In this document: positions 1 through 64,000 of the stretch, one piece after another
Position numbering within the stretch: the first letter of the stretch is position 1
Layout of the letters: each line of letters opens with the position of its first letter
Origin: a virus
Strand: one strand, 5' to 3'
IMG/VR virus record: IMGVR_UViG_3300022562_001814
Span: 1-64,000 of that record
DNA: 64,000 bases
The notes under the pieces: model-generated
What the model was told of the DNA's origin: nothing
Seen by the model: only the letters and a program-made list of their open reading frames with translations
The model's database searches: none
Position numbers and translations under genes: made by a program

Positions 1-326
1 AAGAAATTTGTGCTATAGAATGATAATATTCTTTTGATGCATCTTGTAAATATTTTGGAAAAATTACTTCACAAAAGAAAATCCAATCAGCAATATTTTG
101 AAAAGCAAAAAAATTATTATTTTCTTTTGCTATACTATATAATATAGTTAAACTATGATTTGAATAATCAAATTCCGAATGTTTATATTTACTTAATATA
201 CTAACTATATAAGCTTTGGTTTTTTCTTGACATCTTAAAACCTCTAGTTGTTGAATAAAATAACTATTAATATTAGATGTTAGCAACATATAAAATATAT
301 AATTTTATTAATGTAAAGAATAAATA

Positions 327-2093
327 ATGAAAAAATTAATAATTGTAGAATCTCCAAATAAAGTACAAACAATTCAAAAATATCTTGGAGATAAATATAT
401 AGTCCAAGCATCTAACGGACATATAGTTGATTTATCTAAAGGAGGCGAATTTGGTATAGGCGTAAATCCCAATAATAAATTCAAAACCCATTACTCTATG
501 ATACCAAATAAATTTAGATTTATAGAAAATATTATATCTAATTTAGATAATATAGAGCAAATTATTATTTGCACCGATCCAGATACTGAAGGACACGCTA
601 TTGCATGGCATATAGCCGAAAAATTAAAATATTTTAATAAACCAATTTTACGTGGAGAGTTTCATGAATTGACTGAACAAGGTATTAAAAATGGTATATC
701 TAATTTAGGTAATTTAGATTTTAATAAATTTAAAGCCCAAGAAACAAGAAGAATACTTGATCGTATAGTGGGTTTTATGGTATCTCCATTTTTAATTAAC
801 CATTATGGTATGAAATTATCTGCCGGACGTGTTCAGTCAGTGACTACCAGAATGGTGATAGAAAGAGAAAAAGAAATTTCCGAATTTAAACCACAAGAAT
901 ACTGGAATATTTCTGTTTCTTTAACAAAAGATAAAAACAATTATATTGCGAAATATTCTAAAAAAATTAAATCAAAAGATGAAGCGGAAAAAATTAAATT
1001 AGAAATTGAGTATCCAAATATATCTGAATCTGAATTTAGAGCCATTGAAGTAGTTAAAAAACCTAAGAAAGAAAACCCTCCCCCACCGTTAACTACAGCC
1101 AAAATGCAACAAGTTATGGCATCAAAATTTAGTATTGATGGAGAGCGCACAATGGCTGCGGCTCAATCATTGTATGAATCCGGATATGTAACATATATAA
1201 GAACAGATTCGGTACGAATTTCAGATGAAGCTTTATTAAATGTAAGAAATTGGTTATCAAAAAATAATTTTGAAATTCCAACAAAACCTTTCATATTTAA
1301 AAATAAAGAAGCTGCACAAAATGCACACGAGTGTATTCGTCCAACTGTATTAAATAATACGCCAGAAGTCGTTAATTTAAATGGTGATAATAGAATATTG
1401 TACGAATTAATTTGGAAACAATTTGTTTCTTCACAAATGTGTTCGGCTATTTATGATACATTAAATGTTAAAATTGAACACGCTCATTCTAAGCATAGTT
1501 TTAAACTTACCGGCAAATTACTCGTTTCTCCAGGATATTTAACGATATTAGAAAATAAAAAGGAATCTAAAACAACTCTACCTTCTTTAAATAAAAATGA
1601 TTTGTTAAAATTAACAGATGAAGAATCGATAGTGTTGGATCAAAAATTTACTCAACCCCCGGCAAGATATAATTATTCATCATTAATAGCTGAATTAGAA
1701 AATAAAGGTATAGGAAGACCTTCTACGTATGTTGATATTATTGGAAAAATAACTAATAGAAATTATGTTGAAAAACAGGGTAATACATATCATGGCACAG
1801 AACTAGGAACAAAAATAACCGATAAATTATCTCAATATTTTGAATTTATGAATTATGATTATACGGCATTACTCGAAAAACAAATGGACGATATTTCAAT
1901 TGGAAATATTGATAATATACATGTATTAAATAATTTTTATAATTCTTTTATTAAAACATTACAACAAGCCCACATAGATAATGATGGTAAAATTTGTAAA
2001 AAATGTGGAGCGCCTATGTATTTAAAAAATGGTAAAAATGATGTAAAATTTTGGGGATGCGGGCTTTACCCATTTTGTAGGGGTGTTCGGTAA
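327..2093 (+). CDS. topA: DNA topoisomerase IA
   Basis: N-terminal LIIVESPNK, TDPDTEG TOPRIM motif, SAGRVQS, catalytic GYVTYIRTDS, GIGRPSTY, one C-terminal Zn ribbon (CKKC...C..YPFC). Confidence 0.96.
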   Translation: MKKLIIVESPNKVQTIQKYLGDKYIVQASNGHIVDLSKGGEFGIGVNPNNKFKTHYSMIPNKFRFIENIISNLDNIEQIIICTDPDTEGHAIAWHIAEKLKYFNKPILRGEFHELTEQGIKNGISNLGNLDFNKFKAQETRRILDRIVGFMVSPFLINHYGMKLSAGRVQSVTTRMVIEREKEISEFKPQEYWNISVSLTKDKNNYIAKYSKKIKSKDEAEKIKLEIEYPNISESEFRAIEVVKKPKKENPPPPLTTAKMQQVMASKFSIDGERTMAAAQSLYESGYVTYIRTDSVRISDEALLNVRNWLSKNNFEIPTKPFIFKNKEAAQNAHECIRPTVLNNTPEVVNLNGDNRILYELIWKQFVSSQMCSAIYDTLNVKIEHAHSKHSFKLTGKLLVSPGYLTILENKKESKTTLPSLNKNDLLKLTDEESIVLDQKFTQPPARYNYSSLIAELENKGIGRPSTYVDIIGKITNRNYVEKQGNTYHGTELGTKITDKLSQYFEFMNYDYTALLEKQMDDISIGNIDNIHVLNNFYNSFIKTLQQAHIDNDGKICKKCGAPMYLKNGKNDVKFWGCGLYPFCRGVR

Positions 2094-2111
2094 CATTTAT
2101 GCATATAGTTA

Positions 2112-3071
2112 TTGAGAAACAAAATAGTTAGATTTTCATTAGAACAAGAAAGAGAAATAATTTCTTTATATAAAGATGGTTATGGATCGGAAATATTAGG
2201 AAAACAATACGGTGTTTCAAGTTCTCGTATATGCTTGATTCTTAAAAAATATAGTATTTCTAAAAATAATAATAAATATTTATCAGTTCTGTCTAAAAAA
2301 GAAATATATTTAATTCTTAAATTATATCAAAATGGGGCAACTGTTGGTCAATTAGCTAAAGATTTTGGCGTATACCCTAATGCTATTAAAGGAATTTTAA
2401 CTCGTAGAGGTATTAAAATTAGGCAATATACTAAACCTAAGTTTCATTTTAATGAAGATTTTTTATTGATTAATAGCGCAGAATCTGCATATTTTTATGG
2501 ATTTATATTAGGAGATGGAACTTTTAATATTAAAAGCAACACCCCTTTCATCAAAATTTCAATAAATGAATTAGATTTATCTATTTTAAAAAAATTTTGC
2601 AAATGGTTAAGTATACCGTTAAATAAATTATATTATTTTGAAAAAATAAATCAATATCAATTAGATATTAGAAGTAAATATTTGTATCATATCGCTGATA
2701 CTTGGGGGCTCGTACCAAATAAAACTTATAATCCTAAAATACCACAATTAAATGATTTAAATCTGTTAAAATATTTTATAATTGGATTAATAGATGCTGA
2801 CGGATATGTTAAGTTTATTAAAAATAAACCATATCGAATAGAATTGGTAGGTAATAAAAAAATAATGGATTGGGTAGAGTTACAATTAAGAAATTTAGGA
2901 TTTATAGGACATATCATAAGATATTCTCCTGCTAATGTAGTTTGGTCGAGGCTTGTTGTAGGTAGAAAAAATGATGTAATTGAGTTAGCTAAAATATTAA
3001 ATATAAACTCCTGCCCATTTCTTCTTAAACGAAAGTGGCACGATTTGCAAAATTTTATTCTCGGGCAGTGA
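2112..3071 (+). CDS. Free-standing LAGLIDADG homing endonuclease with N-terminal HTH repeats
   Basis: Two motifs, YFYGFILGDG and FIIGLIDADG; two N-terminal HTH-like repeats; C-terminal LKRKW. Confidence 0.88.
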   Translation: MRNKIVRFSLEQEREIISLYKDGYGSEILGKQYGVSSSRICLILKKYSISKNNNKYLSVLSKKEIYLILKLYQNGATVGQLAKDFGVYPNAIKGILTRRGIKIRQYTKPKFHFNEDFLLINSAESAYFYGFILGDGTFNIKSNTPFIKISINELDLSILKKFCKWLSIPLNKLYYFEKINQYQLDIRSKYLYHIADTWGLVPNKTYNPKIPQLNDLNLLKYFIIGLIDADGYVKFIKNKPYRIELVGNKKIMDWVELQLRNLGFIGHIIRYSPANVVWSRLVVGRKNDVIELAKILNINSCPFLLKRKWHDLQNFILGQ

Positions 3072-3143
3072 ATAACAAGTATATAAAACAAGGCATAGTT
3101 TTTCTGAAAATAATCAAATTTTGCAAGCTTGAAATGGATGTTG

Positions 3144-3176
3144 ATATATACATGTGTGTACACACGCGTGTGTATA
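3144..3176. repeat. 33-nt alternating purine/pyrimidine tract with overlapping palindromes
   Basis: atatatacatgtgtgtacacacgcgtgtgtata; perfect palindromes at 3154-3165 and 3159-3174. Confidence 0.9.
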
Positions 3177-3217
3177 AATTTTAATTATTAACCGAGGCGG
3201 GATGTATATCCTGATAA

Positions 3218-3634
3218 ATGCATATGAAAAAAGATTTTGAAAAAAATCGAGATCAAATCATTCAAGAGTTTCTGAAGGGAGGTGAACCAATAATAGAAAC
3301 CATTAAAAATCATTTAGATGATAGTTATTTAGATGATTTTACGCCATTAGAAGTTAAAGTCCATGGCTCTAACTTTGATAGAGCGTTTAAAACGTTTAGA
3401 GCAATAGTTCAAAAAGAAAAAATATTATCATTATATAAACAAAAACAGACATATGAAAAACCGTCTGTTAAACGTAGACGTAAAAGAAATGAAATGCGTC
3501 AAAAAAGATTAGAATTAGAATCTAAACATAGAAAAATTCTTTCAGGAGAATTTGAAAAAGAATTGAAGAAAAAACAAAAGTTAAAAGAACTTAAAAAACA
3601 ATTGAAAGAAACTCGTAGAAATGATTTAGGTTGA
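3218..3634 (+). CDS. rpsU: Phage-encoded ribosomal protein bS21 homolog with N- and C-terminal extensions
   Basis: Core EVKVHGSNFDRAFKTFRAIVQKEKILSLYKQKQTYEKPSVKRRRKR fits the bS21 pattern V.V...F+.A++.F...YEKPS.KR+RK. Confidence 0.8.
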   Translation: MHMKKDFEKNRDQIIQEFLKGGEPIIETIKNHLDDSYLDDFTPLEVKVHGSNFDRAFKTFRAIVQKEKILSLYKQKQTYEKPSVKRRRKRNEMRQKRLELESKHRKILSGEFEKELKKKQKLKELKKQLKETRRNDLG

Positions 3635-3635
3635 A

Positions 3636-4031
3636 ATGAAAACAGAGCCCCAAGATAGTGCTGTGATTAAAAATCCTAATAGAAATAATTCACAAATCCC
3701 CGAGCCTTATATTCCTGAACATGTAAGGCTCGGGAGGGCTCCAATTATACAGGATTTTTCATCTTTAGATGGGGATATAATTGGAGAAGAAACTACATCG
3801 TTACCAACTAAACCAACTGAAAATGTTTCCTATACACCTAAGGTTGGTGAATTTATTCTAATGGTGTTAGGGAAAGTTATTTCTCATGGAAATGAGCAAC
3901 AGATTTTATCTGAAGCCAAGTCTATCTTATATAAAGAAAATCCTAATTTTATTAATTCTAATATATCAATAGATGATATAGTAATTCTTAAAAGAATAGG
4001 ATTGAAGGTAGGGATTTTTTTTAATGAATGA
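3636..4031 (+). CDS. Hypothetical protein
   Basis: 131-aa ORF tightly packed in the operon. Confidence 0.6.
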   Translation: MKTEPQDSAVIKNPNRNNSQIPEPYIPEHVRLGRAPIIQDFSSLDGDIIGEETTSLPTKPTENVSYTPKVGEFILMVLGKVISHGNEQQILSEAKSILYKENPNFINSNISIDDIVILKRIGLKVGIFFNE

Positions 4032-4611
4032 AATAAAAGAAAAAGAATCTAGGAACGCAAGTGATATTCTTCTTTCTTTAGAAGAAAAGGTTTTGGCATT
4101 AACTCAATTAATAGTTGTTAATGATATGAATAATAAATTAATTCTAGATCGTTTAAATAAATTATTAAATAATACTTCTAGCTCTTTACCAAAAGAGCAA
4201 ACAAAAATTTCGAATAAAATTATTTCAAACAATCCAATTGTTGAAGTAAATAAAAATCCAGTTTCTACTAGAAAACAAACTGTTACTGAACCGGTAGGTA
4301 AAAAAGTAAAAGAAAAATCATCCATCAAAGAAATAAAAATACCTGTAGTTCAACGTATAACAGATGGTAAAGGTAATGATTTATATTTAGCCGATGTTGT
4401 AATTACTAATGCTATTAATAAAGAACTGATGGTTAAATTAAAAACCAACGCTACAGGCAAATGGCAAACCCAATTGCCACCGGGTTCTTATAATATACAT
4501 ATATCTAAACTTATCGATGCAGAGTCCATGAATAAAATAGAATCATTACAAGTTATTGAAGTTGAATCTAAAATGAAGTCTTTACAGCTTCCTGTAGCTA
4601 TTATTAGATAA
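4024..4611 (+). CDS. Hypothetical protein with a C-terminal carboxypeptidase-regulatory-like beta-sandwich
   Basis: KTNATGKWQTQLPPGSYNIHISK resembles the T+..G.+...L.pG.Y.+ pattern. Confidence 0.5.
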   Translation: MNEIKEKESRNASDILLSLEEKVLALTQLIVVNDMNNKLILDRLNKLLNNTSSSLPKEQTKISNKIISNNPIVEVNKNPVSTRKQTVTEPVGKKVKEKSSIKEIKIPVVQRITDGKGNDLYLADVVITNAINKELMVKLKTNATGKWQTQLPPGSYNIHISKLIDAESMNKIESLQVIEVESKMKSLQLPVAIIR

Positions 4612-4621
4612 TAGGTAAAAT

Positions 4622-4948
4622 ATGACTGATGGTTATTTTTCTAGATCTGAAAAGTTCAAAACTTGTTCTGAAAATCAAAATAAACTTAATTTAAGATTAA
4701 AAGAAATTGCTAATGAAATAGCAATATTACCGAAATTACCTCAATCGATGGAAGATTGGATAGATTCTTGGACAGATCCTTCTAAAAAAGGATTTAGTAT
4801 GTCCGCATTTAATAAACATTTGAAGATTAAAAAAGAATATTCAAAATTAATAGATAGTTCTAATTCTAATTTACGAGAAATGAAAATTTTAGTAATAGAA
4901 GAATTATTAGAAAAAATAAATAATACACTCAACAACGGCAGTGATTAA
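4622..4948 (+). CDS. Hypothetical protein
   Basis: ORF preceded by an AGGT Shine-Dalgarno (SD). Confidence 0.6.
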   Translation: MTDGYFSRSEKFKTCSENQNKLNLRLKEIANEIAILPKLPQSMEDWIDSWTDPSKKGFSMSAFNKHLKIKKEYSKLIDSSNSNLREMKILVIEELLEKINNTLNNGSD

Positions 4949-5444
4949 AACTTTATTACTAAATTATAATTATCAAATAATTGCTTTCATTGATGAGAAG
5001 CGAGCTATCAGGCTTTTATTTAAAAATAAAGCAGAAGTTATTTCTAATTGGATCGGTAGAAAAATTAATTCAATTAATGGATTTATAGAACATCCTGCAA
5101 CACTTAAAATGAAATATTTGGTTAATCTCAGACCAACCAAATTAACATTCTCTAGAAAATTAGTTTTAAGAAGAGATGAATATACATGCTGTTATTGTAA
5201 TAAAAAATACAAATATAATAATTTAACTATTGATCATATTATACCCAAAAGCTGTGGAGGAGAAAATTCTTTTATTAATTGCGTTACAGCGTGTATTCCC
5301 TGTAATATGAAAAAAAGAAATAGAACTCCAGAACAAGCTGGAATGGTTCTTAAAATCAAACCAAAAATACCGGATAAATTTTTATGTTATTTTCCAGGTG
5401 ACGCCGAATGGCATGATGATTGGTTATTCTTCATCTCCAATTAA
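4941..5444 (+). CDS. HNH endonuclease (McrA-like)
   Basis: RRDEYTCCYC...LTIDHIIPKSCGG...NCVTACIPCNMKKRNRTPEQAGM. Confidence 0.92.
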   Translation: MIKTLLLNYNYQIIAFIDEKRAIRLLFKNKAEVISNWIGRKINSINGFIEHPATLKMKYLVNLRPTKLTFSRKLVLRRDEYTCCYCNKKYKYNNLTIDHIIPKSCGGENSFINCVTACIPCNMKKRNRTPEQAGMVLKIKPKIPDKFLCYFPGDAEWHDDWLFFISN

Positions 5445-5591
5445 ATCTATAACAATTTTGTGTATTTCTTTTTCTTCTTTCTCTTCTTCAATATTGACAT
5501 ATAATTTATCAATATTTAAATATATTTGTTCGTCAGCTAAATTGTTTTGTTCTTTGTGTTTTTCATAAAGAAAATCCCAAAAATTAGACAT
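5424..5591 (-). CDS. Small acidic hypothetical protein
   Basis: MSNFWDFLYEK...; fills an otherwise empty gap; one of only two plausible minus-strand genes. Confidence 0.45.
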   Translation of the reverse strand: MSNFWDFLYEKHKEQNNLADEQIYLNIDKLYVNIEEEKEEKEIHKIVIDLIGDEE

Positions 5592-5628
5592 ATTTATCAC
5601 CAACAATATATCATATTATGAGTACAAA

Positions 5629-5835
5629 ATGCTATGTTTAACTTGTTCTAAATTATCAGTATTATCTAGTAAAAGAATTTGCTTACGATGTAAAGGTGGG
5701 ATATATAATAATATGTCTGTTGTATGTGATAATTGTTCAAATAAAGAACAATTATGTTCTATTTGTTTAAAAAAAATATTTAATTCAAATAATAGAATAA
5801 GACCAAAATCAAATTGTAGTAGTTGTGGTAAATAA
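5629..5835 (+). CDS. Small Cys-rich zinc-binding protein
   Basis: Five CxxC pairs in 68 aa. Confidence 0.65.
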   Translation: MLCLTCSKLSVLSSKRICLRCKGGIYNNMSVVCDNCSNKEQLCSICLKKIFNSNNRIRPKSNCSSCGK

Positions 5836-6365
5836 TGATTATAAATGATGAAAATATTTTAAGATCTTCAAATAAAGATGTGGAGCCTGAAGAAGCTGAA
5901 GCTCTTATTAAGACCTTGGAAAAAGAATTAAATTATTCTTTTTTGATGGGTAGACCTGGTATTGGATTGGCTTGTCCACAAATCGGAATAAACAAAAAAG
6001 CAGCCATAGTAAGAATTAATACAAATGGAGTTTATGATTTATCTGTAAATTTGATTAATGCTAAAATTGAAAAAGGATATAATCCTTTTATTTTTAAAAA
6101 CGAAGGATGTTTATCATTTCCCGATCAATTAAATGATACGACTAGATATCAAGAAATACATGTTATTAATAATGCTGTTAAGCCACATGCATTTATTGCA
6201 ACAGGATTATTTGCTGTAGCTATTCAGCATGAATTAGATCATTTAAATGGTATATTGTTTTTTGATAGGATTGTTAAAAAAAATGTAGCCTCTAAAATGA
6301 GACCAAATGATTTATGTATTTGTGGATCAGGTATTAAATATAAACGTTGTTGTAAATTAAAGTGA
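5835..6365 (+). CDS. def: Peptide deformylase with C-terminal SEC-C motif
   Basis: GIGLACPQIG, EGCLS and QHELDHLNG motifs; tail RPNDLCICGSGIKYKRCC. Confidence 0.93.
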   Translation: MIINDENILRSSNKDVEPEEAEALIKTLEKELNYSFLMGRPGIGLACPQIGINKKAAIVRINTNGVYDLSVNLINAKIEKGYNPFIFKNEGCLSFPDQLNDTTRYQEIHVINNAVKPHAFIATGLFAVAIQHELDHLNGILFFDRIVKKNVASKMRPNDLCICGSGIKYKRCCKLK

Positions 6366-6372
6366 GAAAAAT

Positions 6373-6564
6373 ATGGAAAATCCAAAAGAAATGTTATTAA
6401 TAGAAACTGTCGTTAAAATGGCTGCTATTCAAAAAATTATGATTAGAAAAGGTTTGTGCACTGAAGATGAAATTTATAATGAAATGACTACAATATCTAA
6501 AGAATTAGTAGAGCAGCTCAGAGCAACTATCCCGGAAATTTTCACTCCCAACGCTCAAAATTAG
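6373..6564 (+). CDS. Hypothetical protein
   Basis: 63-aa ORF in operon context. Confidence 0.55.
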   Translation: MENPKEMLLIETVVKMAAIQKIMIRKGLCTEDEIYNEMTTISKELVEQLRATIPEIFTPNAQN

Positions 6565-6592
6565 TGATATATAAGCTGTATAGGAGAATCGT

Positions 6593-6847
6593 ATGACAAA
6601 AGAAAAACAAACAACATCTCAGCAATCAGTCTCTAAAACAATTTGGGCAGAGATTAAAGACAAAGATATTGATGTATTTGCAATGGTATCTAAAGTATCT
6701 GATTATTGTGAATATATAGATATTGATGAAAAAAAATGCTATTTAGTATGTAAAGCTACCGCTGTTCTTCCTGCTTTAGAGATGGCTTTAGGCAGTAATT
6801 ATAAATGTAATTCATCTGATAAATATATTGTTATAGAAAAGGTATAA
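6593..6847 (+). CDS. Hypothetical protein
   Basis: AGGAG SD; preceded by TGATATA. Confidence 0.65.
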   Translation: MTKEKQTTSQQSVSKTIWAEIKDKDIDVFAMVSKVSDYCEYIDIDEKKCYLVCKATAVLPALEMALGSNYKCNSSDKYIVIEKV

Positions 6848-6848
6848 T

Positions 6849-7295
6849 ATGCCATTTGATGACGACGATGATACTGAAATTAAAGGACCTGTAAGGAAAA
6901 TAAGTCTTAAAAAAGTTAACCCACCACAACCAGAACGTCCAAGTACAAAAGAAATATTTGAACAACAGGCAGAACAAAAATTTTCTCAAATTGAAGATTA
7001 TAAACAAAAAATATGGGATTTATCTATTAAATATAAATCTTTTATAGAAAGTAAAATACTTCCTGAAAACCGTGGTCCAATTACTTCTAATCTAGAAAAA
7101 GAAGTTTTAGATAAATTGGTTCAATTATCACTTGATATGAATGAAGATGAAACCCAAGAACAGGGTGTCGGTAGTACAGCATTATGCATGCTGCTTATGA
7201 AATGTATGTTAATTCAACGCGATATTATAAATTCTCTAAATTTTAAATTAGAACAAATAGAACAAAAAATTAAAACTAATGACAAAAATATCTAA
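6849..7295 (+). CDS. Hypothetical protein
   Basis: 148-aa ORF in operon context. Confidence 0.6.
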   Translation: MPFDDDDDTEIKGPVRKISLKKVNPPQPERPSTKEIFEQQAEQKFSQIEDYKQKIWDLSIKYKSFIESKILPENRGPITSNLEKEVLDKLVQLSLDMNEDETQEQGVGSTALCMLLMKCMLIQRDIINSLNFKLEQIEQKIKTNDKNI

Positions 7296-7449
7296 AGATC
7301 TTATATTGAATATGATCACAGAAGAAAAAAATTTTTATTCTTCTTATTTGTCGTTATGTAGTTACTATAAGGTGGAACCCGATCCAATTGCAACAACCAA
7401 ATGTTCATCAAAACTGGAAATACTAGAACATATTCTGAAGTTGATGTAG
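7279..7449 (+). CDS. Small hypothetical protein (56 aa, not in the ORF track)
   Basis: Translated by hand: MTKISKDLILNMITEEKNFY...EHILKLM*; fills the gap between its neighbours. Confidence 0.45.
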   Translation: MTKISKDLILNMITEEKNFYSSYLSLCSYYKVEPDPIATTKCSSKLEILEHILKLM

Positions 7450-7961
7450 TTCAACAAACAATAAATAAAGCCAATAGTGTAAATTTATTGGATATTTTTA
7501 ATATTTATGATATAAATATTAATATTTATAGTAGAAAAATAAATTGTCCTTTTCCGTTTCATAAAAACGGGCAAGAAAAATCAGCATCATTTTATCATTA
7601 TAATGATAATAATAGTTTCTATTGTTTTGGTTGTAAAACAGGTGGTAAGCCGGTTGATTTTATATCTATGTATGAAGGTATTAGCAGATATAGTGCTGCC
7701 TTAGCTATTATAAATAATTTTGATACTTATGAAATAGAAAATGTTGAAAATAATATTGTAAATTATTCTAAAATTTATTTAGAATTTTCACATCTGATTA
7801 GATCGTTTATTATTAAAAATAAAGATAATGAAAAAGCTATTATATATGCTGAATATATATGTTCGGCTTTTGATAGTGTTAGATCTAAATATGTGTTAGA
7901 TCCAAATGGGTTAAATATAATATTTAGTAAACTTAAAAGAAAATTAGAAGAATTTAAATAA
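7401..7961 (+). CDS. Stand-alone CHC2 zinc-finger (DnaG zinc-binding domain) protein
   Basis: CPFPFHKNGQEKSASF...FYCFGCKTGGKPVDFI; no TOPRIM domain. Confidence 0.85.
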   Translation: MFIKTGNTRTYSEVDVVQQTINKANSVNLLDIFNIYDININIYSRKINCPFPFHKNGQEKSASFYHYNDNNSFYCFGCKTGGKPVDFISMYEGISRYSAALAIINNFDTYEIENVENNIVNYSKIYLEFSHLIRSFIIKNKDNEKAIIYAEYICSAFDSVRSKYVLDPNGLNIIFSKLKRKLEEFK

Positions 7962-8003
7962 TATAATATTATACACAATAAATTTATTGTGTGAAAGGTT
8001 AAA

Positions 8004-9191
8004 ATGAACTTATTAATTGTGGGCGATGTGCACCTCGGGAAGGGCCAGAATTTGGGGCGACAATCTATTGGATCCGCGCTTAACAGTAGAATTATTGATC
8101 AAATTAATTTATTGGACTGGGTGTATGATATTGCTGTTAATAAAAATATTAAACATATTATTCTAACCGGAGATGTATTTGAAGATCCTAAGCCTCATTA
8201 TAATCTGGTTGTGTTGTTTTTAGATTGGTTACAAAAATGTTCCGACTATAATATTCATGTCCATATTGTTGCTGGTAATCACGATATTTTGCGTAGTGGA
8301 CAATTCATTACTTCCCCATTAGATATTATATCTTCAGCAGATATTCAAAATGTTTTTGTTTATAAAAAATTAAATACTTTACATTTAGAAAATGTATCAA
8401 TAACATTTCTTCCGTTTAGAGATCGTAGATCCTTTAATACTGATTCAAATAGTGAAGCAATTTCTTTGCTTAGACAACAAATATTATATGAAAGTTCTAT
8501 TATTGATAATTTGAATTTAAAAATACTAATTGGTCATTTAGCTTTAGAAGGAGCCATTCCTGTTGGATATGAATTAGATGAATTAACCAATGAATTACAT
8601 TGTCCAATTGATATGTTTAAAAGGTATGATTATGTATTAATGGGACATGTTCATAAATTTCAATTTTTATCCGATGATTTAAATATAGGTCACATAGGTA
8701 GTTTGGATATATCTGATTTTGGAGAAGCAGATCAACAAAAATATATAGCTATAATTTCTCCAGATCAAAACGATAATAAAATAGATTATATACAAATACC
8801 AACTCGCCCATTAAAACATATTGTAATTAAATTAGAAGATAATATTAATGTAACCCAATTTATTGAAGAAAATTTGAGTAAATATGCAGATGAATTAAAC
8901 AATGCTATTGTGAAAGTATCAATTATTTTGCCAGCAAATTATTCATTATCCATAGATAGAAATTTAATAGAAAAATATATTTACAGCATGGGCGCATTTC
9001 ATATTTCTAAGATATCAGAAGAAAAAACTTTCGTTTCATTGAAAAAACAAATTAATGAATCGATAGATAATTCTGTAAATGAATTATCTGCCATTAAAAC
9101 GTATTCTTCTTTAGTGGATGAAAAAATTAGAATAGATTTTATTAATCTAGCTTCTACTATTGTTCAAGAATATAAGGAAAATTTAAAATAA
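8004..9191 (+). CDS. sbcD: SbcD/Mre11-like metallophosphoesterase nuclease
   Basis: GDVHLG, TGDVFE, AGNHD, GHVH motifs; adjacent to an SMC-type ATPase. Confidence 0.92.
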   Translation: MNLLIVGDVHLGKGQNLGRQSIGSALNSRIIDQINLLDWVYDIAVNKNIKHIILTGDVFEDPKPHYNLVVLFLDWLQKCSDYNIHVHIVAGNHDILRSGQFITSPLDIISSADIQNVFVYKKLNTLHLENVSITFLPFRDRRSFNTDSNSEAISLLRQQILYESSIIDNLNLKILIGHLALEGAIPVGYELDELTNELHCPIDMFKRYDYVLMGHVHKFQFLSDDLNIGHIGSLDISDFGEADQQKYIAIISPDQNDNKIDYIQIPTRPLKHIVIKLEDNINVTQFIEENLSKYADELNNAIVKVSIILPANYSLSIDRNLIEKYIYSMGAFHISKISEEKTFVSLKKQINESIDNSVNELSAIKTYSSLVDEKIRIDFINLASTIVQEYKENLK

Positions 9192-11365
9192 TGCAGCCTA
9201 TTAATTTATATATTAAAGATTTTTGTGGGCATTCAGAAACTACATTTTCGTTTAATGATTTTTCTAGTGCCCTAGTAATAGGTATAGTAAAAGATAATGA
9301 CAGATTTTCTAATGGTGCTGGGAAAAGCACTATATTTAATGCAATTGAATATGTTTTATTCAATGAAATACATTTTTCTTCATTAGAAAAAATAATAAGA
9401 GATGGATGTGATTTAGCAAAAGTTGAATTAGAATTTTATTCTTCCCTTAATAAAGAAGTTTATAAAATTATACGATCTAATAGTCGTAAAACCGGAACAG
9501 ATGTTAGATTATTTAGACAATTAGATAATAATTGGGAAGATCTAACACAGCGTAGAATATCTGATACCGAAAAAGAAATTGTTAAAATTATAGGATTTAA
9601 CTATAAGGCTTTTTGTGCATCGGTATTATTTAATCAATCTGGATCAGAAAATAATGTTCAAAAAGACTTTGGTAATTTGCCAGCTCTTACTCCAGAAAAA
9701 AGAAAATCCGTACTACGTGAAGTTTTACAATTAAATGTATATTCAAATTATGAGAAAATAGCAAAAAATAAATATGGCAAAATTTCTTCTGAATTAGAAA
9801 AACAAAAAATTATTATCTCTACTTTAGGAGATCCAACAAAAGATATTGTGGAATTAGAAAAATCTCACAAGAATATTTCTAAAATATTAGAAGAAAATAA
9901 TAATTCTTTAAATAAAATAAAAACAGAATTATCAGAAAATCAATTAAAATTTTCAATTCTATCAGAAAAAACATCTAATAGATTAAATAAAATTTCTCAT
10001 TTAGAATCACAAATTAGTGAAAATAAAAAACAAATTATTAAATATGAAGAATATTTAAATGATTTAAATCAAAAAGTTAATGAATTACCAACCGCCGCCG
10101 ACCAGGTTAAATCACAGATTAATCAGATTAATGATAATATTAAAAATATAAATATCGACAAAGATCAAATTATTGATATTCAATCAAAATTAAAATCGTT
10201 GACAGAAGTTGATTATAGTCAAATCACTCAGATTCAAATTTTGAATGCAAAAATTAAAGAATTTAAAAAACCAATTACCGATGATAAAGTGTGTACACAT
10301 TGTCATCAAGTGGTTTCACAAGAGCATAAAGAAAAATGGCTGATTTCGTCAAAACAACAAATTATTGATTTAGAAAATGAAAAATCTGAATTAATGAAAA
10401 AAAATAAATCAAATTTAAATGAAAAAAATAAATTACAATTAGAACTGGATTCCTCGCGTAAATTGGAATCAAACAAAGTAAATTTACAAGAAAAATTAAA
10501 ATATTTGCAATCTGATTTGACTAACAAAAGAGAATTATATTCTAATTATTCAAAATTAATTAAAGAACATTCTAATCTTCTAGAATTAAAAAATAAAGAA
10601 TTACAAAATTTGTTACAAGAATTAAATAAGGAAAAGGCACAAGATGATGAAGAGGTTTTATTAAATGTAAATAAATTTAAATTATTATTAATAAAACTTG
10701 ATAAAGAAAAAGTATCTTTAGAAGATAAAATTAAAACTAATATTAGTGAACAGGCAGTAATACAGCATAAAATATCTCAAAGTAAAAAAAATATAATAAA
10801 AATACAAGAATTAAATGATTCTATTTCTAGTTTAGAAAAATCATTAATTTTACATTCTAAAGTCGTGCAAGCTTTCGGCTCTAATGGTATTCCTTCATTA
10901 ATTACACATAGTATTTTAGATGAATTGCAAGAAGAATGTAATAAATGGTTATTAAAATTGAGACCGGGTCTTCAATTACAATTTGTTGTTATAAATGATA
11001 AAAATAACAAAGAAAAAGAAGATACTTTAGATATTCTATATTTTATAGATGGTTCTCAAAGAGAATATAAGCAATTATCTGGAGCCCAAAAAATTATTGT
11101 ATCTTTATCTATTAAATTATCTATTCTTTTTATTATGAATAAAAGATTAGGTATAGATATAAAACTAATGTTGTTGGATGAAGTAGATCAGGCATTAGAT
11201 GATGGTGGTACCGAAATATTTTCTGAAATAATTAAAATTATTCAGAACGATCTTAAAATTTTAGTAATAACTCATAATGATGAATTAAAACATAAGTTTT
11301 CACATGCTATTTTGGTAGAACAAGATGAAAATAATGTATCAAAAGGAAAATTAATTAATTGGTGA
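9191..11365 (+). CDS. sbcC: SbcC/Rad50-like ATPase
   Basis: Walker A NGAGKST, coiled coil with CTHC zinc hook, LSGAQ signature, LLDEVDQALD. Confidence 0.93.
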   Translation: MQPINLYIKDFCGHSETTFSFNDFSSALVIGIVKDNDRFSNGAGKSTIFNAIEYVLFNEIHFSSLEKIIRDGCDLAKVELEFYSSLNKEVYKIIRSNSRKTGTDVRLFRQLDNNWEDLTQRRISDTEKEIVKIIGFNYKAFCASVLFNQSGSENNVQKDFGNLPALTPEKRKSVLREVLQLNVYSNYEKIAKNKYGKISSELEKQKIIISTLGDPTKDIVELEKSHKNISKILEENNNSLNKIKTELSENQLKFSILSEKTSNRLNKISHLESQISENKKQIIKYEEYLNDLNQKVNELPTAADQVKSQINQINDNIKNINIDKDQIIDIQSKLKSLTEVDYSQITQIQILNAKIKEFKKPITDDKVCTHCHQVVSQEHKEKWLISSKQQIIDLENEKSELMKKNKSNLNEKNKLQLELDSSRKLESNKVNLQEKLKYLQSDLTNKRELYSNYSKLIKEHSNLLELKNKELQNLLQELNKEKAQDDEEVLLNVNKFKLLLIKLDKEKVSLEDKIKTNISEQAVIQHKISQSKKNIIKIQELNDSISSLEKSLILHSKVVQAFGSNGIPSLITHSILDELQEECNKWLLKLRPGLQLQFVVINDKNNKEKEDTLDILYFIDGSQREYKQLSGAQKIIVSLSIKLSILFIMNKRLGIDIKLMLLDEVDQALDDGGTEIFSEIIKIIQNDLKILVITHNDELKHKFSHAILVEQDENNVSKGKLINW

Positions 11366-11366
11366 A

Positions 11367-11954
11367 ATGATGTTAAAAATTGCTTTATCTGGAAAAGCTG
11401 GAAGTGGAAAAAATACTGTCGCTAATATAATCTCTGATTATTTTGCTTTAAAACCACATGAAACCTATATATATGCCTTTGCCAATCCTATTAAAAAAAT
11501 AATAGAAGTAGCTTTCCCTGAATGTGATCTAGAATCTTTGTATGGTAATTCTGAATTAAGACAAAAAAATATTATATGCGATATTAATAGGTATTATATT
11601 TCTACCGAATTACCTACGTATAGACAAGCGGCAGTTGATTTAGGCAAATGGGGTAGGAAGTACTCTCCTCGTTTTTGGATTTGGCATGCTATGAGAGCTT
11701 ATGATCTAAATAAAGGTAATAAACTTTTTATCATTAGTGATCTTAGATTTCCAGAAGAATACGAATGGGTTAAATCAGAAAATTTTGTACTTTGTAGATT
11801 AAAAAGAAATAATTCTCATAAAATTGATGATATTTCTGAACATATTCAAGATCAATTGCCAGATAATTTATTTGATTTTGTTATTGAAAATAACTCATCT
11901 TTAGATGTATTAAAAACACAAATACATGAAATGATTAGAAATATGTGTCCATAG
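11367..11954 (+). CDS. Deoxynucleoside monophosphate kinase
   Basis: SGKAGSGKNT P-loop, FANPIK, ISDLRFPEE, HISE. Confidence 0.85.
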   Translation: MMLKIALSGKAGSGKNTVANIISDYFALKPHETYIYAFANPIKKIIEVAFPECDLESLYGNSELRQKNIICDINRYYISTELPTYRQAAVDLGKWGRKYSPRFWIWHAMRAYDLNKGNKLFIISDLRFPEEYEWVKSENFVLCRLKRNNSHKIDDISEHIQDQLPDNLFDFVIENNSSLDVLKTQIHEMIRNMCP

Positions 11955-11981
11955 TATAATTATTTGGCATTTAATGGAATT

Positions 11982-12302
11982 ATGCAATCAGATAATAACA
12001 TAAAAAAATTATTTATAAATAAATACTCTGCTGTTGGGGAGGAAAAGTTTTATAAATTTTTAATTACTTATGCTCTTAATAGAATAGTAGATTTTTCTGA
12101 TAAAAATAATGATAAAAAATATAATCCAGCTTTAGAGCTTTTAGATTATTATGATATGTTTTTGAAATTATATAGACGTGAAGGAGAAGATATTTATTTA
12201 GATTTAGCTAAACAATTTAGAAGAGCTGCTCACAAAATTTATAGAATAATTCTTAAAAAGAAATTATCTGATAAAAATAATAAATTTTTAAATTTAGTAT
12301 AA
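11982..12302 (+). CDS. Hypothetical protein
   Basis: ATG at 11982 preferred over the track's TTG, which lies inside a candidate promoter. Confidence 0.6.
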   Translation: MQSDNNIKKLFINKYSAVGEEKFYKFLITYALNRIVDFSDKNNDKKYNPALELLDYYDMFLKLYRREGEDIYLDLAKQFRRAAHKIYRIILKKKLSDKNNKFLNLV

Positions 12303-12303
12303 T

Positions 12304-13296
12304 ATGACTGTTATTAGCATTTCTGTAACTGAATCATCTGAACAATTAATTGCTGGGTTTCCTAAAACCGTTGCGCTAGAAACCAATATAGCTTCTACGA
12401 TTTTTTATACAATCGATGGTTCTGAGCCAACTAATTTATCATTAGTGTATTTAGATCCAATTGTATTGCCAACAGATGAATTATATTTTATAATTAAGGT
12501 ATTTGCTACTAATGGTATTGATTCTTCTCCCATTATTACATTAGAATATTCTACTAATATTCTTGAAAATGCAAGAATTCCGCATGCCACTGTTAGTAAT
12601 TTATCAAATAATAATTTATATTCATTATATCCTTTTGGGACAAATTCTCCTACTCAAATATTTGATTATCTTAATAGTGCAAATGCGGGAACTACTGTTA
12701 ATAGCCCAGAAATCCCAGATATAACTTTCGGATATGATGCTGATGGATATGGTATCGGAGCAGATCGTCCTTTAGATAATTATTTAAATATATATTCTAC
12801 AACTAATAAATTAAATCAAACCATAGATAATATTGGTAATTTGCCAGGAAAAGTTACCATTATTGGTAGAAGAACCGCTTTAGAATATAATCCAGAGGAA
12901 AGTAACCGTTCAGATGCTCTTTTTGATGCAAAAGCAATGGTAATTTTTCAAGATATAACAACCGAAGATCCTAGCAATCCTCCTCAAATTAATCCACAAT
13001 ATTTCTCGTTAGAGAATTTAGAAATTGTTAAAGATGGAGCTCCACTCAGAGCAAGTGGATTAGATGGTCCCACTATTACTGGCTCTTTTTTAAGATCCCA
13101 TTATAATCCAAGAACACAAATGGTTACATCTTATTATCGTGACAGTAGTACCAATCGTTGGATTATTTCAACGGCTCCTTATGAACCTAAGCAAAATGAT
13201 CCTGGTAATTGGTCAACTATGGTATTTTCAAGAAATGATCAAGGGGCAGGAAAAGTATTCGCTTGGAATTTATTTAGATACAGAACACTTACCTAA
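12304..13296 (+). CDS. Protein with N-terminal chitobiase/beta-hexosaminidase C-terminal-like (FN3-associated) domain; possible virion protein
   Basis: STIFYTIDGSEPT...Y..PI.L...IKVFA pattern. Confidence 0.6.
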   Translation: MTVISISVTESSEQLIAGFPKTVALETNIASTIFYTIDGSEPTNLSLVYLDPIVLPTDELYFIIKVFATNGIDSSPIITLEYSTNILENARIPHATVSNLSNNNLYSLYPFGTNSPTQIFDYLNSANAGTTVNSPEIPDITFGYDADGYGIGADRPLDNYLNIYSTTNKLNQTIDNIGNLPGKVTIIGRRTALEYNPEESNRSDALFDAKAMVIFQDITTEDPSNPPQINPQYFSLENLEIVKDGAPLRASGLDGPTITGSFLRSHYNPRTQMVTSYYRDSSTNRWIISTAPYEPKQNDPGNWSTMVFSRNDQGAGKVFAWNLFRYRTLT

Positions 13297-13352
13297 ATTA
13301 TTTATTAATATTAAATTATTTACTTCTATTGGCTTGATATAGAAAGACTGGA

Positions 13353-14138
13353 ATGTCAAATTTTATCAAGCTATCGGTCTCAAAAACTGCTACTTTTCAA
13401 AGCTGTAAGGCAAAATATAAGTTTGCTTATATTCAAAAACTTCCTAGAAAAGAATGGGAATATCATTTATTTGGTAGATTTGTTCATAGAGTTTTAGAAT
13501 TATTTCATTTGTCATTTATTAATGGTTCAAATAATTCTTATAATGAAGAAATGTCAAACTCTTTTAATACTGCTTTAGAAGAATTTAAAAATAAACTTAA
13601 TTTAACAGCTAAAGATGAAGCTTTTCAAATTTTAAGTATTTATCTTAAAAAAATAAATAAAGAAGAAATTGCTAAAGTCCTAGATGTAGAAAAAACATTT
13701 AATTTAATAATTAATGAGGGACTTACTTTAACAGGAATGATAGATAGAGTGCAATTAGATGAAGACGGCATCTATCATATTATAGATTATAAAACAAGTA
13801 AATCGTCCGCTTATCTAAAAAATGATGTATTACAATTATTAACATACGCATATGTTATATATATGGAACATCCAGAACTTACAAAAGTTAGGGTTTCATA
13901 TATTATGTTGCGACAAAATTGTGAATTTATTACAAAAGAATTTGATTTAAAAGAGATCTTGTCTGTCAAAAATATATATGAAAAATATGCCGAAGAAATG
14001 TTAAATGAAGAAGAATTTAAGCCGAAACCTCAAGTTCTTTGTCGTTTCTGTGATTATTCTAATGTATGTGAAGAGGGAAAGGAATTTATATCTAAACAAT
14101 ATATTGCAGGACCTATAAAATATACTAAAAAAATGTAG
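13353..14138 (+). CDS. PD-(D/E)XK (RecB/Cas4-like) exonuclease
   Basis: GMIDRV...IIDYKT, QLLTYA; N-terminal Cys plus C-terminal CRFC...C (Fe-S staple pattern). Confidence 0.88.
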   Translation: MSNFIKLSVSKTATFQSCKAKYKFAYIQKLPRKEWEYHLFGRFVHRVLELFHLSFINGSNNSYNEEMSNSFNTALEEFKNKLNLTAKDEAFQILSIYLKKINKEEIAKVLDVEKTFNLIINEGLTLTGMIDRVQLDEDGIYHIIDYKTSKSSAYLKNDVLQLLTYAYVIYMEHPELTKVRVSYIMLRQNCEFITKEFDLKEILSVKNIYEKYAEEMLNEEEFKPKPQVLCRFCDYSNVCEEGKEFISKQYIAGPIKYTKKM

Positions 14139-14189
14139 CAAATGTGATTTGAAAAGAAATTTAAAAATACTAAATAGATTGGAATTAAA

Positions 14190-15452
14190 ATGTTAATTGA
14201 AGTTAAAGAAATAGAATATTGTAGATTAAACGTTAAATTTGAAGGTGACGAAGAAAACGTTAAAAATAAAGAATATGAAATGTTACAACATTTTAAACAA
14301 GGTAAAGTCCCAGGTTTTAGAGAAGGTAAGGCGACAACAGAAGCTGTTAAATTTCATTTTAAAAATCAGATCAACGAAGCTGTTAAAAATGAATTAGCTT
14401 ATCAAGCCTTTCAAACGGTTATAGCTGAAAAAAATATTAAACCATTTGGACAGCCACAATTTCTCGCTATTAATTTAGATGGTTCTAAATTTAAATGTGA
14501 ATTTTGTGTTAATCAGGTTCCTAATATTGAATTATCTCAATATAAAAATTTTGAATTACCAAAGGGGACTACGCCCAATTCGATAGAAATGTCGGAAAAA
14601 ATATTACAAGAATTAAGAGTTAGAAATGGTGAAACACTACCTTTCTCCGATGAAGACTTTATTCAATTAGGTGATACGGCAATTATTAATTATATAGGTT
14701 ACTTGCCTGGCGAAGAAGTGCCAACAATTAAAAAAGATGGAGAAATTTTTGTAGTTGGAAAAGCTCATGCAGATGCTTTTAATGATAACATATTGGGTAT
14801 GAAATTAGGTGAATCTAGAGAATTTACTACAATTCTTTCTTTGGATTCGGCCGCTCAGCATATTGCTGGAAAAGAAGTACGTTTTGTAATTGAATTAGCT
14901 ATGGCATCAAAATCTGAGCCCGCGCCTTTAGATGATGAATTGGCAACCAAAGTTGGATGTAAAAATCTCGAAGAGCTAAATAATATAGTTCAAGGCATGT
15001 CTTCTAATAGAGTTAAAGAATTAGAGACCAAATATTTATCTGATCAAGTTGCCGCTAGACTATTAGAAAGTCATAATTTTGAATTACCATCTTGGTTAAC
15101 AAGTTTTGAAGCTAAATTATTTGCAAAACAACAAGGTCATGCGTGGGAATCTTTATCTGATGAACACAAGAGTAATTTTCTTAAAATGGCAGAACAAAAT
15201 GTTAAATTATCTATTATTTTAGATAAAGTGCGGGAAATAGAACCCGATGCACAATTAACAGATGAAGAAGTATTTTCTATTATTAAACAGAGCATATCAA
15301 AATATAAAACAATGCTTAACATGGCAGATAAATCAGATGAAGAGGTATTAAGTAAAATAGCTGAATCAGGATATACGAATGCTTTAATTTCTCAAGTTAG
15401 AGATGATGCAACTATGGATTTTATAATTAAAAATTCTTCTATCTTAGAATAA
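14190..15452 (+). CDS. tig: Trigger factor
   Basis: Ribosome-binding signature VPGFREGKA, FKBP-like middle (GDTAIINYIG...GMKLGESREF...AGKEVRF), LDDELA; 420 aa, full length. Confidence 0.9.
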   Translation: MLIEVKEIEYCRLNVKFEGDEENVKNKEYEMLQHFKQGKVPGFREGKATTEAVKFHFKNQINEAVKNELAYQAFQTVIAEKNIKPFGQPQFLAINLDGSKFKCEFCVNQVPNIELSQYKNFELPKGTTPNSIEMSEKILQELRVRNGETLPFSDEDFIQLGDTAIINYIGYLPGEEVPTIKKDGEIFVVGKAHADAFNDNILGMKLGESREFTTILSLDSAAQHIAGKEVRFVIELAMASKSEPAPLDDELATKVGCKNLEELNNIVQGMSSNRVKELETKYLSDQVAARLLESHNFELPSWLTSFEAKLFAKQQGHAWESLSDEHKSNFLKMAEQNVKLSIILDKVREIEPDAQLTDEEVFSIIKQSISKYKTMLNMADKSDEEVLSKIAESGYTNALISQVRDDATMDFIIKNSSILE

Positions 15453-15464
15453 TGAGGTAATCAA

Positions 15465-15755
15465 ATGAAAGACAAACATTTCCCAGAAAAATATAAAAAG
15501 AAATTAGATAATTTTGCTCAAGGGTATATGGATAATGTAGATTCTTCTGACACGGAAGAGATTAAAAAATTAATTTTATCTTCTGAAAGAAATTTATATG
15601 AAATTGAATACGAAAAAGATAATAATCCAAAAATTTTGAAAATGAAAGAGGATCTTAAGGCAGAAATGTCTCCATTTACAGAGGCAAAACACACCGAAAC
15701 GGCTAAAATTAAATATTGTCTTTTCACGTTAGAGGGTCGTGGAGTTCGTATTTGA
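15465..15755 (+). CDS. Hypothetical protein
   Basis: GAGGT SD, 96 aa. Confidence 0.65.
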   Translation: MKDKHFPEKYKKKLDNFAQGYMDNVDSSDTEEIKKLILSSERNLYEIEYEKDNNPKILKMKEDLKAEMSPFTEAKHTETAKIKYCLFTLEGRGVRI

Positions 15756-16036
15756 TTAAAATAAGTAAAAAAGAATTACAGGCTTGTTGTGGTAAAAAAC
15801 AAATAATTTGGAAATTAAATATTCCAATCAAAAAAGATTACTTGTCTATACTACAACAGGCTGGATTTCATTATGTAAAAACATATTTTGATGCCGGAAT
15901 GATGTATATTGAAGATAAAAATTTAATAGCTACTGGAATTTTTGGTTTAAATGAAATTACTGTTAAATGTAAAACTAAAGAATGTACAGATAGTGCAACT
16001 AAATTGGAACAAATAATTTTAACCAAATTTAATTAA
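15752..16036 (+). CDS. Hypothetical protein
   Basis: Probable TTG start overlapping the upstream TGA; ACCG motif; start uncertain. Confidence 0.5.
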   Translation: MIKISKKELQACCGKKQIIWKLNIPIKKDYLSILQQAGFHYVKTYFDAGMMYIEDKNLIATGIFGLNEITVKCKTKECTDSATKLEQIILTKFN

Positions 16037-16680
16037 TGAATGTTGTTAAAAAACAAGCTCATGATTATGAATTAATTGCTATGAGTTGGCATGAAGCTGC
16101 TCATACAATTTGTGGTTTATACAATTTCACTAAAATTTATAATGTTCATGTTATGTCAGATAAACACACAAATGGCAATACATTATATGAAATATGTGAT
16201 CCAGATAATATTGAAAATAAATTATTAGCTAAAATATTATTAATATTTGAAGTACAAACATTATATGCCGGATTAGTGGGTGAAAAACTTTATTATAAAG
16301 AAATATGTGGTTCTGATAATTTTCCTATGCATCTTCGTATCGGTTCATCTAACGATATTCAAGATGCTGCTAGAATTATTCATAAATATAATTTAGCAAA
16401 TCCTGGTAAAGCTAGGTTTTTGTTTAAAAAACAAGTCCAAAATGATACTAAAAATATTTTAACAGAATATTGGGACGATATTAGATTAGTGGCGCACGTC
16501 CTTTATAAAAATAAAGAATTAGAATATGATGAATTAAAATATTTCTTAACAAGAAAATCTATTAATAAAGAATTTTGGAGAGATAGATTTAAATATATAA
16601 AGCTTATTTATGGAGGTAATGAATTAGATGAAAAATATTTAAAAGATATAATTTTACAAAATTCCGTTATTATTATGTAA
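16036..16680 (+). CDS. Stand-alone FtsH/M41-like zinc peptidase domain
   Basis: WHEAAH, LYAGLVGE and GSSNDIQDA mirror FtsH HEAGH, GGRAAE and GASND; no AAA+ domain. Confidence 0.72.
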   Translation: MNVVKKQAHDYELIAMSWHEAAHTICGLYNFTKIYNVHVMSDKHTNGNTLYEICDPDNIENKLLAKILLIFEVQTLYAGLVGEKLYYKEICGSDNFPMHLRIGSSNDIQDAARIIHKYNLANPGKARFLFKKQVQNDTKNILTEYWDDIRLVAHVLYKNKELEYDELKYFLTRKSINKEFWRDRFKYIKLIYGGNELDEKYLKDIILQNSVIIM

Positions 16681-16765
16681 TATTACCTGTTTTAACAAAT
16701 GGAATATATAAACCATAGAACTACTTGTTAGGCTTTGTTAAAATACAATATTGTGAGAGGTTCAA

Positions 16766-19700
16766 ATGAGTTTTGTTAGTTTACACAATCATTCTTATTA
16801 TTCTATTCTTGATGCTTTGCCATCACCTAAAGAACTTTTTCGTAGGGCTAAAGAATTAAATCAACCCGCCCTTGCTTTAACAGATCATGGTTCGTTCGCC
16901 GGCGCTTGGGATGCATATAAGGCATCAAAAGAAACTGGTGTTAAATTAATTATTGGATCTGAATTTTATTTTTTATCTGATGCTTCTAAAAAAGATGAAA
17001 AAGTTAGACACATAATTTTATTAGCTAAAAATAATTCTGGTTATAGAAATTTATTATCTTTAAATAGATCAGGATTTGACAATCCTATTATTACTGGTAG
17101 GAAAGTTATTCCAATTATTGATTGGAATCTATTATCTAAATATTCTGATGGGGTTATTTGCCTAACGGCTTGTGGTAATGGTATAATTGGACAGCATATC
17201 AATGCAAAAAATTTTGCTGCGGCAGAAAATGATATCAAACATCTTATAGATATTTTTGGAACCGATAATTTGGGTATAGAGGTTCAACCACACGCTTTAA
17301 GTAGGCAGGCAACGCTTTATCACAATGGTATTAATCAGGTTTTTACTAATTTTCATTTAATAAAATTAGCAGAAAAATTTAATCTTAAAGTAGTACCAAC
17401 AACAAATACTCATTATCTTAAAAAAGAACATGCTCCCATGCATGATGTATTATTAGCAATTGGTGCTATGCAACCAATTTATTCTAATGCAAGATTAAAA
17501 TATCCGGTACATGAATTTTATCTTAAATCATATGAAGAAGTAAAAGCATTTTTTGCTAGAAATTTTGGCGATTCCTTTGCCGAAGAAATTTGTAAAAACT
17601 CATTATATTTTGCTGACAAATGCGAAGAGCCAGATTGGATTGATCCTAAATTTTCTAATCCATATGGAAAAGAATTGCCAGTTTTTGCTGTTAAAGAAAC
17701 AAGTGATTATGATAAATTTCAAGATTGGTTAGTCAAACAGTCGGATAAAATACAAAAATTGTCGGAAGATTCGGCTTATCTAAGATTTAAATGTTATGAG
17801 GCTTTTGATCTTAAATTTAAGAATAAATTATCGCTTATAAAGCACAAAGAATATATTGAAAGAATAGAAGAAGAGCTATCTGTTTTAGATTATCAGGGAT
17901 TTAGCTCATATATGTTAATTGTTGCAGATTATATTAATTGGGCAAGAAAAAATAATATTGGAATAGGTCCTGGTAGAGGGAGCGTTGGGGGCTGTTTTAT
18001 TGCATATTTGCTAGGAATTCATAAAGCAGATTCCATACGATATGGACTTATTTTTCCAAGATTTCAAAATAGAGAACGTTCCAGCCCACCAGATATCGAT
18101 CAAGATATAGCAGCTTCAGATAGAGAAAAGGTCATATCATATATTCAACAAAAATATGGACAAGATAAAGTAGCTTTCGTTTCTAATTTTAGTCGTATTA
18201 CTCCCAAAGTTTACGCAAGAGATATTGCAAGATCTTTAGAATTTGGCGGGAACAGAAAAGAAGCTGTTAATATTGGGAATTCAATTGCTGATTCAATTTC
18301 TAAAGAATCTAAAAATTCAATAGATTTTAATGATCTTAAATTAAGTCCTTTATTTATGGAATATGTAAAAAGATATCCTAATCTTGCTTCTAATTCTGAA
18401 ATTTTAGGTAAAATTAGAAATTTTTCTACTCATGCAGCCGCACTCGTTATTTCTAATAGACCTCTTATAGGGTTAGTTCCGGTTAGAAAAGATAAAGATG
18501 GGCATCAAGCTTTAGAATATGAAAAATATAATACAGAAGAAAATGGTCTTCTTAAAATAGATGTTTTGGGATTATCAACTTTGGATTTGATAGAACAAAC
18601 TATTTTACTTATTAATAAAAACAAAAAGAATAAACCAATATCTTTAGAAGATATTGATTTTGAAGATTATGATAAAAAAACATATGATCTTATTTCTAAA
18701 GGAGATACTTACGGGGTATTTCAATTAGGAACAAGTGCCGGTACTATTGATTTATGTAAAAAAATAAAACCTAAAAATATAGAAGATTTGGCAATTATTA
18801 CAACTTTGGCCCGCCCCGCCGCCAAAAATATTATAGATGATTTTATTAAAACACGAGAAGGTAAGCGTGAATTTAAATTATTACATCCTTCATTAAGAAA
18901 TGCTTTTGAAAAAACATATGGGTTTGGTTTGTTTGATGAATCAATTTTACAACTAGGTAAAGATGTAGCTGGTTGGTCTCTTAATGAATCTGATCGTATT
19001 AGAAAAATGATTAAGGAAAAAGGTAAAGATCCAAATAAAGCCAAAAAACTAAGAGAAGAATTTATTGATGGTGCAATCAAAAATGGTATTGGTCGAACCA
19101 TGGCATCTAAAATTTGGGATGAAGAAATTAATAAATTCCAAGGGTATACATTTAATAAATCACATGCCGTACTATATTCTTTTATTTCATATATTACGGC
19201 TTATTTAAAGGCCCATTATCCTGTAGAATTTTTACTAGCTAATTTAATAGCTGAAAATAATTCTAATACCCCAGATGCAGAGGAAAATATAGATAAAGCT
19301 AAAATGGAATTACGTAGATATGGAGTTAATATACTTCCTCCAGATATTAATAAATCTGAAATGGAATATCAATTATTGAATAATAATACGTTATTGACCG
19401 GATTAGATGCTTTAAAATATGTAGGACATGATGCTATTCAAGACATTATTAATAAAAGACCGTTTACTAGTTTTGATGATTTTATGTTAAGAGTAGATAC
19501 AAGAAAAGTAAGATCTTCAGCAATTCAGGCGTTAGCTGCAAGCGGGTGCTTAGATATTTTTAATATTACAAGAAGATCTATTTATTTATATTGTTCTGAT
19601 TATCGTAAAAAATTACAAGTTTGGCTCAAAAAACATGATCCTAAAACTGAAAAATTTAATTTTCCTTGGCCAAATGAATCTGAATGGTCTAAATCAGAAT

Positions 19701-20284
19701 TATTTGCTTTAGAAAAACATTATTTAGGAGAAGCTTTTATTTGTCCTAAAAAAGAAGCATTCGGAACCTTCTTTTTTACAAAAACACATGCTAATATTTC
19801 AACAATTAAATTAAGTAAAAATAGAACATTTTTACCATCAATTAAAGCTGAAATTAAAACAATTTTTGAATTAAAAATAAAAAAGGAAAATAGTAGGTTA
19901 ATAGGCCAGGAAATGGCTAAAGTTGGTATAGAAGACGAATTTGGAATTCAATGTAATTTAACTATATTTCCCGATCGTTGGCAAGAAGTTAAAAAAAGAA
20001 TGAAAATTAATGGTAAAGGGAAAGCGTATTTTGAACCTGGATGTGTTATTCATTTTGCCGGAACTTGTAATTTATATGAAAATGAAATGGGTGTTATTTT
20101 AGAAACATTATTAGAAAGTATGCCTCCTCCAGCGCTTCCACGTGATTTAAAAGCTAGAAAAGTTGCTATTAAAGATTCTGTAACTATCTCGGAAAATTCT
20201 GATTTAATTACCGAGTTAGAAGATCAGTTATTTACAGAAGGTCTTATAGATTTGGATGAAGATCCGTTTTCTTTGGATATATAA
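16766..20284 (+). CDS. dnaE: DNA polymerase III alpha subunit
   Basis: PHP domain SLHNHSYYS/LTDHG, GPGRGS, PDIDQD, KIDVLGL, FNKSHA. Confidence 0.97.
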   Translation: MSFVSLHNHSYYSILDALPSPKELFRRAKELNQPALALTDHGSFAGAWDAYKASKETGVKLIIGSEFYFLSDASKKDEKVRHIILLAKNNSGYRNLLSLNRSGFDNPIITGRKVIPIIDWNLLSKYSDGVICLTACGNGIIGQHINAKNFAAAENDIKHLIDIFGTDNLGIEVQPHALSRQATLYHNGINQVFTNFHLIKLAEKFNLKVVPTTNTHYLKKEHAPMHDVLLAIGAMQPIYSNARLKYPVHEFYLKSYEEVKAFFARNFGDSFAEEICKNSLYFADKCEEPDWIDPKFSNPYGKELPVFAVKETSDYDKFQDWLVKQSDKIQKLSEDSAYLRFKCYEAFDLKFKNKLSLIKHKEYIERIEEELSVLDYQGFSSYMLIVADYINWARKNNIGIGPGRGSVGGCFIAYLLGIHKADSIRYGLIFPRFQNRERSSPPDIDQDIAASDREKVISYIQQKYGQDKVAFVSNFSRITPKVYARDIARSLEFGGNRKEAVNIGNSIADSISKESKNSIDFNDLKLSPLFMEYVKRYPNLASNSEILGKIRNFSTHAAALVISNRPLIGLVPVRKDKDGHQALEYEKYNTEENGLLKIDVLGLSTLDLIEQTILLINKNKKNKPISLEDIDFEDYDKKTYDLISKGDTYGVFQLGTSAGTIDLCKKIKPKNIEDLAIITTLARPAAKNIIDDFIKTREGKREFKLLHPSLRNAFEKTYGFGLFDESILQLGKDVAGWSLNESDRIRKMIKEKGKDPNKAKKLREEFIDGAIKNGIGRTMASKIWDEEINKFQGYTFNKSHAVLYSFISYITAYLKAHYPVEFLLANLIAENNSNTPDAEENIDKAKMELRRYGVNILPPDINKSEMEYQLLNNNTLLTGLDALKYVGHDAIQDIINKRPFTSFDDFMLRVDTRKVRSSAIQALAASGCLDIFNITRRSIYLYCSDYRKKLQVWLKKHDPKTEKFNFPWPNESEWSKSELFALEKHYLGEAFICPKKEAFGTFFFTKTHANISTIKLSKNRTFLPSIKAEIKTIFELKIKKENSRLIGQEMAKVGIEDEFGIQCNLTIFPDRWQEVKKRMKINGKGKAYFEPGCVIHFAGTCNLYENEMGVILETLLESMPPPALPRDLKARKVAIKDSVTISENSDLITELEDQLFTEGLIDLDEDPFSLDI

Positions 20285-20308
20285 TATGTGAGAAAAAAGG
20301 TTTCATAT

Positions 20309-21043
20309 ATGAAATGTTATAATTGTAAATGTCAGGTTTCTTCTGATTTTAAATATGCTTTTTCTACTAATTGTTGTCCTAAATGTGGTGATTTTTTAAT
20401 GCCAGTAGAAGTAAAATCTTTGTATGTAAAAATACAAGATTTTCTTAATAAAGATAATAATGATATAGGTGATTTAATAGTATGGTTTCATTCTGAATTC
20501 ATTGCTAATAAGAATGAAAATAATTCATCACAAGTTAATGAAGAGTTGGAAGCTAAAACAGAAATTAATGAAACTATTGTTGAAGTGGGTTTAGATGAAA
20601 ATCTTGAAGATATACAAGTTCAGGAATATGCAGATGCCACTTTGATGTTTAAAAAACCCAAACATTCTCCTAAAAAAATTCAGACCCAAAAAGAACAATC
20701 TCTACTTTCACAAGAAAGAACTAATCTCTTTGCTAAAAGAGCCGGTCTAGATAAACTAGATCAAAATAAAAATAAATATGACAATATTATTAAAGATATT
20801 CAATCTAGTTCTGATGATTCATTAAATGATGATATGGGGTATTCAGAATATAATTCTGATGAAACGTATGAAGAATTTGAGTCTCCCAACTCGTCCCCTT
20901 TATCTAGACAAGAAATTCAATCTGTTGCTAATTTATTTGATACCCCCGAACAATCAACTGATTTTAATGAAATACAAAAAATCCAAAAATTGGAACAATT
21001 AGCTATTACTGGTTCTGTTGGAGTAATTAGGAGATCTGAATAA
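20309..21043 (+). CDS. Zn-finger hypothetical protein with acidic tail
   Basis: N-terminal CYNC...CPKC; ATG 20309 follows an AAGG SD. Confidence 0.6.
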   Translation: MKCYNCKCQVSSDFKYAFSTNCCPKCGDFLMPVEVKSLYVKIQDFLNKDNNDIGDLIVWFHSEFIANKNENNSSQVNEELEAKTEINETIVEVGLDENLEDIQVQEYADATLMFKKPKHSPKKIQTQKEQSLLSQERTNLFAKRAGLDKLDQNKNKYDNIIKDIQSSSDDSLNDDMGYSEYNSDETYEEFESPNSSPLSRQEIQSVANLFDTPEQSTDFNEIQKIQKLEQLAITGSVGVIRRSE

Positions 21044-21355
21044 ATGGATCCTCAAATAAGAATTATAGATAATAAAAGAATTTTATTAACTCAAGAAGAA
21101 TGGGATTATTATCAATCTATCTGTAAATCTTATGATAAACAAAATTTCAAAGGCGAAGATTTATTTAAAGGATTATTTGAAAGTAATAATGAAGGTATTA
21201 TTACTTTTATTAAACCACCTAGTTCTAAATATACGAGCATGGAAGTATTTTTATATATTGTAGCTATTTTTCAACACCAGCATATGAGATTAATGTATAA
21301 ACAATTACAATCTTTAGTAAAAGAAGTAAAAACTTTAAAAGAAAAGAAAGATTAA
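21044..21355 (+). CDS. Hypothetical protein
   Basis: 103-aa ORF in operon context. Confidence 0.6.
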   Translation: MDPQIRIIDNKRILLTQEEWDYYQSICKSYDKQNFKGEDLFKGLFESNNEGIITFIKPPSSKYTSMEVFLYIVAIFQHQHMRLMYKQLQSLVKEVKTLKEKKD

Positions 21356-21359
21356 TTTA

Positions 21360-21779
21360 ATGAATCAGGAAGAATTAGAAAAATTATTAAATACCTGTTT
21401 AAATGAATTGACTGTAGTTCACCAAGGAGAATGTTCTACTGAGCGCGCCGAAAGAAACGCCGCTTTATTTTTGGAGGCTCAATTTAGATTGTCAGAATAT
21501 TTATCTGGCACCGAACTTCAAGCCAAACGTGTTAAATATGAGATAGAAAGAGTTGCTTCTCAAAAATATTTTGAATATAAAAGTGGAGCACTCGGTAATG
21601 AAAAAAAATTAACCGAAGCCGCCTTAGAACATGCAATATCTAAAGATGATGAAATATTTAAAATGAAAGAAGATATGATTCTAAAAGAATCGGAATATAA
21701 AAAATGGAATTATATAATGAATATTTTGTCCAATGGACATATAATGTATCGTGGCATGTCTCGTAGAGATAATATATGA
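21360..21779 (+). CDS. Helical protein, possible UvsY-like recombination mediator
   Basis: 139 aa, helical/coiled, just upstream of recA; function inferred from size and context only. Confidence 0.4.
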   Translation: MNQEELEKLLNTCLNELTVVHQGECSTERAERNAALFLEAQFRLSEYLSGTELQAKRVKYEIERVASQKYFEYKSGALGNEKKLTEAALEHAISKDDEIFKMKEDMILKESEYKKWNYIMNILSNGHIMYRGMSRRDNI

Positions 21780-21960
21780 ATAAAAAATGTTCTAAATGTA
21801 AAATCATTAAAAATTTCAATGATTTTACTCCATATCAATGCTTCTATGGAAGATGAAAATTTCAAAAAATGTTGGTCATTAGATAATTTAAGACCTTTAA
21901 ATTCTAAACAAAATATATTAGATGGTTCTAATCGAATTAGATATAGTAAAAAAAAGATAA
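21776..21960 (+). pseudogene. Internally deleted HNH homing endonuclease remnant
   Basis: MNKKCSKCKIIKNFNDF joined out of frame to SMEDENFKKCWSLDNLRPLNSKQNILDG. Confidence 0.65.
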
Positions 21961-21970
21961 AAGGAAAATT

Positions 21971-22975
21971 ATGGTTGTAAAAGAAAAAGTATCTACAAAT
22001 ACAGAAAATAAAAACAATTTAATTGCCGGACTAGATATTGAGAAGTTAGTACAAAAAGCTAAAGAGAGTTATTCTAAAAAAGATAAAGGACTTGCAAAGC
22101 AATTATCAACTGGTGCCACCATCCTAAGACCATCAGATGATAAAGATTTCGTTGTATGGACTAAAGGCGATCATTGGAAAGCCTTAACCAATCTTAAAGG
22201 ATTACCGTTTGGACGTATAGTTCAAATATCTGGAAAACCCGATAGTGGCAAATCCACTCATGCCATGGCATTTATGAAATTTGCTCAAGATCAAGATGTG
22301 CTCGTTATTTTATGGGATAGTGAAAGAAAATTTGGTAGAAAACGTTTTGATGAAAAAATGGATGGTAATTCAGATAAATTGCTAGTTGTTGATACTAACA
22401 AAATTATTGATGGTGCAAGAGCAGTTGCACAATTTGTGCATGCCGCTAAAGAAATGAATCCAGATGTCAAAATTTTGATCGTTTGGGATAGTGTTGGCGC
22501 TTCTTTAAATTCTACAGAAGATAGAGAAGATGATGAAGAATTTTCACAGCAGCCAGGGGTTTCGGCAAAAGAGAATTCATATGCAATCAAAAAATTTAAC
22601 AAATTAGCTAATAAATATAGAGACAAAGAAACTGGCGAAGAAAGTATTGCTACTTTAGTAATTAATCAAACATATGCTTCAATTGGTATGGGTGCCCCAG
22701 CTCAAATTGAAAAAGGCGGCTCCGAAATTTATTATTTATCTAGCGTTATAGTTCAATTATCACGTAAAAAAGATTTGAATAGAGTTCGTGGTGGTGATAA
22801 ATATAAATATGGTATTGTTTCACGTGCCAAAGTTAAGAAAAATCATTTATTCGAAGGAGATGAATGTATTAGCGAATTGGATTTGGTAATTTCAGCCGAT
22901 GGTGTTCATCTCGCTAATGATGTCAAAAACTTTGATGATATTAAAGGTTGGGATGATGAAGAGGGAGACGAATAA
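21971..22975 (+). CDS. recA: RecA/UvsX-like recombinase
   Basis: GLPFGRIVQISGKPDSGKST, WDSE, IVWDSVGA, VINQ. Confidence 0.9.
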   Translation: MVVKEKVSTNTENKNNLIAGLDIEKLVQKAKESYSKKDKGLAKQLSTGATILRPSDDKDFVVWTKGDHWKALTNLKGLPFGRIVQISGKPDSGKSTHAMAFMKFAQDQDVLVILWDSERKFGRKRFDEKMDGNSDKLLVVDTNKIIDGARAVAQFVHAAKEMNPDVKILIVWDSVGASLNSTEDREDDEEFSQQPGVSAKENSYAIKKFNKLANKYRDKETGEESIATLVINQTYASIGMGAPAQIEKGGSEIYYLSSVIVQLSRKKDLNRVRGGDKYKYGIVSRAKVKKNHLFEGDECISELDLVISADGVHLANDVKNFDDIKGWDDEEGDE

Positions 22976-23274
22976 TGCCTATAATTGATATTACACCCAC
23001 AAGCTCACGCATACATGAACGTCCGGTTAAAATAACTCCAATTTATTTAATAACAGAAGTATTATCAAGCGGTACACGCTGGTTGGCCGTTAAATTAGAT
23101 GAGTCTAACAATGTTATCAAGTTTGTTGGGGTAGAGCTAAAAAAAAGTGAAAAACGTGTAGAAGAAAATTATCAAGAAATTTTAAATTCTGCGGACAAGA
23201 CGTTATATAAGGAAGTGTGGTTGCCTTGGCACCAAATTAATTCAATACAAAATCTTATTTTTAAACAAAAATAG
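22975..23274 (+). CDS. Hypothetical protein
   Basis: 99-aa ORF with TAATG coupling to recA. Confidence 0.6.
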   Translation: MPIIDITPTSSRIHERPVKITPIYLITEVLSSGTRWLAVKLDESNNVIKFVGVELKKSEKRVEENYQEILNSADKTLYKEVWLPWHQINSIQNLIFKQK

Positions 23275-23292
23275 TAATTAAGGAGAAATAAA

Positions 23293-23577
23293 ATGAAAAA
23301 AGTATTAACAAATCCAGAAGTAGTACAAACAGTTCGTACCCGTGTTCTTTCGCTTCTTCAACGCCGTAAAGGTCGTTGGCAAGGCACAATGACAGATTTG
23401 CTTGTTGCAATTAGTGGGCGACAAGTACCTGCAATTTGGCCAGGATCTGCATCTGCTTTACGCAGAGTTGTAAATAAAGTTGTTCCAGCAATTCGTCGTG
23501 AAGGATATAAAGTTCAATTCACACGTACACCAGATCATGATCGTAGACGTGTAGTTAGTTTTACTCGTGTCCGTTAA
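23293..23577 (+). CDS. Small Arg-rich, probably winged-helix nucleic-acid-binding protein
   Basis: Strong AAGGAG SD; CGT/CTT codon usage like the capsid gene; very basic. Confidence 0.6.
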   Translation: MKKVLTNPEVVQTVRTRVLSLLQRRKGRWQGTMTDLLVAISGRQVPAIWPGSASALRRVVNKVVPAIRREGYKVQFTRTPDHDRRRVVSFTRVR

Positions 23578-23654
23578 TTAGTAATAATAATCCATTAAAT
23601 AAGATCGAATAAATATCTTTTATGATTAAATGATCGGAAAAATAAGGAAAATAA

Positions 23655-24341
23655 ATGACAACATTAAAACATGGAGAAATGGCTTGGAATGATGAATCTA
23701 TTGGTACTGATGACCGTAAAGGAAAAAGTAAAGATCGTTATCTTAAATTAAAGCCAGGCTCAAATCTAATTAGAGTATTAACATTACCACATCAATATTT
23801 TCAACACAAATACACTTTTGATGGTGAAAAGGGTTATGGACATCGCATAGATTGTTCAGCCAAACACGGGTTTTGTCCGGTCTGTGCCAAAGGTAACAAA
23901 CCTAAAAAACGATGGTTGTTGGGCGTTATTGATAGATCAACAAATTCATATAAAATTTTAGATGTAGGTTGGTCTATTTTAAGTGATATTCATACTTATG
24001 CAAGTGATGATGATTGGGGCGATCCTATACAATATGATTTTGATATTGTAGTTAATCCTAATGGTGGTCCAATAGGTTATTATAAAGCTGTTGCAAAGCC
24101 TAAAAGACCTCTTTCTGCACAAGATTTAGTGCTAAAAGAGCAAGTTAATCTTGAATACTTGGAAAGTAGGTGTTCACCTCCTGAACCAGGACAAGTTGAA
24201 GAACGATTGAATTCTTTAATGGAAGATTTTCTTAAAGGCGGTAGTTCTGGACAAGTTGAAAAACCGGTTACTTTTTCTTCTAATAGTGAAGATAGTGATT
24301 TTCCAGATAGTGATGCAAAAGCAATTAATTCTCCTTTCTAA
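23655..24341 (+). CDS. Single-stranded DNA-binding protein (gp32-like)
   Basis: LKLKPG.N.IRVL, H...C...CPVC zinc site, WGDP..YD, acidic tail ending in PF. Confidence 0.75.
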   Translation: MTTLKHGEMAWNDESIGTDDRKGKSKDRYLKLKPGSNLIRVLTLPHQYFQHKYTFDGEKGYGHRIDCSAKHGFCPVCAKGNKPKKRWLLGVIDRSTNSYKILDVGWSILSDIHTYASDDDWGDPIQYDFDIVVNPNGGPIGYYKAVAKPKRPLSAQDLVLKEQVNLEYLESRCSPPEPGQVEERLNSLMEDFLKGGSSGQVEKPVTFSSNSEDSDFPDSDAKAINSPF

Positions 24342-24358
24342 GAATAATTATTGATTGT

Positions 24359-24393
24359 AAAAGGAGAGATGGAATTCCATCTCTCCTTTTTTT
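24359..24393 (+). terminator. Rho-independent terminator (perfect 32-bp palindrome plus T run)
   Basis: AAAAGGAGAGATGGAATTCCATCTCTCCTTTT followed by TTT. Confidence 0.85.
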
Positions 24394-24419
24394 ATATCTT
24401 TTGATATATAAAAGATATA

Positions 24420-24986
24420 ATGAAAATAATGTCTTTTGATGTTTCTAGCTCGACAATAGGCTGGGCGGTATTTAATATTAAAAATAATAAAATAAATCTT
24501 TTTGATTCTGGGTTTTTTAAACCTATCAAAAAAAATAATATTTTTGAAAATCTTTCTTATGTGAGAGAGCAGATAAAAAATTTATTAGATGAATATAATC
24601 CAGATGAAATAGCTATTGAAGAGATTGCAAGATTTATGCCAAAATTAAGTTCTGCTAATACTATTATCGTGTTAGCATTGTATAATAGAATGGTCGGTTT
24701 AACAGTTTTTGATCATTTAAAAAAAATTCCTTATTTATATAATGTTATGACGATTCGACATAGTATTAAATTATCTAAAGAATTACCCAAAAAAGAAGAA
24801 ATTCCTGAACTTGTAGAAACGATTTTAAATATTACTTTACCAAGAAAATACACCAAAAATGGAATCATCAAATCCGAATTATATGATGAAGCTGATGCGA
24901 TTGCGTGTGGGCTTTGTCACTGGGTGAAAACTAATAATTTACCTTTAATTAAAATAACATCAAGTAAAGTCAGGAAGAAAAAATGA
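24420..24986 (+). CDS. ruvC: RuvC-like Holliday junction resolvase
   Basis: SFDVSSSTIGWA, IAIEE, DEADAIAC acidic triad pattern. Confidence 0.85.
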   Translation: MKIMSFDVSSSTIGWAVFNIKNNKINLFDSGFFKPIKKNNIFENLSYVREQIKNLLDEYNPDEIAIEEIARFMPKLSSANTIIVLALYNRMVGLTVFDHLKKIPYLYNVMTIRHSIKLSKELPKKEEIPELVETILNITLPRKYTKNGIIKSELYDEADAIACGLCHWVKTNNLPLIKITSSKVRKKK

Positions 24987-25966
24987 AAATTCAAGAAGCT
25001 TATAAGGTATTAGAAAGCTCATCAGATATTTCAGATGAAGATTTAAAAATTAAATATAAAGATATGGCAAAGAAATATCATCCTGATATTTATAAAAAGG
25101 AACCAGATAAATTTAAAAAAATTAATGAAGCTTATCAATTTATTTTAGATTATAGAAAAAATCCTGAAAAATATGAACCTAATATGAAAAATGGATTTTG
25201 GGGTAGGGTTCCTGATATAGCTAATGATTTTTTTATTAATTTTGGTTTTGAAAATGAGTGGTCTAAACCAAAAGAAATTAAACCAATATTTGTTTCTATC
25301 AATTTAAATTTTAAAGAATCGGTTTTAGGATGCAGCAAAGAAATTAATTATACTAGAAATATTAAATGTAAAGACTGTCAGGGAGCTGGTATTAAACGTA
25401 AGGGTAATGGTTGTGAAACGTGTGACGGGTTTGGTAGATCAACTATTAACAATAAAGGAATGATTTTTCAAACAAAATGTTCAAAATGTCAAGGTAAAAA
25501 TGTCACGCAAAATACTTGTGATAAATGTAAAGGCAAATGTGTAATTAATGAAAATAAACAAGGAAATATTCACGTTCCAGCCGGCATTAAAAATGAAGAA
25601 ATATTAAGAGTTAATGGTGCTGGAAACTTTGTGGGAAGAACTTTTTTTGCTGATGAATATACAGATTTACATATCAAGGTACATGTTAAGTCATACAAGG
25701 ATATGTATATAGAAAATAATAATGTTATTTCAAAATTAAATATTTCATTATTGGAGGCTTTAGAGGGCAAAGAACAAGAAATAGAAACTATTTATGGTAA
25801 TAAGAATGTTACTATTCCACCTAAAACTAAACATTTAGATCAAATTAAAATTCCTAAATGTGGTGTTAATAATACTAACGGAATGCATGTAATTAAATTA
25901 TTTATCGAATATCCTCAAGATGTAACAGATATAATTGGAGTACTTAAAAATGATGTTCATAATTAA
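24983..25966 (+). CDS. dnaJ: DnaJ chaperone
   Basis: J-domain YHPD; four CxxCxG repeats; DnaJ C-terminal domain. Confidence 0.92.
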   Translation: MKIQEAYKVLESSSDISDEDLKIKYKDMAKKYHPDIYKKEPDKFKKINEAYQFILDYRKNPEKYEPNMKNGFWGRVPDIANDFFINFGFENEWSKPKEIKPIFVSINLNFKESVLGCSKEINYTRNIKCKDCQGAGIKRKGNGCETCDGFGRSTINNKGMIFQTKCSKCQGKNVTQNTCDKCKGKCVINENKQGNIHVPAGIKNEEILRVNGAGNFVGRTFFADEYTDLHIKVHVKSYKDMYIENNNVISKLNISLLEALEGKEQEIETIYGNKNVTIPPKTKHLDQIKIPKCGVNNTNGMHVIKLFIEYPQDVTDIIGVLKNDVHN

Positions 25967-26288
25967 TTGTGATAATAAAGGTTGCATGAAACCACAGGCA
26001 GCTCAACTTAATGTATTATCTGATGAAGTAATATGTATTGAATGTGGAAAGTCTATTACTAATATTAGTTCTTTTGCTAAAAGACAACTTAAATCAATGG
26101 GACAAACGACTAAAAATAAAAAATCCACAGAAACTTATTCAGTTAAATGTCAAGCCTGTGAAGCTATCGGTATGCCGGTATTTAAAAATAATCAATTTAT
26201 ATGTAAATCTTGTCAAAAGGAAATTACTAATTTAAGTGATCCTTTTAAAATTCTTTTAATGAAAGTCATTAGAAATGAAAATTTTTGA
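25950..26288 (+). CDS. Double zinc-ribbon protein
   Basis: CDNKGC, CIEC, CQAC, CKSC; GGAG SD. Confidence 0.65.
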   Translation: MMFIINCDNKGCMKPQAAQLNVLSDEVICIECGKSITNISSFAKRQLKSMGQTTKNKKSTETYSVKCQACEAIGMPVFKNNQFICKSCQKEITNLSDPFKILLMKVIRNENF

Positions 26289-27036
26289 ACAACTAATTCC
26301 AATTTGTTCCAATTTACTATATGAACATCCTTTAGCAGTTAATGCCTTAAATTATCTCAATAAAAGATTATCTAAAAATATACAAAGAAAATTTAATTTT
26401 GGATTTTTCCCTTCACAGGAACAGTTAAATATTTTATTTTCTTTTATAGATAAAAAAATATTATTAGATAATGAATTGTTGTATGAAGATTCTAATTCTG
26501 GAATAGCTCATAATATTTTTACTTCCCCACTTCAACATCATAATTTAATTTTACCTTATAAAGATGTATATGGAAAAATTATAGCCATCGTTGGTCGTTC
26601 CTTATTGGAAGATTCACAAAGAAATATCTTAGGAATCGCGAAATATAAAAACACTTCCTTTAAAAAAAGCAAACATTTATTTGGATTATATGAAGCTAAG
26701 AAATCTATTCTAGATTTAGGGCATGTTTATATTGTAGAAGGACAATTTGATTGTATTCAGGCACACAACCATAATATACAAAATATTGTAGCCTTAGGTT
26801 CTTCCAATATGTCATTAGAACAATTAATTTTATTATTACGTTACACAAATGATTTAAGATTAATTTTAGATAATGATGAAGCTGGGGAAATGGGTAGAAA
26901 TAGAATATTAGAAAAATACGGTAAATATACTAATATATGTAATCGATATGTGCCAAGTGGATTTAAAGATTTGGATGAATTTCTTAAAGAAGAAACATCA
27001 ATTACAGAATTAGAAACATGTTTAAACAAAAAATAA
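26275..27036 (+). CDS. dnaG: DNA primase catalytic core (TOPRIM) lacking the zinc-binding domain
   Basis: YLNKR, VGRSL, AKYKNT, LFGL, IVEGQFD, LDNDEAG, KDLDE. Confidence 0.88.
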   Translation: MKIFEQLIPICSNLLYEHPLAVNALNYLNKRLSKNIQRKFNFGFFPSQEQLNILFSFIDKKILLDNELLYEDSNSGIAHNIFTSPLQHHNLILPYKDVYGKIIAIVGRSLLEDSQRNILGIAKYKNTSFKKSKHLFGLYEAKKSILDLGHVYIVEGQFDCIQAHNHNIQNIVALGSSNMSLEQLILLLRYTNDLRLILDNDEAGEMGRNRILEKYGKYTNICNRYVPSGFKDLDEFLKEETSITELETCLNKK

Positions 27037-27079
27037 TATAATTATTAAAAGATGCAGATATATATTTTAATGTATAATA

Positions 27080-28006
27080 ATGAGTAAATTCAATAAAATT
27101 CCAAATAGATCTGATCACTATCAAAATATTTTATTAGAGATAGCATATCCACACGAACTTTTAGATATCTTTCCAGACAGCGATTCTATTTACAAAAAAC
27201 TTAATCCATTTTCTTATAATGATGAAATAGCTGAACTTCATGATCTTTTAAATAAAGAGTTATGGCGTATTATAGAAGATCATTTAACAGATAGACAAAA
27301 ACAGGTCGTTAAATTATATGCATCTGGTAAAACTCAAATTGAAATTGCAAAAATATTGGGAGTTAATCAGTCATCTATTACAAAATGTTTATCAGGTGAT
27401 ACTTTAATTTATACTAGCGCAGGTAATGCTAAACTTGGCGATTTATGGTTAGGGTGGGAGTGGAATCCATATACAATAATGAACTATCAAGTAGCTTGTA
27501 TGGATCGGAAACTTAACATTAAATACAATACAATTAATAATGTGATTTGTCAAGGAGAAAAGCCTATATTAGAAATTACAACTATTTCCGGAAAAACTAT
27601 CAAAGCAACCCCAGATCATAAATTTTACACCGCACAGGGGTGGGTAGAACTACAAACAATAATAGAAAATAATCTACAGTTAGCAATACTTAATGATATT
27701 CCGACAAAATTAGATGATATTGGTCCGGAGATCGGGTGGGAAAATATTATTAAATATGAAAATAAATCAAATGAGGTTGTGTTTGATTTAAGTATGAAAG
27801 CACCAAATCATAATTTTATTGCAAATGGAATAATAACACATAATTGTATAAATGGTAATGTTGATTACAAAAATAAAGATAGTAAAGGAAAACCAATTAC
27901 TTATGGTGGTGTTAAGTTAAAATTACAGAAAATAGCTAAAGAAGATAAAGTAATTAACGAAATTTTACAAAAAATTGCTGATATTAGAGATAATGATCCA
28001 TTCTAA
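27080..28006 (+). CDS. Sigma-70 region-4-like HTH protein containing a mini-intein
   Basis: LTDRQKQVVKLYASGKTQIEIAKILGVNQSSITK, then the intein, then CINGNVDY... Confidence 0.8.
   Translation: MSKFNKIPNRSDHYQNILLEIAYPHELLDIFPDSDSIYKKLNPFSYNDEIAELHDLLNKELWRIIEDHLTDRQKQVVKLYASGKTQIEIAKILGVNQSSITKCLSGDTLIYTSAGNAKLGDLWLGWEWNPYTIMNYQVACMDRKLNIKYNTINNVICQGEKPILEITTISGKTIKATPDHKFYTAQGWVELQTIIENNLQLAILNDIPTKLDDIGPEIGWENIIKYENKSNEVVFDLSMKAPNHNFIANGIITHNCINGNVDYKNKDSKGKPITYGGVKLKLQKIAKEDKVINEILQKIADIRDNDPF
27386..27844 (+). mobile_element. Mini-intein (153 aa, no endonuclease)
   Basis: Begins CLSGDT; block B ATPDHKF; ends HNFIANGIITHN followed by Cys+1. Confidence 0.92.
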
Positions 28007-28007
28007 A

Positions 28008-28543
28008 ATAATAATTAAAGTATATTTATTAACAAATATTTGTAATAATAAAATTTATATTGGGCAAACCCTTTAAAATATTCAAAAAGAATGCAAAATA
28101 ATGGATCTGGATATAAGAATTCAATATATCTGTATTCTGCACTCCAAAATATGGATTAGATAATTTTGTATATACAACATATTGAAAATGGGCATCTCAT
28201 GAAAGGTAAGAAACATACTGAAGTAGCTAAAAAACTTATAAGTGATAAATTAAAAAATAAATCTCATTCGAAAGAACGTATAAAAAAACGTCGACAATCG
28301 CGTATGGAATCTCAAGAAATTCAAAATCAAGTTATAATTGATTATAAATCCGGTATGACAATTAAAGCTATTAAAGAAAAATATGGGTTTGGTGGTAATG
28401 GAAAAATTTATCGTATATTAGATGCTAATAATGTAGAACGATTAAATAATTTTACAAAATGGACCGGAAAAACTCATAGTATTGAAACTAAAATAAAAAT
28501 GAGTAAAGCTCGCAAGAAATATTTTAAAAATCATAATAAATAA
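28008..28543 (+). pseudogene. Degenerate GIY-YIG homing endonuclease with NUMOD3 repeats
   Basis: KVYLLTNICNNKIYIGQT then a stop and frameshifts (YLYSALQ, YGLDNF); NUMOD3 repeats GKKHTE and GKTHSIETKIKMS in 28166-28543. Confidence 0.75.
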
Positions 28544-28631
28544 GTGATTGTAATAAAATTATCAAGTATATGCAATTATTGCTAATAACTATTATTTTCA
28601 TATTTCTCTGAAATCTCTCTTTGGAGTTAGA

Positions 28632-29087
28632 ATGCCTAAATTTTCAGTTAATTATGACCAAGTAGTAGACATGACATCAAAAAAATCATATAAACTCTCC
28701 GATGTCAATGATAAAATTGAAAAAATTGCTTTTGATGTTGTGCGATTTAAAGATGGCCCACAAGATGAACTATGGCAAATTCAGAGCACAGATGATGGCG
28801 ATTATATTATTGCAATATACTCTGATGAAGAAAAAATATCTACCGCTAGCGTGCAAGATTGGTCAGTAGTTATTAAAAATTCTGATTTGCATTTCTTTTA
28901 TAAAAAGGATCATATTTGCAAAGTTGCCTCTAAAACGCTTGGATTTAATGATCAGGATTTAGTGTTAGCAAAAAGATATTTGCCGTCAAAATTGTCAGAA
29001 AACAAGAATTTGGTAAATTCGTTATTAAAGTCTGTAGATTCTAATTCTCTTAAAAATATATTAGCAAAATATCCGGAGCTTGTATAA
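28632..29087 (+). CDS. Hypothetical protein (start of head module)
   Basis: GGAG SD; coupled to the next gene. Confidence 0.65.
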   Translation: MPKFSVNYDQVVDMTSKKSYKLSDVNDKIEKIAFDVVRFKDGPQDELWQIQSTDDGDYIIAIYSDEEKISTASVQDWSVVIKNSDLHFFYKKDHICKVASKTLGFNDQDLVLAKRYLPSKLSENKNLVNSLLKSVDSNSLKNILAKYPELV

Positions 29088-30727
29088 TGTCTAACGCTCA
29101 TCAATCATTACATGATTTAGTTAAATTATCCCAATCTTTATCTAAATTTGTTGAAGATAATGAAAAAATTTCATTACCTTTATTTACCGCTAAACTTACT
29201 ACGGCACAACAAAATTATCCAGAAGATTATACTATAGGAATGATGTCTACTGTAGTAGGAAGAATGGCTAATTCTGATAAATTATTTATTTCTAGAGCTG
29301 AAATAAAAGATTTATATGAAAAATTCTATAGTAGAAATAATAAATTTGCTAATGTTTTTGAAGAAGAATTAGGACGTCCCGCCAATATATCTCAAACTAC
29401 AGCACAATCTGTAGAAGATAATCATTTTGATCCTATGCAAGAGGCAATTGATACTTTAATAGATCCTGTACTTGCTAGTTCATTAGATCAATTATTTGGT
29501 GGTAATAAAGTTAAAAATTATAGCGAACGTTCAGCCAAAATGGCTTTAAATGCTTGTAATAATAAATTTAAAGAATTAGGATTTAGTGTACAATCGGAAG
29601 TATTATGCAGTAAAAATAATGTTTTTATTTGTTCGGTTGCATTTGAAACTCCTCGCGGTTCAACTTCAGTATTTGTGCCAGTTGAAACTATTGATAATCA
29701 GGTTTATTCTCCTTCAGTTTTTGTAGGTAATACTGGGTCAGAAGAAATTTCTAAAGAAGCTATAGTAGCATATTTAACATCTAAAGCAGGTGAAAAGCTT
29801 TCCTTAAGAGCAGAAGAAATTTTAGAAGCTGCAATTATTGCTAAAGGTGCTGATGAAGAAATCAGTGATGTTGATATAGCTGTTACCAAATTAAATGCCC
29901 AAAAGGAAAATACCGTTGATTATTTAGCTCCACAAGTGTTGGGAGTAGAAATTAAATCCGAAAATCCTAATTTAATGCTCAATTTGCCCGTGAGTGAAGA
30001 CCCGGAAATATCTTCAATCGCAAGAACATTTGAATCAGAGCTTGGATTCGCGAATTTTAAATTTGGATCAGTATTAATTAGAAGAGGCCACGATTTAATT
30101 TCTAATGAATTAGAAAAATGCGGTGTAAATACCTATAGTATTGCCGTTCATGATAGTAATGATGATTCAATTATTTATTCTGTTGCTGTTAATGGTGGTT
30201 CTGTAGCTTTTAAAGTACCACTTAAGATAGAAAATAAAAATATACTCCCACCTTCTATTGTTCTATGCAATGGTTCTGTAAAATCATTTGATAAAACCTC
30301 TATTGCAAATCTTTTACATGAAGAAGGATTTGATAGAGTTGCATCTTTATCGGCATCACCATTATATGGCTTGAAAGCATCAGAATTAGTTAATATTGTA
30401 AGAACTGCCGTCTCTGAAGAAAATTATATTAAAGCCGAAGATGCTTTAAATATTTTGGCAAACTCTGACGATGAAAAAGCATATTCAGTAGCTTTGAATG
30501 TTTTTAAACAAAGTTTAGCTAAACAAGAGATAGCTTCTGAAGAAGTTAATAAATGTTCCATGATTGTTCGTACTAAACATAGTCAATATGATATGTGTGG
30601 ACATACAGGATTACCTCTTCATAAAACATATCAAGACAAAAATGGGCATTGTCAACCCATATATCGTAAAGGTATGGATGAAAGCTATGAAGGCGCAACA
30701 TTTATGAATAGTAAAATTTATCTATAG
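29087..30727 (+). CDS. Hypothetical virion-associated protein with an internal duplicated beta domain
   Basis: CSVAF...VPVETIDNQVYSPSVF resembles YSVAV...VPLKIENKNILPPSIV; C-terminal Cys/His cluster. Confidence 0.6.
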   Translation: MSNAHQSLHDLVKLSQSLSKFVEDNEKISLPLFTAKLTTAQQNYPEDYTIGMMSTVVGRMANSDKLFISRAEIKDLYEKFYSRNNKFANVFEEELGRPANISQTTAQSVEDNHFDPMQEAIDTLIDPVLASSLDQLFGGNKVKNYSERSAKMALNACNNKFKELGFSVQSEVLCSKNNVFICSVAFETPRGSTSVFVPVETIDNQVYSPSVFVGNTGSEEISKEAIVAYLTSKAGEKLSLRAEEILEAAIIAKGADEEISDVDIAVTKLNAQKENTVDYLAPQVLGVEIKSENPNLMLNLPVSEDPEISSIARTFESELGFANFKFGSVLIRRGHDLISNELEKCGVNTYSIAVHDSNDDSIIYSVAVNGGSVAFKVPLKIENKNILPPSIVLCNGSVKSFDKTSIANLLHEEGFDRVASLSASPLYGLKASELVNIVRTAVSEENYIKAEDALNILANSDDEKAYSVALNVFKQSLAKQEIASEEVNKCSMIVRTKHSQYDMCGHTGLPLHKTYQDKNGHCQPIYRKGMDESYEGATFMNSKIYL

Positions 30728-30734
30728 GATTAAA

Positions 30735-31478
30735 ATGGCAGGTCTTAATTTTCAACCAGATGATGCAGAAATAATTAATTTAGCAGAAAAATTTTGCGCA
30801 CGTATAATGCAAAATATTAAACGTGGTCTTGCTAATCCTGATTTAGAAGATAAAGTAACGGATGTATTTAATTCATTGAATGATACATATATGTTATCTA
30901 ATATTTTGGATACTGGTGATAGCAATGATGTTAATAATGTTTTTGCTACATTAACATCAGAAAAATTAGAAGAAATGGCTGCTGTAGCAGCTGCTTTTGA
31001 TGAGTCTGGTGATGATATATTAAAACGTCAAGCATCTGTTCTTGATGAAATTTTACATACATTGGCTTCTCCTAAAGATTATATTTTTAATTTTAAAAAA
31101 GCAGAAGATGAAAAATTAGAAGAATTAAAAAAAAAGTATAAAAACGTCAAAGAAGAATTAGACGAAAATATAGGTGTAAAAGAAGCTTTAGATGCAATTA
31201 AAGAAAGTCCTGTTAATAAAACATATCGACCATTAGAAGCTCCTTTAAGCACGAGAACATGTATCGATCATCCTGGCGCTCAATTATCAAGAATCGGTGA
31301 TAATACGTGGCAATGTAGCCTTGATCACAAAGTATATAATTTTGAAACCGGATTTAATACACTCCACGGTGATAAAGTTCCAGGAGGCTCTGTAAGTGAA
31401 CAAACACCTAAATATTTTCAAGATGGACATCAAATGTTCGATAGTCGAGATGGTAGATTAGGTTTGTTTAGAGAGTAA
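30735..31478 (+). CDS. Hypothetical head-module protein
   Basis: LAEKF leader, helical AAAFDESG module, LSTRTCIDHPG...WQCSLD motif. Confidence 0.6.
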   Translation: MAGLNFQPDDAEIINLAEKFCARIMQNIKRGLANPDLEDKVTDVFNSLNDTYMLSNILDTGDSNDVNNVFATLTSEKLEEMAAVAAAFDESGDDILKRQASVLDEILHTLASPKDYIFNFKKAEDEKLEELKKKYKNVKEELDENIGVKEALDAIKESPVNKTYRPLEAPLSTRTCIDHPGAQLSRIGDNTWQCSLDHKVYNFETGFNTLHGDKVPGGSVSEQTPKYFQDGHQMFDSRDGRLGLFRE

Positions 31479-31496
31479 TGAAACATTGTAAATGAT

Positions 31497-31862
31497 ATGT
31501 CTAAAAGAAAGACTACATATATCTTTATAAAAGAAGCTACCGAAATTCACGGTAATAAATATAGTTATATAGAAACTAAATACAAGAATAATAATACTAA
31601 AGTTATTATTATATGTAATATTTGTGGATATAAATTTAAACAATTGCCAATTAATCATATTAATGCAAAGCAGGGATGTAAAAAATGCGCCGCCTCGCAA
31701 CGTGGAATTAATAGAAGAAAAACAAAAGAAAATTTTATTAAAGAAGCTAATAAAAAACATTGTCATAAATATAATTATTATGAATTTTATGGTGATTATT
31801 GGCACGGAAATCTGAATAAATTCCCACCCAATAAAATAAACAAAGGCGTAAATGAAAAATAA
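31497..31862 (+). pseudogene. Internally deleted DUF723/Vsr-like homing endonuclease
   Basis: FIKEATEIHGNKYSY repeat and CNIC..CKKC abut YEFYGDYWHGN directly, with the intervening catalytic segment missing. Confidence 0.6.
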
Positions 31863-32613
31863 TAGTCTTAATAAAATTATAAATCATCCCGATAAAGATG
31901 AGCTAATATCTAAATTAACATTAAATATAAGTCCAAAAGAAATAAATTCTTGGTTAAAAGACAAATATGAGCAAGTTGGAGATGCCCAATTAATAATTGG
32001 AATTTCATCTTTAAAACAATTTAAAGATGAATATCTTGATGCGTACAAGGCGATACAGGCAGATGCTATAGCATTATATCAATATAATATGGAACCAAGC
32101 GCCTCATCTGATCCATTATCACTAATTAATTCTAATAAAGAATATAAACGTATGCTTCAACAATATTTAGAGCAGGAGGTCGATCTAAAAGTTTTAATGA
32201 AAGAGATGATTGTTGCTGTTAGAGCTAGAATTGAGCAGTTGTTTGTTTTAGTTCAACAAAATCCAGCTAATACCAAACCTGATTATGTATTAATACAGTG
32301 GTTTCAGACACTTACAAATTTATTAGAAAAACAAGAGACTATTATTAATGGTAGTCCTGATAAAATTATACAACAAAATAATATTAATATACAAATTTTA
32401 GATCAACATATTCACGTATTTCATAAAGTAATTCGAGATGTAATTGCTAGATTAGATTATGAGACATCCTTATTATTTGTTGATATTCTTAATGAAGAAT
32501 TAAAAAAATTAAAACCAATGTCAGATAGCCCTCTTCCAATTGATGTTAGGCTTGCTGAGGCTCATAAATTAGAAGAAAAGCTTTCTAATCAATTAGATAG
32601 TCCATCATCTTAA
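31852..32613 (+). CDS. HTH-containing protein, possible terminase small subunit
   Basis: N-terminal HPDKDELISKL..SPKEINSWL HTH-like segment, helical body; inferred from context. Confidence 0.35.
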   Translation: MKNNSLNKIINHPDKDELISKLTLNISPKEINSWLKDKYEQVGDAQLIIGISSLKQFKDEYLDAYKAIQADAIALYQYNMEPSASSDPLSLINSNKEYKRMLQQYLEQEVDLKVLMKEMIVAVRARIEQLFVLVQQNPANTKPDYVLIQWFQTLTNLLEKQETIINGSPDKIIQQNNINIQILDQHIHVFHKVIRDVIARLDYETSLLFVDILNEELKKLKPMSDSPLPIDVRLAEAHKLEEKLSNQLDSPSS

Positions 32614-32660
32614 TTGTTTTAATGCAGGCATTATTTTAGTATTTTCTTGAGGTTTACCTA

Positions 32661-34247
32661 ATGAAACGTGCCTATCCTAATTTTGCTCCTGATAGTGTAT
32701 TTACCAAGCCGTCATATAATTTAAATAAATGGCTTGAAGCGATGCGTGAAATTTATTCCCAAGTACATTACGGTAATCTATTTAAAGATGCTTTTGGCAG
32801 CGTAACATCTGGATGGGATAAAGTAGAAAAACGAGATTTTTCAAATTGGCTTTCTTATTATCAATCGGGCGACCAAAGTAAATATAAAAAAGCAAATTTT
32901 TATGTTAATGATAATATTCCAGGATATTTTTTACCTAATCCAAAACCTGTCGTTCCGCCCGCTATTCCTAATTTAAGCGAACCCACATCTTTGGTTGAAA
33001 ATACTTTACCTACTCAAGTATCTCAAGAACAAAAACGTAAATTAATGGAAGAACAAAGAAAAAAAATTATTGGTAGATTAAATGCAGCCATCAAGCATTT
33101 AACTTCATATGAAGGGCATTTGTTAGCTGGTGGGGAATTTGATAAATTACTAACCAGTATGTATGAATTATTAAGACAAATACAAACTGTTAATAAAATC
33201 AGTCTTTCTAATCAATTATATTATGATCTAATTACACGTCAAGTTAATAAATTAAATAATAATGGATTTAATAAATCCGCACAATTTTTGATTAAATTAG
33301 CTCAAATGCCCGGCGTTCCATTAGAGCCTGGTGTTCCGGGTAAATTAGATTTTCCTCAAGGAGAAATACCAATAGCTTCTCAACAATCTGATGGTGTTGC
33401 TGGCTCATTACCAAATAATATTCCGCCCGCAGCAGTTGTTCCGGCTTCTGATAAATCAGAAGAAAAGGATCCGTTAGATGAATTATTAGATAATTTAGAT
33501 ACTGCCGGGCTAACCGATAGTAATTTAACTGAAGATGAGAGTGAAGATGAGAAAGAGGAAGAGGAAGAAATTGAATTTATTCTTCCTGAAGATGTTGATG
33601 ATCTAGAGATAATTTTAGATGAAGATGATTTATTTGTAGAAGCTCAAATTCAACCACCACATTTAACTAATGAACAAAAATTAGAAGCTGAATTACCTGA
33701 AGTCCCTGAATTAGAACATTCAGAGCCCGCTAAAAATATCGACGCAATCATAGATAACGCATTGTCAAATATAACAATTAAAGATGTAGTTAAAAAAATA
33801 GAAAATGTTAATGCTATATTTCAAAATAGAACAATTGCAAGGGAACTTTCTATTATTGATTTGATGTTATCTACATTAGGTTTATCAAGTTATTTTAATA
33901 ATCTTAGTGAAATTATTCAAAAAAACCACGAAGCTTCAAATTATTCTATCTCACGTTTGTCAGATATATTAATGAAATTACGTGGAGCAATGACAGATGA
34001 TACATTGCCCGAACAAGAACATGAAAATTTAAATCCTGAAATTCAAAAAGTACAAGAAAATTTGGAACGCGCTAAAGAAAAAGAAAATTCTCGCAAAGAA
34101 ATGAGAAAACAATTACAAGAAGAAGCGCTCGATGAAGAAATGAATGACAAAACATCTAAGCCCGAATTACCAACTACAATTCCGCCGCCCGCTACTCAAT
34201 CTCCAAAAGAAGAAATAGCACAAGCCCCAACTCAAATAATACAATAA
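32661..34247 (+). CDS. Hypothetical head-module protein with acidic/Pro-rich linkers
   Basis: GAGGT SD; KRA, KKA, KLAQ and VEAQ sites at segment borders. Confidence 0.65.
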   Translation: MKRAYPNFAPDSVFTKPSYNLNKWLEAMREIYSQVHYGNLFKDAFGSVTSGWDKVEKRDFSNWLSYYQSGDQSKYKKANFYVNDNIPGYFLPNPKPVVPPAIPNLSEPTSLVENTLPTQVSQEQKRKLMEEQRKKIIGRLNAAIKHLTSYEGHLLAGGEFDKLLTSMYELLRQIQTVNKISLSNQLYYDLITRQVNKLNNNGFNKSAQFLIKLAQMPGVPLEPGVPGKLDFPQGEIPIASQQSDGVAGSLPNNIPPAAVVPASDKSEEKDPLDELLDNLDTAGLTDSNLTEDESEDEKEEEEEIEFILPEDVDDLEIILDEDDLFVEAQIQPPHLTNEQKLEAELPEVPELEHSEPAKNIDAIIDNALSNITIKDVVKKIENVNAIFQNRTIARELSIIDLMLSTLGLSSYFNNLSEIIQKNHEASNYSISRLSDILMKLRGAMTDDTLPEQEHENLNPEIQKVQENLERAKEKENSRKEMRKQLQEEALDEEMNDKTSKPELPTTIPPPATQSPKEEIAQAPTQIIQ

Positions 34248-34251
34248 ATTT

Positions 34252-35025
34252 ATGCCTATTAAAACGCTTTTACAATTACTTTATAAAGTATCAATGGAAA
34301 AAGGCGTTAGTCATCCTTTAATAGTTGGTGGTGTACCTAGAGATAAATTATTAGGTTTATCTAATTCATCTTTTAGTGATATTGATATTACAACTGGCGA
34401 TGAAACTATTTTTTATTTAGCAAAGGAATTTGGTTTTGAATTACGTAAAATCCAACCTGTTACTATAAAACAAGCTTTAGATGGACATGTTTCTCTTTAT
34501 TTAAAAGATATTAAAATAGATTTTTCAAGCCATTTTCTTGTTCCTGATATTGTAAATATATTAAAAAATCAGGGCATTAGAAATCCTTCCAATATGTTAC
34601 AAGAATTATATAGTAGAGATTTTTTTTGTAATACATTATTAATGTCTTTAGATTTTAAAAAAATAAAAGATTTAACAGGAGAAGCTGTCAAAGATTTGAA
34701 AAATAAAACTATTAGAACTTGTTTAGCTCCAGAATTGACCTTTAAACATAATACCAATAGAATTGTTAGAGTTTTATATTTATCCGCTAAATTAGATTTC
34801 AATGTTGATAATTCTATCATTGAATGGATTAAAAATAATCAAAATTTTATGTTACAGTCTAAAACATCATATCTAATAAAAAATTTAGATAAAGCAATGA
34901 CTATAGATTCTGATAGAACTTTATATTTAATAAATAAAATGGATTTATGGAAATATATTCCAATAACAGATAAATTATTACCATATTATAATAAAAGACA
35001 CAGGTTTAATAATGTTAGAAAATAA
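34252..35025 (+). CDS. tRNA nucleotidyltransferase / poly(A) polymerase family protein
   Basis: IVGGVPRDKLLG..SDIDI, SRDFFCN, NRIVRV. Confidence 0.85.
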   Translation: MPIKTLLQLLYKVSMEKGVSHPLIVGGVPRDKLLGLSNSSFSDIDITTGDETIFYLAKEFGFELRKIQPVTIKQALDGHVSLYLKDIKIDFSSHFLVPDIVNILKNQGIRNPSNMLQELYSRDFFCNTLLMSLDFKKIKDLTGEAVKDLKNKTIRTCLAPELTFKHNTNRIVRVLYLSAKLDFNVDNSIIEWIKNNQNFMLQSKTSYLIKNLDKAMTIDSDRTLYLINKMDLWKYIPITDKLLPYYNKRHRFNNVRK

Positions 35026-35194
35026 ATTATCTCAATGGAGAACTAATTATGATTATCCTTATGAGGGTTTATATACTAATTTAAATAAATATAAATCTGT
35101 AATAGAGTTTAGAAAAAAGAGAAGATTAAAAAGAAAAAAAGATATACAAAATATACTTAATAGTCGACCAGATAGATATAAATCAGAAAAATGA
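35012..35194 (+). CDS. Small basic hypothetical protein
   Basis: 60-aa ORF overlapping both neighbours. Confidence 0.5.
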   Translation: MLENKLSQWRTNYDYPYEGLYTNLNKYKSVIEFRKKRRLKRKKDIQNILNSRPDRYKSEK

Positions 35195-35682
35195 AAAAAA
35201 TTAGAAAACTTGCAATTATTAGAGATAATGAAAATAGTCCGTGTCCTTTTGGGTTACCAATTACGGTTGCATGCCATTCTGTAGGTAATGCGGTAGATAA
35301 AATGCAAGTTTTAAATTTTGATGCACCTGATTCTCAAATAAAATTAGAAAATCAAAAAATTTGGCAAGATAATATTGAGAATAAAAAATGTAAATATGCC
35401 GCCCATTTATTTAAAAATAAAACAAAAGTTGTAGATTGTGATTTTGGTGATACGGCAGCTGGGTTATCACAAGATGGTGTTTTTACGGCTCTACCATATT
35501 ACAATGATTTATTTGAAGGATTAGGAATGAGTGGTTTATTAACTTATCCTCCAGCCGGAGATGGTGATATGCCTCAAATTCGTAATTTATATTATGGAAT
35601 GCAAGGTTGGGCACATAAAAGGCATTTTAAATCGATTTTAAGACAGGGATTATTAAAAGCCCTACATTCTATTAAAAGCTAA
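35191..35682 (+). CDS. Hypothetical Cys-containing protein
   Basis: CPFGLPI..AC motif; 163 aa. Confidence 0.6.
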   Translation: MKKIRKLAIIRDNENSPCPFGLPITVACHSVGNAVDKMQVLNFDAPDSQIKLENQKIWQDNIENKKCKYAAHLFKNKTKVVDCDFGDTAAGLSQDGVFTALPYYNDLFEGLGMSGLLTYPPAGDGDMPQIRNLYYGMQGWAHKRHFKSILRQGLLKALHSIKS

Positions 35683-35728
35683 TAATCTTGTATATCCTTG
35701 AATTATTCTATTAATTTAGAGGTTTTTA

Positions 35729-36574
35729 ATGCCCATGTACAAGATTGCACAATTTAATAATGCAGATGATTTAACCGTTGATCTACCGGAAAATGATGAC
35801 GAACAAGTCGTTTTTTATACGGATTTGCCAACAACTGAAGAAGTTGTGGAAATGCATGAACCAATTGAAAAAGAAGTGTCATTTGCCTTACCATTTTTGC
35901 CAGGCGCTGAAGATTTACCAGAAATTTCTGGAGAAGATTTAGAAGTTTCTGAAGATGAAGATTCTGATAAAGACAAAGATAAAGAAAAAAATGAAGTTAG
36001 TCCAAAAGAATTTGTTAATTGGATGCAAAGCTATTTGGAAAAAATTCCCAAACATAAAGGTGAAACTGTTGGTTTAGAACGTGCATTATCCTACCTAAAA
36101 CGTGGCATGGGAATGTTATCTAAAATTTTACAACAAGATTTTGATGGAGAAATAGACATTTCAAAAGCAGAAGATGCTAGAATTGAAATGGAAAATGGAA
36201 TTGATAGATTGGAAAAAGAATTACATAAACGCAGAAAAAAAGCATCTGTGGAAGATAATTCTCTTACTAAAGAAGCACAAAAACTTCCAGCAGTTGGTGG
36301 AATAATAGTCACCGTTCCTATTCTTATTTCTCGTATTGCAAGAGTATGTATTAATGGTACTATTTATGGCGGTAAATCTATTGAAGATTTATTTCATCGC
36401 CAAGCAGAAAAATATAAATTAACAGATCGTGAAAAAGTTGAAGTGATTCAATTAATTACTGACATGGGGTATCCGGTATCACAATTAGATCGTGGATTCT
36501 TAGTTGATGATAAAGAAGAATACAAACGACCATCCACAAACAACTATGATTACCCGGCTAATTATAGTTCATAA
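35729..36574 (+). CDS. Hypothetical head-module protein
   Basis: GAGG SD; KIAQ at the N-terminus; KKAS and KEAQ internally. Confidence 0.65.
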   Translation: MPMYKIAQFNNADDLTVDLPENDDEQVVFYTDLPTTEEVVEMHEPIEKEVSFALPFLPGAEDLPEISGEDLEVSEDEDSDKDKDKEKNEVSPKEFVNWMQSYLEKIPKHKGETVGLERALSYLKRGMGMLSKILQQDFDGEIDISKAEDARIEMENGIDRLEKELHKRRKKASVEDNSLTKEAQKLPAVGGIIVTVPILISRIARVCINGTIYGGKSIEDLFHRQAEKYKLTDREKVEVIQLITDMGYPVSQLDRGFLVDDKEEYKRPSTNNYDYPANYSS

Positions 36575-36582
36575 GGATTTTT

Positions 36583-37146
36583 ATGTCAAATAAATATAAT
36601 TCACGATATTTGCCAGTAGTATCACGAGACGAATCATTTACTGAGCAAACGTCTTCGTCTCCTTGGTGTGATGAATTTTTGAAAAATTATAATCAAAGCT
36701 CAACGTCAAATTCTATTTATGATGAAATATCTGCTATACTTAATAATAGTAAATCTAAATTTTCTAGTGTTGAAGAAGCGGTAAAAGATTTAAAAGAACG
36801 AACCGGGTTAGATATTTATTTAGAGTCATTTGCTTCAATAAAAGAACCAGAAATATTTAAAAAAATTCCAGAAATGAGAATATTTATTGAAAATTATATT
36901 GAAGATCATCCGGGAACCTCCATTGAATCAGTAGTTTATGAAATTCTAAATAAAGATCATTTTAAAGAACAATTACCGGATAATTCCGATGTTGAAAATG
37001 AAGTAAAGCAATTTATTAATAATAAATTATCTGATGTTTATGTAACTTTGCCAGATAATATAAATATGCATGTTGGAAAAGTTGATCAATCAAGCGAAAA
37101 TGAAGTTGATGATCCTTTAAAAATATGTGAACCCAATAAAGTTTAA
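36583..37146 (+). CDS. Hypothetical head-module protein
   Basis: SSVEEAVKDLKERTGL motif; AAGGA SD. Confidence 0.6.
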   Translation: MSNKYNSRYLPVVSRDESFTEQTSSSPWCDEFLKNYNQSSTSNSIYDEISAILNNSKSKFSSVEEAVKDLKERTGLDIYLESFASIKEPEIFKKIPEMRIFIENYIEDHPGTSIESVVYEILNKDHFKEQLPDNSDVENEVKQFINNKLSDVYVTLPDNINMHVGKVDQSSENEVDDPLKICEPNKV

Positions 37147-37181
37147 TATTACATATCATATGTGATATAGATATTAATGTT

Positions 37182-39023
37182 ATGCCAGATGACACGTTTG
37201 ATAAAATTAAAAATTCTATATTAAATTTAGATCCTGTTGTCTGGGCACAAAATAATTTAACTTTAGATGGCAAACCTTTTAGATTAGTTGAAACTGGGTA
37301 TAAACCAATTGTTGATATATTACGTTATATTTGCGTTAAGGGATTAGATAGAAATTCTAAACCTGTTATTTGGGTAAAAGGACGTCAGGTAGCAGGAACA
37401 ACAACAGCTGGTGTAAGCTCTTTATATATGTTAGCTTCAGAGATATTCGGTAACGAATATAGTCCGCCTATTAGAGTTGTACATTTGTGGCCAACGCTAG
37501 ATCGAGCAGCTGCTTATTCTAAAACAAAATTAGCTGCTATGATAGACAATTCTGTTATGGTGGACGATCCTTCTGGAAAAAAAGGTAAAAAACCGTTAGT
37601 TAGATCTTTATTAGATACATCTTCTCCCACCAATGATAATATACAATTTAAACAATTTAAAGGTGGTAATCATATTTGGATTGAATCTGCCGGATTAGAT
37701 GGTTCTAGATTACGCGGTAAGACAGCAGATGTATTATTGATTGATGAGTGCCAGGAAATTCCTGGAACAGCCATAGCCAATGCAACAAAAATTTTAACTA
37801 AAGCACAATACGGTGTTTTAGGTGAAGGTATGCAAATGTATTTTGGTACACCTTTACAACGTGGTTCTGAATTTTGGAATCTTTGGCAAAAGTCCTCACA
37901 ACAATATTATCATCTTGGTTGTGAAAAATGTGCAAAATATTTTCCACTCTATACTCCAGGATCTGATGAATGGGAATCCATTTGGTTATATGAAAATATA
38001 GTTAAATGTACACATTGCGGTTGCGAACAAGATAGAATGGAAGGAGTTAATAGAGGCAAATGGATTCCAATTAAAGATCCAGAAGATGCTAAATTTATTG
38101 GATTTCATTTAAATCAACTTTATTTACCAGAATTTACTAAAGAAAAAATTTTAGATCAAAAGCCAGGTAATTCGGCAATTAATACTGAAAGAACTTATCA
38201 AAATGAAGTTCTAGGTGAATTTTTTCAAGGAGAAGCCGGTATTATTACTCCAGAGGAAATCAGAAATATATGTGGAGATCCTAAAAGAAAATTTAGAGGT
38301 ACAGTTGGTCCTAACGAAGAGATTATAACCTTTTTAGGTATAGATATTGGTGCTAAAGCCGATTTAGAACAATTGGTTAATTCAGATAAAGTAAAAAGAC
38401 AAGGACAAAGTTATAGTACTGCTGTAGTATTATCTTTAACTGGTCCTGGCAGACTTTCAATTGAGTATGCTTTTAAATTTAAAAGAAATGATTTAGCTAG
38501 TAAAAAAAGTGTATTAGATGAAACAATAAAAAGATACAGATGTAAATTAGCAATATGTGATATTGGTTATGCCCATGATTTTAATGAAATTATGCAAACC
38601 GAATATGGCGATATGTTCATTGCTTCACAGGCTTCAGGTAAAGTAAATAATAAAGTAAAATATAATGGTGATATTTTTCCAAAAGTTGTTTCTTTCGAAA
38701 GAGATTTTTGGATAATGGAACTTTATGAGCAAATGAAAAAAGGATTAATAAGATTTCCTTTAGGCAGTTATGAACAAATTGCTTGGTTAATACAACATTG
38801 TTCAAATATGGAAATTAAGCCAAGTGTTTCTAGAAGCGGTGATGTAAGTCCACACTACATAAAATCGGATGTAAATGATGGATTTATGGCATTATTAAAT
38901 GCCTATATTGCTTATAAATTTTATATTTCTAAAGGATTTCAAATAATTAATCCATTGTTACAAGATGTTTCGGCGAAAGCTAAAAATAAACCATCTGTAA
39001 TAGCGGTATATTCTGATAGGTAA
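37182..39023 (+). CDS. terL: Terminase large subunit (gpA-like)
   Basis: VKGRQVAGTT, LLIDECQE Walker B, FGTP, CxxC pairs, nuclease LGIDIG; directly upstream of the portal gene. Confidence 0.88.
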   Translation: MPDDTFDKIKNSILNLDPVVWAQNNLTLDGKPFRLVETGYKPIVDILRYICVKGLDRNSKPVIWVKGRQVAGTTTAGVSSLYMLASEIFGNEYSPPIRVVHLWPTLDRAAAYSKTKLAAMIDNSVMVDDPSGKKGKKPLVRSLLDTSSPTNDNIQFKQFKGGNHIWIESAGLDGSRLRGKTADVLLIDECQEIPGTAIANATKILTKAQYGVLGEGMQMYFGTPLQRGSEFWNLWQKSSQQYYHLGCEKCAKYFPLYTPGSDEWESIWLYENIVKCTHCGCEQDRMEGVNRGKWIPIKDPEDAKFIGFHLNQLYLPEFTKEKILDQKPGNSAINTERTYQNEVLGEFFQGEAGIITPEEIRNICGDPKRKFRGTVGPNEEIITFLGIDIGAKADLEQLVNSDKVKRQGQSYSTAVVLSLTGPGRLSIEYAFKFKRNDLASKKSVLDETIKRYRCKLAICDIGYAHDFNEIMQTEYGDMFIASQASGKVNNKVKYNGDIFPKVVSFERDFWIMELYEQMKKGLIRFPLGSYEQIAWLIQHCSNMEIKPSVSRSGDVSPHYIKSDVNDGFMALLNAYIAYKFYISKGFQIINPLLQDVSAKAKNKPSVIAVYSDR

Positions 39024-39027
39024 ACAA

Positions 39028-41946
39028 ATGACAGAAGAACAAAATAAATTTATTCCACCAGTTACTCCAACTATGTATAAAGCCGTCTCTGAATATCGTC
39101 GAGCTGAATTAGAAGGAGAGGTTAATAGGGGTTTATTTAGAGACGGTTCAACTAGAACTAAAGAATCTAATTTATCTCCAGCATCATATGCTGTACCCGG
39201 CGCTGTCAAATATGCTCAAAGTTATGAAGCTTCAGCTGCTAATTCATTTAAAGGTGGGGTAGGTAATACAACTCAACAAATACCTGAAGTATATTCCCCT
39301 TTATGGTTAACTAGTAATTTAAATTTACCTCGTGACCGGGCAACAATGAATGCTTGGTGCCGTAGTTTTTATGCTTTAAATCCTATTGTACAAAATGCTA
39401 TTAATTTACACAGTACATATCCAATTAGTAAATTAAACATTAAATGTCCTAACAAAAAAGTAGAGAATTTATTTAATGAACAAATAGAAGAATTAGGATT
39501 AATGAATATATGTTCACAAGCAGCTCAAGAATATTGGCTATTGGGTGAAGCGGTTGTTTACGGAGAATTAGATGAAAGAAATGCCAAATGGTCAAGATTA
39601 CTTATTCAAAACCCTGATTATATAGTTATTAAAAGATCAGTTATAGCTAATGAGCCTATAATTATGTTAAGACCTGATGAAAATTTAAGACGTATTTGTA
39701 TGTCAAATTTGCCGTCAGATATTGAACAACGTAAACAACTTAATGAAACTATTATTGAATACGTAAGAAGAGGGCAAAATATTCCTTTAGATAATTTGTA
39801 TGTTTCTCATTTGGCTAGAAAAATTAGCCCCTATGAAGTAAGAGGTACTGGTCTTCCGGTAAGTGTTTTTCGTTCATTAATGTTGTTCGACTTAATTAAA
39901 GAATGCAAATTCGCTCAGGCCCAAGATATGATTAATCCTATGCGTATTATTAAAATTGGTGGCGGTACGGCTGATTATCGAGCTAATCCTGTCGATTTAG
40001 ATGCTTGGAGAGAGGTTTGGGCCTGTCACGACGAAGATACTGAGGTTCTTACTAATAATGGTTTTAAAAAAATTACAGAAATAACTTCATTTGAAGAAGA
40101 CAATAATTTAATATCTAATATTAAATGTAATGATAATATAAAGATAGCTTGTTTTAATCCTAATAACGAGAGATTAGAATATTATAAACCACTAGAAACT
40201 CATATTTATAATTATAGTGGTGAAATGTATCACTTCCATAATAAAAAAGTTGATGTAAAGGTTACACCAAATCACGATATGTGGGTTTCAACAAAAGAGG
40301 TTTATTATCACGGCTCATCTGAGTCGAGAGAAGAAAAGTGGAGCGAATGGAGAAAAGTAAAGGCAGAAGATATAAAACTATCTTATGGGAACAAATTTAG
40401 ATCAACGGTTAATTGGGTGGGTGAAGAGCCGAGTGAAGTTGATATTATTGGAAATAAAGTGCCAATTGAATTATATTTAAAATATCTTGGATATCTTATT
40501 AGCGAAGGCTCGTTAGTTAAATATGGTAAATATAAATTTACTACCCAATATTGTCAAACTCATTCTAAATATTATGAGGAAATGAGAGATACAGCCAATG
40601 AAATGGCTTTATTTTTAAATAAATATTGTTATGAATACAAAGATTATAGGTCTACTTATACAAATAATTGTAAAGATATTAGTTCATTTATATTTAATGG
40701 TAAAGATATATTTGATCATTTTAAATCTGAAATATCAACTGATGGAAATTCCACATCTTTATTTAAAAAGTTGCCAAAATGGGTATTAACCTTGTCCCCA
40801 AGATTATTAAAAATATTGTTAAATGCAGCTTGTCAAGGCGATGGTTCATTTAAATTAAATAAAAACAATACTGTTGGATATGAGTATTATACCACTTCTA
40901 AAGAATTGTCAGATAATATATATGAGATAGCATTTAAAGCCGGCTATGCCCCAGTGTTATCAACTAGCCAAGATAAAAGAGATAATAGAAATCTTATTTA
41001 TAGGATTAGATGGTCAGAAAATATAAGTGGTAAATATCCGTATATTTATAAATATTCAACGAATTCAAATACAAAAGAAAAGAAAGATACCTTTAATAAA
41101 GAAATTTATAACGGTAAAGTATGGTGTTTTACAGTTCCTACCGGATTATTTATTACACGGAGAAATGGTAAAATAACAATTCAAGGTAATAGCGCGACAG
41201 CTGATAAAAATTTCAAAATTTTTACTCACGACGCTGTCAACGTTGAAACTGTTGGCGCCGGGCAAGGCATTTACGATACTAGTAATGATTTTACTCAATT
41301 ACTTAAAGAAATGTATGCTGGATTGATGGTTCCACAAATTATTATTGAAGGCGGTGGAGATATTACATATGCTAATGCTGGAGTATCATTAGATGTATTA
41401 CGTCAACGTTATATGCAATTTAGAAATATGATGGCAGCTTGGTTGCGTAAGAAAATTTTTCAACCTATTGCTAAATTAAATGAATTCTACGATTATGTAG
41501 ATGGAGAGAAGGTTCTTATTATTCCGGAAGTTGATTGGAATCATATGAGTCTTTTTGATCTTGAATCATATGTGCAAACCTTACGTGATTTAACAACTGG
41601 AGAACAAGGTGGTAAGCGAGTTTCTGTACATACATTATATCGTTCTTTAGGTCTTGAATGGGAAGAAGAACGTCGTAAAATTCGTAAAGAAGATATCGCT
41701 GAAGCAATTAGAAAAAAAGAGCAGGCTTCTTTGGATAAAATGACACTTAATGAATTAAGAACTTTAAATGAAGAAGATGAAATTCCGGAAATTTTAGAAA
41801 CCCCATTACCTGGCGAAAGTCCTTACGATACTGGTTCGTCAGGTGCCGAAGGCGGTCCTGGTGGTCCTGGCGGGTTGCCGGGCTTGGAGCCCGGAGCTGC
41901 TCCTCCAGAAATGCCAGCTCCACCTATACCTCCTCCAACTCCTTAA
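39028..41946 (+). CDS. Portal protein containing a LAGLIDADG intein
   Basis: Follows the terminase; PIVQNAINLH, EYWLLGEA, PYEVRGTG; Pro/Gly tail; spliced length 583 aa. Confidence 0.82.
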   Translation: MTEEQNKFIPPVTPTMYKAVSEYRRAELEGEVNRGLFRDGSTRTKESNLSPASYAVPGAVKYAQSYEASAANSFKGGVGNTTQQIPEVYSPLWLTSNLNLPRDRATMNAWCRSFYALNPIVQNAINLHSTYPISKLNIKCPNKKVENLFNEQIEELGLMNICSQAAQEYWLLGEAVVYGELDERNAKWSRLLIQNPDYIVIKRSVIANEPIIMLRPDENLRRICMSNLPSDIEQRKQLNETIIEYVRRGQNIPLDNLYVSHLARKISPYEVRGTGLPVSVFRSLMLFDLIKECKFAQAQDMINPMRIIKIGGGTADYRANPVDLDAWREVWACHDEDTEVLTNNGFKKITEITSFEEDNNLISNIKCNDNIKIACFNPNNERLEYYKPLETHIYNYSGEMYHFHNKKVDVKVTPNHDMWVSTKEVYYHGSSESREEKWSEWRKVKAEDIKLSYGNKFRSTVNWVGEEPSEVDIIGNKVPIELYLKYLGYLISEGSLVKYGKYKFTTQYCQTHSKYYEEMRDTANEMALFLNKYCYEYKDYRSTYTNNCKDISSFIFNGKDIFDHFKSEISTDGNSTSLFKKLPKWVLTLSPRLLKILLNAACQGDGSFKLNKNNTVGYEYYTTSKELSDNIYEIAFKAGYAPVLSTSQDKRDNRNLIYRIRWSENISGKYPYIYKYSTNSNTKEKKDTFNKEIYNGKVWCFTVPTGLFITRRNGKITIQGNSATADKNFKIFTHDAVNVETVGAGQGIYDTSNDFTQLLKEMYAGLMVPQIIIEGGGDITYANAGVSLDVLRQRYMQFRNMMAAWLRKKIFQPIAKLNEFYDYVDGEKVLIIPEVDWNHMSLFDLESYVQTLRDLTTGEQGGKRVSVHTLYRSLGLEWEEERRKIRKEDIAEAIRKKEQASLDKMTLNELRTLNEEDEIPEILETPLPGESPYDTGSSGAEGGPGGPGGLPGLEPGAAPPEMPAPPIPPPTP
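40024..41190 (+). mobile_element. Intein (389 aa) with LAGLIDADG endonuclease
   Basis: Begins CHDEDTEVLT; VTPNH; YLGYLISEG and AACQGDG; ends WCFTVPTG..ITRRNGKITIQGN with Ser+1. Confidence 0.93.
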
Positions 41947-42006
41947 TTAAATATACATCGAACTCAATAATTTTGTATTCTTCTGAATTATAAGTTCGAG
42001 GTATAA

Positions 42007-43962
42007 ATGCATAAGCGAGCGCAAAAAAGAACACGTCGTAGTAAGTTTTGGGAAGCCGTATATTTGCCCGGAAAGGGTTTAGAATTAATTCATCCAGAAT
42101 TTAGAAAAATTATGGATGATATGCGTAAGACGGATAAATTAATTCGTGATATGGTAGATCCTGTTAAACCGCTTGTAAGATCCATGCGCTCGCATTTACG
42201 TAGAAGAGATTATTTAGGGGCAGCTGTTTATATAGCAGATTTTCATGCACGCATGAGACATGCGATGCATTTTTTAGATAAATTTATTAACAGTATGGTA
42301 TCTGGTGAAAAAGAATTCTTATTAAGAAGATTTAAACATCCTTCAAAAGAAAAACTTTTCCAATATAACCCAAAAGCAACTTTAGAAGATGTTAAAAGAG
42401 CTGAAGAATTATATGGTCAATTATTAAAAGAAGCTGGCATTTTTGATAAAATCAAAGATGTCGGCACATATACATCTGATTTATTTACTAATATGTTTGG
42501 ACCAGAATCTAGCGCTCGTAGATTAATGGAAAAAAGATTTTCATCTTCTTTTCTTAAAGAAATGAAAGAAGCAACTTCCGATTTAGTTAATGCCGCTGAA
42601 GAATTTATGAATAAATTACTAACTTCTTTAGATAAAATGGAATCAGGCGTATCAAATCGTAATGTAGATTTATATAAAGAACATGCAAAAGAGCTTATTA
42701 GTGAATTTAAAAATTTTCATAAATTATATGTTTCCTATGATAAAAAGTTTTTGCAACCATTAAAAGAAAAACAAGCTTTAATGGATGCTGAAACAAGAGC
42801 TGTAGAAGAAGCTGAACAAAACCGCAAACAACAAGAAGAAAATGCAAAATTAGAACAATTAAGACAAAAAGAATTAGCCGAAATTGAAGAAGCCAGACGT
42901 TCTCCATTCGTTACCCCTTATGTTGAATCGCCTGAAAAACCAACATTACAATCAAAACCTATATCTGAATTTAAAGGTCCAGATTATGAAGAACCGACCA
43001 TTGATGAGTGGAAGGCAAAAGAAGAGTGGAAAACCAAACAGGAGCCGAGTACTGAAGAAGAAAAAATGATTGAAGAAATTGGTAATAGAGCGGAAAGATC
43101 TAAAAAATCTTCTTTATTTATTGATAATATTAATAAATTTGCTTCACAAGATAATGTATTTGATCTATTAAATGAAATTATATCTTATTCAGAAAATATA
43201 GAAAATGAAGATCCTGAAATAAGTGACAAGTTATTATCTGTAGCAAATGATATTATTAATACATATAAAACTGCAGGTATTTTTGATTTTTTAAAAGATA
43301 AAACAAAAAATCAACCCGTTGAACCAGAAAAAAAAACAGAAAAATTAGAACAAAAAACTCAACCTAAAAAAGAACGTCCACAAGAATTAACAGAAGAATA
43401 TAAAAATTTATATACTCCCAAAAAACTTGATTTACCTAATGGTAGAGTAGATAAAGCTTATACAGATGTATCTGTATTAAAAAATATTACTCCAAATAAA
43501 ATGAGAATTACATTAGATACAAGTAGACATCTCATAAATATTTTTATTAAACGTTTAAGTGCAGTTAAAAATATTGATAATATAGAACCATTTATTAATT
43601 CATTTGAATTAAATTTAAGTCCTATTTTAAAACAAGCTGTTTACGATGGATGGGTTGTATCAAGTGATAGTGTATCAGATTCATTTAATCCTAGAGACAA
43701 ATATCTTGAAATATATACCAGATTAGATTTATCAAAAATCGATCCAAAACTAATGGGCACCGCAAAATTACATGTTGCCTGTAGATTATCTGCGGATAAA
43801 GAAATACTTACTATTCGTGGTATTAAAAAACATTTTGATATAGTTAATTTAAAATCTGTTGAAGAAATGGAACAAGAGGCGGAGGCGGCCGCAGAAGCAG
43901 AAGAATATGATGAACCCGACTATGGTGACTATAACGATTACACTTCACAATATGATGAATAA
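42007..43962 (+). CDS. Large hypothetical internal-head/virion protein
   Basis: GAGGT SD; KRAQ, KEAG, KFAS and KTAG sites. Confidence 0.6.
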   Translation: MHKRAQKRTRRSKFWEAVYLPGKGLELIHPEFRKIMDDMRKTDKLIRDMVDPVKPLVRSMRSHLRRRDYLGAAVYIADFHARMRHAMHFLDKFINSMVSGEKEFLLRRFKHPSKEKLFQYNPKATLEDVKRAEELYGQLLKEAGIFDKIKDVGTYTSDLFTNMFGPESSARRLMEKRFSSSFLKEMKEATSDLVNAAEEFMNKLLTSLDKMESGVSNRNVDLYKEHAKELISEFKNFHKLYVSYDKKFLQPLKEKQALMDAETRAVEEAEQNRKQQEENAKLEQLRQKELAEIEEARRSPFVTPYVESPEKPTLQSKPISEFKGPDYEEPTIDEWKAKEEWKTKQEPSTEEEKMIEEIGNRAERSKKSSLFIDNINKFASQDNVFDLLNEIISYSENIENEDPEISDKLLSVANDIINTYKTAGIFDFLKDKTKNQPVEPEKKTEKLEQKTQPKKERPQELTEEYKNLYTPKKLDLPNGRVDKAYTDVSVLKNITPNKMRITLDTSRHLINIFIKRLSAVKNIDNIEPFINSFELNLSPILKQAVYDGWVVSSDSVSDSFNPRDKYLEIYTRLDLSKIDPKLMGTAKLHVACRLSADKEILTIRGIKKHFDIVNLKSVEEMEQEAEAAAEAEEYDEPDYGDYNDYTSQYDE

Positions 43963-45050
43963 TGTATAAAAAAGCACAAACATCAATTAATTTATCACAT
44001 GATAGGGCTCGCCAAATTTTAAAGGAAGCCTATGTTAAATTGTTTCATAAAGAGCCTTCTGATGGTGAATTGAATTTTGGGTTAGCTACTGCATTTTTTG
44101 AATCAGGATATGGTCGCGCCGGCGCCGCTAATTGGGCTAAACCTGGGCAATTTGCCAGATGGGCTAGAGAAGGATTATATAATTGGGGAGCTTTAGAGAC
44201 TAGCATTGCGGGTCCAGAAAAAACTTTCGCAAAGTTTAAATCGATGGGACTACACCCTGTTAAAAAATTAGGACGTGATGCCGGACGTCCTGTTTATTTT
44301 TATTTATTTCCTAGTGATTTAGAAGCTGCCCAAGCTTTTTTATTATCATGGGGAAGACCTGATACATTAAAGGCAGCAGCTACTGGTTCACCAAAGGCTG
44401 TTGCTGCTTCTATGAAAAACCATGGGTATTATGAAGGATTTTGGGTTCCACCTGGTAATCCACAAAACAAAAAAATACCACCATTTAAAGAGGCTGGTAG
44501 TAAAGAAGAAGCAGAACGTAATAACATTAGAGATTATGCTAAAGCGCTAAATAGACATGTCGCGACAGTTGTACCCAACAATATCCCAACAACAATTGAA
44601 CCAGAATCGCCACCCTCAGATAATTTTTCTATAGCTGGTATTTTAAATAAAATAAAAAACTTACTTTCACAATTTATATTTGCCTCACAAAAAAATAATT
44701 ATTTAATATCTATAGGCTCCTCATCTGATTATTATTCTTCAATGGAGTATGCAAGAATTCTTGCACAAGCTTTAAATGAATATTTAAATGCCAAATCTAA
44801 AATACATACCGATACCAATAATATAGAAATAGAATGTAGTATTAATGGGGATAAAAAAATAGTATTTATGGCAATTAAAGAATTATCGGAAAATTTAGCA
44901 GAAGTTTTTAAATATGCAACAAAACATATTTCTAATATAGAGCCTTTTATTTTGGTAAATGCTGACTTGAAATCTGATTTACCATTATTGCATCCTAAAA
45001 AAGCCGATCTCTATAATAGAATATTTTATCTTAAATCTGTGAGAAAATAA
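43962..45050 (+). CDS. Glucosaminidase/FlgJ (GH73-like) peptidoglycan hydrolase domain protein
   Basis: AFFESGYG...YNWGAL...F.S..EAA...MKNHGYY...YAKAL resembles the GH73 lysozyme-like pattern. Confidence 0.6.
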   Translation: MYKKAQTSINLSHDRARQILKEAYVKLFHKEPSDGELNFGLATAFFESGYGRAGAANWAKPGQFARWAREGLYNWGALETSIAGPEKTFAKFKSMGLHPVKKLGRDAGRPVYFYLFPSDLEAAQAFLLSWGRPDTLKAAATGSPKAVAASMKNHGYYEGFWVPPGNPQNKKIPPFKEAGSKEEAERNNIRDYAKALNRHVATVVPNNIPTTIEPESPPSDNFSIAGILNKIKNLLSQFIFASQKNNYLISIGSSSDYYSSMEYARILAQALNEYLNAKSKIHTDTNNIEIECSINGDKKIVFMAIKELSENLAEVFKYATKHISNIEPFILVNADLKSDLPLLHPKKADLYNRIFYLKSVRK

Positions 45051-45385
45051 TGAGTAAATTAGCAGGATTATTACCAAAACTAAAAGGGGAATTAGTGGAA
45101 GTTTCTGTTGGTGATGATTATGAAGATATTGTTTTAAGTGATACTACCAAAAAAGTTAATGGAGTAATTTTTGGAGTTTTAGAAGATATTGTAGATGATT
45201 TTATGATTCTTAATTCTTTATATGTTAATAAAGATGGAGAAATAAAAACCGGAAATATCGTATATATAAATATTTTTCAAATAAAAATATTTACTAAAAT
45301 TAAATCACAAGGCTCATTAAATGATGTCTTATTAAGCTCTGCTCATAGTAGAAGAATAAAACAACTTTTGGGTCTTAATGAATAA
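45050..45385 (+). CDS. Hypothetical small beta-rich protein
   Basis: 111 aa, TAATG-coupled. Confidence 0.55.
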   Translation: MSKLAGLLPKLKGELVEVSVGDDYEDIVLSDTTKKVNGVIFGVLEDIVDDFMILNSLYVNKDGEIKTGNIVYINIFQIKIFTKIKSQGSLNDVLLSSAHSRRIKQLLGLNE

Positions 45386-46076
45386 TATCATAATTAATGC
45401 TAAGATATTTGAAGAACTTTGTGAAATATCTAGTATAGATCTATTTAAAATTGCTATTATTAGAAAAATACCAAAAGGTTATTGGGGTATTTTTTCAGAG
45501 GAAGGAAAATTATTAGGAAAATTCAAAACTAAACGAAAAGCTGTTAAAAGATTAAAGCAAATAGAATATTTTAAAAAACATAAAAAGAAAAAAGCATCTA
45601 TTGAAGGCGATACATATTCGTCTGTTTTAAGAGAGTTAAATGATAAATATCCTGAAAAAATCATTCAACAATTTAAAAAAGTATTTAAAGAAGAATTTGA
45701 TAATGCTTTAATTGAAGGAAAAGAAAATCCAGAAGAAATTGCTTTAGATAGCGCTTTACAATTAATTGATGAATTAGATCGAGAATTATCCAAAACGGCT
45801 TCAGCAATTGAAATGGGAGATCCTATTTATGCGGGCAAATATATAGCTGAAATTATTAAATTTTTAATGAGAAGAATTTCCCCCGAAAGAAGACAAAAAT
45901 CGATTCATGGTCTTAAGAAAAAAATTTATTCATTAAATGAATATGATATTTCAAATAAAAAAATGCCAGCTTCATCAAGTTTGGGGCAAGCAATTTCTTT
46001 AACAAAAAATTTATTAATGATGCATTCTCCACAATATGTTAGGTCGGTGCTTAATAGTGTAGTGGAGCATTTATGA
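45378..46076 (+). CDS. Hypothetical head-module protein
   Basis: SEEGKLLGKFKTKRKAVKRLKQIEYFK basic domain; KKAS and KTAS sites. Confidence 0.6.
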   Translation: MNNIIINAKIFEELCEISSIDLFKIAIIRKIPKGYWGIFSEEGKLLGKFKTKRKAVKRLKQIEYFKKHKKKKASIEGDTYSSVLRELNDKYPEKIIQQFKKVFKEEFDNALIEGKENPEEIALDSALQLIDELDRELSKTASAIEMGDPIYAGKYIAEIIKFLMRRISPERRQKSIHGLKKKIYSLNEYDISNKKMPASSSLGQAISLTKNLLMMHSPQYVRSVLNSVVEHL

Positions 46077-46834
46077 TTAAAAATTTTCATTTTGTTAGAG
46101 ATCATTTGTGGCGTGGTAGCGCTCCAACACCAGAAGACGTTATAGCTTTACATAAAGAATTGGGCATTCAACATATCATATCTTTAGATGAATTATCCGG
46201 AGAAAATATTTCTAATATATGTAAAAAATTAAATATTAAACAAACTATTATTCCTTTAGATTCTAATCTTCGAAGTGTGAAATATTTATTAAAGCATAAT
46301 ATACATTCATTAATAAATAATGATGTTCCTACATTTGTGCACTGTAGAAGAGGTAAAGATCGTACTGGTTTATTTCTTGCTTTATGTCGTTGTATTTTAG
46401 ACAAATGGGATTGTAAAAAAGCTATTAAAGAGGCAGAAAAATTAGGTTTCGGTACTGGACTAGAATATCCGTTAGAAAAATTTTATATCAAATTAATAAA
46501 ACGTGCCTGCACTCATCATCAAGATGATAATCATCTTGATGATATTAGAAGTAACATAGCAGATTTAAATAGAGAATATCGTGATTATACTTTAGATAGC
46601 TTATATCCATTATCATGGTCTCCTTATACCGATATTTCTACGAGATATTATCCAGGTTCACAAATGTATAAAGAATATCCTGAACAATATGTAACGAGAG
46701 AAGAATATGGTTTAAAAGGTATTAATAATAAGACACAAGATTCTAATATGATTCCACAAGTTGGCATTTATGATGCAAATACTCAAATAACTAATTTTGT
46801 TGGACCAAGTTTGGTTGGGGGCGGATTTGTCTAA
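46073..46834 (+). CDS. Dual-specificity/tyrosine phosphatase family protein
   Basis: LWRGSAP and catalytic VHCRRGKDRTG (CX5R). Confidence 0.88.
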   Translation: MIKNFHFVRDHLWRGSAPTPEDVIALHKELGIQHIISLDELSGENISNICKKLNIKQTIIPLDSNLRSVKYLLKHNIHSLINNDVPTFVHCRRGKDRTGLFLALCRCILDKWDCKKAIKEAEKLGFGTGLEYPLEKFYIKLIKRACTHHQDDNHLDDIRSNIADLNREYRDYTLDSLYPLSWSPYTDISTRYYPGSQMYKEYPEQYVTREEYGLKGINNKTQDSNMIPQVGIYDANTQITNFVGPSLVGGGFV

Positions 46835-47459
46835 AAAAAGAACATATGCTTTTATGATGAATTATCAAATTTCTGATAATGAAAAACGTCAAGCCTCACA
46901 ACTAATGCGATGGTTAAATTATTCTATAGAAAAACTTGATCAATGTGATGATCATCTTAATTTAATTTATACACCATTTAAAAAAAATACTCAAATACCA
47001 GTTGATCGTATATTTGAAAATAGATTTTATTTAAGACAGTTTAGAGATAAAATAGTAGAAAATTTTAATAATTTTAAAAAAATCGCTTTTAAATCTTATG
47101 TTTTAATGCAGCATTTTATTTCTGACACTCAAACAGAGAAATTAATTAAATCTTTTGTTGCATCAGTTGAAGATATAGAGGTTCAGGTTAACAGAGTAGT
47201 AGATTTATTTTCAAATTTAAAATCTGATGAATTTCCTCAAGCTATCGTTACTGGTATTGAAAATATTAAAAAAGAAATAGCACAATACAAACAAATTGTG
47301 GATGAAAGAATTTTAACTCATTTACAAAATAACATTTTAGCTAGAAATTGGGTTGATAATATTAGTGATGAGTTACAAGAAAAAGTAGAAAAGAAGTCTC
47401 CATTAGTAATGAGATTAATGGGAGATCGTATGAAAATGTTAAAAGAACCGGAATATTAA
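46827..47459 (+). CDS. Hypothetical helical protein
   Basis: Probable TTG start after a G-rich SD; start uncertain. Confidence 0.55.
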   Translation: MSKKRTYAFMMNYQISDNEKRQASQLMRWLNYSIEKLDQCDDHLNLIYTPFKKNTQIPVDRIFENRFYLRQFRDKIVENFNNFKKIAFKSYVLMQHFISDTQTEKLIKSFVASVEDIEVQVNRVVDLFSNLKSDEFPQAIVTGIENIKKEIAQYKQIVDERILTHLQNNILARNWVDNISDELQEKVEKKSPLVMRLMGDRMKMLKEPEY

Positions 47460-47502
47460 GCAATATCAAAGCATTTATTTGAACAAATATTAACGAGGAT
47501 AT

Positions 47503-47643
47503 ATGATTACCAAATATAGCAACGTAGAAGCGATTAATATTGTAGAGCCAATTGATCTCGTTAATGAAGATACAAAGCGTAAATTAGACAACTTAAAAGA
47601 TTCAAAATCCGATGAGGATTCTGAAATAGACAAAAAAGATTAG
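47503..47643 (+). CDS. Small acidic protein (46 aa, not in the ORF track)
   Basis: GAGG SD; MITKYSNVEAINIVEPIDLVNEDTKRKLDNL...KKD*. Confidence 0.55.
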   Translation: MITKYSNVEAINIVEPIDLVNEDTKRKLDNLKDSKSDEDSEIDKKD

Positions 47644-47650
47644 GATATTA

Positions 47651-50600
47651 ATGTTTACTAAAATAGGCGAATTATCAGAAATTAGTTCAAATAATGTTCA
47701 ATCTGTAGAATCGGTATTGGCAGAATTAAATGATACTGATATTAATGAACATTTTAGAAAATTTGCAACTCAATTAAAAAGAATTGCTCCCAAAGCTGAT
47801 GATTTTCTTTATTTTAGCTGTGTAATGATGACTGCCGCTGAAGCTTCAGCTTTAAATTCTGACGGAACCCCCAAATTATCTAAAGATGGTAGTCCTATTA
47901 AAGTTAGTTGGGAAGTATCTCCTTCAGGTTCTTGGAAATGGGTTAGCAATGATCCGTCCATTCAAGCTTATAAAAATCATAATGGTGATATATTTGCTGA
48001 AGCAGAATTATTAAAAGCTTATAAAAAATGGGTTGGAAAGCCTCTTTGTATTGATCATAAATCAGATTCTGTAGATGCTATTAGAGGTATTATATTAGAT
48101 ACTTATTATGATCGTTTAAATAAAAAAGTAATAGCATTATGTGCTTTAGATAAAATATCATATCCAGAATTAGCTCGCGGTATTACTAGTGGTTATAAAA
48201 CCTCAGTATCAATGGGTACGAGAGTTGGTAAGGCTATATGTTATGATTGTGGGCAAGTTGCTACGGCAGAACGTGAATTTTGTCAACATATGCGGTCTAA
48301 ATCTTGTTATGGGGAAATAAATGTTGATTTAGATCCGATAGAACTTTCAATAGTGGTTAATGGAGCTGATCCCCAGGCTAAAATTCGTACAATTTTAGCT
48401 GCAGCTAATGATTTACGTCACAATATTGAAAATAAAGAAGAAGAAATTAATAAACTTTCAACTAACCACGCTTCGGCGTCAAAGTTTAAAGAATTAGAAG
48501 AAGATTTAAAAAAAATATCTGATAAGTTAGCTGATTTAAAAGCGGATTTAGAACAAGAAGATAATGCTTCAGCTAATGATGCTCCTTACGGACAATCAGG
48601 TGATTTAAATATGAAAGAGTCGGATTTACCAAACACTGATCAAAGTTTAAGTTTTCCGGCTAGATTAGCATCTAATAATAATGCATTAATAAGTGAATTG
48701 CAAGATTTGCGAAATTCTGTTAATGCTATGGAAAAGAGTTTAGTTACTTTATCGCATAAAATCAAAGAGGAAATTATGTCTGTTAATTCAAATAATGGTA
48801 TAAACAAAGAAGGTTATTTTCAAGGTGCTGGCGGAGCAAACGAACCCGCCCCTCATCAAGTTAAATATCCAAAAGAACCAATGAATGAACAACTTCGTCA
48901 AACTGGCGATAAACATATGTTAGGCGTTGATAATATGGGTTCAGTTGATAGTATGTTTCCCGGCGATAAAGAAAAGAAAGAATTAGTACAACGCGCTGAA
49001 ATCGAAGAACGCGCTATGCGCCGTGCTGCCGCTCTTCAAAAAGCCAAGGAGAACCTAATGAAATCAAAAGAGGCATATTTCCAGGGCGGCGGAGATGTTA
49101 ATGAGCCCACCCCTGGCAAACCAAAATACACCAAAGATCCTTTGAATGAAAGAGATCGTGAAAAAGAAGATAAACAAATGGTTGGTAAAAAACCATTCCC
49201 AGATGTAGGTGATGTTGAAGATCTCTATCCAGAAGATAAGAAAAAGAAAGAATTACTTCAACGCGCTTCACTTAAAGCTAAATTCGTTAGAGTTGCTGGT
49301 GAAGATGGCGCTCAAGATATGGGGCAAAGCGGATGGCAAGTATCTCGTGATGGTGAAGTATTATTTACAGCCACAGTAGATGAAATTACTGGTGGCAATG
49401 TTGAAGGTTTATATGATGTAGTTGCTAGCAAAGAATTTGCAACTAAACTTTTGGAAAAAGTTTATAAAGTTGGGGCAGATAAAGCTGCTAAACTTTATAA
49501 AGGCGCACAGGCTGTCGCCGATGTTGGTATGCCTCCAGTTGCTGATGCAGGTGGACCCGCTCCGGTTCCCGCTATGGATATGGCTCCAGTAGGTGGAGCA
49601 GGAGTTCCTGCTAATGATTTTGAAGCGGCTCCTGAACACGAAGCTGCTCCCGAAGCAGAAGGTGATCCTAAAGAAGTTGCTCTTAAATTAGCTGAAGAAA
49701 TGCGTGATCGTGCTTCAGATTTATTGGAGGCAGTTAGAGTGTTAACTGGTGAACAAACTGAAATGGGTGAATTAGAAGGTTTAACTGAAAAAGCAGCTTC
49801 TCAAGAATTAAAGCCACTCGTTAAAATGAAGAAAACACTTAATGCTTCACTAATTGTTGGTATGAAACAAGCAATTGCTGAACTTCACGAACACCAAGAA
49901 GAATTGAATCTTATTAGTGATATCCTTGATGAAGGAACACATAATGATTACACAGATACAGTTATTGATGAAGCTATAGTTGATGCAAAACATGCTTTAG
50001 CAGATGTTAGAGATTTAATGTTAGCGTTTGTTAAATATGCTCGTGGTTCTGAACAACTTGTTAAACAAGCTCAATCTTTAGATATGTCAATGGGTGATGA
50101 TATGGCTATGGATGATGATATGTCCGTAGATGATGATATGTCAATGGGTGACGACATGGCTGTGGATGATGATATGGGTATGGATGATGATATGTCGATG
50201 GCTATGGATATGGATAAAGATGATGAAGAATGTGATACAGCTATGGATGATGATATGGCTGAATCCGATGAAAATGAAGTAATGGTTGATGTAGACCCTA
50301 GTTCATTACAAGGCAAAAAAATTGAATTAAAATCAGCTCAACTTAATTCAAAAGAAGCTCGCGCAGAACTTCGTGCAAAATTGGCTGCAGAGGCACTTAA
50401 ATTTTCTCCAATGTTAGATGAAGCTAATAGATTAGCTGATGGACAAACTGAACTTGACGTTAAACCATCTGATAATTTAGGCAGAGTTGAAACATTGCCA
50501 GAACAACACAAAGTTATGCTCGATGTCGCTGAAGCTCCTCCAAAAGTTCGTAAAGGTGCTGCACGTCTAGATACACTTATTAAACAAAAGAAAGTTGCTG

Positions 50601-51043
50601 TTACAGATCTAGATACTCTTGTTGCACAAGGATTAGATTCAGAAGTTGTTAAATACTGGAAACAATTCTATGGCGAAGCTGGTAAAGAGGGTTCCGAATT
50701 TGCTTCAGATCTTCTTAAAGAACATGCCAAAGCTCAAGTTGATGAAGAGGTTAGTAAATTTAAAATTAAAATTTCTCGTGCTTATGAGCTTACCAATGAA
50801 ATGGTACGTCGTGGACTTGTAGCTGATGAACGCGCCGCAATCACTGCTCAAGTTGATGATATGATGTCCTGGAACGACGAGGGTTTTGAGGCTATGAAAC
50901 GCGTTGTTAATAAACATCCATTAAAAAAATCAGCTTCATTTCCTCAAGTAGGTATGATAGGTTCAGGCGAGCCGGTCTCGCAAGTTCAAGAATTTAGTTT
51001 ACAAGATGCTTTAGACCAGGCTTTTGCTAATCGTAGATTCTAA
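47651..51043 (+). CDS. Prohead protease fused to scaffold protein
   Basis: NHNGDIF, CIDH (His), SVSMG (Ser), CYDC..FCQH, IELSIVVNGADPQA; long acidic coiled-coil C-terminus. Confidence 0.8.
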   Translation: MFTKIGELSEISSNNVQSVESVLAELNDTDINEHFRKFATQLKRIAPKADDFLYFSCVMMTAAEASALNSDGTPKLSKDGSPIKVSWEVSPSGSWKWVSNDPSIQAYKNHNGDIFAEAELLKAYKKWVGKPLCIDHKSDSVDAIRGIILDTYYDRLNKKVIALCALDKISYPELARGITSGYKTSVSMGTRVGKAICYDCGQVATAEREFCQHMRSKSCYGEINVDLDPIELSIVVNGADPQAKIRTILAAANDLRHNIENKEEEINKLSTNHASASKFKELEEDLKKISDKLADLKADLEQEDNASANDAPYGQSGDLNMKESDLPNTDQSLSFPARLASNNNALISELQDLRNSVNAMEKSLVTLSHKIKEEIMSVNSNNGINKEGYFQGAGGANEPAPHQVKYPKEPMNEQLRQTGDKHMLGVDNMGSVDSMFPGDKEKKELVQRAEIEERAMRRAAALQKAKENLMKSKEAYFQGGGDVNEPTPGKPKYTKDPLNERDREKEDKQMVGKKPFPDVGDVEDLYPEDKKKKELLQRASLKAKFVRVAGEDGAQDMGQSGWQVSRDGEVLFTATVDEITGGNVEGLYDVVASKEFATKLLEKVYKVGADKAAKLYKGAQAVADVGMPPVADAGGPAPVPAMDMAPVGGAGVPANDFEAAPEHEAAPEAEGDPKEVALKLAEEMRDRASDLLEAVRVLTGEQTEMGELEGLTEKAASQELKPLVKMKKTLNASLIVGMKQAIAELHEHQEELNLISDILDEGTHNDYTDTVIDEAIVDAKHALADVRDLMLAFVKYARGSEQLVKQAQSLDMSMGDDMAMDDDMSVDDDMSMGDDMAVDDDMGMDDDMSMAMDMDKDDEECDTAMDDDMAESDENEVMVDVDPSSLQGKKIELKSAQLNSKEARAELRAKLAAEALKFSPMLDEANRLADGQTELDVKPSDNLGRVETLPEQHKVMLDVAEAPPKVRKGAARLDTLIKQKKVAVTDLDTLVAQGLDSEVVKYWKQFYGEAGKEGSEFASDLLKEHAKAQVDEEVSKFKIKISRAYELTNEMVRRGLVADERAAITAQVDDMMSWNDEGFEAMKRVVNKHPLKKSASFPQVGMIGSGEPVSQVQEFSLQDALDQAFANRRF
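50081..50260 (+). repeat. Degenerate 18-nt repeats encoding an Asp/Met-rich tract
   Basis: DMSMGD DMAMDD DMSVDD DMSMGD DMAVDD DMGMDD. Confidence 0.8.
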
Positions 51044-51054
51044 TAGGAAATATT

Positions 51055-51657
51055 ATGAAAAATGATGCAAATACAATTGCAGCCTCAATGGATGCGATAT
51101 TACAAGATCCCGACCACAAAAAACTTTTTTCTTCTTCAACTATTCTTGAAAAATTAGCTTTCAAGAGAACTGCAGATGAAGAAGTTTCTACAGAAATAGA
51201 AATTGAATTTGCAGATGAAATGGCAACTTCTCTTGAAACCGAGGCATCAGAAAAAAGTGGCGGGGTTAGTTGCGATTCTAAAAAAGAGGCTATTAAAATG
51301 GGTGATAATTTATTTAAATCGGCTTTTGATGCATTACTTCAGGCTTCGGATGATTTAGAAGAAGCCGGATTTGAAGAATTATCTGTAAATGCATTAATAC
51401 TTGCTAATAGTTTGGTTGTAGAAGCTAAAGCTAAAAAAGATCCAAAAGCTAAAGAAAAAGCGGAGAAAGAAAAAGCTGCTAAAGAAAAAGCTGCTAAAGA
51501 AAAAGCCAAAGCTAAAGCAAAAGCAGAGAAAGAAAAAGCGTTAGCTAAAGCTAAAGCTGAAAAAGAAAAAGCCGCTACAGAAAAAGCTAAAGCTAAGGCT
51601 AAAGCTGAAAAAGAAAAAGCATTAGCCAAGGCAAAAGCTGATAAAAAGAGCAAATAA
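51055..51657 (+). CDS. Head protein with Lys/Ala/Glu-rich (histone H1-like) tail
   Basis: KAKAKAEKEKALAKAKA repeats over the last ~77 aa. Confidence 0.65.
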   Translation: MKNDANTIAASMDAILQDPDHKKLFSSSTILEKLAFKRTADEEVSTEIEIEFADEMATSLETEASEKSGGVSCDSKKEAIKMGDNLFKSAFDALLQASDDLEEAGFEELSVNALILANSLVVEAKAKKDPKAKEKAEKEKAAKEKAAKEKAKAKAKAEKEKALAKAKAEKEKAATEKAKAKAKAEKEKALAKAKADKKSK

Positions 51658-52172
51658 TGTTCATTAAAAAATCTTTTGTCGATGAAATTGCCAATGCGAT
51701 GGAATGTCAATTAGTTGACGGCGTTATTAATAAACAGGCTGAAACAGATGTTAAAATTGTTAAAGCAGCTGAATATTTGCACGCCGCGGCAGAAATTTGT
51801 GATGAAAACGGCTTATCAGCTCAAGCCGAAGTAATTACTGCTATTTTAGAATCTTTAGCTGCTAAAAAATCTAAAAAAAAACCTAAAAAAACCCAAAAAC
51901 CAGTAAAATCTAAAAAAACCCCTAAATCCAAAATTAAAAAAGAATTAACCAGTGAAAAAATGGTTAATAATTTAAAAGAAAAGGGCTGGGTTTTTGATGC
52001 TGACGATATGGACCATAATTGTGCTGATGAAAATTGTGCAGTCTGTGGAGATTCTATGTTAGCTGATGATGAAGAAATATATTCAATGTTAAAAGATTTT
52101 AAAAAAGATCTAAATTCTGATTTTGAAGATGAAGATGATTTTGATTTAGAAATTCATAATCCTTACGTCTAA
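51657..52172 (+). CDS. Hypothetical head protein with basic and acidic blocks
   Basis: Helical module, KKSKKKPKK block, acidic C-terminus. Confidence 0.6.
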   Translation: MFIKKSFVDEIANAMECQLVDGVINKQAETDVKIVKAAEYLHAAAEICDENGLSAQAEVITAILESLAAKKSKKKPKKTQKPVKSKKTPKSKIKKELTSEKMVNNLKEKGWVFDADDMDHNCADENCAVCGDSMLADDEEIYSMLKDFKKDLNSDFEDEDDFDLEIHNPYV

Positions 52173-52245
52173 AATTTTGCATAAATTTTTTATGCTTGAT
52201 ATATATCTTAATAAGATTGAATAATTTATACAAAAGGCGGATACC

Positions 52246-52938
52246 ATTCTTAGACTTGTAAGTGTTGGCAACAGTTTACCCTATTCTTGGCCGTTGGAAT
52301 TATCAGCAACATTTCAGCCGGGTCAAATTGCTCAATTAACGGCACAAGGTAATGCGGTTGTTGCCACTGTTTCCAACGGAACAGCGCCATTAGGTATTAT
52401 TGATGATATTAAAACCAAAGCTTTTACAGCTGTATCTTGGGATGAAACGGTAATTGTTCAGGCAACTGGGGTTCCCGGACCAAATAATACTTTAATTACT
52501 ACTACAGATATTAAAGTTGAACTAGATAATCCAAATATTTTCCCAGAGAGTTTCGTATCAATTCCAGTAAGTGTACAATTAATTCCTCGTAATGGCGTAA
52601 TAGTTTTTCCAGCAGGAACACAATTAAATCTTGATGATGGGGGTGGTGGTACTCCTAATGCTATTAAAACAAATGTAAGATATACTTATCAAATTCCTAA
52701 TATTATTGGTGATGATAGTACTGCTGGCTCTAATAGAATTACTGTATGGTTTCAACGTGGTATTTATCAAACTGATGTTTTTGATACTGCCGCAACTTAT
52801 CCGTTAAATGCAAATTTATTTGTAAATGAAAACGGTATGTTGACAACTAAACAACCTACAGTAAATTATCCAAGCGTGGCTTTAGTTACTTCGCCGCCGT
52901 CCCCACTCTTCCCCTGGTTAGAATTTTTATTTTTATAA
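52246..52938 (+). CDS. Capsid decoration/cement-like protein (probable ATT start)
   Basis: FQPGQIAQL..PLGIIDD..STAGSNRITVW..GIYQTD; paralogous to 59104-59754. Confidence 0.55.
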   Translation: MLRLVSVGNSLPYSWPLELSATFQPGQIAQLTAQGNAVVATVSNGTAPLGIIDDIKTKAFTAVSWDETVIVQATGVPGPNNTLITTTDIKVELDNPNIFPESFVSIPVSVQLIPRNGVIVFPAGTQLNLDDGGGGTPNAIKTNVRYTYQIPNIIGDDSTAGSNRITVWFQRGIYQTDVFDTAATYPLNANLFVNENGMLTTKQPTVNYPSVALVTSPPSPLFPWLEFLFL

Positions 52939-52940
52939 CC

Positions 52941-53041
52941 GAACTTTATCATATTATAAAAGATCAGCTGAAAAGATAGGTAAAGATTTTGGTGTTACCG
53001 AAAAAGTGATAGTTAGAGTAAGGAAAGAAAACAAGAAGTAA
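52941..53041 (+). pseudogene. HTH fragment, probable homing endonuclease remnant
   Basis: RSAEKIGKDFGVTEKVIVRVRKEN without a start; resembles QLAKDFGV in the 2112 endonuclease. Confidence 0.35.
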
Positions 53042-53096
53042 CCAGTTAATTATTACTATTTTGGCATTCCTTCGAAGACTGTCTCGGAGCTTGTCA

Positions 53097-54248
53097 ATGA
53101 CATATACATTAAAAGATCTTAAACATTTAGAAGTAATCGCCGAATTAGAGAAAAAAGAACCTATGCCTGAAAAACAAATTAATTTAAATTTGTTTACGGA
53201 TAATAAACCAAAAGCGCAAGGAACTCAAGAAAAAATTCTCACTCTTTGCGCTAAGCTTAGAAAAGAAGGATTTGACAAACAAGCTAATGCTTTAGAAAAT
53301 AAATTTATGTCTTATAAAATGGCTACCACTCATTTATATAGAGCGATAGATGAAGACGGAGAAGATGTCATCAATTCTGCTCATCCAGATGGTGAAGTTA
53401 AAGTAGAAGATGCTGATAATGATTTAGGCGTTGTCGAAACCGGATTAACACAACATAAAAAAATAGTTGATATTATTAATAAAAAACCAACTGGTAAATT
53501 AGCCAAATATGTTTTAGAATGTCAAGAAATTTTAAAACAAGGACAAGCTACAATGGGAGTATATACTCTATATAAATTATATCAATCAGCTAAACAGTTA
53601 TGGGGAGACTTAGTTGAAAAAGCGGAAGTTGTTAAATCAAAATTAGATTCTTTATCTTCTGACGGAGATGCAAGAAAAAATCCAAAATTAATAGAATTAA
53701 TTTCTGATGCTAAAGTTGAAATAACATCTGTTATAAGTGATAAGGCTTTTTTTGAATCTGTTGGTATGAGTGGTGCAGAATCAGGAATTTCTGGTGGAGA
53801 AATCGATCGTCATTTAAATGATTTAAATAAATTAAAAGAAAAATTAACAGATCTTAAAAAAGAAATAGACAGAACATTTACGGCCTTAACTCGAGGTATT
53901 AAAGGTAAATTATATCATTATACATTTAGCACTATTTTTAAAGAAGCAAAAGAAAGTATTCAAAACTTTGAAGAAGAATTATATTTAATGCTGCACACGT
54001 TATCAAATATGAAAGAAAAAAATTCTCCAACAGTTGTCACAAATAGTATAGATACTTCTATAAATCAATTGAATGTCTGGTCTAATTCTTTAAATCAAAG
54101 AACAGATCTTAATGATGAAATGAAAACCAAAATTAATGTTTGGATTCAAGCTCAAATTCAAGAAATGAAAGATAATGCAAATAATCCAGAAAAATTGAAA
54201 GAATTATTAAAAGAGAATGAAAATTTTAAAGCAGCCTGGAAATTATAA
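53097..54248 (+). CDS. Hypothetical internal-head protein
   Basis: GGAG SD before ATG 53097; helical module plus AHP..GVVE..PTG module. Confidence 0.6.
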   Translation: MTYTLKDLKHLEVIAELEKKEPMPEKQINLNLFTDNKPKAQGTQEKILTLCAKLRKEGFDKQANALENKFMSYKMATTHLYRAIDEDGEDVINSAHPDGEVKVEDADNDLGVVETGLTQHKKIVDIINKKPTGKLAKYVLECQEILKQGQATMGVYTLYKLYQSAKQLWGDLVEKAEVVKSKLDSLSSDGDARKNPKLIELISDAKVEITSVISDKAFFESVGMSGAESGISGGEIDRHLNDLNKLKEKLTDLKKEIDRTFTALTRGIKGKLYHYTFSTIFKEAKESIQNFEEELYLMLHTLSNMKEKNSPTVVTNSIDTSINQLNVWSNSLNQRTDLNDEMKTKINVWIQAQIQEMKDNANNPEKLKELLKENENFKAAWKL

Positions 54249-55459
54249 TGATTTTTAAATTTTCCCAAAAACCAACTATGCCAATTCCAGATGGAACGAC
54301 ATCTAATGTTTCTGTTCAAACAAAACCACAAATGCCAGTTCCAGATGGAACGACATCTGAACCAATGGGTGTTAAAGATATGTTTGGACAAGTTTGGCCT
54401 GTAAATTCTAATATGGGGAAGATGCTTGTTAACACGGCTATTAGTCAAGGCACCAAACCTGATTATGTATATAATATCGAACAAGCTGTAAGCCCCGCCC
54501 AGACTCCATCTTCCGTTTCTGTTCATGATTTACCTCCGGTAAAAAGAACACCTATTAATGTTAAAATTCCTGCCGTTGCAGAAATGCAACAAGCGATAAT
54601 CGCTTTATCTAAAGATATTGCATCCCAAGATGTTTTACATAGCGCAAAAACAGATGGTAATTTACAGCAAATAGAAGGTGCTGATCCATTTTTAAATTTT
54701 CTTGTTACAAACTATATGCAAGCCGCCCCCAAAACCGGACAACAAGTTGTTAGCGGTGATATGGGTATGCCTATCAAACAAGAAACTACCACCAAATTAG
54801 AAAATTTTAAAGGTATGTTAAATACTTTAAAAAATATAGGTTCTCGAGGTTCTGAACAAACTCCAGATGGTATTTGGGGTTTTAGAACTAATAATGCTTT
54901 AAATAATATCTATGCGCTCGCATACACGCTTATGCACGTACAAAAAGATATAAATATCGAACCAAGTATTTATACTGAAGAAGATTTAATTGAATTACAC
55001 GACAATATTCCCGAAGATAGTAAGGTATTAACCACAGATCAAAAAGTTTTAAGCGCTATTGTTATTACAAAAAATCTTAATAAATTTAGAGCGGTATATG
55101 ATAGCTTTAGAGAAAAAGTATTAAATAACCCAACTTTAAAATCAAAAATCACTCAAGAACAACCCCTTTTAATTAAAAAACCGGTTTCTTCCACTACACC
55201 GTTATCACAATATGAACGTGATTTATATTCAAAATACAAAACAACAGAATTAAATACAATTGTAAATGGTCAAACAGTAACTGTAATGCCTTTTAATTTA
55301 TTCAATATTGATAATTTTAAAAAATATTTAAAAAGCAAAGCGCCTATTATAGGTTTATCAAAAGAAGAATTAGATGCCATTCAAAAATCTACTCCAGAAG
55401 GACAAATGTTAGTTAATAAATTTTTGACAGAAATTGCTAATAGTATGGGGCAGGAATAA
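54248..55459 (+). CDS. Virion protein with peptidoglycan-binding-like motif
   Basis: PDGIWGFRTNNAL; N-terminal duplicated KPxMPxPDGTTS (54269-54304 and 54323-54358). Confidence 0.55.
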   Translation: MIFKFSQKPTMPIPDGTTSNVSVQTKPQMPVPDGTTSEPMGVKDMFGQVWPVNSNMGKMLVNTAISQGTKPDYVYNIEQAVSPAQTPSSVSVHDLPPVKRTPINVKIPAVAEMQQAIIALSKDIASQDVLHSAKTDGNLQQIEGADPFLNFLVTNYMQAAPKTGQQVVSGDMGMPIKQETTTKLENFKGMLNTLKNIGSRGSEQTPDGIWGFRTNNALNNIYALAYTLMHVQKDINIEPSIYTEEDLIELHDNIPEDSKVLTTDQKVLSAIVITKNLNKFRAVYDSFREKVLNNPTLKSKITQEQPLLIKKPVSSTTPLSQYERDLYSKYKTTELNTIVNGQTVTVMPFNLFNIDNFKKYLKSKAPIIGLSKEELDAIQKSTPEGQMLVNKFLTEIANSMGQE

Positions 55460-56648
55460 TGACATTTTTGCATCAAGATGATATTTTAGGTGAATTAATC
55501 ATTAAATCGGGTGCTTTTAATGAATTGATCAAACAAGCTCAACAAACTAATAATGATCTTAAATTACTTACAACTAAATTGTTAAATAATTTAATGAATC
55601 AAGCCGTTCAAGCCGGACCGGGAACAAAAATTTATACCGGTGATTTGGTAAGTTTAGATAAGTTTTTAAATTATCTTTATTCTCATCAAAATGAAGAACA
55701 ATTTGATAATCAAGCTATAGTATATAAAGAAGATGGGGCAAAACTACCTCCTAATCCAGAAGAATATATTAAATTTCATGGATTTTTAGTATCGCCTGCA
55801 GGGTTTTGGTCTAAAATACATGAATTAGAAAATTTAGCTGAAAAACCAGAAAATAATTTATTAAAACCTTTTATTAAAAATTTAAAAGATTCTGGCGCAC
55901 AAACATTTGGTGAGGACACTTCTCAAACTATATCTCCTAATGAAATTCTAGAACGCGGCATCAATCCTGAACAAAACGGACAAACTGCCAAACCATCCGG
56001 AGCAGGACAAGCAGGACAAGCAGGACAAGCAGGACAAGCAGGACAAGCAGGACAAGCAGGACAAGCAGGACAAGCAGGACAAGCAGGACAAGCAGGACAA
56101 GCAGACAAGCAGAAATTGTACCAGTCTCATATAAAGCACAACAAGCCGCTCAACAAGAGCTTACGCAAAATTTAAAAAATCTTAGCACTAATTTACCTTT
56201 TCAACGAGATGATGTAATTAGACCGTATGATTTACAATCTTTTATTAATAATGTAAGCAAGATAGTATCTGCGTATCCCGGAATGAATGAATCTTTAAAA
56301 AATGAATTTATTCAATTTACCAATACAATGTCAGGGACTATTAATGCTTGGGAAGGATTCATTAATAAAAACGCAAGTAAATATCCTCAAGTAAAATCTT
56401 TTCAAACTCAAGTTCCGTATAATAGATCGGCTAATGCTGAAGCAACATTATCCCAAATTTTTGGAGATACTCCAAATGCTAGAACAGCAGCTCAGATTTT
56501 ATTAAGAATGATAATTTTAGTTAATCAAACTTTATTAAGTTTGCGTCAAATAGAAGGTCTTAATCAAAGATTAAGTCCAGAAGTTGTGTCTGAACAAGTT
56601 AAAAGAGCACAAAACTTCATATATAATTTACAAGCTTTTGTCGGATAA
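55459..56648 (+). CDS. Hypothetical head protein split by a 1-nt frameshift (about 396 aa when restored)
   Basis: The repeat unit at 56101-56108 lacks one G; the -1 frame runs open from 56109 into ORF 56283-56648. Confidence 0.7.
56002..56108 (+). repeat. Tandem repeat (GCAGGACAA)x11 plus one 8-nt unit
   Basis: Read directly; encodes (AGQ)11. Confidence 0.97.
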
Positions 56649-56651
56649 TGA

Positions 56652-57722
56652 ATGAATAAATCAGATAAACAATTTATTTTACAGACAATGCAGATTGAAC
56701 GGCTACTCCATGATCCATCTATGGATAAAACTGCTCAAGATTTTTTGTCTGGAGTTGTATCTGATATTAAAAATAAAGTTACTGGACTTAAATCAGTAGA
56801 AGATGTTTTAGGGTTTTTAGTGCCAGGAATATTTTGGACATTAGGATTTAAAAAATTATCTCTTGTATATACGGTAGCGGAAGCACTTGGATTTAATTTT
56901 TCTGATTTTTTAAGTTCAATTAGAGAAAAATTAAAACCAATTTTAGAAGATTTGTTTGCAGGAAAACAAACAGAAGCTTCAACTATTTCAAATATAGTAG
57001 CACAAAGTGCAAGCGAAGCAACAACTGATAATGTTGATCCGGAAAAATTTCAAAAAGCTGTTACATCTAGTTCTTTGAAAAATATGTTAGTAATTCAAGG
57101 ATTAATATTAGGTTTAGCAAAAAAAGCACGTCGCTCTTCTTCTACTTTAGAAGAAAAAATAAGAGAATTAGCTCAGTCTACTTTAGGGCGTAGAGCAAGA
57201 TCTGGTGTAGTAGGAATAATTGTTAGAGTATTTTCTTGGATTATTACAGTTATATTAATAAGTCTTGGATTAGGTGTTGGCGGTTCTGTTATTTCTAATT
57301 TAGTTAAAAGTAGATCAGAAGAAACTGGAGAAACCGAAGGAAATAAAGATCAAACGATAACACCAGCTTCAACTCAAGTACCCGTCCCTGAAAATGAACC
57401 AAATGTTAAATTATATTTAAATCCACAAGCCGATCAATCATTACTTACAACAACTTATAATGATTCAAGTCATGTATGGTTATTGCAACTTCCAATCACC
57501 CAAATACATGAGCTTTTAATTAAATGGGCTCAAGAATTATATCCAAATTTAAATAATAAATCTGCATTTGAATCAAGTAGTGTATTTAATCGTACATTAA
57601 GAATGTTTAAAGATAGAAATAAAGGTTCGGAACAATTAAATCTTATTGCTGTGCCTCAACCATTTAAATCAATAAAAGAAATTGTTGATAGTTTCGCTGC
57701 AGATGTAGCTTCTCATATGTAA
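56652..57722 (+). CDS. Virion protein with predicted transmembrane segment
   Basis: KTAQ near the N-terminus; hydrophobic IIVRVFSWIITVILISLGLGVGG. Confidence 0.6.
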   Translation: MNKSDKQFILQTMQIERLLHDPSMDKTAQDFLSGVVSDIKNKVTGLKSVEDVLGFLVPGIFWTLGFKKLSLVYTVAEALGFNFSDFLSSIREKLKPILEDLFAGKQTEASTISNIVAQSASEATTDNVDPEKFQKAVTSSSLKNMLVIQGLILGLAKKARRSSSTLEEKIRELAQSTLGRRARSGVVGIIVRVFSWIITVILISLGLGVGGSVISNLVKSRSEETGETEGNKDQTITPASTQVPVPENEPNVKLYLNPQADQSLLTTTYNDSSHVWLLQLPITQIHELLIKWAQELYPNLNNKSAFESSSVFNRTLRMFKDRNKGSEQLNLIAVPQPFKSIKEIVDSFAADVASHM

Positions 57723-57734
57723 TGAAGGAATATT

Positions 57735-59021
57735 ATGCCTCGTATGAAATCTGAAATTTTTGAAAATTATTCTCTTATAGCCGATCGTGTAGGTTTAACT
57801 AAATTAGCTGAAGATTCTGCTGAATTAGAAAAATATAAAAATGACGCTGAAGCTAGGGCAGGATCTGATGATATTTCAACCATTGAAGCTCTTTATGGGG
57901 TGAAACCAGATGGACAAAATTATGAATGGAATATAATGGAAATTGCTCATCCAAAATCTGTTATTATTGCACCATCTTATGATAAAATAAATGGATTAGT
58001 AGAAAATAATATAGAACGAAATAGAATTATGAGTAATATTGCTCTTAAACCAACTACTGGTAATCATGCCAATCCTAAATATGCCCAACAAGAATTAATT
58101 ATGGAATTAGTGCGTGTCGGCAATGAAATGGATTCAAGAAATAATGAAGAATTATATAAACTTGCCGATGAATGTTTAATTAATTTACAAAAAGAAGCTT
58201 GGTCTTGGGAAGATGTGGAACAATTTTTTAAAGAAAAAAGCCAAGATGCCCCCGGTATTGGCGAAGGTGCTGCTGCTGGTGCGAGTATTGGCGCAACTAT
58301 TGGTGGATTATTGACTGCTTGGACCGGTGCAGGTATGTTGGCTGGAATTCCGGCTGGCGCAGCAACTGGTGCTGTTATCGGCGGGTTAATTGCCGCCATT
58401 ACTAAAACGGCTCCTCAAGTACAAAATGTTGCTTTAAATGCCGTAGAAGTTTCCGATCAATTAAAAGATTTACGTAAAAAGGTCCCAGAAAGTGAAGCAT
58501 TTTTTCAAGTAATTGATGAAGAATTAAATTCTTTAAGTGCAGCTGCTAATCGATATCAGGCAGCATTAAATACTCTTAAAGGTCACATGTTACAAAAACA
58601 AGATTCAACATCAGATCAATCAGAAGTAACAGAAGCTACTAAACAATTTTTAGAACATGTTGCGATTATCAAAAGTATTCATGGAGAATTTTCACGTAGA
58701 GCTAAAGCCGGCGCTTTTGCCAAAGCTAAACCTGGAAAAGCAATTGCTCCACTTTATTGGTTTATAGCTGATGATGTTGAAGACGTAGAAGATGCGTTTA
58801 CTGCTTTAGAAAATGCAATAGATAGATTAGAAAATGCCACGCAAACGGGTGTACAACAAGCAGCTAAATCCGCCCCAAAATCTTCGCAACCGATTAATCA
58901 ACCAACACAACCAACACAACCAACACAACCAACACAACCAACACAACCAACACAACCAACACAAACATCACCAGAACAAGAACAAGACAAAGGTGAAGAA
59001 TTTTTGCAAGCAATTGAATAA
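57735..59021 (+). CDS. Glycine-zipper virion protein (candidate ejection protein)
   Basis: GAAAGASIGATIGG...GAATGAVIGG; AHP..GLVE..PTTG module; (PTQ)7 tail. Confidence 0.6.
   Translation: MPRMKSEIFENYSLIADRVGLTKLAEDSAELEKYKNDAEARAGSDDISTIEALYGVKPDGQNYEWNIMEIAHPKSVIIAPSYDKINGLVENNIERNRIMSNIALKPTTGNHANPKYAQQELIMELVRVGNEMDSRNNEELYKLADECLINLQKEAWSWEDVEQFFKEKSQDAPGIGEGAAAGASIGATIGGLLTAWTGAGMLAGIPAGAATGAVIGGLIAAITKTAPQVQNVALNAVEVSDQLKDLRKKVPESEAFFQVIDEELNSLSAAANRYQAALNTLKGHMLQKQDSTSDQSEVTEATKQFLEHVAIIKSIHGEFSRRAKAGAFAKAKPGKAIAPLYWFIADDVEDVEDAFTALENAIDRLENATQTGVQQAAKSAPKSSQPINQPTQPTQPTQPTQPTQPTQPTQTSPEQEQDKGEEFLQAIE
58902..58964 (+). repeat. Tandem repeat (CCAACACAA)x7
   Basis: Read directly; encodes (PTQ)7. 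Confidence 0.97.
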
Positions 59022-59103
59022 AATAAAATAAATATATCAATACTATAATATATAGTTAGCATTAGCAAGACCCAGATGTAAGAAATTAATTTAGGATAAT
59101 AAA

Positions 59104-59754
59104 ATGGCTTTAATACTTTTAAATAATGTTGGTCAACCATTTGGCCAATTCGACGGATATGATAATCTTTCACCTCTTGGCGGCGAAGTTGCAAAACTTG
59201 TTCCTTACGCTACAAGTGGTTCAGATCTTCATGCCAAAGATATTGAAGATGGTTATGCAGTTTCAGGCTCACCTCTTTCACAACAAGTTCGTCCAGTTGT
59301 TACATTAACATTAACTGGTTCTGAAACTGAAGGATTATTCCTTTGTGATGAAGGTGTTGCAAATTATGGTACACTTTTTGGTTCAGTTGTTGGTGGGACA
59401 GCTGGTCAAGTTGTAAGTGGTGGTGCGGTTCTTGGACCTAACACAATGACAGGTTCAGGTAAAGTAACACTCTGGAAAAATCCAGGTCTTTATGGCGTTA
59501 CACTTGATGCGCTTAGCTCAAACCTTCAACCAACCGCTAACTTAACTGTTGGTACTCAATTAACCTATACAACTGATGGTAAATTGACTCCACAAGGTGC
59601 TGGCGACGACGCTGGTGGTCCAACAATTGCTTCATTAGTTGAATTCTCGACTGGTGATACATTGGTTACTACACCGCGCTCCTTAACAAGAGTTGGTGTT
59701 CTAGGTGGACAACTTGAATTCAAATATGCTGTAATTAACTTACACCTCGTATAA
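59104..59754 (+). CDS. Abundant structural protein, capsid decoration/cement-like
   Basis: Capsid-like codon usage, Gly/Thr-rich, TMTGSGKVTLWKNPGLY, own terminator. Confidence 0.65.
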   Translation: MALILLNNVGQPFGQFDGYDNLSPLGGEVAKLVPYATSGSDLHAKDIEDGYAVSGSPLSQQVRPVVTLTLTGSETEGLFLCDEGVANYGTLFGSVVGGTAGQVVSGGAVLGPNTMTGSGKVTLWKNPGLYGVTLDALSSNLQPTANLTVGTQLTYTTDGKLTPQGAGDDAGGPTIASLVEFSTGDTLVTTPRSLTRVGVLGGQLEFKYAVINLHLV

Positions 59755-59779
59755 TAGTTAATTAAGTAGTTCAAGATAA

Positions 59780-59810
59780 AAAAGCCTCGGTACTTAGTAT
59801 CGGGGCTTTT
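59780..59810 (+). terminator. Rho-independent terminator
   Basis: AAAAGCCTCGGTAC-TTA-GTATCGGGGCTTTT hairpin followed by a T-rich tract. Confidence 0.8.
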
Positions 59811-59833
59811 AGTTATTTTTTTGGTATGTTAAT

Positions 59834-60436
59834 ATGGATATTTTAAAGTTAGCAAAATTAGCAGATAAATTTGCCGCAATAACAAAATATCAGTATCTAT
59901 ATCATATTCGATCACCAGATTTCAAAGGTAAATTTTTATATCCATTATCTGAGTTAGCTGAAATAGATAAAAGGCTTTATAATAAATCTTTTAATAAATA
60001 CAAGGGCAGAGAAGATTGGATTAATCGTGAAATACCTTTATTAAATTGTAAAGCAACTGACGTAGTTAATTTATCAACTATTAATCCGATAAAACTTTTT
60101 GCTGTAGAAATATTACTTAATATAGAAAAAATAGAAGACAAACAAATATTTAAAATACCGACTTCAATTTTAAAAAATCAAGAATTTGTATTATTTAGTT
60201 ATGACAAAGATCTAAATTATAAATATAAAAAACAAAATATAAATGCTTATAAAGAATGTATTCATGTTCCATTAGATACGGTAGAACATTATATAGAAAG
60301 TAAAAAAAATAAAGAAAGTCCACTTATATTCGAATATGTGCCACATGTCCTTGTTAAAGGAAAGGTGGATATTTCAACAGCAGAACTTATTGATTTTAAA
60401 TCTACGAATATAATAAATTTACTAAATGAATTTTAA
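59834..60436 (+). CDS. Hypothetical protein with LADKF leader
   Basis: 200 aa; YLYH...LYPLSEL...VPHVLVKG. Confidence 0.6.
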   Translation: MDILKLAKLADKFAAITKYQYLYHIRSPDFKGKFLYPLSELAEIDKRLYNKSFNKYKGREDWINREIPLLNCKATDVVNLSTINPIKLFAVEILLNIEKIEDKQIFKIPTSILKNQEFVLFSYDKDLNYKYKKQNINAYKECIHVPLDTVEHYIESKKNKESPLIFEYVPHVLVKGKVDISTAELIDFKSTNIINLLNEF

Positions 60437-60437
60437 T

Positions 60438-60761
60438 TTAACTATTAGGTTCGCTATTTGTTCTTCTTAAGAATTTATTAAATGCCTCTGACAAATCATT
60501 GACTGCTTTTTCTAATATGGGATTTTTATTGCTTTTATCCATACGTTTAATCACCTCCTCCATAACAGCTCTTGATCGGTTTAATTCTTCTACGATTTTT
60601 TTATCTTCTTCATCTCTTCTCTTTTTTTCAGCATCAGAAATAGCTAATGGACCGGTTGGTACAGGTGGGGGGGGTGGTAAACTTCCAGGCATCGGCATAG
60701 GAGTTTGTGCAACTTTAGAAAATTTATTTGCCAGTTTAATAAGATTAAGATATTTTTTCAT
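60438..60761 (-). CDS. Small Pro-rich protein with LIKLANKF-KVAQ leader
   Basis: AGGT SD on the minus strand; leader shared with neighbours. Confidence 0.7.
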   Translation of the reverse strand: MKKYLNLIKLANKFSKVAQTPMPMPGSLPPPPPVPTGPLAISDAEKKRRDEEDKKIVEELNRSRAVMEEVIKRMDKSNKNPILEKAVNDLSEAFNKFLRRTNSEPNS

Positions 60762-60815
60762 TTTTACCTATTATAATATTATATTATTAATATTTAAATA
60801 TTAAATGGAGGGTTA

Positions 60816-61535
60816 ATGTTTATAGCCGTTATTAATCAATCAACTTTAGTATCTAATGTAGAAGTTGATACTATGACTCAAGCCGTGCAAAAACAAATGA
60901 TTTTGCATGTTGCTCCGGCATGGAATCAATTAACGCCAAAAGTTAAATTTATCGCTGATCAAAATAAAATTCCTAAGTACGCTTGGGTTGTGGTGATATT
61001 AGATGATTCCGATCAAGCTGGTACTTTAGGTTATCATTCCGAATCAAACGGTCTTGTTTATGGGGTAGTGTTTGCTCGTCCAGTTTTAGATAATGGTGGT
61101 GTTGTTTTACGAGATACTAGACATAATCAAAATATTAGCGTTGCTTCGGTATTAAGTCATGAAGTGGTTGAAATGTTTGGAGATCGTTATGCTAACGCTT
61201 GGGTAGATGGACCTGTCATTACACAAGGCGGCGAATATGCATTAGAATTGGCTGATGCGGTTGAAGGGGATTTATATGATATCACCGCTTACAATGGAAC
61301 TCTTGTATCAGTATCTAATTTTCTTTTTCCTTCTTGGTTTAATGACCAGGCTACCGCTGATAATTTACCATTTGACTATTTAAAAAAGCTTACAAAACCA
61401 TTTGCTATGACAAGTGGTGGTTATATGATTTTACGTAAATCCGGCGCTATTTCACAAGTTTTTGGCGAAATGATGCCGGAATGGAAACAGACACTTAAGA
61501 AAAATAAAAAACGAAGAAAAATTAAGGATAAATAA
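60816..61535 (+). CDS. Putative zincin-like metalloprotease
   Basis: LGYH...LSHEVVEMFGD...ELADAVE; GGAGG SD. Confidence 0.55.
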   Translation: MFIAVINQSTLVSNVEVDTMTQAVQKQMILHVAPAWNQLTPKVKFIADQNKIPKYAWVVVILDDSDQAGTLGYHSESNGLVYGVVFARPVLDNGGVVLRDTRHNQNISVASVLSHEVVEMFGDRYANAWVDGPVITQGGEYALELADAVEGDLYDITAYNGTLVSVSNFLFPSWFNDQATADNLPFDYLKKLTKPFAMTSGGYMILRKSGAISQVFGEMMPEWKQTLKKNKKRRKIKDK

Positions 61536-62302
61536 TGTCTAATTTAACAGCGTTAGCAAATCATTTTTTTATGCTAATTAAACAAGCAGATCCTATGAAA
61601 GATCCATTGGTTAGATCTGAAAAAGTTTTACCAGAAGTTACTGAAGAAATTGATGATTTAATTAAAGATAGTTTGCAATTAGTTATTTTATTACATCGTG
61701 CTTTTGCAGACTTTAGTAATGAAGCACAAAATTTGGCTGGTGATGATAAATACTTGGCAACTAAATTATCAGAACAAGTAATTTCTGAATTAGATGAGAT
61801 AGAAGATACGTTACAAAGTCCACACCTATTAGAATTTGATTTAAATACGGAATCAACTTTAATTGATTCATTAGATAGTTCATTAAGTATGATAAGAATG
61901 GCATTGAATTTAGTTAAACCAGTACCGGTTCCAGCACCACATTATTATTCAGAATATGAAAAAGTAAGATGGGAAGGTAAGGCTCCTCCCCCTGCTTTCA
62001 AAGCATTAGATCCTAAAGTTCATAAATGGGTATCAGAATTGCAAGAAAATTTTGATAAAATGCATGATTTGGCTATGAGACAATCAGAATTTATGGAAAG
62101 ATATTTTGCTTCTAAACCAATAAGAATGACCGAACAAGAAGAAAAAAATCCAGATGAGTTTTCTTATGAAGATATACATCCAGATTATGATGATGGTCCA
62201 GAATATTTTAGTGATGAAGCTGCTTGGAATGAAATTGAAGATGATGAAGCATTAGCTAAAAGGTTAGAATTAGAAGAACAGGCAGAAAAAGAAGATTGGT
62301 AA
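61535..62302 (+). CDS. Acidic hypothetical protein with LANHF-KQA leader
   Basis: AAGGA SD; 255 aa. Confidence 0.6.
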   Translation: MSNLTALANHFFMLIKQADPMKDPLVRSEKVLPEVTEEIDDLIKDSLQLVILLHRAFADFSNEAQNLAGDDKYLATKLSEQVISELDEIEDTLQSPHLLEFDLNTESTLIDSLDSSLSMIRMALNLVKPVPVPAPHYYSEYEKVRWEGKAPPPAFKALDPKVHKWVSELQENFDKMHDLAMRQSEFMERYFASKPIRMTEQEEKNPDEFSYEDIHPDYDDGPEYFSDEAAWNEIEDDEALAKRLELEEQAEKEDW

Positions 62303-62327
62303 TTATAAATAAATGTAACTAATAACT

Positions 62328-62341
62328 AATATAGAAGCATT
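62328..62341 (+). promoter_or_regulatory. Candidate late promoter AATA-N5-GCATT upstream of the capsid gene
   Basis: The same pattern recurs upstream of several structural genes (see findings). Confidence 0.5.
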
Positions 62342-62400
62342 ACTTCAAGAAGCCTTAAAAGGCAGCTGGGCAACTGGCAAAAACTTTCATAGGATAAATA

Positions 62401-63417
62401 ATGTCAAATTTACTTTTTAATAACCAAGGCGAATTAAACGCCTCTTCAGTTAAAGATGCTTTAGCAACAATTTCTAAACTTGCTGCTAGTACCTTACAAG
62501 ATAACATACCATCTAATACAGGCTTAACTTCATCGGCTCCATCAGATTCAAAACGTGATGAATTAATTTCACGTGCGATGATGACCCCAGAAGGTAAAGT
62601 TGCTCTTGCACAAGCAATGGCAAATCCAATTCGTCGTAACTTGGATTATCATGGAATTGCACGTAGAGCATTAGTGGTAGATCCTCTTGCTCAAGGCGCG
62701 CTTCCAACATACGATCGTGATATCGATGTCTCAGCCGTTGTAATTTCTTCAAACGGTTCGGGACCAGAATCACGCGTCTTTGGTGAACGTATTACTGTTC
62801 CTGAATTTGAAATTTTCTCAAATCCAACAGTACGTATTGCAGAAGTTAAACGTCGTAGATTCAATGTTATTGACCGTGCAGTTCAAAAAGCTCGCCAAGA
62901 AATTATGGCTCAAGAAGACGCTAACGTATTTGCGGCTCTTGATGCAGCGGCTGCTGTTGATAACGTTCTCCAAGATATCGCTGATGCCGGTCTCTTGAAA
63001 CGCGATCTTGTTAACTTGAAACAACAAGTTGACCAATGGGACTTAGTTACAACCAAGTTCTTTATGAACATTTCTGAATTCACTGATATTTTGAAGTGGG
63101 GTTCAGGTGGTGGACAAGGTACCAACGGTGGTGAAGTTGATCCAGTTACACAACGCGAAATTCTCTTAACCGGTCTTTATGCCCGCGTTTGGGGTGCGGA
63201 TATTCTCGTTAGCAAAATCGTTCCACCAGGGACCGTTTATGCTGCTGCTGATCCAGAATTCGTCGGTGTTATGCCAGTTCGTCAAGACATCGAAGTTCTT
63301 CCAGCCGATGAACCAAAACAATTGAAACTTGGTTGGGTTGTTAATGAAATTATCGGTATTGGTATCGTTAATGCTCGTGGCGTTGCGGCCGGGCGGAAAT
63401 CAGTCGGCCCCGCGTAA
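62401..63417 (+). CDS. Major capsid protein (HK97-like fold)
   Basis: 338 aa; strongest codon bias in the window; LAQAMANPIRRNLDY...GLYARVWGADILVS..VPPG...E.IGIGIVN; strong terminator downstream. Confidence 0.85.
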   Translation: MSNLLFNNQGELNASSVKDALATISKLAASTLQDNIPSNTGLTSSAPSDSKRDELISRAMMTPEGKVALAQAMANPIRRNLDYHGIARRALVVDPLAQGALPTYDRDIDVSAVVISSNGSGPESRVFGERITVPEFEIFSNPTVRIAEVKRRRFNVIDRAVQKARQEIMAQEDANVFAALDAAAAVDNVLQDIADAGLLKRDLVNLKQQVDQWDLVTTKFFMNISEFTDILKWGSGGGQGTNGGEVDPVTQREILLTGLYARVWGADILVSKIVPPGTVYAAADPEFVGVMPVRQDIEVLPADEPKQLKLGWVVNEIIGIGIVNARGVAAGRKSVGPA

Positions 63418-63453
63418 TGATTAATTAATTCAATCTTCGTATTGAGTTGATAT

Positions 63454-63488
63454 AAAGTAGAGGCGGCATTAGCCGCCTTTGCTTTTTG
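63454..63488 (+). terminator. Rho-independent terminator
   Basis: AGGCGGC-ATTA-GCCGCCT stem followed by TTGCTTTTT. Confidence 0.85.
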
Positions 63489-63511
63489 TATAAGCTGGTC
63501 GTTATATAATA

Positions 63512-63904
63512 GTGGTAGATAGAAAATCCAAAGTTTTAACTTTTCCAGAATTTTTACCTAAAGAATTATATAAACATTTTATACGTGGCATGATAGATGG
63601 GGATGGTTGGATTTATATTCCAACTAATAATAGGTATTGTCCTAATGTAGGATTACTTGCGACTAGAAATATTAATGATAAATTACAAGAGATTTTTAAT
63701 CAATTAGGGCTGATCTCATATCTCTGTAAAGCATATAAACAAGATATTAATGAAATGTGCGAGATACGTATTAAAAATTATAAACAGTCAAAAGTTCTGC
63801 TTGACTGACTCTATCAAGATTCTACCATTCATTTAAATCGAAAATATAAACTTTATCAAATCTTGAATGATAAATATAATAATTTGAGAGAACAAAATAA
63901 ATAA
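63512..63904 (+). pseudogene. Truncated LAGLIDADG endonuclease (C-terminal half, internal TGA)
   Basis: HFIRGMIDGDG; the frame continues past TGA 63806-63808 as LLD*LYQDSTIHLNRKY. Confidence 0.7.
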
Positions 63905-63924
63905 TAATTGTTATATAATTTATT

Positions 63925-64000
63925 ATGAAGTCTCGTAATTATTTTGATAAACATTTTACTACCCAACGCCGTTCGGAAGGCACTTATTATGATAATGATA
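63925..64000 (+). CDS. Partial ORF running off the window end
   Basis: MKSRNYFDKHFTTQRRSEGTYYDND... Confidence 0.35.
   Translation, partial: MKSRNYFDKHFTTQRRSEGTYYDND

Follow-up and report, generated by a model that had tools for sequence, protein, structure and literature searches.

In one lineage of uncultured huge phages, trigger factor, peptide deformylase, methionine aminopeptidase (MetAP), bS21 and DnaJ occurred together in every near-complete record, 10 of 10 in the near clade and 3 of 3 in the sister clade. We lean, with some reserve, towards the view that these maintained core genes supply the phage's own ribosome exit-tunnel factors during infection. The window analysed here, 64,000 nt of IMG/VR record IMGVR_UViG_3300022562_001814, contained all five ORFs that a sequence-only reading had reported within about 23 kb (bS21, deformylase, trigger factor, DnaJ and a free FtsH-like peptidase), on the + strand and amid replication genes. 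A sixth gene, MetAP, had been overlooked by that reading; it lies 137 kb away on the same contig.

The gene block of the window recurred in the same order at 63 viral loci in IMG/VR. Relatives were collected via trigger factor, which was thus the selection criterion, and were recovered by an alignment scan; single-protein IMG/VR scans with trigger factor and MetAP gave no matches. Thirteen relatives, of about 360-480 kb, were near-complete, and all of them carried the capsid protein of the window at 75-84% identity. From gene order and size, the lineage is likely Judaphage or its sister group. PHROG matches on the + strand identified the large terminase (37182), portal (39028), head protease (47651) and major capsid protein (62401), in a structural context spanning 37182..63417. 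AGGA, a Shine-Dalgarno (SD)-like motif, preceded 45 of 180 phage ATG starts, the background being 2.4%. Trigger factor was found in none of four phages with related capsid proteins, Bacillus phage G included. A host search by bS21 scan gave a single match, on a contig of an unclassified bin. A deformylase match labelled Cytophagaceae was located on an 8-kb MAG contig.

The sequence-only reading had allowed that the contig might be a chimera with host DNA. We saw no sign of this: terminase, portal and capsid genes lie in the window itself, the gene order is that of the 63 loci, and the GC3 of the five genes (0.126-0.164) matches that of the region (0.156 +/- 0.031). Misassembly or misbinning of host DNA into a phage contig, already largely refuted, is hardly credible, even if the trigger-factor match with readable annotation in GenBank phage records was a host contig (tig-clpP-clpX) and 7 of 31 IMG/VR records bore the label 'provirus'. 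Against it also stand direct terminal repeats on two IMG/VR records, the capsid gene in all near-complete relatives and the separation of the phage trigger-factor clade from 25 bacterial-type trigger factors. Two contigs with a 28-base overlap and depths of 14.5 and 14.7 covered the span from bS21 to portal; they possibly represent the source run and are therefore not independent evidence. The genes are phage-borne and conserved throughout the lineage.

Trigger factor (14190..15452, + strand, 420 aa) scored 191 bits against TIGR00115, above the cut-off of 180.2. Its predicted structure (pLDDT 85) had E. coli trigger factor as top fold match (E 1.6e-20) and aligned to 1w26 over the full length, and also to the N-domain 1oms and to FKBPs; ribosome-binding, FKBP-like and C-terminal domains were all present. 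The GFRxGK loop claimed earlier was confirmed as GFREGK. A G[FY]RxG[KR] loop occurred in 75 of 101 homologues, with G42 and R44 invariant in all 101. The residue that corresponds to E. coli Lys46 is Glu in the window's loop, a state shown by 22 of the 101, and this speaks against the exit-tunnel reading. The prolyl-isomerase pocket, formed in E. coli by I195, P196, F217, P218, Y221 and H222 (PMC6166725), has fared differently. Neither the YH nor an FEGG-like motif was retained in any of the 101 phage proteins; the F198 equivalent was kept in 95/101 and the F233 equivalent in 86/101. Bacterial comparators had the FEGG-like motif in 10 and YH in 5 of 25 cases. Since the pocket motifs are missing in many bacterial trigger factors too, we lowered the claim of isomerase activity and left family membership as it was: judging from these motifs, the phage proteins likely have weak or no prolyl isomerase activity. 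The three-domain fold called 'intact' by the sequence-only reading is thus real, but with a degenerate pocket the word needs a qualifier.

At 22-27% identity to bacterial trigger factors, the phage proteins form, by sequence comparison, a deep phage-type clade. A GTDB scan with this clade returned one weak partial match; it relied on a single pattern and is therefore weak evidence of absence from bacteria. Directly after trigger factor, in both subclades, follow two small conserved ORFs (15465..16036, + strand), with homologues in 78/82 and 73/82 loci; domain and atlas searches matched them to no family.

The deformylase (5835..6365, + strand, 176 aa) matched PF01327 and PF02810 and scored 106.5 bits against TIGR00079, above the cut-off of 103.95. 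Among full-length homologues, GxGxAxxQ was found in 37/42, EGCLS in 42/42 and HExDH in 41/42, and the window had all three. Its C-terminus consists of a short linker and a SEC-C motif of the SecA type (residues 158-173). A SEC-C-like tail ended 45 of 45 near-clade deformylases and 4 of 11 parsed sister-clade ones; its lack in the other seven indicates that the tail is dispensable. E. coli deformylase docks on the ribosome through its C-terminal helix (PMC8712518), and the metal-binding domain of SecA binds to the 70S ribosome (PMC6620043). MetAP, a type I enzyme of 267 aa, lies beyond the window at contig positions 152418-153221 (+ strand; TIGR00500, 183 bits, cut-off 171.35) and was present in 13/13 near-complete relatives. 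Residues D109, D120, H184, E218, E249 and H92, which we take to be the E. coli metal ligands D, D, H, E, E and the active-site His, were invariant in 16/16 sequences.

bS21 (3218..3634, + strand, 138 aa) matched PF01165 over residues 45-97 (E 1.4e-14) and TIGR00030 above its cut-off. A 43-aa N-terminal extension precedes the domain and a basic C-terminal one of 39 aa follows it; extensions were found at each of the 29 homologous loci that were parsed, that of the window among them. The extended bS21, the degenerate isomerase pocket and the SEC-C tail are phage-specific changes that may be read as signs of a selective takeover, where phage factors outcompete host trigger factor, deformylase, SRP or SecA at the tunnel exit and, together with bS21, favour phage proteins in synthesis and maturation. 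Trigger factor, SRP and SecA all dock on uL23 (PMC8185961), a cyanophage deformylase showed substrate preference (PMC3660681) and bS21 substitution was proposed in other phages (PMC9723584). We nevertheless regard such a takeover as unlikely: no sequence feature marks selectivity, the pocket is lost in bacterial trigger factors too, and deformylase specificity is described as loose (PMC8185961). To the same degree we doubt its fullest version, a viral machine for the exit tunnel, complete and of ancient divergence, made of a phage-specific, pocketless trigger factor family, a deformylase readdressed to the ribosome by a zinc tail of the SecA type and the phage's own MetAP. It would displace host factors and SRP/SecA from the tunnel exit and, with extended bS21, let the phage steer host translation at both ends for the benefit of its own proteins.

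The DnaJ-like co-chaperone (24983..25966, + strand, 327 aa; PF00226, PF00684, PF01556) combines J, zinc and C-terminal domains, as in class A proteins, and carries the HPD motif as well as four CxxC pairs; its G/F region is short and its score lies below the TIGR02349 equivalog cut-off. Its gene is placed between ruvC and primase, and trigger factor is flanked by exonuclease and dnaE, with one natural fusion of exonuclease and trigger factor (P0179). Host DnaJ and DnaK help to start lambda replication. These neighborhoods, the scatter of the genes and the low identity to bacterial trigger factors would suit independent core genes with jobs off the ribosome and no common function of the set: trigger factor, unattached, would hold replisome or virion proteins or help to assemble them, and DnaJ would help to start replication. 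We find this possible but rather doubtful. The ribosome-binding loop is among the best-conserved stretches of the phage trigger factor, and both N-terminal enzymes were kept with it, whereas IF3 (2/5), release factor (3/5) and ClpP (8/10) were patchy in the same genomes, a pattern that fits nascent chains better.

The earlier list also contained the free FtsH-like peptidase (16036..16680, + strand, 214 aa). It is a real M41 zinc peptidase domain: the Pfam score of 23.5 bits was under the cut-off of 29.9, and profile and fold confirmed the identity, the profile match corresponding to E. coli FtsH 399-502 and the fold matches being FtsH, AFG3L2 and YME1. HExxH was found in 87/87 homologues and D107, aligned to FtsH GASND, in at least 90% of 68. 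With the fused AAA+ ATPase and the membrane anchor missing, it is an M41-like peptidase and not FtsH. Its place in the toolkit, for which we see no nascent-chain tie, did not hold up. It was missing from the sister subclade: whole records gave matches in 0/5, a search with no positive control inside it; the same profile recovered the one near-clade copy in a separate search. Being restricted to one subclade, the peptidase falls outside the core set; it was either added late or lost again, and does not belong to the exit-tunnel factors. A split FtsH, of AAA ATPase and M41 peptidase, was considered and not adopted: an AAA ATPase preceded bS21 in 23/30 loci and scored far below the FtsH cut-off, and it was unmatched in the window's 200-kb contig, which is about 47% complete, though the peptidase is there.

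At the tunnel exit, deformylase, MetAP and trigger factor act sequentially (PMC8185961). The phage factors likely act, as far as their sequences tell, on host ribosomes, maturing viral proteins and supplementing the host's own exit-tunnel factors. The phage deformylase, its ribosome binding perhaps aided by the SEC-C tail, would remove the formyl group of new chains, and MetAP would then cut the first methionine. Trigger factor, docked on host uL23 by the GFRxGK loop, may serve as a holding and folding chaperone. DnaJ would hand clients to host DnaK, since the phage has none of its own (HSP70 in 0/32 records searched); GroEL and formyltransferase were each found in 0/5 genomes searched. The likely benefit would be the capacity to process many large proteins of the phage as host gene expression falls. 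bS21 probably has a separate role, in initiation.

MetAP strengthens the exit-tunnel interpretation of the sequence-only reading. That the phage 'remodels' this side of the ribosome was an overstatement, because the factors are soluble visitors, the sole ribosomal constituent among them being bS21. Nor does clustering indicate a module: the genes lie within 23 kb as members of a conserved core block whose replication genes are equally syntenic, and MetAP is elsewhere. The lack of a single operon, with MetAP distant and dnaJ among replication genes, speaks against joint function, and the co-occurrence, drawn from a single lineage found via trigger factor and without dereplication, reflects inheritance and lends no independent support to a common task. 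Fixed deformylase, MetAP and trigger factor beside variable initiation and release factors suggest that co-translational maturation limits huge-phage growth, whereas phage translation control is usually discussed via tRNAs, initiation and ribosomal proteins. The diverged trigger factors and SEC-C-tailed deformylases also constitute a large natural family of probes for the isomerase domain and for SEC-C at the ribosome.

Among known systems, the huge phages of Al-Shayeb et al. 2020 (PMC7162821) are the closest. Their main text reports S21 with N-terminal extensions and deformylase and leaves trigger factor, MetAP, DnaJ and chaperones unmentioned; Supplementary Table 5A holds at least 23 trigger-factor and at least 19 MetAP matches, with both in at least 14 genomes. 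Phage trigger factor and MetAP were thus already tabulated in 2020, undiscussed in the main text. A Judaphage-classed genome of that study shows the gene order found here (topA 521, exonuclease 537, tig 543, dnaE 547, recA 552, dnaJ 558, capsid 593), with MetAP near RNR. We found in PMC7162821 no analysis of the trigger-factor clade or of its pocket, nor one of the SEC-C tail or of a fixed set of deformylase, MetAP and trigger factor, and in a literature search, whose coverage ended short of subscription papers and bioRxiv supplements, no text on phage trigger factor.

The proteins of the phage set come from the same families as the E. coli cascade of deformylase, MetAP, trigger factor and then DnaJ/DnaK, with which they share folds and the motifs for catalysis or docking. 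In contrast to it, the phage trigger factor lacks FEGG and YH, the deformylase ends in SEC-C or nothing, DnaK, GroEL and formyltransferase were not detected, and tig lies outside a tig-clpP-clpX operon. The Bacteroidetes phages of Chen et al. 2022 (PMC9723584, at most 331 kb) also carry bS21 in a conserved core region, but there the gene lies in reverse orientation amid structural genes, whereas that of the window is co-oriented with a replication block; their hosts usually do without SD use, whereas the phage genes here show an SD-like signal, and the paper mentions neither trigger factor nor deformylase. Two tested phage proteins, each a single gene, offer further comparison. The deformylase of cyanophage S-SSM7 lacks the C-terminal helix, with SEC-C unmentioned in the abstract (PMC3660681). 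The J-domain protein Rki of phage RB43 was characterised as no general co-chaperone (PMC3486835), so a J motif alone does not guarantee a generic role; the DnaJ of the window has J, zinc and C-terminal domains.

bS21, deformylase, trigger factor (tig), an M41 FtsH-type zinc peptidase and DnaJ, as the sequence-only reading had placed them at 3218-25966, were all found there, on the + strand and amid replication genes (topA, sbcD/sbcC, exonuclease, dnaE, recA, ssb, ruvC and primase). The first three passed their NCBIfam cut-offs. The source virus record has 200,737 bases and is about 47% complete; the window, its first 64 kb, also holds terminase, portal, head protease and major capsid genes. 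The region is not a chimera with host DNA, the objection foreseen for this gene set, since the GC3 of the five genes (0.126-0.164) matched that of the region (0.156 ± 0.031), read depth was even (14.5 and 14.7) across two contigs, covering 2000-24388 and 24361-40400, of a public DNA run that may be the source run, and the gene order of the window was kept across the 63 IMG/VR loci retrieved with an alignment of 101 trigger-factor homologues (tig and dnaE in 63/63, M41 in 61/63). An artefact would be most surprising.

The surroundings of the block showed features of their own. Between topA and bS21 lies a LAGLIDADG/HTH gene (2112-3071), a position held in 23/30 homologous loci by a ~435-aa AAA ATPase of no clear family. 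Primase is split over two ORFs about 19 kb apart (7401-7961, CHC2 zinc finger; 26275-27036, catalytic core and Toprim). An ORF with HTH and intein-splicing-like domains (27080-28006) adjoins a NUMOD3 ORF, and 34252-35025 encodes a head domain of the CCA/poly(A) polymerase type, short at 257 aa. No tRNA genes were found on the 200-kb contig. This contig (G000:C1) further encodes a cold-shock domain protein (76397-76621), a tubulin/FtsZ-like GTPase (136595-137968) and a small sigma-70 factor (146111-146737). In one relative (L200:5271-7533) and its kin, HU-like and DksA-like genes, a tandem ClpP pair and then FtsK lie upstream of the block. In three records (G004, G005, G057) the major capsid gene is broken into two parts separated by 1.1-1.2 kb; an intron or a homing endonuclease is the likely cause.

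A scan of the contig beyond the window added a sixth gene, a type I methionine aminopeptidase (MetAP; G000:C1:152418-153221), whose five metal ligands and active-site His were unchanged in 16/16 sequences. Deformylase, MetAP and trigger factor are described as acting one after another where the tunnel opens (PMC8185961), so that with MetAP the phage holds all three. The near clade, the window's own subclade, was surveyed in the whole records behind the longer of the 63 loci (31 records, the own record being added for some counts). Across these records, which were found via tig, represent one lineage and were not dereplicated (several pairs appear near-identical), deformylase was present in 31/31, a J domain in 32/32, MetAP in 17/32 and bS21 in 42/46 (short fragments and the own record counted as well); each of the four was found in 10/10 records at least 90% complete. 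The sister subclade (19 loci, two being previously counted contigs; 15 records searched) had the same block, with deformylase in 14/15, bS21 in 10/15, MetAP in 5/15 and DnaJ in 5/5 records, and each in 3/3 near-complete ones. The window's capsid protein occurred at 75-84% identity in 13/13 near-complete records, two of which carried direct terminal repeats. By contrast, ClpP (8/10 near-complete records), IF3 (2/5) and release factor (3/5) were patchy. HSP70 (0/32), GroEL (0/5) and formyltransferase (0/5) were not found in the records searched.

The three deformylase motifs were retained in 37, 42 and 41 of 42 full-length homologues. All 45 near-clade deformylases had a tail resembling SEC-C, the SecA-type metal-binding motif, by a relaxed pattern, and 31/44 by a strict one. 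This tail may be a docking aid, since E. coli PDF is reported to dock on the ribosome via its C-terminal helix (PMC8712518) and the SecA metal-binding domain to bind 70S ribosomes (PMC6620043). It was present in 4 of the 11 sister-clade deformylases parsed and absent from 7, and is thus optional. bS21 was extended at both ends in 29/29 parsed loci; N-terminal S21 extensions were already noted for huge phages (PMC7162821). Some C-terminal extensions (L158, L160, L164, L170, L171, L176) showed a Cys/His-rich pattern, a possible metal-binding site. Bacteroidetes hosts lacking SD sequences were proposed for other bS21 phages (PMC9723584). The SD-like signal on the phage genes, with AGGA ahead of 45/180 ATG starts versus a 2.4% background, argues against a host of this type.

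The trigger-factor search gave 102 of 120 listed matches (query included) at ≥35% identity and E < 1e-70, below which the list fell sharply to E 9e-20 and 22-27% identity. Several matches sit on 370-490-kb contigs, and a profile search yielded at least 150 clusters at 50% identity. A midpoint-rooted FastTree tree took in 83 sequences: 15 near matches, one in three of 117 full-length representatives together with tail picks, 7 distant sequences, and 17 taken from named bacterial or host-like records. In it 58 phage-type sequences, viral origin being established for only part of them, stood apart from 25 bacterial-type trigger factors on a long branch (support 1.0); no donor stood out. The model (pLDDT 85) showed the full three-domain fold and matched E. 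coli TF best (TM 0.68). G42 and R44 of the ribosome-binding loop were invariant, and G[FY]RxG[KR] occurred in 75/101 homologues. The proposed intact three-domain protein with a GFRxGK loop therefore held for fold and loop, but not for the prolyl-isomerase proline pocket described in PMC6166725: its YH and FEGG-like motifs were found in 0/101 homologues versus 5/25 and 10/25 bacterial comparators. Equivalents of F198 and F233 were retained in 95/101 and 86/101. The phage protein probably has weak or no isomerase activity; pocket loss is not unique to phages. The 50,697 GenBank phage records gave 18 matches, all at about 22-27% identity. One of them (L222, CAKLQH020000005.1) is really a bacterial chromosome contig (tig-clpP-clpX), a trap in surveys of phage trigger factor, and two more are unannotated 'unverified' records. 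After tig, both subclades have two small ORFs (window 15465-16036; 78/82 and 73/82 loci), one helical, the other with a CC motif conserved in relatives; a family search on both found none. In a 710-aa homologue (P0179), trigger factor is naturally fused to an exonuclease-like N-terminal part, in agreement with the window's gene order.

J, zinc and C-terminal domains were recognised in DnaJ, which scored under the equivalog cut-off; the M41 domain scored under that of Pfam. HExxH was present in 87/87 M41 homologues, the region of the third-ligand Asp could be aligned with E. coli FtsH, and the model (pLDDT 94.7) had FtsH, AFG3L2 and YME1 as top folds, so that this is a genuine stand-alone FtsH-type protease domain. 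At the syntenic site M41 was missing from 18/19 sister-search loci, the lone exception being a near-clade contig, and it was found in 0/5 whole sister-clade records. It was therefore dropped from the core set, and the FtsH-like member of the suggested nascent-chain toolkit is real without being shared by both subclades.

The broader claim, that the phage remodels initiation and the exit-tunnel side of host ribosomes, is supported in part: it keeps a real, lineage-wide gene set and loses M41 from its core. We lean slightly towards exit-tunnel factors acting on host ribosomes, for which we infer the binding and activity steps from sequence, fold and distribution. Deformylase, MetAP and trigger factor made by the phage during infection would likely visit host ribosomes, there to process nascent chains and shield them; DnaJ would likely pass clients to host DnaK. 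That the products, encoded within a replication block, do unrelated jobs off the ribosome is unlikely. Selective takeover, with phage factors outcompeting those of the host at the tunnel exit, seems less likely still.

A literature search turned up no text that treats phage trigger factor, and the accessible text of Al-Shayeb et al. 2020 (PMC7162821) treats phage S21 and PDF without trigger factor or MetAP. Its Table 5A holds at least 23 trigger-factor and at least 19 MetAP matches, with both in at least 14 genomes by our own count. The set is thus real, lineage-wide and already annotated, yet undiscussed in the literature searched. Since at least four of the genomes with both are classed Judaphage in Table S2 of that work and one such genome shares the window's gene order, this lineage probably belongs to Judaphage or a sister group, an assignment resting on gene order and genome size. 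Single phage representatives have been tested for PDF (PMC3660681) and for a J-protein (PMC3486835); the present set is a variant among phage translation-related genes.
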